DNA from: Chiloscyllium plagiosum
Lineage: Eukaryota
Length of the DNA stretch: 55,183 nucleotides
Reading direction: 5' to 3'
Assembly (NCBI RefSeq): GCF_004010195.1
Contig: NC_057755.1
Coordinates: 8,073,466 to 8,128,648, forward strand
Shown: positions 1-55,183 of the stretch, in pieces
How positions within the stretch are numbered: position 1 is the stretch's first letter
Layout of the letters: each line of letters starts with the position of its first letter
Made by a program: the position numbers and the translations under genes
Notes under the pieces: generated by a model
Databases searched by the model: none
Told to the model about the DNA's origin: nothing
The model's input: only the letters and a program-made list of their open reading frames with translations

Positions 1-1800
1 ATTATAGTAAGGTTTCAACATATCCACATGACATACCCGACACAGTACGCTTTTAGCATGGTCTTCAGGGCATGGTGTCACCCGTTCAAGGTTCCCTGTA
101 TTCAGGATGATACGCACTTGATTTAAAATGCTGTCTGCCCAAAATATCCATGACTTCTTTAATCAGCCTCGCAGTAAAATTAGACCCACTGGCTGAATGA
201 ATCTCTCTCTGTAGTTCCAAACGTGTGACAAAAGCTTTTAGATCCTCTACCAAACTTTTTGCCTTAATTCTCCGGAATCGAATTGCCTCTTCAAATCAGG
301 TAGACACAATTATTACGGTTATCAAGTAATGGTTCCACTTTTATTTCTAAGTAGGCGACCTACATAATGAATCATGACTTATGTGAAAGGTTCTTAGATT
401 GCGGGAATTGGCAACAAAGATGCCAGTTTTAATACTGCCATTGGTTTATCTTTCATTTGGCAGTTATGTCATGAACGACAATGTTTACCCACATCACTGT
501 GCAGTCCAGACAAATAGAATAGCTTCTGAACGTTAGCCGTAGTCTCTGACTGGTAATTCATGTGTTCCTGTAGAACGTCCTGTCTCTATGCTACTGGCAA
601 CACAATCTGGGACACTTCTGACTATTTATCTTTTGCACTAGTCGGCTGTGGTCTTTATTTTCCTCTGTGGTTTCTATCTTTAAGATTACTACCCCCACGA
701 TTACATTCTGATTCCTTTTCTATGCATGCATCTCACACACACGCACACACATGCACGTACATATATAATTGGCCCATCTTTCTGTTGTACATCCATTATT
801 CTTTCATGACTAAACATTTCTGCCAGACCCTCTGCCTGTTCAGGGATTTCCTGCACCAGTACATCAAACAGGGTACTCGCTCACAGAACCTCAACTGCTT
901 CATCTTTCTCTTTCATATTTTGCTTCACGCTGTGACTTATAGTGGGAACCTACGTCTACAGAGTCTGGTAGGAAATCAGGGTATTTTCCATTTAACTCCT
1001 CAGCTCCCTGGTCTTCCTTTGGTGTCTCCACAACAAGGGTTGTCACTCCAACCTTGAATCCTGCTAAATCTTTCGCAAGAACAGACTGCATTGCCGGAAC
1101 TGACATTGTCAATCGTTCTCACTGTTAATCCCCCAGTATTGAATTGGCACTCCACCCTGATCTTACATAGGAGAACGCTACATGTTTGACCATCTATTCC
1201 ACAAATTATCACAGTCTGGGGGTAACAGGTCAGAAAGAGGACAAATACTCTAATGTTCTATTATTCCTAAAGACTGATTCGATCCCATATCTTTCAAAAT
1301 TATTACTTCTTTCCCTTCTCCCCCGGTTCTTTTTGTGTAAACTTTATCCACAGAGATGGTCTTTATACAGATCGACACTAACTCGATACCCAGCCCCTTC
1401 CTAGGCTACTGCATCTCCTCGACAATTCTTGGAGTTTTTTTTAACTACTTTCACTCATGGCACTGTTTTGCCTCTTTTCCAACATCTTTTCCCAACTTGC
1501 CTTTCCATTCCCACTTTACCAGACTAGAAATACCTAAGGCCTTTCACCTCCTTTTCACACTCTTGCGATTCTTTGTTCATTGTCATGTGTTTTTTGTTTT
1601 ATAGTGTAGCATCCCCAATTCACCAAATTATTATCCCTCACGGGATGAAATTCATATCAGAAGCAACATTTTGCCTTATACATCAATGCAAGTCTATCTG
1701 CCATCTCTTCTCTCTTCTCAATTGTTGAACATTCTGTTCATCCACATGAATTCTTTTTATCTTGGAAAGTGAGTTTTCAAACTCCTCCAGCAGAGTTACT
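1..1800 (-). mobile_element. Decayed Gmr1-like Ty3/gypsy LTR retrotransposon internal region (gag C-part, protease, integrase Zn finger and core), runs off the left edge
   Basis: Minus-strand remnants: protease-like ILKDMGSNQS (~1270-1300), HHCC-type integrase Zn finger (~430-560), integrase core with AYHPEY (~95-120). Many stops and frameshifts. Colinear with 50000-50830. Confidence 0.8.
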
Positions 1801-1974
1801 TAATGCAGAGCCTCATAAATCTTACCGAAACATCAATCGTGTCACCCCTCGCACGCTTTCCAGCTCTATGGTGCACAGACCCAACCTACTCAAGGTCTCT
1901 CCAGTAAGTGAATTCCACAGACTAATAACCCGCTCGGGCAAAATAAATCTTCTTTCCTGCCAATCCCCGACTCC

Positions 1975-2195
1975 TTTCTGATTTAAAGAAAAATGTCTGT
2001 CTCATTCTTGAATATACTTAACGACCCAGCCTTGACAGCCCTCTGCAGTGACGATTTCCACAGATTCACTCCCCTCTGATAGAAGAAATTCCTCCTCATT
2101 TCTGTCTTAAATGGGGCAACTGTTTGTTCTGAGATGATGCCCCTCTGGTTCTAGCCTCTCACGTACACAAAGGGAAATGAATTCTCCACATCTCT
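1975..2195 (-). mobile_element. CR1-type LINE 3' fragment
   Basis: Reverse complement resembles the CR1 ORF2 C-terminus (NFFYQRGVNLW). Confidence 0.6.
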
Positions 2196-2198
2196 AGT

Positions 2199-2530
2199 GT
2201 GGCACGGTGGCTTGCTGGCTCAATGGTTGCAGTACTGCTTCACAGAGCCAGGGAGTCGAGTTTGATTCCAGCCGCGGGCGACTGTCTGTGTGGAGTTTCC
2301 ATATTCTCCCAGTGTCTGTGTGGGTTTGCTCCGGTTTTCTCCCACAGTCCAAAGCTGTGTAGGTTAGGTGAATTGGCCGTTCTAAATTCCCCATAGTGTT
2401 CAGGGATTCATAGGTTAGATTTATTAGGCTGGGGTAAACGTAGAGTAATAGGGGAATTGCTCTTGTGGGTTACTCTTCGGAGGGTCTGTGCGGACCGGTT
2501 TGGCTGAATGGCCTTTTTACACACTGTATG
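2199..2530 (+). mobile_element. tRNA-derived SINE (HE1/V-SINE type), diverged
   Basis: GTGGCACGGTGGC head, V-domain-like GTGTGGAGTTT..TTCTCCCACAGTCCAAAG core, tail GGCCTTTTTACACACTGTA. Similar to 11873-12185. Confidence 0.85.
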
Positions 2531-3006
2531 GATCCTCTGCCGAGGACATAGAGGTCCTGGGCCTCCTTCACCGCCGCTCCCTCACCACCAGACGCCTAGA
2601 GGAAGAACGCCTCATCTTCCTTCTCGGAACACTTCAATCCCAGGGCCTCAATGTGGACTTCAACAGCTTCCTCATTTCCCCTTCCCCCACCTCATCCTAG
2701 TTTCAAACTTCCAGCTCCGCACTGTCCCCTTGACTTGTACGGACTTGTCCGACCTGCCTAGCTCCTTTTCCACCTATCCACTCCACCCTCTCCTTCCTGA
2801 CCTATCACATTGATCTCCTCCCCCACTCACCCACTGTACTCTATGCTACTCTCTCCCCACCCCCACCCTCCCGTAGCTTATCTCTCCACGCTTCAGGCTC
2901 TCTACCTATATTCCTGATGAAGGGCTTTTGCCCGAAACGTCGATTTTGCTGCTCGTTGGATGCTGCCTGAATTGCTGTGCTCTTCCAGCACCACTGATCC
3001 AGAATC
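2531..3006 (+). mobile_element. Penelope-like element 3' end (GIY-YIG endonuclease C-terminus plus 3' UTR)
   Basis: Translates SAEDIEVLGLLHRRSLTTRRLEEERLIFLLGTLQSQGLNVDF, followed by a pyrimidine-rich UTR and a hammerhead-like motif. Confidence 0.8.
2911..2945 (+). ncRNA. Minimal type I hammerhead ribozyme-like motif
   Basis: TTC-CTGATGA-A-GGGC-TTTT-GCCC-GAAAC-GTC-GATT: core boxes, 4-bp helix II, GUC triplet. Helix I is weak. Confidence 0.65.
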
Positions 3007-3129
3007 TATGATCTCGCCTATCAAGTCCGCTAAATATCTTGTATGTTTCAATAAGGTTGTCTCATGAATGCGATCCCAACCTACTTAAACTCTCGTCATA
3101 CCATAATCCCTCCATGGCAGGAATAAGCC

Positions 3130-3666
3130 ATAGAATCAAACACAATGGAAACAGATCCATTGGCCCGACGTTTCCACAAAAACTCTGCTCCCCAACTACA
3201 ATAGTCCACCTGCCTCGTCTTGGACAATATCCCTCCAAACCTTTCCTGTACTTATTCTTTTAAATGTTCGAACTGTACCTGCATCCATCACTTCCACTGG
3301 CAGTTCATTCTACATACTAACCACCCTCTGTGAGAAAATGTAGCCCTTCATGGCCCTTTTAGATTTTTCTCCTCTCACCTTAAACCTATACACTCTAATT
3401 TTGAACTCCAGGTACCCTATGGAAAGGATCTTCGCTATTCATCTTCTCTGCCCCTCATGGTATAATGAATGTCTGAAGGGTCACCCCTCAGGCAACTATG
3501 ATCTAGTGAAAAATGTTCCAGCCTATCTTGGCTATTTTTACCACTGACACCCGCTATTCCTGGCAGCATCCTGGTAAATATTTTGAGAAACCTTTCCAGC
3601 TTAATGATATCCTTCCTAGAACAGATCTGGATGCACTCCTCTGGAAGAGGCCTCACCAACGTCCTG
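3130..3666 (-). mobile_element. CR1-type LINE 3' fragment
   Basis: VRPLPEECIQICSRKDIIKLERFLKIFTRMLPG resembles the CR1 ORF2 tail. Confidence 0.8.
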
Positions 3667-4020
3667 AGAGGAGACCTAATCGAGACGTATAAGGTACTCA
3701 GAGGGTTACATAGGGTGGACAGGGAGAGCCTTTTTCCTCGGATGGTGAAGGCAAAAACGAGAGGACATTGTTTTTAATTGTGGGGTGAAAAATATAGAAC
3801 AGATAACAGGGGTGTTTTCTTTACTCAGATAGTAGTACTGGTGTGGAATGGCCCGCCTGCAACAGTAGTACTTCCATCGAAACTAACGGTATTTAAATGA
3901 GCATTGGATATACATATGGATAATAATGGAATGGTGTAGGTTAAATGGGCATCAAGTTAATTCACAGGTCAGTGCAACATCGAGGGCTGAATGCCCTGTG
4001 CTGCGCTGTAGTGATCTATT
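3667..4020 (+). mobile_element. CR1-type LINE 3' fragment, head-to-head with the previous one
   Basis: RGDLIETYKVLRGLHRVDRESLFPRMVKAKTRGH followed by a CR1-like 3' UTR. Confidence 0.8.
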
Positions 4021-4119
4021 GAATTGAATTGAATTTATTGTCATGTATACCGAGTCACAGTGAAAATCTTTGTCTTGCGAGCGATACAGGCAGGACCTAT
4101 AGTTAAGTATGTTATAAGT

Positions 4120-4632
4120 TCCAACTCCATGGCAATATACTATTCACATTAAACAGTTCTTAACACTCCAACAACGTAACGTCATAAAGCACACAGCGGC
4201 TGTCCTGCTTGGCTCTTTCTTCTTTCGTTTGAAGATCTTTCTGGCTTGTCTTCTTTCTTTTACTGCGAATATGTTTCATATGAAAAGATAGCTTTGATAG
4301 AGAGTGATTGCAGTTCCTTCGTCTGACTTTCAAAATGTCGATCATTTTTGTATCCCCAACATTGGATCGTGTCATTGGTTCGAGGTTGTCAAAACAATAA
4401 GTGCAACCAGATTTGGTTTTAATATCCGGAGCCATAATTTAAACTTATTGGTTAAATTCGATCTGTTGTCGAAGGAGCAACCTACTCAGGTATCCATTAC
4501 ATAGCCAAACATTTCAAATTTTCAATTTTGCAGCACACTCTAAGACTGATAGCTAGTCATATGAAATTAGATTTTAAGCTGTGAGTGCAGAACAGCAAAA
4601 AGGTACAGTAGCCATCTTAGCGTCATTGTAGT
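4120..4632 (-). mobile_element. Partial 5' LTR of the Gmr1-like element at 1-1800
   Basis: Colinear similarity with 52140-52674 and 47390-47930, e.g. ACAGCGGCTGTC and TGGTTAAATTCGA. Confidence 0.75.
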
Positions 4633-4744
4633 AGGCCGTTGATAATATGTTAGAAACATGGATATGAAGAAAAACAATCATTCACTTCTCTCTGGTGCTA
4701 CATTAAAAGAGAAATTTGCCAAGTTTATTTGGTAGAATATATCA

Positions 4745-5220
4745 TCTCTCGGACTTTCCAACAAACAGCCTGATAACGCTGGGCTGCTGGTGAGAAGGGC
4801 AATAAGTTTGGAATCCTTCATGTAAACCAGCACTTCACACCACCTCACGATGACCTCGAAGTTTCTACGTGAGTGTACAGATGCTATACCTCTCCTGTTG
4901 AAATGTGCCTTTGCAAAGGAAATCTGGAGAAATTTCAAATGCTTTATTATAGTCGAGATTCATTCTCGGCAGCAGTTGAATGCTGGAATCTGTGCTGTTC
5001 AGGCTATTCTCCGGATGTAGGCCAAGAAAACGTTGATAATGAGTGCAGGATAAACAAGACGCTCTTTGCTCTACCACAAATTGATTGGGTTACAAGAGCA
5101 AGGCATTGACCTCAAAGAAATGTGGCGGACTGTCACAAAGTTAAAGACCATGTGCTGAGATGTGCAGTAAGCCTCGGACAGCTGCAGCCAAAGCAGAATA
5201 GGGAAAGCAAAACGTCTAAA
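4745..5220 (+). mobile_element. Tx1-like non-LTR retrotransposon ORF2 C-terminal fragment
   Basis: Decayed AGLLVRRA, LLLKCAFAKEIWR, KDHVLRCAVS, AAAKAE*GK motifs typical of the zinc-binding C-terminus. Paralogous copy at 52770-53240. Confidence 0.7.
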
Positions 5221-5639
5221 TTCTTCATGATAATGCTAATTGGGCGTCTGTTCAGTTAACGAAACCTCGTGAATCTTTAATTGTGTGTACATATACTCTT
5301 AAGCTTGTCAGTAATGCCTTTGCTTTGTTTGCTGGATAAAGTCAACTCCATTTTATAGTTGTTTCTTCATATGGTACTGAAAATATACAACTGGCTTAAG
5401 AACCTACGCATGCATGTGTGTTTTTTATGAATGAAATATATTTTTGCAGTGAAAGAAAGCAAGAGTGTCTCACTCAAACCTTGCAAGACAAATTAGAAAT
5501 ACCAATGGATCCAAAGAGAAGATGAATAACATAGTGAGAATAAATGTCAATCCTGAATTCTGGGATCAGTTCAGAAAGGTGATAAAAATAAAACAATGAT
5601 TTTTTATGTCAATTGCGAATCCCGTAATAATCAGACATG

Positions 5640-6060
5640 AGTGACATTGTAACAGGAAAGGACAAAGGAAATTAAGAAAAAATAAACATGTGATGCGGTT
5701 TCTCTTCACAAATAACACGTCAGAAATATGGGGTAAACAAGGCTACAGTTGAATGGTGTAATTCAACAAATTCCTTTAACTAAGCAAAAAAAAAATTGGT
5801 GAAATGAATGAATTTAAATGCTGACAAATCACGAGGGTGTGATATTTCCCTAAGCAGAATGCTGAAAATAGTGTCCTATGAAATATTGGATTATGACTGA
5901 CCATTTTCTAAAATTCTGTAGCCTCTGGAACAATTGCTATGACTTGAAGAGTAGTAAGAATAACCACACTATGTGAAACTGGAGGGGGAGGGGTAAAATG
6001 AATGATCAAGCAGTTAAGATTAACAGTAATTGGGAAATGGTCGACTCCGTGATTACAAAC
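5640..6060 (+). mobile_element. Highly decayed CR1-like ORF2 fragment
   Basis: LNADKSRGCD and IF*NSVASGTIAMT*RVVRITTL resemble the CR1 pre-RT region. Confidence 0.5.
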
Positions 6061-6089
6061 AGAAAAGCGTGAAAAGTATTAGACAGAAA

Positions 6090-7870
6090 CAGAAATACAT
6101 CAAACTCACACCAACACTGCCTTCCACTCCCTCACTCCCAATTTACACACCAAACTCTCACCCGTACAGAGTCGTTCTGAAGTATGGGAGCACACACATA
6201 CGCTGACATATTAACACACCAATACCTTCACACACGCAGACAAAACTCCAGTCATAATGATAGTTTTGGCAATGCACTCATACACATAAAGAGAACGCGC
6301 ATACATGCACACATGGAGAAATACATTCATCCAGCGATATAGGAACACAACATAGATAGCGAATCACATACACATTCCCACGTATTGAAATGAAAGCATT
6401 CTGAGAGACATTACACACAAACATGCAAGGGCTCACAGAACTATGCATGTACATCCACGTGAGCACACTCAAATATAGTTACCGAACTCTGCTCACAATT
6501 CAGTACAGACAAGGAGTGACAATTATAAACAAATTCAGAGACACATATGCAGAGATATAGAGAGATCCTGCTGGGGGCACAGATAAGATCTGAGCACATG
6601 AGAGACAGACAAACACAGTCTTTAAAGCACACTTTTGAACAAGAGCGCAGCCAGGCAGCAAATCACCCTGCACTCCCACAGCAATACACCTAAATACACA
6701 CAAGGTCATGGAACCATCATGACATGCTGACAGTAATACATACACACACACACACGGAAGTACAGACAAACATTCATAAGAAGACAAATATCAATACAGT
6801 ACGTACACACAAAAGAACACAACAAAGCCAAGTCTGCAAAATAAACACGGATATCACTAACACAGGCACAGGAACAGATACCCAAACAAATGAGCACAAA
6901 CAGTCACATAGACGGAATATCATGATCAAAAACATAAAAACCGCAATATGTAGTCATCCACACCCTTCAAAACATCCACCGAGGGTAAACCTAGGCACAG
7001 ATGCAGAAATGTCCTCATAATGTGTCACAGGAACGTTTTTGAAGACAAAAGCAGGGACTACCTAAACAAACAGTAACATCCCCACGAAGGCAATACAGCA
7101 CAGTAGCAGATAGATACACAGAGAAATTCACATATTGAAAGGGAAACACAAACACACACGCACATGCACACGCAAACACACCACACAAACCTCTTCACAG
7201 CCACTGGAATGGATGCAAAGACGCAATTAGGAGCTGGACAGACCTACTTTACAGAAACATAAATATTATGCCAAGGTATTGCTGACCATGTCGGTGCATT
7301 TGTTTTTTTTTGCAAAATGACTTCCTGCAGGACAATCAGTGAATGAAGGAAAGAGAAACGGAAATGAGCCAATATACGTCAGCAACTGCTGAAGTGAGTC
7401 AATGAGTGCCTGACTTAGACAATACGAGAGAGAAAGAGACAGGGAGAGAGAGGAAGAGAAATGGACAGGAGACAAAGTGAGAGAGAATGAGAAAATAAGA
7501 TACGCAGAGACGTAAAGAGAGACAGACAGACAGAAAGAATTGGAGATAAAGAGAGAGAGAAGGGGATAGGTGGAGTAAGATAGATATTGAAAAAGAGAGT
7601 TAGAGAGACAGAAAGAAAGAGATGGAAAGAGAGATAGACAGCAATAAAATTATCAGAAATGGAGCAATAGAGACAGACAGACGAAGACAGAGAGTGTGCC
7701 AGAAAGATTGAGACAGATTGCGAAAGAGACAAAGAGAGAATGAGGGACAAGCAGAGAGAGACACACAGCAGGAAACTGAGAGGAAGGAAGAGATTGAGAT
7801 GGAGAGTAAGATGAAGAAGGAAGTAATCACAAAGACAGACAGGAAGAGGCATAGAGAGACAGGAGGCAAC
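6090..7870. repeat. Low-complexity CA-rich then GA-rich tract downstream of GPCR gene A
   Basis: Cryptic (CA)n ~6090-7260 and cryptic (GA)n ~7415-7870. Homologous to 15640-17390. Confidence 0.8.
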
Positions 7871-8001
7871 ACTGTTTTGGTAGGAGTAGATGGGAGGTGG
7901 GGTCAATAAACACTTTCAAAAACAAACAAAAGCGCACGAAATAATAATCAATTCAGATGCGATGATAACAATCACACGGAGCCTTTCATTGTACTACAGT
8001 A

Positions 8002-8007
8002 TTTATT
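8002..8007 (-). promoter_or_regulatory. Putative polyadenylation signal of GPCR gene A
   Basis: AATAAA on minus ~680 nt after the stop, aligned with AATAAA at 17530-17535 and 40439-40444. Confidence 0.6.
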
Positions 8008-8684
8008 GTACGTTCTACAGAGACAGTCTGACATTCATCATTATTCAAGTTGGAATGTTTCTGTCCGACCCTTCCTCCCCAGCAGAGGAAAGGCAGAGAG
8101 TCCTCATGCTGGCCTTTAACACTGGTCGACAGGCAGTTCATGAAGACGCGATGTTCCAGCTGTACCAAACCAATCCGTCATGTCTAATTCCTCCACCACC
8201 AACATTCCACCCACCAACCCCTGATTCATACAAACGTCTTTTCCGCTTACATGCTGTCCCTTTGTCATGCCATTAATATTTTAAAGGCGCAGATGAATAG
8301 ATTTTTATTATGTTTTCTATTTATGGGGACGTGTGGTTGGCAGGGTCCTCAGGATCAGACGTAAATGCAGAGTTGATGTTATATTGGTTGAACTTTGATT
8401 TCCTGAGATGGTGGGTGGACCAGGCCCTTTTTTCTGAAGGGCTGATTACAGCTCATTGTCCGTGTATCCCCGTGTGTGCCAATCCGTCAGTCAATCAGGA
8501 ATAGTGGCGTGTTCCTGAGCATGCCATCAGTCGCCTCTACATCGACTGATCAGTGCTTTAATCAGATCTATGTGATTGTACTGATGGAATTCTGGCTGTG
8601 CATGCGCAGTTCCTGGACTGGGAACACAGTCTTCGACACCTGGACCGCTCTCAGTTGATTTTCTGAAAAGCTGAAGTGAAGGAT

Positions 8685-9556
8685 TTACTTGATCAGTTGT
8701 TGCACTGCATTCCTCAACTTCTCTCTGAACCTGGATACCGTTAATGCATAAAAAAACGTATTCGTGCTGCAGCTGAAATCCTTGAGCATATCTCCAACAT
8801 ATGGCAGAATATTTGCCTTCCCAAAATACTCTGCTGTTCCGTTAATGCCTTGCGATAAGAAGTTTATACCATACACTAACCAAAGAAGAATAAAGCTGAC
8901 GGATATGGTGAAGAGGGAAATCACCGACTTCCTTCGGCTCTCTATCTCTGCATCTTTCCGTTTTTCTTCATTGCCAAAACCCTTCAGTGCCTTGCGGAGT
9001 CGATTGGCCTCTAAAACGTGCCTTACCGTCAGAGTGTTAATCAAAAGAATCAACACAAAAGGTATGAAAGGGGTTAAAATGCTGTCAAACCACTTAAATG
9101 CCAGCCACCTGATATCTGTATAATAGCTTGACTTTATTCGACAGTACCGTGGAATGTTTTTAATTATCTTCAAAGGTTTGAACACAAAATAAAAAGGAAC
9201 ACATTTTGAACAGAGCAGTATGCCAGTTATCGAAAGAGCCACAACCAAAGCTTTTTCTGTCCAATATTTTCTCTTCAGTTTCTGACAGCAAAGCACCACA
9301 AACCGATCAAAAGAGAAGAGTAGAGTGAACCAAACGGAACAGTCTGATGCTGCACGAACCAGAGTAAAGATAGTACTGCAGACCGGGATGATGTCCAGGA
9401 GAGATGGTTGGAAGTAATAGATATTAAATCGTCTTAATACAATGTTCGTGACAATGAACAGTAGATCCGACGTTGCCATAACCAAAAGGAGGCGCGTTGT
9501 ACACTTAGAGAGTCCGCATTTTCCTCGTGCGAGAATGAAAAACATCAGGAAATTAA
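8685..9556 (-). CDS. GPR139/GPR142-like class A GPCR gene A, exon 2 (872 nt; protein 312 aa with exon 1)
   Basis: 7TM pattern with GKCGLSKCTTR, MATSDLL, PVCS, SVWFTLLFSFDRF, PFIPF and CSTNTFFY. Pyrimidine tract and CTTACAG acceptor (AG at 9558-9557). TAA at 8687-8685. The N-terminus given in the ORF track (9620-9557) is intronic. Confidence 0.92.
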
Positions 9557-10269
9557 CTGTAAGAGACAGAAGGTAAAAGGGGAATAGGAAATTACAGAAA
9601 AAAAAACACATTCTCTGCATCTACACAGTGAACAATAAAAGTACTTAGCATCCGAATGCGTCAGTTGGGAGGGTTCAGAGGTCAAATCATAAAAGGATAT
9701 TTGCAAACATAAGTCATGTCAAAGCTGTGCACTCAAGGGTTTTAGTCAGTCAGTGCAGAAAAATCAAAGGAGCATAATTTTTAAAGTGAAAGACAGAGTG
9801 CTTGGGGCCTGAAATGCACTGCTTGGGATGGTAGCTGAGGCAACACATGTCACAACCTTTTAGGACTACTTGGATGAAGACTCGAAGTTTCATAACATGC
9901 CAGGCTATGATCCTGGTTATGGAAGCTGTGGTGAGTGTAGCTTCAGTTTAGCTTTGACATCACAGCTTGATGAATCGAATGACCTCTTCTGCAAGGGAGG
10001 CTTCTATGATTCTGGGAACTGAGAGGCTTGTTCGGTTTTTAATATTATAATCAGAAATTAAATAGCTGTTGATCCTGAAAACGTAGAACGGAATCATACG
10101 TGTTTTGAGAAACTCAACAGGTATTACAACATCAGTGAAGAGAGAAACGGAGTTAATGTTTCATGTCTGGAATCACTCTTCACAGAATATATTTTTCTAA
10201 GTAAGGGTGGCTGGACTCAAAATGTTATTTCTCTTTTCTCCACATACAAGAACATACCCTTGCGACCAA

Positions 10270-10800
10270 AGGAAATTGAACCAGGTCCTTATGCTTATTT
10301 CGATTACCAACACCTAGACAAAGTCCTGAAAGTTAATTCAAGAGAATTAAATATCCTGATTGCCTCTAAATGAGTTGGGAACTGGCGCCTCCAGGCCCCT
10401 AAACTGGGAAGTGAAGTCCAGACATAACACCACCGTCTGGATGAAAGGGTTAGACCTTATGAACCATGTAATCTTTTAGCAATCAGCCTCACTTAGGTCC
10501 CATAGTAAATGTTCCTTTCCGTTAGGGTTAATACGTCTGTATCAACACTTTCCTTACTTTGTGCACCTGAATCACCTAAGTTTGCATTCTCCTCAGTTCA
10601 CGGGAAAATAAGCCTAGCCCTCTCTAATCTTCCCCAAAGCTGCTGTAGTTTCCAAGTGCTGGCAACTTGCTTGTAAATCTCATCTGTGTTCAACCCAGTT
10701 GAATTCTGTCCTTCCTGTTATGTGGTGACCCGAACTGTGCACAACATTACAGCTTTAGTCTACCCACTGTCTTATATGGTTGCAGTGCTACAGTCCTTGC
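10270..10800 (-). mobile_element. Decayed CR1-like 3' fragment in the intron of gene A
   Basis: Reverse complement gives AQFGSPHNRKDRIQLG-like CR1 tail motifs. Confidence 0.55.
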
Positions 10801-10977
10801 GTGGCAAGATGGATTTTGTTTTGTGTTGAATGAGTTTCAAGGTAAGGGCCAATGCTTTTGGTGAAGAATTTGATTCCCGGTATGGGCATATGGGCAAAGT
10901 CTGGGCCACATAATAGGTCTGGTGCGCTGCCATAGGGTTCAACAGATCCATTCTGGGCTCAATCGGTTACTCAGAAG

Positions 10978-11262
10978 TTAGATTATCTAGATTTCTTACA
11001 GTGTGGAAACAGGCCCTTCGGCCCAACAAGTCCACACCGACCCGCCGAAGCGTACTCACCCAGACCCATTCCCCTACACCTAACACTACGGGCAATTTAG
11101 CGTGGCCAATTCACCTAACCTGCCTATTTTTGGACTGTGGGAGGAAACCGGAGCACACGGGGAGAATGTGCAAACTCCACACAGTCAGTCGCCTGAGGTG
11201 GGAATTGAACCTGGGTCTCTGGCGCTGTGAGGCAGCAGTGCTAACCACTGTGCCACTTTGCC
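10978..11262 (-). mobile_element. tRNA-derived SINE (HE1/V-SINE type)
   Basis: Reverse complement of the 11873-12185 type, with an internal deletion in the core. Confidence 0.9.
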
Positions 11263-11872
11263 ATTTAGACTCAGTTTAATACCGTTTCTTCTGTCTGAAA
11301 AGAGGTGGTGTAATTCCAGAACAAGCTAGATGTCGGACCTGAATACAGCTTGATGGATCACAACCGTACTTGCTTTGGTTTTGAAGAACATAATATCTTG
11401 CAAACCATAATGCTGCAAACTTTACTTCAACAACGAAACAGCAGTTCATTATTAATCTAATGATGATAAATTCAAACATTTTAAATGGTCTACATATAAC
11501 ATTGATTCAGAGGCATTACACACACAGTTAATATAGGACCTCATTAATCTAAAGTCACTGTATAAATTAAGAAAAAGATAGAAAACAACTTTTATAGAAT
11601 ATACAGAATATTATAAACCCTCCCCCACCCCCATATACTGCTGACAACAGAATCCCTGTGTCTAAGACTTGGTTTATTCAGTTGTGATTTCCACTTTTTA
11701 AATGTTACTTCAGTAGCTTCTTCGGGGAATAAAGACACAGCTGAATGTTAATGTACTTAGCTTTAAGTAATCTCTATAGGGCTTTTTTAATCCCAATACT
11801 TCTGGTCCCGAATGAGCATGAACATTTCTTTTTAAGGTGCTCTAATTGGCTAAATCTCCGAGTTCCTTCTCA

Positions 11873-12185
11873 GCGGCGGCACGGTGGCACAGCAGTTAGC
11901 ACTGCTGCCTCACAGCGCCAGAGACCTGGGTTCAATTCCCGCCTCAGGCGACTGACTGTGTGTAGTTTGCACGCTCTCCCCGTGTCTGCGTGGGTTTCCT
12001 CCGGGTGCTCCGGTTTCCTCCCACAGTCACAAAGATGTGCAGGTTAGGTGAATTGACCATGCTAAATTGCCCCTAGTGTTAGGTAAGGGGTAAATGTAGG
12101 GGTATGGGTGGGTTGCGCTTCGGCGGGGCGGTGTGGACTTGTTGGGCCGAAGGGCCTGTTTCCACACTGTAAGTAATCTAATCTA
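11873..12185 (+). mobile_element. Full-length tRNA-derived SINE (HE1/V-SINE type)
   Basis: A box TGGCACAGCAGTTAG, B box GGTTCAATTCC, V-domain core, LINE-like tail ending in AATCT repeats. Confidence 0.92.
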
Positions 12186-12799
12186 AAAAAAAGAGCAAAG
12201 ATCTATGCATCCACCCAGTTCCACGGTGTGTCAAGGGCTAAAAGAAATAATTCATGCTTAAAATTGAAGTTAAAGGTTTCTCAGTTAAGGGTATTTTCCT
12301 TTAGTTCAGATTCGAGAATGCGAGCTTGCAAACAAAGGGAAAGAAGAAAATTTATTTGTGGACAAATCCATTCATCCTAGATCTAGTTTATAAAAACGTT
12401 CTTTTCAAAAAAATCTGAGGCTGCAGAAATAACTTCCAAGTTAACTACTACCTTCAGATAAGCAGCGAAATCTAACAATAGTTCCCTAAAAAAAACAAAG
12501 TGAAGACTTTACTAAACTCCATGAAACTTTCTGCAGTCTCTGATTGAAATGGCAAATTCAGAATGTTGCAGGATGAAATGAATTACCGCGTGGAAAGTTC
12601 AACTGCCCAGGTAAATTCTGCAGAGTCTGGAGTGATGGGGATTCCACCGGCGTTTCTGCATTCTGAGACTAGGTCACCGATCATTCACCCATTTAAGAGA
12701 GTGGCCACAACATGCCCATGTCTCATTGTCAATTGCTGAACGAAAGTGCAGGGAATTCTCAGACAGAATTACACGAACTCAATGATGGAAAACACTCAC

Positions 12800-12866
12800 C
12801 AGGAATTGTTGCAATCACAAGGACCGTGTAAAATATTTTCCGCGCATTCTGAATTGGAAGATGCAT
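12800..12866 (-). CDS. GPCR gene A, exon 1 (67 nt, MHLPIQNARKIFYTVLVIATIP + G)
   Basis: ATG at 12866, donor G|GTGAGT. The phase-1 join to exon 2 gives IP-V-NFLM, completing TM1. A homologous 67-nt exon is present in gene C. Confidence 0.88.
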
Positions 12867-12958
12867 TTCTGGCAAGGACGTTTTGTTCAGTCAATCTCTC
12901 TCCGTATTAATGAACAAGGTAATATTTCCCAAATTCCTTCTTTTGTACTTGCTGGCAT

Positions 12959-12969
12959 TACCTGGGGAA
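12959..12969 (-). promoter_or_regulatory. O/E (Olf1/EBF)-like site upstream of gene A
   Basis: TTCCCCAGGTA ~95-100 nt upstream of the ATG, aligned with GTCCCCAGGAG in gene C. Confidence 0.35.
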
Positions 12970-13246
12970 CTGTCACATCACGTGCCAAAAGATCTTTCAA
13001 GAATTTGAACAAACAGCTGATTACAGTGAGTTAAATCCCAGTTGTGACGGAGTATTTTTTCGAAATCTATTGGATTATGTGAGTTTCATTTGGTTAAAAA
13101 TAAACATTGATACAAAACACCGTCCGTCCCATGATGAGATCTAATTTTTTTTCAGTGTTGTATTTTTGTTGACGAAATCCTAGTTATGAAGTATCTTTCT
13201 GAAACCTTTTCCTCGACAAAGGCATGTGACTTCTCTGTTTAACAGT

Positions 13247-14093
13247 GTTAAAAATCACACAACATCAGGTTTATTTGGAAGTACTATCTTTCAGAGGCGT
13301 TTCTCCTCCATCAGGTCACTAATAGGGCAGGATCATAAGACGCAAAATATGTAACAAAAATCACAGTGTCATGTAACTGAAACGATATATTGAACAAACT
13401 TAGATTTCTGTTAAGTCTTTCATCTTTTCTATTCATTTGCATATGAATCCCAGAACTTCTTTTAAGTCAGGTGCTCGAGATAACGTAGGACAGTAAAAAA
13501 AGTAACATCTCAGATCAGACAATGTATTAAAAGTATGAGATTAGAGTCTGTCTGCATCTCAATCTTTAGTCAGACTGGCTCTTTATACGGTTAGCATTTT
13601 ATAAAAGGTAATATGGATTGACTGCCTGCATATTGTACGCTTTTTGAGCAAAAATAGAACATATCTGCAATTACAATTCTGCAAATGCAAGTTCACCTCA
13701 CAGACATTTGTGAGTGTGTGTCTATGTGTGTGTGCACGCGTGCATGTGTGGGAGAGAAGGAGAGAGTGAGTATATGCATGTGAGTATAGGTGTGCATGGG
13801 AGTGTGTACTTGCGTGTGTCCATGCTTGGTAGCGTGTCTGCGTCAGCGTATTGGAGTGTAAGCCTGTGAGAGGGTGTGTGCATAGGTGTGAGTGCTTTGT
13901 TCAATATTCTGTTTGAATTACATGGCACGAAGACCTTTGGCTTTAAATTCTGTGTCTTATTATCCTGCCACAGGAGTTACCGATAAACGAGCTCTGAAAG
14001 CTAATACTTCTAAATATCCCTGCTGGAAGGCAACCTTGTGTTGTGTGATGTTTAACTTTGTCCACACCAGTCCTACACGGGCACCTCCACATC
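13247..14093. mobile_element. Non-autonomous Penelope-like insertion with inverted termini and a 12-bp TSD
   Basis: Perfect direct repeat CTGTTTAACAGT at 13235-13246 and 14094-14105. Termini GTTAAAAATCACACAAC and GTTGTGTGATGTTTAAC. Same family as 29794-30372 and 35889-36713. Confidence 0.8.
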
Positions 14094-14559
14094 CTGTTTA
14101 ACAGTAACTGTTCCATGAAAGGATGTTAGGTGGTTTATGAGTCCACACATTGTCGGTTTTAACGAACCCAACATAACAATAGAATTCCTCACCGGTTAAA
14201 TAATATACTGAAATACATCCTCAAAGATTTCATAAGATCCAATTAATACAGTTCCTCCCACCAGGGTGAAGCTGCAATGTACCAGAGCTGACCCTGAAAT
14301 ACACATGAACTGTACAGCAGGAGAGGGCGTGAAGCATTCTGTTACCTATCGTGTACTTTACATGTACAGAGACCGATAGTGAGGCACAGACAATATCTAC
14401 TGAAGGAGACTGGAGTGAATAATTCTTGATTACCTGCAGTATATTGGACATTTATACAGCCTTCACACTTCGGTGCCATTTTGAAGCATAAGATGAATAA
14501 AAATAAATTATGTAAGTAGTGAAAGGAGTCACAATATAGCTCCAGAACATCAGAGAAGA

Positions 14560-15330
14560 GCCTACTTCAGGCCTAACGCCGTCAGGAGACTGTCATTTCA
14601 GGCTGACTGCAGCCAGAAGTCCTACTGAAACTTCGTGCCTACTGAAACCGCGAGTCTCAGCTCCATGACTATTACAGCCTGGAATCCTCACTCTGGGCCT
14701 ACTGCAGTCAGTAGGCCCAGCTCCATGCTTCTTGAAACCAGAAACTCACTGTCCAGTCCAACTGCAGCCAGGAGTCCATGCTTCAGGTTGATTGTAGTCA
14801 GAGCGTCCCCCTCATGCCTAGTGAAACCACGAGTCCTCGCTTCAGGCCTACTTCAGTGAGGAATCCCAGCTCTAGACCAGCTGCAGCCAGGAATATTTGA
14901 TCCGGGTCAACTGCAACCAGTAGTCCTTGTCCAGGCCTACTGCAGCCAGGAGTCCCAGCTCCTGCCTTTCCTGAAATCAGAAATTCACACTCTGGCACTA
15001 CTGCAGTCTGGAATCCCCGATGTAGACCAACTACACGCGGGAATCCCCTGTCCCGGGCTACGATAGCCAAGAATGTCCTCTCTGAGCCTGCTGCAGGCAG
15101 GAGTCCCCACTCCAGGCCTACTACAGCTATGAATCCCCACTACGAGTCTACTGCAGCCAGGAGGCCACGATCTGGACCGACTGCAGACAGGAGTGGCCAG
15201 GGGCCCAAGCTCTGGGCATAATGCAGTTGGAAGTCCCCTTTCTGTACCACCCACAGCTAGGAGTCCACGCTCTGGGCTCACCACAACTACGAGTACACGG
15301 TCTGAAGCAACGAAGCCAAGACTCCCCGGC
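14560..15330. repeat. Degenerate 30-bp minisatellite, about 25 units
   Basis: Approximate consensus ACTGCAGCCAGGAGTCCCAGCTCCAGGCCT, with units in register at 14641, 14671, 14701, 14731 and 14761. Confidence 0.85.
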
Positions 15331-15639
15331 AGATGGTCTCAGCTTGAATGTAATCAGCTCCTTGCTTGCAGGGAGATGGCAGGCTTATTTTGAGGCATGT
15401 CAAGCTCATTTGGTAATGCAGGTCCCAGCCTCTGTTAAGCTTCCTTGTGTCATTCCTATTATTGCGCACTCCTGTATCTTGTCCAGTTTGTTAGTCTTAG
15501 GTCTTTGAAGTGAAGTAACAGTTCAGCTTTCAGGGTTACAGGGTAGATATATTGACGTGTGGATCTTTCCCAGGTTCCCAGAAATACTCCAACCTATACA
15601 TTGTGACGTGTAGTAGTGTTCGCTTGTCCTCTTTCAGGA

Positions 15640-17324
15640 GCGAGTGTCACATGATCAGACAGTGACATGAACACAACCTGACACACACATATCCTCTCAT
15701 ACATACAAAGATACATTCAGACTGAGATATCGAAAAATATGCATGCAGGCACAGACAGAAACACACACACACACACACACACGCACACACACACTTACTT
15801 TGAGATATCGGAACACGTCCATGCACAGACACATACAGAAATACAGTCACACTGAGCGACATCACATACCAAATGCAAGAGCTGACAGAAACATTCCTGT
15901 ACAAACACTCGAGCACTCAATCACAGTTACAGAACCTCACAGACACAATGCAATATAGCCATATAGCAATGGTCTTAAACAAACCAAGAGATACACCCAC
16001 AGAGAGCCACAAAGAGATCCTGCTGGAGGAACAGAAAGATCTCAATGCACAGGATGACAGATAAACACAGTCTCAACAACAGTCCTATCTACTCGTCCTG
16101 GAGCACAAGCAGGCAGATGCAAACACCAGACTCTCAAAATAATGCAAAGAAACACAGACACACATGGATTTACGTCACCACAATGATATGCGACCAGTAA
16201 CACAAACACACTAACACATGCACAAACACCACACACTCATGTAATAGGGATATAAACACACGCAGTGACATACATATGCACAAAGAACATGCACACAGAT
16301 GGAAAGGCATCATGTGTGAATCACACACAGCTACGCAAAGATACTGCACAGAGGCAGACACATGGACAAAAATGCTCACATTCACAGAAACACTGTCACA
16401 CAACCGCTTTAACATACGAAAAGGCATAAGTATCGCAATAGATAGTGCCACAGAAAACACAGACAACACACAGAACCACAGTCATAAAGTGGCACAGAGA
16501 CATATCCAGAGACATTAAAACATTGACATTGCGCAAAGAAATTGAAAAGCCCGCACACAGAGAGCCAGAAACCCTACTACACCGAAACAAAAACACACCA
16601 ACACCACATTACTCACAGCCACCGAAAAGAAAAAGTAATATGGAGGGAAAGAGAGAGAGAAAGCGAGCGAGAGAGAGAGAGACGAAAATAAAATGCCAGA
16701 GATGAATGGACAGTGCAGTTGCTGAACTGTAATTATTTGTGTATCAACATATTGCTGGCCGTGCCTGTGTATTCTGTAATATGTAAAATGACCTCCCCCA
16801 GTAAGATCAATGAGTGAAGGAATGAGGAAAAGGTTTGAGACAATGCACGTGAACATCCCGTAAACTGAGACAAGTTCTGACTGAGTCAATGAGAGAAAGA
16901 ACCAGTGTGCTCGAGAGAGATGCAAAGTGATTGAGAAACAGAGGGTGGACTAGAAAGAGAGACAAAGAGACAGACAGAGAATGATAGACAGAGAAACAAA
17001 GAGGCAGAGGGAGGAAAGGAGAGTGAGAGAGACAGAGAGAGAATGAGAACAAAGAGAGTCAGACAGGATCAAAGACAAACAGAAACAGTGACACTGAGAT
17101 AAAACAAAAAGAAGATTAGAGGGAGAGAAGGCATGGGAAAAAGTGAGCGAGACAGAGATAGAGAAAAACAATGATGGTGGCACATACAGACAGAGAGGGA
17201 CTTTCAGCAAGAAACCAAGAATGGCTCAGAGGGAGACATAAATGCAGAGAAATTGAGTGACAGGCTGAGACCGAGAGAGAGAAAAGGGAGAGACAGAGAA
17301 AAAGATAGATCGAAAGAGGCATTA

Positions 17325-17365
<41 letters not shown>

Positions 17366-17390
17366 CAGAGACAGCGAGAGAGCGAGAGGG
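15640..17390. repeat. Low-complexity CA-rich then GA-rich tract downstream of pseudogene B, including (GA)n at ~17330-17362
   Basis: Compositional bias. The island AGAGATCCTGCTGG..ACAG..AAGATCT is shared with ~6560-6590. Confidence 0.8.
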
Positions 17391-18351
17391 CAATTTCCCG
17401 GTGTTGGCGGTAGACTGGAGTTGGCCTCAAGAAGCTCTTTCAACAATAAAAACATGTGCATGAAATGACGGCCACGTCAGTGGAGAGGATCACCAGCACC
17501 GTAAACCTCACCCTTGCTGTGGTAAAGTTTTTATTGTGAGGTGGACGGAGAGAGACTGAAAATCATCATTTTGCAGGAGGGTCTGTTTCTATTCCTAGTC
17601 ATTTTCCTCTGCTAGGGAAATGCAAATACGCCTAATTTACCACTCATCGACAAGACAGTCCCAGAAGACCCAATGCTTCAGCTGAAACCATCACTCACAG
17701 CTACTCTGTCATGTCGAATCACTCCTCCAGCCTCTTTCCATCCTACCCTGTCCTTGACAGTCAACTCTTGTTTCCTTACCTGCTGCCCCTTTGTCAAGGC
17801 CTTCAACATTTTTGAAAACGGAAGTGGATAGATTCTTGTTAAATTTAGGGTGAAGAGTGTTTCTCAGTGGCAAAGGGAATGTGGATTTGATGTTACACTT
17901 GGATGAGCCACGTCTTTTGAAATGGTAGGTCAACATGGGCCGAAGGGTTGAATGACCTAATGCTGCTTATTGTCTGTTGTCGTTCTGCTTTCAATCCGTT
18001 AGTCATGTTCTTGAGGTGCGGGTGCTTTAGTGGGGTGTACTGTTAGATTCACCTACCGATGGAAAGGTGCTCAAACTATTTATGATTCCAAATAAACCTG
18101 TTAGACGATAACCTGGTGTCCAATGGCTTTTGAATGAATCCGTCAGTCAATCAGCGGGAGCAACGTGTTGCTGAGAATTGGGAGTGGTGACTCATCTTGT
18201 TAACCAATTCCTCACCCCCAAGGCAATCCACCACTCACTTTTATACATATATCCAAATGGTTGTGCTGACGGAATGCTAGCCTTACATGTGTGCACATTG
18301 CAATTGCCTCTGAGCTTCTCTCAAGCGCTTTGCAGAGTCATTTAGTAAACC

Positions 18352-19210
18352 TTACCTCACAAATTGCTGTTCCACATTTCTGAACATTACTCTGAACTTT
18401 GATAGAGTCACTACATAAAACAATGTGCTCGTGTTGCAGTTAAAATCCTGTAGCAGAAATGCACCCCCTGTAAATATATTGTCCATACAAACATTTGATC
18501 AGTGAATAGCTTGCTTCAAGATGTTTGAACCATTCACAAACCACAGACATATAAAGCTGACTGTTATGGTGAGGAGTGAAATCACCGACTTAATTCGGTT
18601 CTCCAACGCTACATCTTGGGGACTAAGTCCCAACCGCTCACCCCTCAGGGTTTTGCGAACCTGTCTGACAATGCAAATGTACCAAACTGACAGTGTTCGA
18701 CAACAGAATTACCGCGAATGGAATGAAAAGGGTTAACATGTTCTTAAATCAGTTAAACCCGAGACAACTTGGGTCTGTTTAAAAAAAGCATGATTTTATT
18801 CCACAGTACCAGGGAAAATTGTCAATGATCTTATTAGGTTTAAACCGAAAATAATTGGTTTTCGAACAGAGCAGAATTCCTGGAACAACTAAAGCCACGG
18901 TCAATGTTTTCTCTGTCCAATATTTTCTCTTCAGTTTCAATCAGCAAATGGCCACAAAACGATCAAAAGAGAAAAGGGCATTGAATCAACCGGGAAAGTC
19001 TGCAGCTACATGAAACAGTCAAAGAGAGCACTGCAGACATGAGTGAGGTCCAGGAAACACTTTACAAAGTAATACATATTGAGTTGCCTGAGTATGTCTT
19101 CGTCAAAATGAACAGTAGATCTGCTGTTACCATGGCGATTAGGCAACACGCAGTAAAATTAGAAACACCGCATTTTCCACATGTGATAATCAGAATCACC
19201 AGTACATTAA
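18352..19210 (-). pseudogene. GPR139-like GPCR pseudogene B (exon 2 homologue)
   Basis: GKCGVS, AMVTADLLF, FSFDRFVAIC, KYWTEK, CNTSTLFYVVTLSKFR and QQFVR*. In-frame TGA at 18988-18986, 18943-18941 and 18751-18749, frameshifts, and acceptor AG changed to GG at 19212-19211. Exon 1 not found. Confidence 0.9.
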
Positions 19211-19356
19211 CCGTAAGAGATGGAAGGTAAAGATGAAGTCAGAAATTGTTGATTAAATATTACCCAAGTTGGCCCAGCTAACGATGGAAGATAATAGCAC
19301 CGAATTGATAAATTAGGATGGCTCAGACATTAAATCTAAAAAACCATCCCAAAGCT

Positions 19357-19690
19357 GGGTTGGCATGATGGCTCAGTGGTCAGCACTGCTGCCTCACAGC
19401 GCCAGGTATCTGGGTTCAATTCCAACCTTGAGCGATAGTCTGTGTGGAGCTTTCGCGTTATCCATGTGTCTACGTGGGCTTCTGCAGGGTGGTTTGCTTT
19501 CCTTTCCACATTCCATAGATCTGTTGAACTGGCCGTGCTCATTTTCTGATAATGTTCAGGGATATTTAAGTTAGGTGCATTTGTCAGGGGTAAATGTAGG
19601 GTAGGGGGACTGGGTGTAGGTGGTGTACTCTTTGGAGTGATGGTGTGGACCTGTTGTGCCAAAAGGCCTGTTTCCACACTAAAGGGACTC
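19357..19690 (+). mobile_element. tRNA-derived SINE (HE1/V-SINE type), diverged
   Basis: GGCTCAGTGGTCAGCACTGCTGCCTCACAGCGCCAGG head and GGCCTGTTTCCACACT tail. Confidence 0.85.
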
Positions 19691-22600
19691 AATGAAATCA
19701 GCCTAACTCACGCAAAGCTGCTTAGTCCTGGCTTTAACTCAATAGTAGCAAGGAATTGACAAATGATAACGGGGTGTAACTTCTAAAGTGGAAGGTTTAG
19801 AGGAGATTTGAGAATAAAAGCTGTCATCCAGACGTTACTGGCGGTCTGGAAAACATTGCTTGAGAGAGTAGTTGATAGAGGAAATGTCACAAACGTGCAA
19901 AAATGTTTGGATGTGCACAATAGGTCTCATAACATTCAAGGCTCTCAGACATGTGCTGGAAAGTGGCAGAACTGTGATTTAAGGTAGAATTGACAGCACA
20001 ATCTTGTTGGACTGAAGGGACACTTTTGTAAGATAGGTTTCTGTGATTCGAGGAATTGCTTCTGGGAGGAATCTTCAGAATAAAATCAAGTTAGCAAAAT
20101 GTTTTAAAGATCTATGGATGATGCTAACATGGACCAGAAACAAAATAGCTGGAGAAACGCCACAGGGACAGCAGCATCTGCGGAGAGAGAAACAGAGTTA
20201 AAGATTCCTGTCCGGAATCATTCTTCATCAGAACAGGTATTACTGAAAAAGCGTCACTGGACGGAAGATATTAATTCATTTATGTCATCTTCATTGAAAC
20301 CAAAGCGCAGGTGTTAGTTTCCAGCAGGAAATTGGAATACAAAGTTTTGATATTCATCTATTATGGAATCTTTATTAGAATGCAGTTAGCATACCAGATG
20401 TAGTTCTTGTCACGATAGTCAAAAACCAAAGCTGACACACTGGAGAAGATGTAATTATTTGATAGATAATGAAAACAGATATGTGAAAACTTTGTTTTAT
20501 CATCAAAGTTATAAGCCACTATCTGTGAAATCGCTTTCATGACAAACTAAGGATCAGTTTGCCCCTCCTGACTTGGAACCTCAAGAATTCTTTGTCGTTT
20601 TCGCAAACATTCAAACTTTGCACGTGTATTGAGTCAGCAGGGAGTGAACATTTCAAATAAGGAAACGTTATTCTTATATGCAGTCTCTGCATTCTCATTT
20701 CAATTATTTTGGAATTTGCCTGTTGACATTTTATGGACAAAGTACATAATCAAAATTGAAACAACCAGTTCACTTGCGAAATTCTTAAAACAGGCTGCTC
20801 CAGCCCACATGTATAATAAAATAGATCATAATTAAAACAGGACTCTTTGACTGACTGTTGTGTTGTGATCGTGTCAAGGAAAATAATGCTTAAATTGATA
20901 ATGTGTATAACCTGCAGTTCATAGAAAAGGACAATAAGATTTCACAATAATATTTTAAACAGGTAAATAATTCAATGAGAATAATTAAACAAGATAAGCC
21001 TTAGTAATCTAATGATACAACAAGTAAATTATTGAATTCTAATCATGGTTTTTTTTCTTGCTCCCCATGAAAGATTACTTTATGCATTGTAAAAATTATG
21101 AAGCTCCAAACACATTTTCAGGGAGCAACTGCAAGCTAGTCATAGACCGCTGGAATTCACTTAAACACTCCTCAGTTTTTCCACGATTCCATGGAACTTT
21201 AAGAAACTTATGGCACAGATAGAAGCGTTTCAGCACACAAAGCAAAATTACGTTAACAGTTCTCAGTTTTACTACGATCACATGCAATCATTTTGAAGTT
21301 ACGGCTCAGAAAGGGACATTAAGCTATCAAATCTACATTAGCTAACTTTTCTAGTCCTGCTTTGCAGCAGCTTATCGACAATCGTGAAATTTTACTTCTT
21401 TTCTTTTATAGATCCTGATTCTCTTCAAATAAGTTGAATACTCTCAAGTCGATCTCCACAAACTGTGCAGCGAATTGCAGACATACTCTCAAGTCACCTA
21501 CAATCCTTCCAGCAATCCACCACAAAATCCATCCTGCGTAAGTGGTCCTATCCGTTTGCGGGGACAGGGCTCCATCCAAGACCCTGAATAGTTTTGACAC
21601 ATCATCCCTCATTCTCCTCTGTTTCGGGAAAACGATCCTAATGATATCCATCTTCGCTCATGTGTTTAGTAGCCTCACTTCTACAGTGATAACAAACGAT
21701 GTAATTTCAGTAGAAGTCAGATCCCAGACAGAAACGGAGATTGATGGATCACAGCCTTAGTTGTTCTACCTTTCGCTGAATGATCTTTTGCTTAATCAGG
21801 AACATGCATTTCTGCAAATATTACTTCAGCAACAAAACTGAAGTTTATTACCGAGGAAATGATGATAAGATATATTAATCTAAACTTAGTACGCATAATC
21901 GCTGCAAAGGCATTGCAAACACAATAAATGTATAATCTCCGTAATTGCGAAATAATACATAACTTGAAATCAAAGGAAATATAGAACTTTTCAATAACAT
22001 TTAACACAATATTCCAGGTTCAGCTTAATAAAAACATGCCTTGTACAACATGCCTAAATCCCTGTATCTTACATTTAGTTAAGTTACTTGCAACTTCCAC
22101 CTTTAAATTGGAACTATATTAAATACTCTCTTGAGTTAATGCACAGTTGATCTTCAATATATTCACTTTTATATAATCCCATACGGTTATTTTTTAGTCC
22201 TGTTACATATGGTCTGGGAAGAACACGGAATTTTCACTCCAAGATAATCGAATTCACTAAATCTGCCATTCACTTCTCATAAGCACAGATCTATACATGC
22301 AGCCAGGTCCAATGCATTCCAAATTAAACGTGAAACCAAAGATTTCACATTTGTGCGTGCTTTCCTTAACGTCGGACTCCAGAATTACCCTTTTTTAAAA
22401 AAAATGCTTAACCTTTGACAATAGCCTCCCACTTTGTTGGGCACTCAGTACCGCTATATTCCTGACAATCATCTGTTTATGAGAGGTAGGTATCCCTGAT
22501 TGAATCAGATTATTAGCCACAGTCAGGGACCTCAAATTCTCTGACATCCACTTGGCAAACTCCTGACAAAAAGCACAGGTAGAAAACATAATGAGTTGCT

Positions 22601-22789
22601 GAATGTATAGGGATTGAAAGAGATTGAAAAGCTGAAACCTGAGTTAGTCCGAGTGCGCATTGGTCGAATGAACATGCGCCAGGAGGAAGCCCCTCATTAT
22701 CTTGAATATTGCTGATGTTTCGGGAGCTTGCGCAACGTCCGTTTCTTCTTAATAGAACGGGGATTGCTGCATGTCTGTTGTTGAATATT

Positions 22790-23220
22790 TAATCGAACCT
22801 GTCAGACAGTGTTCAATTTGGTCAGACAGTGCAGGGAATATTTTGTACAGTATCGTCTCTCTATCTAAGAAAGGACATAATGTCTTAAAATGAGTTCAGC
22901 AGATGTTCACTTGGCTGGTACTGGCGATGGCCATGAGGAGAGTTTAGTTTCACTTTATCTGTGCTTCCTCGAAGTCTGAGATTTTTTCAAATGTGTGAAA
23001 TTCTGAGATGGTGACACAGACCAGATGCACGGAGCATGTTTCGTCTGGTTAGGGAGTCGAAAACCAGTGGGCACTGTCTCAGGATAAGAGACAGACCATC
23101 TAGGACTGAGATGAGAAAGTATTTCTTCACTCAAAGCATGGGCAACTGGTGGAATTCTCTGCCACAGAAGGCTGGGAGTACTGGATCACTTCCTGAATTC
23201 AAGAAGAACGTTGATATATA
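22790..23220 (+). mobile_element. CR1-type LINE 3' fragment
   Basis: MFRLVRESKTSGHCLRIRDRPSRTEMRKYFFTQSMGNWWNSLPQKA. Confidence 0.8.
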
Positions 23221-25974
23221 TTTTTTAAAATTATTGCAAATACATAAAGTTTTCTTTTTCAGAAATAAAGTATGTACAATTAATAAAGCTGTTCCAATGT
23301 GCATTCTATTTACTTATACTGATCAAATTAACTCTTGAAGTTCACCATTCTGTTTACCTCTTCGCATGTAGCTGAAGCGTTAACAGGTCCGAATTACTGA
23401 ATGCCTCCCTGCTATGCTTTGGCAGAAGGACCTTACACAGTGAGATAATTTTAGATACTGAGAACATCAAGGGTTGAGAGCGAAAGCACGAATTAGGTTT
23501 TGCGATACAAAATCACACACCATTATACTGAGCAGCGGTCAGGTTCAATGGGTTAAATTATCTCCTTCCGTCCCTTTGCTCCCAAATTCCAATCACACAA
23601 TGTTCAGCATTAAGTGAGCTGTCAGCATCCATTGAATGTTAGTTCTTCCCATTGTTGGGTTCCACTATCTGTCAGAAACTCTTCAGTCTCGTTGATCACC
23701 TCATTATGGTGAAAGAGGTGAAAGCCTGAGTGATCAAGAGAGATGGATATTCCACGGGTGGCGTAACCCAATTGGCTTAAGAAGGTGTCCATTATTAAGC
23801 AGAGCCGAACTAAACAGCAATATGTATATGGAATCTGAAATAGCTCTAGTGCATTTTAATATTTATTTTAAAGTCAAACAGTTCAAATTTACAGGCAAGC
23901 ACGATAAACTCCAATACACAAGATTATTTATACAAGGATGCTAACAGCTCTAAGACACAACAATGTAACAAGAGGTGTTATGAAAGGGTGGATGGTCGTT
24001 TGAAGGCAGAGGGTGCTTTTCTGAGCCTTCAGATTTTGAGAACACATGTGCCCTGGGCTGGCTATCTCTATCAAAGTGTGTACAAAGGATTGAAAGCATG
24101 TAGGGTTATTAACATTGGCTTGGTTGTATACTGATGTTAAATCAACCATACCTGAATTTTACTAATTAATTTAAAATATATTTGCTTGCATGACAAAATT
24201 CGACGATTCAGATGATAGAAGCTTTGGGGACATATAATGGAGTGCATCTCGAAAATTGCCCAGAGCTATCTTCCACAAACCTAACTGCACCTCAGAAAAA
24301 AAAGGTTTCAAACAAATCTCTCAGAAAGCTCCACGTATTAAAAGTACCAAGGCATTTCATCGAAAGGTGCTTACATTAAAAAAACAGTGAGGAGAAGAAA
24401 CAGGAGAAGACGGAGGATTAGGGAAGAGCAGTGAAAGACTGAAAAAATCAGAAGGAAAGGCAAGCTGTGTGGACTTTAAGAGATTAAGTATTAATTTACC
24501 ATGATTATAAATTGTGTTATTGCAACAGCATATTAGTAGATTGTGGTCAGTTAAGAAACAGTTGGGAGTGCGGTTTGATGATAGTTTTGTTAGAGTTTTC
24601 ATTGGAAGGTTTAACTGAATAAATAGGTAAAAAGGATTCTGGATTGGTGCTGGAAAAGCACAGCAGTTCAGGCAGCATTCGAGGAACAGGAAAATCGACA
24701 TCTCGGGCAAAAGCCATTCATCAGGACATTGTTACCTGTACTTGATCATGGATATCCCGGATCTTCTTTCATTCATACATGTGACAGTTTACCAGTTGAG
24801 GAGAGCTTCTCTGGGTCTATGGGTTTTAATTATCAGAGGAGTTTGATATCCCCATCGTGACAGACTTGGGGGCTCTTAATCCGAGATTTAAACTGGTTAG
24901 GAGCTCCATTCTGAGATCTGGAGAGTTCGTGTAGGAGATCTAATCGGCTCTGAGCAATATTGCACAGATTCAAACAGACTCAGCGATTAATGTCTTCAAG
25001 CTTTAAATGAAACTTAGGTGAGAAAATCTGGTTAATTTTGGTTTCTTGTGTTTTTTAGATTAACAGTGAGAGACATGGCACTTATAGTCACTGAGTGTTT
25101 TCGAGGAGAGTAAAAGAAATGACTTGAGAGTTTAACCAAATGTGAGCTTGGAAGCGCTGCTGCAATCGGCAGGTAAACAGGAAGTGAGTTTGCCTGTGTA
25201 TGTGAAAAAAAAGATGCCATTTCAGCAATATGTCAACATTTAACTGCCATCATATCGGTTGAAATGGCTAGAATTCAATTCAAATGAAGCAGCTTGAGAT
25301 AGAGGAGAAAGAAAAGGAGAGCGGTTTCTTAAATGAGCAAAAAGGATAGAGAGAGAGAAGAAAGAGAAACATAAATGGGAGAAGGAAGAGAAAAGGAAAA
25401 GGAGTTTGTATTTCTAAAGTTGCAAATTTGTCAGGAAAGTCAATTTAACAGGATGGAGATAAGGATAGAAGCTATTGCTATTGTTATGGACCAGGCCACA
25501 TCCCCCAAATTATTTTAAGAAAGCAGCTGGGACACTAACATTGTTACTTGTTTGAAGAGGTGTACAGTGGATAGACCAAGAGTGATGCAGTTGGCCTAAT
25601 CACTTGGTTTTAAATTAAAAAAAATGCAAGTTACCGGGTGGAATACAAACAAATGGGAACAACATGTACAATAAGTAATCTTTTCTGAAAACAAAACACA
25701 TGATACTAACTGAATGATACAGTTCCAAATACTTCAAATTGCCGTAAGCATCCCTATGCACAAAATAGGAGAGAAAAAAACCCGGCAGAATTCAGAGAGA
25801 GGGAGGATCAGCATAGAATTGCTTCTTGGTTCCAGTCGCTTCACAACGATCAGCAGCCCTTAAAACAATACAAACGAGACTACAGAAAAGTTGAGCTGGG
25901 TGAACTGGCCATTCCCCTTTCATTGGACGAGTTCTTTTAATGTTAAAAGATTCCTAAGTAGAATTGCCACAGAT

Positions 25975-26257
25975 GGGCGGCACGGTGCCACAGTGGTTAG
26001 CACTGTTGCATCACAGTGCCAGACACCCAGGTTCAATTCCCGATTCAAGCGACTTTGCGTGGGTTTCCTCCGGGTGCTCCAGTTTCCTCCCACAGTCACA
26101 AAGATGTGCAGGCCAGGTGAATTGGCCATGCTAAATTGCCCGTAGTGTGAGGTAAAGGGGTAAATGTAGGGGAATGGATAGGTTGCGCTTCGGCGGGTCG
26201 GTGTGGACTTGTTGGGCCGAAAGGCCTGTTTCCTCACGCTAAGTAATCTAATCTAAT
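25975..26257 (+). mobile_element. tRNA-derived SINE inserted in an LTR
   Basis: Close match to 11873-12185 with an internal deletion. Absent from the partner LTR. Confidence 0.9.
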
Positions 26258-28004
26258 ATTCAGAGCCTGTGTATTTACGAATGCATGAAAATAACCTTGT
26301 TAAAAGAGTACCGTCATGACAGCGCTTGAGCCGCCAGAGGATGTGGTGGAGGCAGTTACAATTGCAACATTTAAAGGGCACTTGAATGGATATCTGAATA
26401 GGAAGGGTCTGAAGGTATATGGGCTAGGTGCTGGCAGGTGGGACCAGATTGAGATATCTGGTAGTCATGCACGTGTTGGTCCAAATGGTCTGTTTCAGTT
26501 TTATACATCTCTATGAACTCATCTCTTAAAAATAAAGGAGCAACATGCATCGGTAATCATATATTCTCGTCCTGCCACACACGTCGTTTTCAAATTGAAC
26601 GGCTGTTAAAACAAGCTCCAACTAAATTGTCTGGAATTTTTGACTTGAGTTTCTCTACAAATTTCAATGGAACATGATCAGTGCATATGATTTCTGCAGA
26701 GACATTACTGGCAACATAAACATTGAAATGTCATAACACCAACACCAAGTTCAAAGTGTACTTCTCAATTGTCAAACATTTCTGCTGATTAATGTTCAAT
26801 TTTCTGGATAAATACCCGACAGGTCTTCCTATCTTCTCATTCTTTTCCTATAAGGGTATAGCACCGCCACCCACACCACACGTACCACTCGTACCGATAG
26901 TCACTTTGAAAGGTTTTGTGTAATTATTTGTTGTTAACACTGGGGCAGTGTTGAACACAGTTTTCAGGCTGTCAAATCCCTTCTGACAGTCTGCTGTCCA
27001 CTGAAACTTCTTATCTATTTTTAGTGATTCAATGAGTGAAGCAGCCAACCTGCTAAAATTTGTTCCAAAATTTCGATAAATTCCACTGAATCCCAGGAAT
27101 CCTGGTACTGCTCTTTCTTTTGTCTATGTGATGCGAACCCCCCCAATTACCTTTGCTTTTGCACTCCGTGAGGCCATTTGCCCATGTCCTATAACATAAC
27201 CCAGGAAACTGACTTGCTCTTAGGAAATTTCACTCAGGCATGTTTGTCATCAAAGCTGCTTAACGAAGTTAATCGAGCAATTCTGGTAAACATTGTAAAC
27301 GTTTCTTCCTTTTGTGACCTTGATCATCAAGTCATCTACATATAGAACATCATTGCGCAATCTGCTAATGGCCATATTGGTTACCCTCTGAAGGATGTAT
27401 GGCGCATTTTCATACGAAATCTCAGGACTTTAAAGTGTTACAATCCATTCGGCGTTACAAAAGCTGAAATTGTCTTCATCTTTCGAAGAGATATACCTGC
27501 CAGTATGCCCTGAGCAATTCCAAATTAGAAATATAAGTTGTTTTCTCTCACCTTTCCAAAACGGTTTTCCAAATGCACAATCGAATATTCATTAGCCCTT
27601 GTAATTGCATTGACATTACAAGAGTCTACACGTAACTGTTGAGGACCATAAGGTGTTGGCATCATTACTATGGGTGAGCTCCAGTCACTGTAACTGACTT
27701 CTATTTTGTGATCATGGATTATGTGCTCAATGTCCTTTTTGAAATCTGCCAAATTCAGAGGGCTATGCCGATAAGAATGTTGTTTATTCAGAAGAGCATC
27801 GTCTATACCTTCATCATGCATAATTACATTTATTCTTCCCACCTCATTTTACATTTTTCCACATGTGATATTAGTAATTCTTTCGGTTATTTCGGTTTAA
27901 GTCTGGAAGGTAACTCAATAATGTATCCTAACTTTTGACAAATTACTCGTTGTCCAATTATTTTGAGGAGTACTCAATTCAGACCCTATGAACTTGGTTT
28001 CAGA

Positions 28005-29180
28005 GAAGATAGAATACTACAGTAAGGTACAAACCCTTCTGCCCTTGATCCAACGCCGACCTTTGGAACCAACGTGAGGAATATCTATCTGACACTATTT
28101 TGTTTTCATCCATATATTTATCCAGTGATCATTTAAATGACCTTAAGTTTGGAGAGTCTACGACTGTTGCTGGCAAAGTTTTCCCCAGCCCTCTACTCTT
28201 AGGGCAAAGAAACAACCTCTGACATCTGTCCTTTAACCATCACCCCTCCATTTGAAGCTACGACCCCTCAAGCTGGGCCAGAACCGTGCGAGGAAAACGG
28301 CTCTCACTGTACCCTATATAAGTCACTATTTATCTTACATGTCTCAAATAAACAACCTCTCAACCTTACTCAAACTTAAATAGCTCCGAGTCCCTCGGCC
28401 TTTCCTCATAAAACATTCCCTCCATACCAGGCAACAACCTGGAAAATCTCCTCTGAACCCTTTCTGAAGCTTCCACATTCTTCCCATAAAGCAGTAACCA
28501 GAATTGTACGCAACACTCCAAGGTGTGAATGTACCGGAGTTTTGTCCAGCTGCAGCATGAGCTCCTGGCTTCGAAACTCAATCTCTCTACCAATAAAAGC
28601 TAACATACCATACGGCTTCGTTAAAAAAAAGCTATCAACCTAGGTGGCTGGCTTCAGGGATCGATGCACATTGAATCTGAGATCTCTCTACTCATCCACA
28701 CTACTAAGAATTTTACAATTAAGCCAGTACTCTGCATTCCTGTAGCTCCTTGCAAACTTAATCATCGGACATTGTTTCTGCATTAACCTCTATTTGCCAC
28801 CTCTAAGTCCAGCTCTGCAGCTTATCTATGTCCTTCTGTAACATGCAACATCTTCAGCATTTTCCACAGATCCACCGACCTTAGTTTCTTCCGTGAATTA
28901 CCACAACCATTCTTCTATGCCATCATCCATGTCATTTGTAAAAATGATAAACAGTGGCCACAAAACCTATCCTTATGGTAGATCACAAGTAACTGAACTC
29001 CAGGAAGAACACTTCCATCAAGCATGACTTTCTGTCTTGTTACAGCTAACCAATTTCTGTTCCGACGCACTAAATCAACCCTAATCCCATGCCTTCGTAT
29101 TTTGTGCAGTAGCCTACTATGGGGAAAGTTACCTAACGCCTTACTGAAATCCATATACAACACATCAACCGCGTTAGTTT
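28005..29180 (-). mobile_element. CR1-type LINE, 5'-truncated (RT to 3' end)
   Basis: AVDVLYMDFSKAL..PHSRLLHKI, MLAFIGREIEFRSQELMLQL, CVQFWLLLYGKNVEASERVQRRF. Confidence 0.85.
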
Positions 29181-29793
29181 CTTTGATATTGTGTAATAAT
29201 ACGGCCTCTGAATATCTAATGGATACATCTGTTATTGTAAACAAAGACGGGTTCCTTTTTTTGTTTCAGGTACGATTCCTAATCAATCAAATACGACTCT
29301 TGTAAAAGATTCCTCATATGCAGGAATAATTATCACAGATGCAAGCCCGTGGCTTTCTAATTTCCTGACACGCATGAATTATCTGGAAAAATTCACTGAC
29401 ATTCTCGTGCAGACCAGGCTAACAAAAATGTTTTTGTATTTTAGCTTGATTTTTCCCAAACCAAAATGACTCCCTAATGATAGTTGATGAGTTACACGCT
29501 ACACATTCTTCTATAACCCAGTGGCGACACAACAATTAAAAAAAGTTTCATCTTTCCGCTGTCACATACTTTACTTAATTAAGCTAAATATGGCGGTGCT
29601 GTCATTTATCTCCTCTTGGTTAGTGTCAAACATCTAATCAAACATCTGTTCATTCTACTACTACTTTATTATCTGTACTCTTTGACCTCTCCTGTTTTAA
29701 CTGGTGACTTTGTGACTTCTTTTCTACACAGTCGGAAAGAGTCCGAGAATATGTGTCCTGAATTATGACTTAACAGTATCTCATTAATATTTC

Positions 29794-30323
29794 TGATTTG
29801 GAGATGCCGGTGTTGGACTGGGGTGTACGAAGTTAAAAATCACACAACACTAGGTTATAGTCCACTAGGTTTAATTGGAAGCACAACTAGCTTTAGGAGC
29901 GTCGCTTCTTCATCAGCTGATAGTTGACAGCTCAATCCTAACACACAGAACTTACAGAAAAATTTACAGTGTGATTTAACTAAAATTATGCATTGAAATT
30001 TTGACTGTCTTTTAAGACTTTCATCTGTTTGAATGCCAGGAATGTTTCACTTCTTTCATGTGTAAATCACAAAACATTTTTTAAAAAGCTGCATTCTCAG
30101 GTTAGGTGTTAACAATGGCGATAGCAAAACTATATGTTGAAGGTGTTAGCCCCCTGTGCTCTCTGTCTATGCCATGATGTTTAGATTGATTCTAATCTAA
30201 AAAGTAAGATAACGGAGTTTTACATTAATTCATGCAGTTTTTGAGCTCACAGTTCTCCATGAATGCATGCAGTTTTTAAGCAAAGTGCAATGTAACCCTG
30301 CAAGTACAAATTCACCCCACAAA

Positions 30324-30355
<32 letters not shown>

Positions 30356-30372
30356 AGGCGTTTCTGTGTGTG
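29794..30372 (-). mobile_element. Penelope-like element 3' UTR fragment with a degenerate hammerhead motif and a 9-bp TSD
   Basis: TAATATTTC at 29785-29793 and 30373-30381. High similarity to 35889-36430. (TG)n at the right end. Confidence 0.8.
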
Positions 30373-32641
30373 TAATATTTCCATTGCCTAAATTTCCACT
30401 GGCATTTCAATCAAAATAGGGAGCAGTGTGAATCAGCTAAATCGTTAGGAAGGACAAATAGTATTCCTGGAGCTGAGAGTTTGTCTTGCACTCCTACCAC
30501 GACTTCTCCACTCTTCACAAACACTCTAACCTCACTCTACGTAATTGAGCGCTTCATATCTCACCTTGAATTCCCATTACTCGTACCTTACCTGGCAATA
30601 ATCCTTCAGAAGTACATCTCTCCTCATCTTTGAACATATAAGAATGAAAGCTTCCTGTACCTATTCATATTGTACCCTCTTTACCTACTACTCCTTGTGT
30701 ATGTGAGTAAACATTACTTTCGTATCCATGGTTTAGGAAAATCGGGCAAGACCTCCTCACTCATCCTCTGACTAGGTTATACAGTTTGTTGCAGCTTTCT
30801 AAACTCCACTGGACTATTTTTTTACCACTCGAACAAAATTCACTGGCTTATCCTGTTTTCCTCCATCTGACTTCCCAGTGTTTTTCCTAACCTACCAACA
30901 TTGCGTTTTCATGTGCCCTAATTTATCGTAATGTAAACACTGGAAATTTTTAACTTCTCTTTCCCCTTCAAGCGTTTTCTTTTCACCCTGTAGTTAGTTA
31001 TACTTAAGATCTTTGCCAAGATCTATATTTCATTTTCCATGTCAGAAATCAGTTTTACCCAATTTCTGTCCCTCATAGATTAAAATTGATTTTGGAAGCC
31101 AAACTTTGATTAATAGATCAACTCTGAATCATCAGCAATTTCAGCTGATAATCTTGCTGATTTATCTTCCACATTTTCTCCCTACATCACGAACCAAATT
31201 TTTGAACTCCTCCAAAATAATCACCTCTCGAAGAACGAAACGTTTTCCTTTGTTTCAAATGTTCCTATCCACCTATAAAAATCACTTTGTTAGATCCTTT
31301 CTAAAACTACGTTGGTTTATCCAGGGTCGCTTCTTATCTTCCTGAAAGTTTGTCTGAATGCTTCTGGCATAACCTCATTTGCAGATAAAATGGCTTTCTC
31401 CATCTCTTGAATGTCCCCAGAAATCTCTTTCGACAATGAATATCACAGTAGCTCTATATAAACGTTTTGTTTGGATCAACAAAACCCACGTGGTCACTGA
31501 TTAATTCATTTGTTTAGTCACCTTTTCAGACGACATGAAAGAGGCTACCACATATTTCTCATCAAATGTCGGAAATGCTTAATAGATTTAAACAGTTTCT
31601 CATCAGTCCTTTGTCCCCAAAGGTTTGCTCATCCACTCTCTCTTCTTGACTAAACTGATCTTCAGTTTTCAACTCTCTCTTTTAAGTTGACTTTCCTGTT
31701 GAAGTGCCAAATTCTGAAGTTTGAACTCTCCCTCTTTCTTCCTTTCCTGTGTCTCTTCTGTCTTTCTTTCCCTCTCTCCTTTTGTTGTGGTCATACAATT
31801 CTGTCCATTTCTTTTTGCTACCTTCCCTTGGCTTTCTAATCATCATTCAATGAATTTCATTACTTTTATACTTTCCTCGTCCTTTGTCTCTAACACAAGC
31901 TGATTCATTTTCAATTGAACTTTAGCCATTTCCGAAGATTCTAATAGAGTTTGCAGCTAATGTAAATGCGGAGTTACTGCTGTAATCATCTCTACTTTCG
32001 TCACGACAGGAGGCAGCCACATCTTCATCTTGTCTGTTAAATCCAGTAGATTTGATGTAATCACCTTTTGCAAAATCCCAAAGTCACTTCTTCCACTCCC
32101 AGAAAACTCTTCGTGACTGAAGAAGCTATTGCTATCCCAAGCACTATTTAAACCAACTGAAATAAACACCCAAAACAAAAGAGACTAATACCACAACTCG
32201 CAGTCTTTGTATCCAGCAACCCTAATCCCAAACTTAGAATTATAGTACAAATCATGCAAATAGTCCCCATTTCGTTATGAACCAGGCCAGACCCCGTCAG
32301 AACACTTCAAGGCAGTAGCCTGGACCTTAATTTTACTAATTATTTAAGCAGATATAGAGTACCTATTCTGAGTAATGCAGTTAGTCCAATCACTTAGATT
32401 TAATAGTAACAGAATTTACTTGCAGGATTACTGAATGAGACAGAAACAAAAGAGAATATACTAAATAATAACTTAATTTGTTAAAAACTGAACAGAATAT
32501 CCAGATTTAATGATGATGTTCCAAATCTTTGCAACAATCCCCATAAATGACCCTGTGCCAAAAAAGGAAACGTTCAATACAGGTTCTTACAGGAGAAGTG
32601 TCAGAGAGAGAGAGAGGATAAACATGGACCTGCTTCTTTGA

Positions 32642-32851
32642 GGAGAAAGTGAGGTCTGCAGATGCTGGAGATCAGAGCTGAAAATGTGTTGCTGGAAAAG
32701 TGCAGCAGGTCAGGCAGCATCCAGGGAACAGGACAATCGACGTTTCGGGCATAAGCCCTTCTTCAGGAAGGGCTTATGCCCGAAACGTCGATTCTCCTGT
32801 TCCCTGGATGCTGCCTGACCTGCTGCGCTTTTCCAGCAACACATTTTCAGC
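32642..32851. mobile_element. Short Penelope-derived fold-back insertion (85-bp inverted arms) with a 13-bp TSD
   Basis: Arms 32677-32761 and 32767-32851 with 2 mismatches, loop TTCAG. Flanks CCTGCTTCTTTGA and CCTGTTTCTTTGA. Confidence 0.85.
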
Positions 32852-33149
32852 CCTGTTTCTTTGAATCCAGCAGATTCACAACGACTAGCAGCTCTGAACT
32901 CAAACCATAAAAGACGTGAGACAAGCTGAGCTGGGAGAACTGACCACTCAATTTTCATTGGGAAAAAGTTTATTCCTCCTTCAGATCAACTGCAAACGTT
33001 TAGGAACATGTGTCTTTACGACCTCCTAAAAAAAAAAACGAAATTTCAACCTCGCCTTATTTTAAAAAGCATTATCATTACAATATGTACAACTACGTTA
33101 AAGAATGACCGCATTTTTATGGAAAAGACGTTGAAGCATTTTTCCTTTC

Positions 33150-33770
33150 ATTTCAAACATTGGCTATATTGATTGGTCAGATAATTGTGGGTAATGTTAT
33201 TCCAGAACAAGTTGTGAGGCAGGGCAAGGGAGGTTCTTGCAGCGCTGGTAGATGAGGGATAAAGAGATTTTGAAGATGTCAAATCGGCAACGTTTGAGCC
33301 GACAAAATTGTATCAGATGCGTATGGACAATGGTTCAGAAACATAAAGAAGGTAAACACTTAATGATAATGTCTTAGGGAGAGTGTCTGAACAAAGAGAT
33401 CTTGGAGTGCAGTTTCACAGCTTCTTGAAAGTCGAGTCACAGTAGACAGGAGAATGTATAAAACATTTGGTGTGCTTTCCTTTCTTGATCACAGCATTGA
33501 GTACAGGAGTTGTGTGATCATGTTGCGTCTGTCCAGGACATTGGTTCGGCCACTTTTGAAGAATTATCCGCATTTCTGATCTCCTCCTTATCAAAATAAT
33601 TTTGCGACATTTGAAAGGGTTCAGAAAACCTTTACAATGATGTTGCCAGGGTTGGAGGATTTGAGCTACAGGAAGAGGTTGAATTGGCGAGGCCTTTTCT
33701 TCCTGGAACTTTGGAGGCTGGGGATTGACCTTATGGATGTTTATAAAATCATGAGGAAAATGGACTGGGC
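33150..33770 (+). mobile_element. CR1-type LINE fragment
   Basis: EQRDLGVQ and MMLPGLEDLSYRKRLNWRGLFFLELWRLGIDLMDVYKIMR. Confidence 0.75.
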
Positions 33771-34627
33771 AATAAAACATCGACATCTTGAAGCATACTC
33801 AAGAAAGGAATCAGAAGGAATTCCTAGAAGGGTATTTTCCTAAGGCTTATATCTCAAGGTACAAATGGAGGCCAAAGTAGGTCATTGCCGAGCAGAAATA
33901 GGCAGAATTGCATCAGACGGTGTTCCCAGGAGTATACAGACAGGAAGTATTGAGGGCAACACATTCGTCAAGAGTAAGAGGTCATCTAGGATTGAACAAA
34001 ACTCAGGCAAAGATAGAAGAAAGCGCCCATTGGCCAGGATTTCATACCAATGTGGTTCAATTCTCCATACCTGCAATACGTGCCAGAGGATAGGAAAACC
34101 ACGAGAGAAGCAGATATTTGTTACTGTCCCTCAGAGTGAGGAATAATGTTCATATTATTTGATTTTTGATGTGTCTCAAAATAATGAGGGAGTCCTTGAA
34201 GGATGGGATAGAAGAGTGTGCTGAGTATGTCAGGAGAAAACAACGGAGTTGCAAGTTTTTTTTGCTGCAATATGATTACGTAGGTAGGAATAGAAAGGCA
34301 GCACTAATACTATCGCGGACGAGGTTGAAGTAGGGAATGCCATTCATGTCATTAAAAAAATTAAAAATGTGTACAGTCTTGATCCTCTCAAAGCTGCACA
34401 GCAACAGACTGAAGTGAATGGAAGCTTAAAGAAGACATCGTGGAGTTGAGTCAAACTGAGTAAAGTTCGCCAAATGCGTTAGTTCACAAACATGAAGGTA
34501 CTCAACAATTCTGTGTCGATGGTTCTAAATCGGTGACATGGCCACTTTCAAGGTTTGAAGATTGTTTTGACAAGCCACTCACACAACAAAGTTGTACTTA
34601 ATGTGTTGTTATTGGTACGTATCTTTA

Positions 34628-34860
34628 CGAGTTGAAAAATGTGGTACTGGAAAAACACAATAGGCCAGGCAGCATCCGAGGACCAGGAGAATCGACGTTT
34701 CTGGCATAAGCCCTTCTTCAGGAATAAGGCTGGTGTGCCAAGCAGGCTGAGATAAAAGGTAGGGGGGAGGGTATTTGGGGGAGGAGCGCTGGAAATACGA
34801 TAGGTGGAAGGAGGTGGGGGTGAGGGTGATAGGCCAGAGAGGGGGTGGGGGCGGAAAGGC
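34628..34860 (-). mobile_element. Penelope-like 3' end with a hammerhead-like motif
   Basis: Reverse complement TTCCTGAAGAAGGGCTTATGCCAGAAACGTCGATT. Same family as 2531-3006. Confidence 0.75.
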
Positions 34861-35888
34861 CATGACTTAATGATCGTTAGTTTTTGATGGAAAGATCATT
34901 TGCTACATTTGGCAGATTACGTGATGCAAAACTGATTTTGAAGTTTTGCAAAGACTGAAATCGTGAAGACAGAGGTGACGTTCTTGGGACATAACATCAG
35001 ATATGGAAGGACGACCTCAAGGACCGTGAAATTGAAGGCAATCGAGGAACGTCCAAGATCATCCTCGAACAATGAGGTGCTTCGATTTTTCGGACTGAGA
35101 AGACTCTTCTGGCAGTTTGTCCAAAACTTCAACAGTGTGGTGGCATCACTGATGGATTCACGAAAGAACACAAAATTCCGTTCGGCAGCTCAATGTCAGG
35201 ACCCATTAGAAGTTTTAAATGCTGCATTGTCTATCGTTCCAGTTTTAGACACATCAAACTACTTAAAACCCTTTAGAGTCCTATATACGCCAGTGATACA
35301 GGGGTTGATGCAAGAAGGTGAAGACGGAATTGAAAGGCCAACTGGTAATTAATCAAAGAAATTAAATATTCATCAGGGAAATTATTCCAACGTTGAAACA
35401 GATGTACTGGGTTTAGTATTGGTTTTACAGCATTTCACCATATATATTAAGAATAATCCCTCACAGATGTTTGGAAATACCGACCATCAAGCCCTCACTT
35501 CTTTGGAAAGATTTAAGAATAAAAATTTGAGAGTATTTCGATGGAATCTGCTGTTATAGGTTTTTAATTTCCAAAATCGTACATGTGGAGGCTCGAACTA
35601 ATATTATTGTAGAGGCGTTATTATCGGCTAAAAAGAAAATCAATAACTTTGAACTAGTTCAATGCAAGGTGTAACTAAAGATGCTATGTAATTCGTAATA
35701 ATGGTGTTAAGATTTTTTTGAGGAACAGAAAGATGAAGCCATCTTTACATTATGATTGTTCATTTATTTCTTTAAAACAGAGATGTTATGAATTAATAAG
35801 CAAGAATAGTATCTTTAAAAAAGAGTTTTCTGAAGGGAGAGATTTTGAAATCATGTGTCGGCGAGCTATCAGTGTTAGAGTCATTACT

Positions 35889-36713
35889 AAGTTAAAAATC
35901 ACACAACACCACGTTATAGACCAACAGGTTTAATTGGAAACACACTAGCTTTCGGAGCGATGCTCCTTCATCAGGTGCTTGTGGAGGGCTCGATCATAAC
36001 ACAGACTTTATAGCAAAAATTTGCAGTGTGATTTAACTGAAATCATACATTGAAAAATTGATTGTCTGTTAAGACTTTCATCTGTTAGAATACAGTGATA
36101 GTTTCAATTCTTTCATGTGTAAATCACAAAACACTTTTAAAAAAAATTGCATTCTCGGGTTAGCTGTTAACAGTGGTGATAGCTAGACAATATGTTGAAG
36201 GTGTTAGCCCCCTGTGTTCTCTGTCTATGACCTGATGTTTAGATTGATTCTAATCTAAAAAGTGAGATAACAGAGTTTTACATAAATTCATGCAGTTTAT
36301 GAGCTCAGAGTTCTACATGAATGTATGCAGTTTTTGAGCAAAGTGCTATGTAACTCTGGAAGTACAAATTCACCCCACAAAATATATGTGTGCATGTGGG
36401 TCTTTGTGTGTGTGTGTGTGTATGTGTGTGTCTGTCTGGGGTGGTAGTGCAATGGTGATCACCTGTAATGTGACATGAACCCAAGGTCCCGGTTGAGGCC
36501 CTCCCTATGGGTACCAAACTTAGCTATAAGCCTCTGCTCAGCCACTTTCCTCTGCTGCCTGTGCCGAAGTCCATCCTGGAAGATGGTCACCCGAATGTCC
36601 GAGGCTGAATGACCTGGACCACTGAAGTGTTCCCCAAATGGGAGGGAACCCTCCTACCCTCCTGTCTGTTGATTGTTGAGCGGTGCCCATTCATCCGTTG
36701 TCGTAGTCTTTCA
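35889..36713 (-). mobile_element. Penelope-like element 3' portion (GIY-YIG C-terminus plus UTR) with a 12-bp TSD, inserted in an LTR
   Basis: LRQRMNGHRSTINRQEG..EHFSGPGHSASDIRVTIFQ..AEQRLIAKFGTHREGLNRDLGFMSHYR*. Flanks AGAGTCATTACT and AGAGTCAGTACT. Confidence 0.85.
35942..35978 (-). ncRNA. Minimal type I hammerhead ribozyme motif, apparently intact
   Basis: GCAC-CTGATGA-A-GGAGC-ATC-GCTCC-GAAA-GCTA-GTGT: helix I GCAC/GUGU, 5-bp helix II, palindromic AGCU helix III, CUA triplet. Confidence 0.75.
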
Positions 36714-37359
36714 AGAGTCAGTACTGAGCACTGACAAATTGGAAGAATTGTCGGACGCGTTATTAACATTTGCTCCGTTCTATTTTGATGCTAAGACAAA
36801 TGCACCTGAATTTAATCAATAAATTTAAATTATGCGCAGGATAATAAAAGTGAATTAAATTTAAATTTGATTGTATTGCAAAGATTGGACTAATGGGATG
36901 TAGGAGTCATGAGGATATCTTCAGGTGGGCATTTCGGAAATTGCTCAGAGTTATATGCCAACGAAGGGAGCTAACTTCATCACTGAAAAATATAATCTCA
37001 AAGAAATCTCTCAGAAGGCAACATCTTTTAACGCCATCATTTTATATAAAGACACTCGCAGTTAAAGGTGAGAAGAAGACCCAGGAGACGAGAACAGATT
37101 CGGGAAGAACAAAGGAAGACTGGAGAAGTAGCAGGAAAAACCGACTGTGTGGACGTTAAGAGATTAAGTGTTAAATTACGGTTTTTGTTAATTGCATTAT
37201 TGGAACAGCTCAGCAGGAGAATTTTGGGCAGTTAAGTAATAGTTAGAGAGAAGATTGTTCAATTTGATAATACTTATGTTTCAGTGCTCATTGTTAGAGT
37301 TAAAAAATTAAATGCTTACTTTTTGTTATACAATGGGCATCAGGGATCTACTTTTAGTT

Positions 37360-37700
37360 ATAGAATCATAGAATCCCTGCAGTGTGGAAACAGGCCCGTC
37401 AGCGTAACAAGTCCACTCTGACCTTTCGAAGACTAACCAATCTAGACCCATTCTTCTACACTAATACACTATATGTATTCCTGGCCAATGCAGGGAACCG
37501 ACACATCCCTGAACATTTTTGGCAATTTAGCATGGCCAATTCACACAAACAGCATATTTTTGTCCTGTGCGATGAAACCAGAGGACCCGGTGCAAAAGTC
37601 AAGCAGATACGGGGGAATATGCAAGCGCCACACAGGGTGTCATCCAATGATGGAAATGAACGAGGTTTCTGGCGCTGTGAGGCAGCAGTGCTAACCACAA
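37360..37700 (-). mobile_element. tRNA-derived SINE inserted in the 3' LTR
   Basis: TGGCGCTGTGAGGCAGCAGTGCTAACCAC head and CAGTGTGGAAACAGGCCC tail on the reverse strand. Confidence 0.85.
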
Positions 37701-39029
37701 CAGCTTCAAAAGTTGATAGGGTAAGACGAGCTTCTCTGGATGTTTCAGTTTTTATTATCAGAGGGGCTTAACGTCAATATTGCAACAACAGGAAGAACAC
37801 AATTGCACGGCACCCACATTTTCAGATGGCATAAAAATACTTGGGAAGGCATCTTGGGAGAGAGATATCAACAGCTGGCAGACAAATATTGATAGTTTCC
37901 ATTAGTGAGCAAACGTTGTCGAATAGACAATTGCAAGAGAATGCGTTAGGTTGTTCATTTTGGAAGGGAAAATAAAAATATCTGCATTATTTAAACAGGG
38001 AAAGCTGCAGAAAACTGCAGTAGTAACTGACTGGCGGGAATTGTGCACGAAACGCAGAAAAGCTCGACACAGGTGCAGTAAGTAATATGGAAAACCCGGC
38101 TAGGAGGCAACTAAATAAGATAAGGATCCATAGTAGTAGCAGCAAGTTACTGGCATGATTAGCATCTTGGCTGACTGGCAGAAGATAAGATCAAGAATAA
38201 CAGGGTCTCATTCACTTTGCTTACAGTGACTTATGGAGTTTCCTCGAGGTTAGTTTGGGACCAAAAGTGTTCGTGTTTCACATGAACAATCTGTAAAAAA
38301 GTCAATGATTTGCATATGTTTGCATATGTTTCAAAGATAAATGGAGGAACAGCTAGTGTTGATAAAGAACCAAAGAACTCTCGCAAAAGTTGCATGAATG
38401 CGAATCAGGTGGCATACTTTCCTCTGGTTTTAATCGTATCTGGCACAAAGGTAAATGGGAGTGGTTGTCAGAGGTCAGTAATCTCACTTCCATGGCAGGA
38501 TACCCTCAGGGTAGTGTTCGAGTCCAAACCATCTTCAGCCAATTCATCAATGACTACAACTTATTTCGTTAACTATTGTTGTTACAACATGAGTTCAGTA
38601 ACTTGGAATACAATGGCCAGCAACTCACCACCTTACTCCCCATGCTTGTCCACTACCTAGAATGAAATGTAAATGAATACACCCCACATAGCTGGATTGT
38701 TGCGTTTTCATCAAAACTCACTGTGCTCTGCATATTTGCTTTTTATAAAGGTAAGATGAGACTGACGTTGATTTTGCAGTGTGCAATTTTTGGATTTTAC
38801 TTACGAGGTATTATTTCCACTCTAACCTGGTTCACCAGCTCCCCATATTAAACACGCACGCTCTTCCTACATCCCATCAGCGTTCTGAAGATTGATGTGT
38901 CTATATGTTTGTATACATTACTACAATGTGTTGAACAGAAATGTATACTGTAGTCAAGCTGCATTCTGGGACTTGAACCAATGGGCGTGCTCATGTGAAA
39001 AATTGAGAGAGCACGTGACCGACTTACTC

Positions 39030-39600
39030 AATGTGTGTGTGCGTGAGCGTATTTTTTTCTGTATGCGCGCGCTCGTGCGTGTCTGTGAGAGAAAGTGAGA
39101 GAACAGAGAGGGATGAATAGAAGCCCGGAATGAGATCGACAAAGAGACAAAGGGAGAATGTCGCAGAGATAAAGATAGACAGCGGAAGTGAGCAGGAGCG
39201 GTAGAGAGAGGGAGAGAGAAGAGAGAGGGAGAGATAGATAAATCAATAAATAGAGATAAATAAGACAGATACTGAAGGAGAGGGATACAGTGTGCGAGAG
39301 ATATATAACAAGTTACTAATCAAGACAGGGACAGAGAAAGATAAACTAAGATAGAGCAAGAGAGAGAGAGAGATAAAAGACACAGTGAGAGAGTGAGGGA
39401 GATGGAGATAGTGAAAGAGACAAAGACACAGAGAGATAAAAAGGCAGACAGAGATACAGAGCCAGGCAAACAGAGATAGACGTACAGTGAGAAAGAGAGG
39501 GAGAGAGAATGACAGTGACAAACTAAGAGAGATACAACGAGAGGGAAAGGGAGACAGGGACAGAGAAAGAGAATGATTGACAGAGACAAATACAAACAAG
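39030..39600. repeat. GA-rich low-complexity tract downstream of GPCR gene C
   Basis: Cryptic (GA)n/(GACA)n, resuming at ~40280-40360 after a Penelope fragment. Confidence 0.75.
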
Positions 39601-40275
39601 CAGACAACACACTTCCAGAAACAATAGCCACTCTCCCCTATTCAAAGACATTTCGGAAATGACCGCCAGACTACTCAGACCCCTTGGCATCATGGAAGCC
39701 TACAATACCACGAACACACTAAAACTGCATTTAATAAACTTGAAAGACTCAATACAGACAGCAAGCAAAATTAATGTAATTTACAAAACACATTGAAAAC
39801 AATACATTGGACAAACAGTCAGAAAGCTAGTCACAGCATACACGAATGCCAACTTACAACAAAAAAATATCAACTCTCACTAGTATCCTTACAGACGGAT
39901 GAGGAATGACACCAATCAATCGGGACAACATATCCATCTTAGGCCAAGCAAAACAGAGACGTGCACGAATATTTCTAGAAGCATGGCATTCTAACTGGAA
40001 CTCTATCAACATTCGCATTGACTTTGATCGCATTTATCACCTCCTGATATAAAGAAAAGGAAATGGCATCACCATAGAAAATAATGTCATCACAGGAAAT
40101 GAGATTATCAACCAAATGAAAGCCAAACACACAAATAGAACGCGGGAGACACGATCAGTGTTTCATTTGGAGGCTCACGTAAGATGTTATCCAGAATAGT
40201 GATGAAACGTGTGAAAACGAACCTTGCAGCTCAGAGAGCAAACCTGTATCAAGAACCTCAATCTTCTCAAATCTG
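39600..40275 (+). mobile_element. Decayed Penelope-like element (GIY-YIG domain and 3' UTR)
   Basis: KINVIYK..YIGQTVRKL..ILGQAKQRRARIFLEAWHSNWNSIN. Confidence 0.75.
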
Positions 40276-40438
40276 GCTAGCAGAGACAAAGACAATGAGA
40301 GGGAGAAATAAAAAGCGCAGACAGAACCGGACAAAGAGATTGAGAGAGGGAGAGAAGGCAACATCCTTGCAATGGTAATAGATAGAAGGTGGGCTCAAGG
40401 ATAGACACAATCAGCCTTTCCCTTATTGTAATGAAGCG

Positions 40439-40444
40439 TTTATT
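40439..40444 (-). promoter_or_regulatory. Putative polyadenylation signal of GPCR gene C
   Basis: AATAAA on minus ~680 nt after the stop, aligned with the other two copies. Confidence 0.6.
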
Positions 40445-41125
40445 GTGAGATGAACTGAGAGTGTCTGATATGCATCCTGGTGCAGGAGGGATTGCTTCTG
40501 ACCCCACCACTCCTCTCCTGCAGAGGATAAAGCAGATACTCCTCGTGCTAGTCTTTAACACTCATCCACATGGTAGTCTGTGAAGACTCGATATTCCAGC
40601 CGAACACATCACTCACAGGCAGTCTATCATTTATAATCACTCCTGCGATGTCTATCCATCCTAAATTTCCCTGAATAGTCACCTCTTGACCCTAACTTGC
40701 CGCCTTTGTCAAGTCCATCAACCTTTATGAACGGGGAAGTGGAGCAAGTTTGAAAACTCTGGGGAATGGAGTGGTAATCAAAGGTAGATGTGCATGTCGA
40801 TCTGACGTTGCAGTGGAATGTGCTGTGATCTTCTGAAAAGATGGGTGAACCAGGCTCGAGGAGCTGAATAGCCCACTGATCTTCATTGCTTGTCTGTCCA
40901 CATGTGTGTCAACACGACAATCAATCAGAGATAGCAACGTCTTCCTGAACGTGTTGAATGTTGACCCAATCTGCTAAGCAGCCTCTCCATCCCCCGCTGA
41001 GCGTTCTAGTCAAATCCATGTGATTGTGCTGTCCGAAGCTTGGCCGTATATATTCAATTCCTGCACTGGGAAAACTGCAACTGCAACCACTCTCAGCTGC
41101 TTTTGATAATCCTGAAGTGAGCAAT

Positions 41126-41991
41126 TTACTTGACTAGTTGTTGCACTGCATTCCTGAACTTCGCTCTGAACTTAGGCAGAGTCACTGCGTAAAATAATGT
41201 GTTCGTGCTGCAGCTAATATCCTTGAGCAAATCTCCGACTTCTACAATAACAAGTCCCTGCCCAAGACGTGTTCCATTAACCTTATAGTAGAAAAAGTTT
41301 GTACTGTACACTAACCACAATAATATAAAGCTGATGGATACTGTAAAGAGGGAAATCACCGAATTCCTTCGGTTGTCCAACTCTGTGTCTTTATGACTCT
41401 GTCCAGTTCTTGGACTCCTCAATCTCTTGCTGGCTTGACTGGCCACAAAAATGTGCCTGACCGTTATAGTGTTCATCAACAGAATTAACACGAACGGAAT
41501 GAAAGGTGTTAAAATATTATCTAACCACTGAAATCCCAGCCATCTGAGATCATAAAAGTAGCTTGACTTTGTTTGGCAGTACATTGGAACATTGTCAATT
41601 ATCGTTGAATGGTGAAACCGAAAATAGAAGGGAATGTTTTTTGCACAGAACAGAATGACAATTACAGTGAGAGCCACAGCCAAGGCTTTCTCTGTCCAAT
41701 ATTTTTTCTTCAGTTTCTGGCAGCAAATGACCACAAATCGATCAAACGAGAAAAGGACAGTGAACCAGACAGAACAGTCTGTGGCTGCATGAGCGACGAC
41801 AAAAACAGCACTACACACAGGGGTGATGTCCAGGAAACATTTTGGAAGGTGATATCGATTGAATTCCCACAGTATGAGATGAATTAGAATGAACAGTAGA
41901 TCCGCTGTTGCCATGGCCATTAGGCATCGAGTTGTGCAACTGGAGAGGCCACACTTTCCACTTGCAAGAACCAAAACCACTATTGAATTAA
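41126..41991 (-). CDS. GPR139/GPR142-like class A GPCR gene C, exon 2 (866 nt; protein 310 aa with exon 1)
   Basis: Open frame with GKCGLSSCTTR, MATADLL, SVWFTVLFSFDRF, PFIPF and CSTNTLFY. CTTACAG acceptor (AG at 41993-41992). TAA at 41128-41126. Confidence 0.92.
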
Positions 41992-42692
41992 CTGTAAGAG
42001 ATAGGAATTAAAAACAAAAAACAGAAATTATTGATAAAATATTTTTTGCGTCTGCCCAGAAGGCAGCAAATGATCTTAGTATCTAAATGGGTTAGTTAGG
42101 ACGTGCCTGATGTCAATTATAGAAATAACATCTCCGAACATGACTCATTTCCAAGCTGCACATTCCTAGGTTTAAGTAAGTGAGGATAGGGTGTAGCTCT
42201 AAGATGAAAGTTGAGAAGTTTAGAGGCTATTGGGGGAAAAAGGTTTTCACTAAATAGTAACGGATTCGTGAAATGCATTGATTGGAGAAGTAGGAAATCT
42301 AAAAATGTTTAGGACGACTGCCAGTTAAGTCACTGTTCAGCACAGCTTCACCTGTAGAAGGATCACAGGGTCAAAAAGTTAACTCTGCCTTCTCCCCGCA
42401 AATGCTACCACGCCAGTGAGTTTTCTCTGGCAATTTTTGTTTATTTTTGATATGTTTCATTAAGGCTGCAAATCTTAGTGTTAATCTGCTTTGACTCTTT
42501 AACTCTGACCGTCTGGGGTTCAAAAATTCGTAAAAGGAGTTGTCCACTCAGGCCTTTAGGCCTGCTCTCCCATTTGACATTGTGGTGGTTGGTTCTCAAC
42601 ATCAGTGATTGTTTTCTCTCCATTGACCTTGGTGCCGTCAAAATCAGCAAACTTATCTATTGCATACCCCAGAAACCATACTCAGAGTATAG

Positions 42693-42694
42693 GG

Positions 42695-42786
<92 letters not shown>
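42693..42786. repeat. (GA)n microsatellite in the intron of gene C
   Basis: Near-perfect GA dinucleotide run. Confidence 0.95.
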
Positions 42787-43094
42787 TGGCATATTGGAGA
42801 CCGGAAACGTTATCTCTTTTTGAATCACAGTACCATCAAGGTCTGAAACACTTTGAGGACAATGAAGCTGGAGTCACACACTAAGACTCGTTTTTTGCTG
42901 ACTTTCTGTTTGGTGTCAACTAAATAACACACTGACAGTACTCTTACTTTAGCTGACTTGCCACGAGATCATTTTCTCATCAGCAATATCGAACAATATT
43001 TTCTGGAAATGAGCAGTCTAAATGCACAGTGTGAAGTAATGGCTGAATTTGCAAACACAAATAGGACGGTACCCAATGCCGTATATTCATATTG

Positions 43095-44070
43095 AATCTA
43101 ACAGCATGGAAAGAGACCCTTGTGTGCGTCTCATCTATGTCAACCCGATATCATAAATTGATCTAGTCCTATTTGACAGCATTTGGTCCATATCCTATTT
43201 ATGTACCAAACCAGATGCTGTTTCAATGTTGGCATTGTACCAGCCTCCAGCACTTACTCTGGTAGCTTATCCCATAAATGCACCATCTTCTGCATGACCC
43301 TCAGGCTACTTATAAATCTTTACCATCGCAACGTAAACCTATGTGCTTGAGTTTTCGACTCCCTACATTGTGAAAAAAAGACATTGCTTATTCCCTCTAT
43401 CCACGCCCCTCATGAATTTATAAATGTCTATCAGGTTACCTCTCAGCCTTTAATGCACCAGGCAAAATAGCGCCAGCCTACTCAGCTTCTCTCGAAAGCT
43501 CAAATCCTTCAATTCTGGTGGTAGCCTTCTCAATCTTTTGTGATCAGATACAAGCTTAAAATATCTTTGCAATATCAGGGAGATGAAAATAGAATGCAAC
43601 ATTTTAAAAGTGAGCTCACTAATGTCTTGTGCAGCTTCAACATGGCGGCCCAACTCCTGCACTCAGTGCACTGAGAATGAAGGTGAGCGTGCCAAACACC
43701 TTCTTTATTATTCTGTCTGCCTGAAGCCTGCAGCTTATCCGTATTTTCTCGCAAACATTCTCCAGCGACTCAACATTAACTGTATAAGCCCAGTCCTGTT
43801 TTACCTGATCAAAGTACAACAGTTCATATATATCTGAATTAAACTCCATCTGCTACTTCTCAGTCCAATTCCAATCTGATAAAGGTGCCACTATACTCTG
43901 AAGTAAACTTCTGCACTGTCCGCTGCACCACTTATTTTGATGTCATCTGCAAACTTCCAAGCCATACCTGCTATGTAAACATGAAAAAATTTCTAAAAAT
44001 GATGAAAAGCAGTGGAACCAGCATTCACGGCAGGCTGCTGGTCACAAGCATCCAGATGGAACACAACAGT
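43095..44070 (-). mobile_element. CR1-type LINE fragment in the intron of gene C
   Basis: KFADDIK, MEFNSD and LKDLSFREKLSRLALF motifs. Confidence 0.8.
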
Positions 44071-44154
44071 TGAACTAGTAGGTTGCATTCATTCCAACAT
44101 CCCCAAAGCTGTGAAATATCTCAGCACGTTTTAAGAATGCCTATATTTAGGGAA

Positions 44155-44206
44155 GTGTGTGTGTGTGTGTGTGTGTGGGGAGGGGGGGGGGGGGGGGGGG
44201 GCGGGG
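44155..44206. repeat. (TG)n followed by a G20 homopolymer
   Basis: Directly visible. G run at 44182-44201. Confidence 0.9.
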
Positions 44207-45351
44207 AGCAGTTTGCAATATATTGAAATATGGCAAGCAATACATGCGTTTGGAAATTAGGGCAGACTCTCGGACTACTCTCAGAATCAGACAGAAATGA
44301 CTGGTGGTGGTGCAATCTGAATTTCTCATGCCTCAGGAAACGACAGATACTGAGAAGGAGAATCCTTGAAAGGTAAGCTCAACCAGCGTAGGATTTGGAC
44401 ACACGCTGGTGATTATTAATTTTCATTGCAAGGTAGCAATCCAGCCAGTTGTGCAAACCGACCCCGAAACACCAAGATCCTCATTAAGGTGAAAATGATA
44501 TGTACATTGCCAAGGGCACAGTCCATCAATTTGTTCAGAAGGTTGACTTTCACTAAGACTACTTTAAAAACCAAGATACAAATGGGATCAATGTTTTTGC
44601 GAGATCAGGGGAACAGGTTCACAAATTTATAAACTAATGTTAACAGGGCAACAAAACCAAAACATTGCTAAATTAGGATAATTAGGGTCCATTTCCAGAA
44701 GGAAATCGAAATGCAAAAAGTTAATATTCCTCTATGTCGAAGCCTTCGTGTGTGCATGTTTTGTTTACCGGATGTAGTTCTGGATATCATATCACAACAA
44801 CATGATTTGATCCACTGGAAAACGTATGACTATTCGATGGAGAATGATAACTGAACTGAGAAACATTTTTTTCATTATTAAGGGCAAAAAACTAATAATT
44901 AAACTCTCCATGTTAATATAATGGCTAACTTCAGAGACACAAAGAGGTACACTGGTTAATTACTCAGAAAACTGAAACCGGTACAAAACCGACCGAAATG
45001 TCATTATCCTCACTACATTAAAAATCCATAGATTGTATTACACTATTCCAAAGTGACTACTTCAATGAATTCTATTGAAACGTTCTGAGTCACCGATAAA
45101 AGGGAAGATTTCCAGAAGGTTCCAGGAGGAGATTAATTGTACAGCAGAAATTCAATTCACCAAATAATTCTTGCAGAGTCTACAATGTTGGGGATTCCGA
45201 AGGGAAACTGGAATCTGAGTCTAAATCACCGATCATCTGCTCCTCTGTCGGGGCGGTCAGAACATGCCTATGTATCATTGTTAGTGGGAGAGAGAAAACG
45301 TTGTGAATTCTCAGACATATTCACGCGCATTCAGAGGTACAAGGCACTTAC

Positions 45352-45418
45352 CAGGAATTGTTAGAATAGGAAGGATCAGGTAACATATTTTCCTTGCATG
45401 ATAAATTAGGTGATGCAT
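45352..45418 (-). CDS. GPCR gene C, exon 1 (67 nt, MHHLIYHARKICYLILPILTIP + G)
   Basis: ATG at 45418, donor G|GTAAGT. The phase-1 join gives IP-V-NSIV. Homologous to 12866-12800. Confidence 0.88.
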
Positions 45419-45472
45419 TTTCTCTGCGAATCCCTTTGCGCAGGCAATCTCTCTACACGAAATGCTACGGCA

Positions 45473-45520
45473 TTATATACCCAAACCGTTTCATTTAGAC
45501 CTGATGCATCTCCTGGGGAC
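45473..45520 (-). promoter_or_regulatory. Candidate proximal promoter of gene C: TATATAA (45479-45473) and O/E-like GTCCCCAGGAG (45520-45510)
   Basis: TATA-like box ~55-60 nt upstream of the ATG. The O/E-like site aligns with gene A. Confidence 0.4.
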
Positions 45521-46619
45521 AGACACCTACCACGCCATTCAATTGTATTGTTTCAGAATTTGAAAAAACAGGTGACGCCATTGAGATGACCTCAAATGGA
45601 AACAAATTATTCTTCAAACTGAGGTTTACTGGATGATGCAAATCTCAATCGGACAAAATCAAATATAGGAAAATACGTCTATGTAACCCAAACATTAGCC
45701 ATCTAAATTTCAATTTTCTTTTATTTGCTGTGTCGTCCTTCCCTTGACATGACAAATTAAGAATCAAATTAAGGTTGTTAAGTGTCTCTCTGAGTGCTGT
45801 AGTCCTCAACGCTGTTTTGTGGCTTCTCTGTTTAGCAGCAGCTCATCCGTGAAGAGATAATAGTTGTTTAATTGAGATGATGCATTGTAGGTGTTAATCA
45901 AATTCAATATCACAATAGAATTCCTTGCTGTACACAATAGCGTCTCAATACACTATAACTTCACAAATTAAAACAGAACTTTAAACAAGTCACAGAGATA
46001 TAACCTTAACGGTTGCATAAGCTTCAATAAATACAGATTCTCCTGCAAGTTGTAAGAGTTCTGTGGATTTTTCAGAGCTGACGTCTAGAGACACATGAAA
46101 GCTCTACAGCAGCAGCTGGGAGTTAATATTTCTCTGTTCTCCACAGTATTTTCGACATGTTCAGTGAATAAAATTAAACAACTGACTGATGAAGTGATGG
46201 AGTTATTTGAAGAGACACGGAGAAATGAGACAAGGGAGCAAATGGCAGTGGCAAGAATGTAGATGTGTCAAAAACCAGTATTATTCAATTTTGAGTCAAA
46301 TTTGTCAGCGAGCTCAAGTCGTGTTGGGGAAACGGGATTAGTGCCATGACTGGTAAGGGACAGAAAACATAAAATGTGAATAAACATGTGTTTTTCATGT
46401 TGTCAGGGCGGATTTAATGTGTGCCACAAGGTTCATTAATTGAGGCAAAGCTGCTTATTATCTCTGTCAATGACTGAAATGATGTGATCATGTGTTTCAT
46501 TTTCTGAGAAAACCGTTAAGACAGTTAAATAAAGAACGAAACAGAACCCTTGAAAATTAGAGGTACCGGTTCAGTGAGCAAGTGAGAAAGAACCAATCTG
46601 TGCAACGTGAACTAGAGAC

Positions 46620-46755
46620 CTGATCATTCCTGATGAACAGCTTGTGCTCTAAACGGCGAATTTCCTGCTCCTCAGACGCTGCCTGGCTGGCTGTGCTTTT
46701 CCATCACTGCGCTTTTCGACTCTGATCTCTAAACCTGCAGTCCTCAATTCATCTA
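46620..46755 (+). mobile_element. Short Penelope-derived 3' end with a degenerate hammerhead motif
   Basis: TTCCTGATGAACAGCTTGTGCTCTAAACGGCG..GCTGCCTGGCTGGCTGTGCTTTTCCA. Confidence 0.65.
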
Positions 46756-47183
46756 GATTAATATGAAGCATTGTTCTTCATTTCAATCTTGAAAGGATGT
46801 CAGACTATTCGTGGATTTGAAGGTAATGATCCTCGTCTGAGTTCAAAAAGCAACAAGAAGCCTTTCTGAGCAGTTATTCCATAAATTTCCATTTTTCTCT
46901 TTTGAACTTTACTCCTCTCAAATCTTTCTAAAGTTCATTTCACGCCTTCATTATTGAACCGTTGTTATCCACCTTTCATTCCCTTCAACATGCGCTGCCC
47001 TTAAATGGATTAGGGCTCCCAAGCCTCTATTTTTCTTGCATTTCCCTATTAATGAAGCCAATGCCGATGCTGCATTCGCATCAAATGTAATTGGACTAAA
47101 TTAAAATGGCTGACTGACGGACCCTTTCAGGATCATCATTCCTGACTTGACACACTCGAGAATGATATGTTTTCTCAATTGTG

Positions 47184-50100
47184 CACCAATTCACGGTGGT
47201 GAAGATTTCTGTTAACTGAACCACCCAGATAAGCTTGCCTTGCCTCGTAATCTGTTAAAATATGAGTGAAGGAGAATTCGCACAATAGACAGTTTATCAA
47301 CTTATAATTTCACTTTCAAAGTGGACTTTAAGCAGTAACTATTCACAACTCTCAGCTCCCCTTTCTCTTAACTGCTTATTACCAGTCTTCAACTCTATAA
47401 CAAGATACTGTTCCAATTAAACACTTAGAAAATTACCATGACCTATGTTATATCAACTTAATTTCAATAGCACAGCCGCTGCCGCCTTTGACGTCTTTCT
47501 TCTTTCGGCTGCATATATCTATGGGTCATTTTTTCTGTTTCATTTGAAAAGGTACCTTTGGCAGAGAGTGTTTCAATATCTTGGGTTTTTCTTGATGGCA
47601 GTTACTCTGTTTGATTTTCAAAGTCCTTGTCTTTTTATAACCCCAACATCGGATCATCTCATTGCATCGAAGTTGATAAAACAATAAACACGAACGCCAT
47701 TCGGTTTTACCATCCGGAGGCATAATTTGAAATGATTGGTTAAATTCGAATTGTCGTCAAAATAGCAAACAAACAGGTACCCATTTCACAGTCAAGTGTT
47801 ACTTATTTTCTGTTTTCCAGTACACTCTACGACTGCTAGCTTGTCATACGACAGGTCCTTGGATTCTCTCAGTGCAGAGCAATATTCACTCTATCTTAAA
47901 GGTTCAGCAGATGCCTTCAATTTCATAGCACCTCCTTCATTCCTTTTTTTCTAAATCTTAACTCTATTACAACGAAATGCATGGTTCATTAACATAAGTT
48001 CATATTAATTTCTGCTCACACACATACAAATATACACACACACACATGCGCGCACACACACACACATCTATATTTTGTACTACATCGGTATCTGTTCAAT
48101 GTTTTCTGCACTTTATCCATTAAATCCACGATAACGCATCTGTTCTCGCATTTTTATGAGACAGAACATAAACAAATTGTCAATTCAGTGTCTGTAAACT
48201 AAGATTCAAATGAAATAGTCTCATATTTTATTTTTAATTTGTTCCAAGAACATAAGAGCATTGTGATCCGTCGATACATCTGTCTTCAAAGCATTGTTCA
48301 TCGCGTAAATATTAAAATATTGTAAGACTAATGCCAAACTTCTATTTTCTCTGGTGAGTGTGAAGGTTTTTTGAAAAGTAGCAAATTGATCATTCAATTC
48401 CATCATCATCTTCTTGTAGCAATGGAGCTGCAACAATATATCGCTAGTATCGATTGCAACTTTAATGATTTTTAAATTAAGTAGCTAAAAGTGATGTGTT
48501 GGTTAATACTGCTTTTAAATTCTCAAATTCGACCTGGCATTGTTCTGCCACCTAAATTTTGCATTCTTATTTCTTCAATCCATTAGCAGTGACACCACCT
48601 GCTGAAGTTCCTCGCAAACATCTCCCAGAATCCACTTAATCGCAAAAAAATGGAACTACCTCTTTCCTTGAGGATCGTCTTGGAATTTCCTCAATGGCAT
48701 TTGTCTTCACGCTTCTTTTTGTTAGCCTTCCATGACCTATGTTATATCCCAAGAACATCAACTCTACATTTGCGAATTCTGTTTCCTTTAAGTTATTGCC
48801 AGTGTTACTCTCGTAATCGTGAAAAGACATATGCCAACTGTAACATGTGATCTTTCCATTAATCGCTAAAGATCGCTATATCATCCAGATAAACTGCACA
48901 GTTTTTTAACACCAGCTGAAACGGTGTTCATGAGCCTTTGGAATGTGGCAGGTGTGTTCTTTATTCTAAAAGGTATTAATTTGAAGTGGTACTACACATT
49001 TGGCGTTATAAATGCAGAAATTTCTTTCGCTTTCTCTCAGAAAGATATTTGCCAATAACCATGCATTTTCTGAAGTAAGTGCCTTGTTCGAATTTCCTGT
49101 TGAGTCCTTCCAGTCTTGGTATAAGTTATGAGTCCGATTTTCGTACACTGTTGAACTTTTGATAGTCCACTCCAAATTGTTGGATCCCAACAAGTTTGAG
49201 ACCTAACACGACTGGTTAACTCTGATTTGGCTCGATGATACCTTCACTGAACATCACATCCACTTCCGCTGGACCTCCCTGCTTTTGAATGGATTAAGTC
49301 TGGAGGGAATGTTGCTTTACTGGAACAAAATTCCCTACTTCCACCTCATGCACAATAGTATTAGTCGTCCCGATCCTGCTCCTGCATGTATACTCAACCT
49401 GCTGCCACAAATCTTTCAACTCTGTTCTTTCATCCTGAGGCAGAGATTTCACTAACCTACACCACTCCACAAGTACGGCCTCATTTACAAAATTATTTTT
49501 ATACATATCAGCCTCCATGCAATCTGGAATTGATTCTTTACTCTACAGGGCAGTAACTAATACCTGTTTCTCAATTTCCCTGTTTCTATTATTAAGAATT
49601 CAACATATCGAAATAACATACGATAATTTTTCCTTTCTCTCCAGCATCTTTACCAGATAGTTTAACTGACTTAATTACATAGGGACTACTGATCCTGGCT
49701 CTGATGGGATATACTGTCACTGGTAAAAATTCTAATACATCAGCCCACTGGAAAACATCCGACTTTTAGAGGTTTATCTGCGCTGTACGCTCTTGAAGTG
49801 TGAAATCAAATAGCTGATTTAATCTCTCCCTCACCTCCAATACACAGTACAAGTGTGAGATTCCTGACATTCGTGCTGTTACTTTTTCTTTAATTAATTT
49901 CGGAGGCACTCACACTTCATGTCCGAATATTAACTCAAAGGGTGTAAACTCATGGCTTCCTTTGGGTCATCACGCATGGCAAACAATACGAATGGAATCA
50001 CTTTAGAACAAACATTCGTGCAATCCTCACAGTATGCTCTTAATATCGTTTTTGGGCCTTAAATCACCTTTCCAAAGCTCTCTGGGATTCAGGATCATAC

Positions 50101-52674
50101 ACACTAGATTTAAAGTGTTGTATGCCAAAAATATCCATAATTTCCTTGATCAGCCTCGCAGTCAAATTATGTGTATACTCTGACTGAACCTCTCTTGGTA
50201 GTCCCTAAAGTGTGACGAGAGCTATTAATTACCCTACCAACCGTTTTTGCATTAATACTCGGAATCGTAATTACCTCTGGAAATCTCTGGTAGACACAAC
50301 CTTTATAGTGCGCAAATACTGGATCTCACTTTTTGTTTTACGAAGGGGATCTACATAATGAAAAATAACCCATGTGAAATGTTCTTGGAATGGGGCAATT
50401 GGCGGGAATTCCATTATGACTTTCACTTTTATCACTGGCTTAGACTCTTTAACCATATTTTTACCAGTGTGCTTTTCTTTAGCGAACAACGCTGAGACTT
50501 CCCATTCCTTCTTTATTCGACTGGAAACACCTGAGGTATTTCACCTCCTTCTCACATTCCTGGGATTCTGTTTTCAACTGTGGTGAACCATTACCAGTAT
50601 TATCTACCTTTTGCTTTGTAGTGTAGGATCTCCAATTCTCCAAATTTCTCTCCCTCACGGGATGAAATTTTTGTTAGAAACTAAAGTTTGACGTATACTC
50701 TAACACATAGTCATTCTCCATCTCTGCCGCTTTTCTCACTTCTTGAAATTTCAGTTCATCCACATGAATTCTTATCAATTCTGGAAATAAGATTTTAAAC
50801 TTCACCAGCAGAATTCCCTCTCACAAAGCCTTATTGTTCTTATCTATCTTAAAGAACTGCACCCATCAATCAAAATTTGCATGTTTTGTTCTTTCGAACT
50901 CAGAATAATTCTGACTCAGTTCTTCTTTATGTTTCTGAGCCGCTGTCTATACGATTCTGTTACTAATTCAATCGCACTCAAAATAGCCTGACTGATATCT
51001 GCACACAATCTTGACCCCTTATCTGAGAGCTCCGCAAACACCTCACTAGTTCTGCTGACCACCTTAGAGTGAACTAATATTACAGGCTAGTTTACTGACC
51101 ACTCCACCTGCCTTGACAATTTGTCAAATGAAAAAGAAGGTTTCGAAATGTTTCTCATCGAAATGTGGCAGTGTTTTAACATATTTGCATACATCAGTAC
51201 ATTCTGTCTTCATCCCCACCCAGGTAACTTGATTTCCCTGAAAAATTCACAACTACTGAAGTTCAAATTCTCTCACTCTTTCTCTTTATTATCCTTCTCT
51301 TTCTCTTTCGTGTCCCTCTCTCTCTCTCTGTTTTTTCTCTCTTTCATTCTTCTGTCTTTGATCGCTGATAAACTTTTTCTAGCTTTCCTTTTCCTCTTTC
51401 TCTTTTACTTCATTCTCTCATTCTCTCTCGCTTACTTCTCTCCTGCCTCTTCTTTACCTTTCGTTATCACCTAACTGCATTTGCCCCAATTGTAATTTAA
51501 GGTTTTCGAACTGTACTACACTTGTCTGTATCTCTGATACACCGAAGTGCTCGATTAACTCCTTTACTATTTCAGCTTTCATTTTGTCGTTGTTTATACC
51601 GAATTCCAAACTATTTGTTAATTCTGAAATGTATGGCCTGTTTCTCTCTTTCTAGACTTTTTCGGCAAATTTGGGATTCGTTTTCAAACTCCACAACCTC
51701 TTTAGAAATCTCTGTCACTTTTAATTTGTCCAACCACAATTAACCAAAATTAAGTGAAATGACTCAGCTACATTTTACTTAAAGATCTAGGACACAAATC
51801 AGCACGTGTTTAAATATGGTGGAAGTTTTCGTACCCCAAATCTAATTGAAACTGTCCAAATCTCAGACTGGATTTGTATAAGCCCATTCAAACCAAAATT
51901 CGGATCACCCAAACTGTTAAAACACGGTGGTGAAAGCTTCTTTGAATTAAAGCAAACACACAGAAAAACCCACTTCGCCTTATGTTAAAATATGAATGAA
52001 AGAGAACACCCACATTATATTAATTAAAGAAAATAATATCATTTTTTTTATTTAACTCTAGTAGTGAACATTAAACAACAACTATTAACAGATCCAAACC
52101 CCCTTTCACTTCACGGCTTATTTTCTGCCTCCAAGTGGATACCAATACACTGTTCCACAAAAATACTTTAAAATTAGTACAATTGAATTTCAAAATCACA
52201 CAGCGGCTGTCGTGTTTGGTGTCATACTTCGTTTGGCTGTAAATCTCCCAGTTTTGTCCTCTTTCTTTTACTCTGAATATGTTTCATATGAAAGGACTTC
52301 GCTGATATAGAGTGTTTCGATGTCTTTTTTTGTCTTGATGGCAGTTACTCTGTTGAGCTTTCAAAATGCCGACCATTTTTATGTCCCCAACAGCAGATCG
52401 TCTCATTGATTCGAAGTTGGCAAATCAAAAAAATTCAAATTTGAATGGTTTTTCGTATCTTGAGACATAGTTTAAACTGACTGGTTAAATTCGAATGGTT
52501 CTCAAAAGAGCAACCAACTCAAGTATCCATTTCATCGCCAACTGTTACAATTTTTCAATTTTACAGTACACTCGAAGACTGCTAGCTAGTCATATGGCAG
52601 ATGTTTTTACGCTGTCTGTGCAGAAGGGCATTCACTCTATCTCAAGCTGCAGCAGACACCTCAGCATTGTAAGA
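47184..52674 (-). mobile_element. Decayed Gmr1-like LTR retrotransposon with both LTRs (47184-47930 and 51915-52674)
   Basis: ~750-bp diverged direct repeats. PPT AAAAAAAGGAATGAAGGAGG (47950-47931) abuts TG. Order on minus is gag, integrase core (YDPESQRALER), RT (NTPATFQRLMNTV, VYLDDI), RNase H (TDHNAL). Protease and Zn finger are deleted near 50445. Confidence 0.85.
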
Positions 52675-52769
52675 GTAGGCAATGGTTAATGTGTCAAAAA
52701 CATGCACATGAAGTAAAACAACTACTCACTTTTCTCTGCTGCAAAAATAATACAGGAAAGTGCCAATTT

Positions 52770-53240
52770 TGTTTGGTTGAATGCAGCCTCTCTAGGACTT
52801 TCCAACAATCAGCACGATTGCGCTTTGGCTGGTGGTAAGAAGGACACAAATTATGGGATACTTCATGCACACCAGTACTCTTCGCATCACCTTACAATGA
52901 GCTCGAAGTGGCTACGTGAGCATATCGACGCTGTACATCTCCTGTTAAAATGTGCCTTTGCAAAGGAAGTCTGGAGAAATTTCAAAAGCATTACTTTTGT
53001 TGAGGTTCGTTCCGAGCGGCCCTGTTCTCCTGGATGCAGGCCAAGAGAACGTTAATAATGACTGGAGGAAAATCAATGAAACTATTTTCTCTATCTGGAA
53101 TTGATTGGATTCCAGAGCAAGGAGTTGACTTCGATCTGGTGTGGCAGTCTGTGATAACGTTGAGGACCATGTGATAATGGATGTCGTAAACCTCGGGCAG
53201 CTGCAGCTAAAGCAGAATAGGGAAAGACAAACGTCTATTT
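52770..53240 (+). mobile_element. Tx1-like ORF2 C-terminal fragment, paralogue of 4745-5220
   Basis: LSNNQHD..HLLLKCAFAKEVWR..AAAKAE*GK. Confidence 0.7.
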
Positions 53241-53477
53241 TTTTTGTGCTGAAGATAACTAGACTTCTGTTCAGTTAACTGACCGTCCTGGGACTGTAAT
53301 TATGTGAAAGTAATATTTTTTCTTTCTTTGCTGGATAGCATCAACCTCCATTTTATTTTTGTTTCTTTGTATGCTACCAGAAAGAAACAGTGCTTCAAGC
53401 CCTACGTATTTATGGGTTTTATTTTATGAATAATGTATATTTTTGATGTAAAGGAAAGCAGCAGTTTCACAGCTAGA

Positions 53478-54987
53478 GAGTAATAGAGTCATAGAGATGT
53501 ACAGCATGGAAACAGACCCTTCCGTCCAACCTGTCCATGCGGACCAGATATTCCAACCCAATCTAGTCCCACCTGCCAGCAACCAGTCCATATCCCTCCA
53601 AACCCAACCTATTTATATACCCATCCAAATGCCTCTGAAATGTTGCAATTGTACCAGCCTCCACCACATCCTCTGGCAGCTCATTCTATACACGTACTAC
53701 CCTCTGCTTAAAAAGTTGGCCCTTCTGTCGCTCTTACATCTTTCCCCTCTTACCCTAAACCGATGCCCTCCAGTTCTGCACTCCGCGACCCCAGGGAAAA
53801 GACTTGGTCTATTTATCCTATCCATGCCCTCATAATTCTGTAAATCCCTTCAAGGTCACCCCGCAGCCTCCGACGCTCCAGGGAAAACAGCTCCAGCCTG
53901 GTCAGCTTCTCCCTGTAACTCAAATTGTCCAACCCTGGCAACATCCTTATAAATCTTTTCTGAACCCGTCTTTCCGATAGGAAGGAGACCAGAAATGCAC
54001 GCAATATTCCAACAGTGGCCTAACCAATGTCGTGTTCAGCCGCAACATGACCTCCCAAGTCCTGTACTCAATACTCTGACCAATAAAGGAAAGCATACCA
54101 AACGCCTTCTTCACCATCCTACCTACCCGCGACTCCACTTTGAAGGGGCTATGAACCAGCACTCCAAGGTCTCTTTGTTCAGTAACATTCCCAAGGACTT
54201 TACCATTAAGTGTATAAGTCCTGCTAAGATTTGCTTTCCCAAAATGCAGGACTTTGCATTAATCTGAATTAAACTCCATCTGCCACTTCTCAGCCCATTG
54301 GCTCATCTGGTCCAGATCCTGTTGTAATCTGAGATAACCCTCTTCGCTGTCCACTACACCTCCAATTTTGGTGTCATCTGCAAACTTACTAACTTTACCT
54401 CTAATGCTCACATCCAAATCATTTATGTAAATGACAAAAATAAGAGGACACAGAACCGATCCTTGTGGGACTCCACTGCTCACAGGCCTCCAGTCTAAAA
54501 AACAACCCTCCACCACCATCCTCTGTCTTCGACCTTTGAGCCGGTTGCCAGTTCTCCCTGTATTCCATGAGATCTAACCTTGCTAATCAATCTCCCATGG
54601 GGAACCTTATCGAACGCCTTACTGAAGTCCATATAGATCACATCTACTGCTCTGCCCTCATCAATCATCTTTGTTACTTCTTCAAAAACTCAGTTAAGTT
54701 TGTGAGACATGATTTCCCACGCACAAAGCCATATTTACTTTCCCGAATCAGTCATTGCCTTTCCAAATACATATACATCCTGTCCCTCAGGATTCCCTCC
54801 AACAACTTGCCCACGACTGAGGTCAAGCTCACCGGTCTATAGTTCCCTGACTTGTCTTTACCGCCCTTCTTAAACATTGGCACCACGTTTGCCAACCTCC
54901 AGTCTTCTGGCACCTCACCTGTGACTACCGATGATACAAATATCTCAGCAAGAGGCTCAGCAATCACTTCTCTAGCTTCCCACAGAG
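53478..54987 (-). mobile_element. Younger CR1-type LINE, 5'-truncated (RT domain to 3' tail)
   Basis: PEDWRLANVVPMFKKG..NYRPVSLTSVVGK, SGVPQGS, KFADDTK, LVRPLLEYC, RRLRGDL. Tail of ATAGAGTC-type repeats. Frameshifted. Confidence 0.92.
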
Positions 54988-55160
54988 TTATAAGACCATA
55001 AGACCATAAGACATAGGAGTGGAAGTAAGGCCATTCGGCCCATCGAGTCCACTCCGCCATTCAATCATGGCTGATGCGCATTTCAGCTCCACTTACCAGC
55101 GTTCTCCCCGTAGCCCTTAATTCCTCTAGACAACAAGAATCTATCAATCTCGGCCTTGAA
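54988..55160 (-). mobile_element. 3' tail of a second CR1-type element
   Basis: (ATAAGACC)n tail followed by a CR1-like 3' UTR stem. Confidence 0.7.
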
Positions 55161-55183
55161 CTGGACTTCATTGAGTTGTAGAA

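What the first reader, a model, noticed from the sequence alone, without database searches (positions are those of the whole stretch)
8685..45418. Tandem array of divergent GPR139-like orphan receptors: candidate uncharacterised (chemosensory?) receptor repertoire
Seen: three co-oriented paralogues in ~37 kb (two intact, one dead), with ~310-aa 7TM proteins, almost no N- or C-terminal tail, and roughly 60% identity by eye. Established: mammalian GPR139 and GPR142 are single-copy receptors activated by aromatic L-amino acids, and tandem birth-and-death arrays of compact GPCRs are typical of chemosensory and immune receptor families. Inference: a lineage-expanded receptor family distinct from OR, TAAR, V1R and V2R that may detect amino acids or peptides. 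This is the best candidate for a novel system here; its function is not shown by the sequence.
Basis: partly seen in the sequence, partly recalled or inferred. Interest (0 to 1): 0.78.

Follow-up and report, generated by a model that had tools for sequence, protein, structure and literature searches.

The report
Hidden giant shark receptor repertoire
The two intact and one dead receptor genes here belong to a family with about 1,900 motif-matching copies in this shark genome, which is not GPR139 itself and varies most on its outward, ligand-facing side, so it likely forms an undescribed set of chemical sensors, possibly for smell, in animals thought to have only a few dozen smell receptors.

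Summary
Two intact two-exon class A GPCR genes (312 and 310 aa, 60% identical) flank a pseudogene, all on the minus strand.

They are a small piece of a large family. One helix-3 motif matches 1,917 places in the genome (control: 1), and 34 of 54 assessable sampled copies have an intact main exon. That suggests roughly 700-1,200 intact copies. Relatives are on record in sharks, rays and a chimaera.

The 'GPR139' label is a best-hit name. The true GPR139 is a separate gene here, and an AU test rejects grouping the family with GPR139/142 (p = 0.0003). Three of GPR139's four Trp/Phe-site residues are highly variable in the family.

Codon models show purifying selection inside the protein and positive selection on the extracellular loops. 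Unalignable promoters are enriched for O/E-like and homeodomain-like sites, as in mouse odorant receptor genes.

Best reading: a chemosensory, probably olfactory, repertoire (0.6). An immune sensor family is the main rival (0.2). Tissue and ligand are untested. Nine literature searches found no description. This scan has already reported the family on other DNA many times.

The parts
12800..12866 (-). Gene A exon 1 (ATG plus first half of TM1, phase-1 donor)
   Evidence: exon and donor conserved in 24 subfamily copies, 22 with in-frame ATG
8685..9556 (-). Gene A exon 2 (rest of TM1 to helix 8, stop); intact, 312 aa spliced
   Evidence: Pfam 7tm_1; AF2 model pLDDT 84.9 with 7 TM helices and ECL2 hairpin
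12940..12968 (-). Gene A predicted core promoter: O/E-like site (8 of 9 to the published consensus, -102 from ATG) and TATA-like box (-81)
   Evidence: function inferred
18352..19210 (-). Copy B, pseudogene exon 2: five stops, three frame changes, mutated acceptor, no exon 1 found
45352..45418 (-). Gene C exon 1
41126..41991 (-). Gene C exon 2; intact, 310 aa spliced
   Evidence: Pfam 7tm_1
45510..45519 (-). Gene C O/E-like site (7 of 9, -101 from ATG)
   Evidence: function inferred

Best explanation
Genes A and C are intact members of a chondrichthyan class A GPCR family with about 1,900 motif-matching copies in this genome, which likely works as a chemosensory repertoire: each receptor would be switched on in a small subset of sensory (probably olfactory) neurons and would bind its own set of outside molecules, likely peptide-sized ones. 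Shown: copy number, birth-and-death structure, the two-exon design, the separate ancestry from GPR139/142, purifying selection on helices and the inner face, positive selection on the outer loops, and enrichment of O/E-like and homeodomain-like promoter sites. Inferred: that the promoter sites are used by Ebf and Lhx2-type factors in olfactory neurons; that the ligands are peptides or similar (disulfide-tied ECL2 hairpin, selected sites on the rim of the pocket); and that the conserved DRF motif, cysteine-rich ICL2, basic ICL3 and helix 8 couple all members to a common G protein. Within the 0.6, I put about 0.45 on the olfactory epithelium and 0.15 on skin, gill or taste-type cells.
For: Size: 1,917 exact matches of a TM3 motif (reversed control 1) and 1,328 of an independent TM7 motif (control 0). 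34 of 54 assessable sampled loci have an intact exon 2. Pocket: columns 3.32, 3.33, 6.51 and 7.38 are invariant in 11-12 of 12 GPR139 and 8 of 8 GPR142 rows but take 7 or more residue types among 87 family rows; D2.50 (87/87), R3.50 (87/87), W6.48 (85/87) and N7.49 (86/87) are kept. Selection in 13 close paralogues of a dispersed subfamily: M2a vs M1a LRT 203-206, omega about 5.4-5.9. 14 of the 17 selected sites lie in extracellular loops (50 of 297 codons) and the other 3 at the outer ends of TM6/TM7. The signal survives removing indel-flanking codons (LRT 152) and using per-segment trees (LRT 10, 89, 44). In the window's own subfamily (18 sequences): LRT 33; omega 1.01 in outer loops vs 0.50 in TM and inner loops. 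Promoters: in 16 mutually unalignable upstream regions, the O/E consensus printed in PMC3247239 is matched at 8 or more of 9 positions in 6 of 16, against a shuffle mean of 0.65 (max 4 in 300) and 7 of 143 upstream windows. A homeodomain-type hexamer (recalled) occurs in 10 of 16 against 4.7 expected. PMC3247239 reports O/E, homeodomain and TATA enrichment in mouse OR promoters (title and passages).
Against: No expression or ligand data were obtained. The promoter window was chosen after I had seen the sequences, n is 16, and a strict palindromic EBF match is present in only 3 of 24 promoters of the window's subfamily. The V1R/OR motif CNTCTGG from PMC3247230 is absent from the proximal 200 bp in 17 of 17. 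EBF also drives B-cell genes (reference title), so O/E sites alone do not point to the nose. Strong positive selection is also typical of immune receptors (established knowledge). In catshark, the 50 most specific 'brain and olfactory epithelium' genes held no GPCR, and the authors regard V2R as the main olfactory family (PMC11979771); V2Rs were not in that list either. An exon 1 with ATG was found within 10 kb for only 18 of 30 intact exon-2 copies (2 more had an exon-1-like match without a nearby ATG), so intact-gene numbers may be lower. The codon models are my own implementation on fixed trees, and gene conversion is only partly controlled.
Confidence: 0.6

Rival explanations
1. An immune sensor family: receptors on leukocytes or epithelial sentinel cells that recognise microbial or parasite peptides, diversified in an arms race (like the formyl-peptide receptors, on a larger scale).
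For: Strong positive selection on the extracellular rim. Peptide-receptor-like fold; Foldseek neighbours include chemokine, C3a and formyl-peptide receptors among neuropeptide receptors, none standing out. EBF is also a B-cell factor.
Against: The O/E plus homeodomain plus TATA combination fits olfactory neurons better (PMC3247239). From recalled knowledge, repertoires of about a thousand compact GPCRs in vertebrates are otherwise chemosensory.
Confidence: 0.2
2. Receptors for endogenous or reproductive signals (gamete, uterine, endocrine or gut peptides), where diversification reflects sexual or species-recognition conflict rather than environmental sensing.
For: The ancestry lies among FMRFamide/sex-peptide-type receptors (PMC12208981 passages; atlas neighbours). 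Catshark OR and V2R genes often show testis or other non-olfactory expression.
Against: No known endogenous ligand set needs hundreds of receptors. The promoter signature resembles OR genes.
Confidence: 0.12
3. Largely passive amplification: a small cassette copied around a repeat-rich genome, with most copies functionless or redundant.
For: About 37% of sampled copies are broken (20 of 54). One subfamily is scattered in both orientations along large contigs with 1-3 kb of shared sequence. TM omega of 0.4-0.5 is relaxed.
Against: Omega is significantly below 1 in helices and inner loops and above 1 at outer-loop sites. Subfamilies are shared across sharks and rays, and a chimaera protein is a strong profile match. 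Copies keep their intron, so they are not retrocopies.
Confidence: 0.05
4. One reading: GPR139-like receptors that sense aromatic L-amino acids.
For: Human GPR139 is the best solved-structure match to the family profile (E 3.7e-13). The phase-1 intron in TM1 is shared.
Against: F3.33, H5.43 and N7.38 of the Trp/Phe site (PMC5430874 abstract) are not conserved. The family has a TM3-ECL2 cysteine pair (84 of 87) and a long ECL2 that GPR139/142 lack. AU p = 0.0003.
Confidence: 0.03

Closest known systems
GPR139 and GPR142 (class A; GPR139 activated by L-Trp/L-Phe; PDB 7vug, 9m42)
   Same: Best PDB sequence match; shared phase-1 intron in TM1; W6.48, N7.49 and Y7.53 kept; P7.50 absent in both.
   Different: About 19-21% identity; separate clade (SH-aLRT 98-100; AU p = 0.0003). 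True GPR139 is a separate gene in this genome (L001, 84% to human). Pocket residues are not kept, P6.50 is mostly lost, and the family has a predicted TM3-ECL2 disulfide and hairpin.
Unstudied vertebrate GPR139-related orphans: salamander genes P0229/P0269/P0272 and coelacanth/teleost genes P0230/P0235/P0253, probably the GPR210-type sets of PMC6504862 (accessions not matched)
   Same: The salamander lineage is the family's sister group (99); both keep the TM3 and ECL2 cysteines.
   Different: One lineage per species among the hits seen, nearly invariant between salamanders. The shark genome has its own orthologue of the coelacanth gene (C26, 64%), so that gene is not the one that expanded.
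Vertebrate chemosensory repertoires (OR, TAAR, V1R/ORA, V2R, T2R, FPR)
   Same: Works like them by inference: compact 7TM, tandem birth-and-death arrays, variable pocket, O/E- and homeodomain-like promoter sites.
   Different: Different ancestry (only Pfam 7tm_1 hit; peptide-receptor branch), an intron in TM1, and no demonstrated tissue or ligand.
FMRFamide-like receptor expansions in molluscs (PMC11589774, PMC11886862; search listing only)
   Same: Independent large expansion from the same broad receptor branch (atlas neighbours).
   Different: Invertebrate; not nested with the shark family in my trees.

Membership tests
Class A (rhodopsin-like) GPCR | 7TM fold, 7tm_1 domain, D2.50, D/ERY-type motif, helix 8 | tested here: met
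GPR139 orthologues | Orthology (groups with vertebrate GPR139; high identity) | tested here: not met
   19-20% identity; true orthologue is L001
GPR139/GPR142 clade | Monophyly with GPR139 and GPR142 | tested here: not met
   AU test p = 0.0003 on a quick tree of 28 rows
GPR139/GPR142 clade | Trp/Phe-site residues F3.33, H5.43, W6.48, N7.38 | tested here: not met
   Only W6.48 kept (85 of 87); numbering transferred by motif
GPR139/GPR142 clade | Activation by L-Trp/L-Phe | not testable with these tools
   needs cell assay
GPR210-type orphans (PMC6504862) | Groups with coelacanth/gar/teleost GPR139-related extra subtypes | tested here: inconclusive
   Groups with coelacanth and teleost proteins (98-99), but I could not match them to the paper's Ensembl ids
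OR / TAAR / V1R / V2R / T2R | Family-specific profile match | tested here: not met
   Only 7tm_1 at E <= 0.01 in Pfam; no OR, TAAR or VR row was put in the trees
Olfactory receptor repertoire (functional class) | Large birth-and-death family with a diversified ligand face | tested here: met
Olfactory receptor repertoire (functional class) | O/E and homeodomain sites near the start | tested here: inconclusive
   Enriched (6 of 16 vs 0.65; 10 of 16 vs 4.7), but the window was post hoc, n is small and no start site was mapped
Olfactory receptor repertoire (functional class) | Sparse expression in olfactory sensory neurons | not testable with these tools
   searches gave no test

The most novel reading that the evidence does not exclude
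Sharks and rays have their own major olfactory receptor family: hundreds to a thousand intact GPCR genes, recruited from a peptide-receptor lineage that stayed at one or a few copies in bony vertebrates, expressed OR-like in olfactory neurons and hidden under the automatic name 'probable GPR139'. The shark nose would then not be a V2R-only organ with a few dozen receptors.
Probability: 0.45. Interest if true: 0.93.

Novelty: new variant of a known kind. Interest (0 to 1): 0.8.

Why it matters
The catshark is reported to have only 8 OR-type, 3 ORA, 3 TAAR, 2 TARL and 32 annotated V2R genes (PMC11979771), and the whale shark paper speaks of a relative paucity of GPCRs in cartilaginous fishes (PMC8455134). 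A family of about a thousand diversifying receptors would overturn that. It offers a directly testable answer to how sharks discriminate odours with so few known receptors. It would be a further independent recruitment of a GPCR lineage into a vertebrate sensory repertoire. If it proves immune instead, it would be an unusually large germline GPCR sensor family. Existing shark RNA-seq can decide between the two.

Tried and rejected
Expression. No RNA holder was listed for gene A. Two single-cell runs of the same species label gave 0 reads on window 7950-10950, with about 2% and 6% of each run read and the tissue unknown, so this is no test. The catshark atlas supplement could not be read and may bear on tissue. 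Only 12 of 24 whale shark supplement files were searched, with no hit.

Searches and folds. Single-sequence PDB search found nothing. The first AlphaFold run on 35 close sequences failed (pLDDT 45); the 118-row run was used. Foldseek does not single out GPR139 (rank 24; all E about 1e-8). IQ-TREE codon runs gave no readable omega, so I wrote the models myself. The careful tree did not finish, so both trees are quick trees with SH-aLRT only.

Transposon carriage. I considered it for the dispersed subfamily. Shared sequence is only 1-3 kb around exon 2, and I did not look further for terminal repeats, so this is open.

Origin next to GPR139. GPR139 lies about 0.5 Mb from a family cluster on C21. 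No member lies within the 50 kb I fetched and the tree rejects a sister relation, so I take this as unexplained or chance.

Rows dropped. 4 of 20 loci (my acceptor pattern found no exon start; one search lists them without stops). 3 gap-containing loci of 57, plus one duplicate place. 5 redundant promoters of 21. 1 donor-less and 6 near-duplicate promoters.
Full report
OBSERVATION. tblastn within the window finds three copies on the minus strand. Genes A and C each have a 67-bp first exon ending in a phase-1 GT donor, an intron of 3,243 or 3,360 bp, and a long second exon. The spliced products are 312 and 310 aa and 59.6% identical. Copy B has five stops, three frame changes, a mutated acceptor and no first exon. 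Both intact proteins match only Pfam 7tm_1. An AlphaFold model of A's exon 2 on a 118-row alignment (pLDDT 84.9, pTM 0.83) shows seven helices, a beta-hairpin in ECL2 and helix 8. In 255 kb around the window there are 9 exon-2 copies, all on the minus strand, and one orphan first exon.

SIZE OF THE FAMILY. A protein search of G000 scored 134 of 7,677 candidates. All 134 were 52% identical or more, and 45 of them lay on the window's 12.8-Mb contig C46. A TM3 motif pattern has 1,917 exact matches (reversed control 1), and an independent TM7 pattern has 1,328 (control 0). The TM3 pattern caught 6 of the 9 local copies, so it undercounts. In two codon-variant subsamples, 44 of 65 and 40 of 66 matches lay on contigs numbered below 50. 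The rest lie on small contigs, some of them duplicates: gene A recurs at 100% on C96179. Of 57 sampled loci, 3 had gaps, 34 had an intact exon 2 and 20 were broken. This gives roughly 770 intact exon-2 copies on large contigs and up to about 1,200 overall. The estimate is rough because the samples are not random, and a first exon with ATG was found within 10 kb for only 18 of 30 intact copies. Outside this genome there are 1,051 hits; 119 of the top 120 carry shark or ray names (one is unnamed), and most are called 'probable GPR139'. One chimaera protein matches the family profile at 377 bits.

WHAT IT IS RELATED TO. Human GPR139 is the best PDB sequence match (E 3.7e-13), which explains the label. 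The real GPR139 is a separate gene in G000 (one pattern match, C21; 84% to human) and is only about 20% identical to A and C. In quick trees of 61 and 28 rows the family is one clade (97). Its sister group is a salamander gene lineage (99), followed by coelacanth and teleost orphans; GPR139 plus GPR142 form a separate clade (100). Forcing the family with GPR139/142 is rejected (AU p = 0.0003). PMC6504862 (passage) names extra GPR139/142-related sets GPR210A and B in coelacanth, gar and fishes. These are probably the orphans in my tree, but I could not match accessions. G000 has its own orthologue of the coelacanth gene. Family and GPR139 share the phase-1 intron in TM1, which fits deeper common ancestry.

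THE POCKET. PMC5430874 (abstract) names F3.33, H5.43, W6.48 and N7.38 as the Trp/Phe site. These columns are near-invariant in 12 GPR139 and 8 GPR142 rows. Among 87 family rows only W6.48 is kept (85); 3.33 and 7.38 take seven or more residue types and 5.43 is mostly Asp (60). The family has cysteines at the top of TM3 and in ECL2 (84 of 87 each) that GPR139/142 lack. The signalling side is conserved: D2.50 and R3.50 in 87 of 87, N7.49 in 86, Y7.53 in 85. P6.50 is mostly lost.

SELECTION. I used my own GY94 site models on fixed trees, with regions defined from class A landmarks rather than from variability. For 13 close paralogues of a dispersed subfamily, M2a beats M1a by LRT 203-206, with about 7% of sites at omega 5.4-5.9. 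Of 17 sites with posterior above 0.95, 14 are in extracellular loops (50 of 297 codons) and 3 at the outer ends of TM6/TM7. Region omegas are 1.26 outside, 0.41 in TM and 0.35 inside. The signal survives removing codons near indels (LRT 152) and using separate trees per third (10, 89, 44). For the window's own subfamily (18 sequences) the signal is weaker: LRT 33, 3 sites, omega 1.01 outside and 0.50 in TM and inside.

PROMOTERS. Earlier notes of this scan suggested OR-like promoter motifs, and I tested this. In 24 promoters of the window's subfamily a TATA-like box and a C-rich half site are conserved, but the whole region is conserved and a strict EBF palindrome match occurs in only 3 of 24. 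In 16 promoters from different subfamilies that do not align with each other, the O/E consensus printed in PMC3247239 (passages) is matched at 8 or more of 9 positions in 6, within 150-50 bp upstream of the ATG. The shuffle mean is 0.65 (max 4 in 300) and upstream windows give 7 of 143. At 7 or more of 9 the count is 11 of 16 vs 5.5. A recalled homeodomain hexamer occurs in 10 of 16 vs 4.7. The window was chosen after inspection, EBF also acts in B cells, and the CNTCTGG motif of PMC3247230 (passages) is not enriched. This is suggestive only.

EXPRESSION. Not testable here (see Tried and rejected).

MECHANISM AND RIVALS. A conserved coupling face, a diversified outer face, about a thousand compact genes in birth-and-death arrays and OR-like promoter elements together fit a combinatorial sensor repertoire best (0.6; about 0.45 olfactory). 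The ECL2 hairpin and rim-located selected sites suggest peptide-sized ligands (inference). An immune sensor family (0.2) and reproductive or endocrine receptors (0.12) remain open. Passive amplification (0.05) and Trp/Phe sensing (0.03) are disfavoured.

LITERATURE. Searches for GPR139 or receptor-family terms with shark, elasmobranch or cartilaginous terms listed no paper describing this expansion. The library lacks most subscription journals, and searches showed only their top 20. PMC11979771 (passages and section 13; supplement unreadable) has no 'gpr139' in its main text. PMC8455134 (passages; 12 of 24 supplement files) speaks of GPCR paucity in cartilaginous fishes. PMC12208981 and PMC12294341 were seen as passages. 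The individual genes are in RefSeq under a misleading name. This scan has reported the family before: 45 findings in at least 14 genomes hold the search words. Those notes are not independent support.

VERDICT. A real and apparently undescribed giant GPCR family of cartilaginous fishes. It is a new variant of a known kind of system (an expanded sensor repertoire from a new lineage). Interest 0.8.

Noticed in passing
G000:C46:8156341-8156418 (27 kb beyond the window's end): Orphan first exon of the family with a decayed start and donor and no exon 2 downstream, the mirror of copy B, which has exon 2 but no exon 1.
   Followed up: partly
L001 = G000:C21:58729941-58732966: The true GPR139 lies about 0.5 Mb from a cluster of 9 family hits at 59.2-60.4 Mb at the end of C21; chance or old linkage is unresolved.
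   Followed up: partly
L002-L021 (C4, C5, C7, C8): A young subfamily (84-94% DNA identity) is scattered in both orientations over tens of Mb of C8 rather than in tight tandem; copies share only 1-3 kb around exon 2. The dispersal mechanism is unknown.
   Followed up: partly
P0229, P0269, P0272: The salamander sister gene is almost unchanged between Pleurodeles, Ambystoma and Lissotriton (end branches 0.02-0.11) and has Asn at 2.50; apparently unstudied.
   Followed up: no
L185 = G000:C26:36599269-36603243: Shark orthologue (64%) of a coelacanth/teleost GPR139-related orphan with Ser or Cys in place of W6.48 in the database rows.
   Followed up: partly
window 32673-32855: A 183-bp near-perfect palindrome (95%) made of two head-to-head copies of a short repeat that also occurs at 2909-2994, 24645-24726, 34636-34724 and 46626-46707.
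   Followed up: no
window 29826-30373 and 35885-36431: Direct repeats of about 550 bp (86%) flanking 5.5 kb that holds decayed retroelement-like frames (by eye; no Pfam hit); possibly an old LTR element.
   Followed up: partly
window 4186-5472, 43101-44016, 52193-55060: Decayed LINE-type repeats; a reverse-transcriptase fragment at 54262-54573 (Pfam RVT_1).
   Followed up: no
P0039, P0208, P0192: Database gene models fuse family exons to a transposase-type domain, an integrin-like or a sodium-channel-like model; probably annotation artefacts.
   Followed up: no
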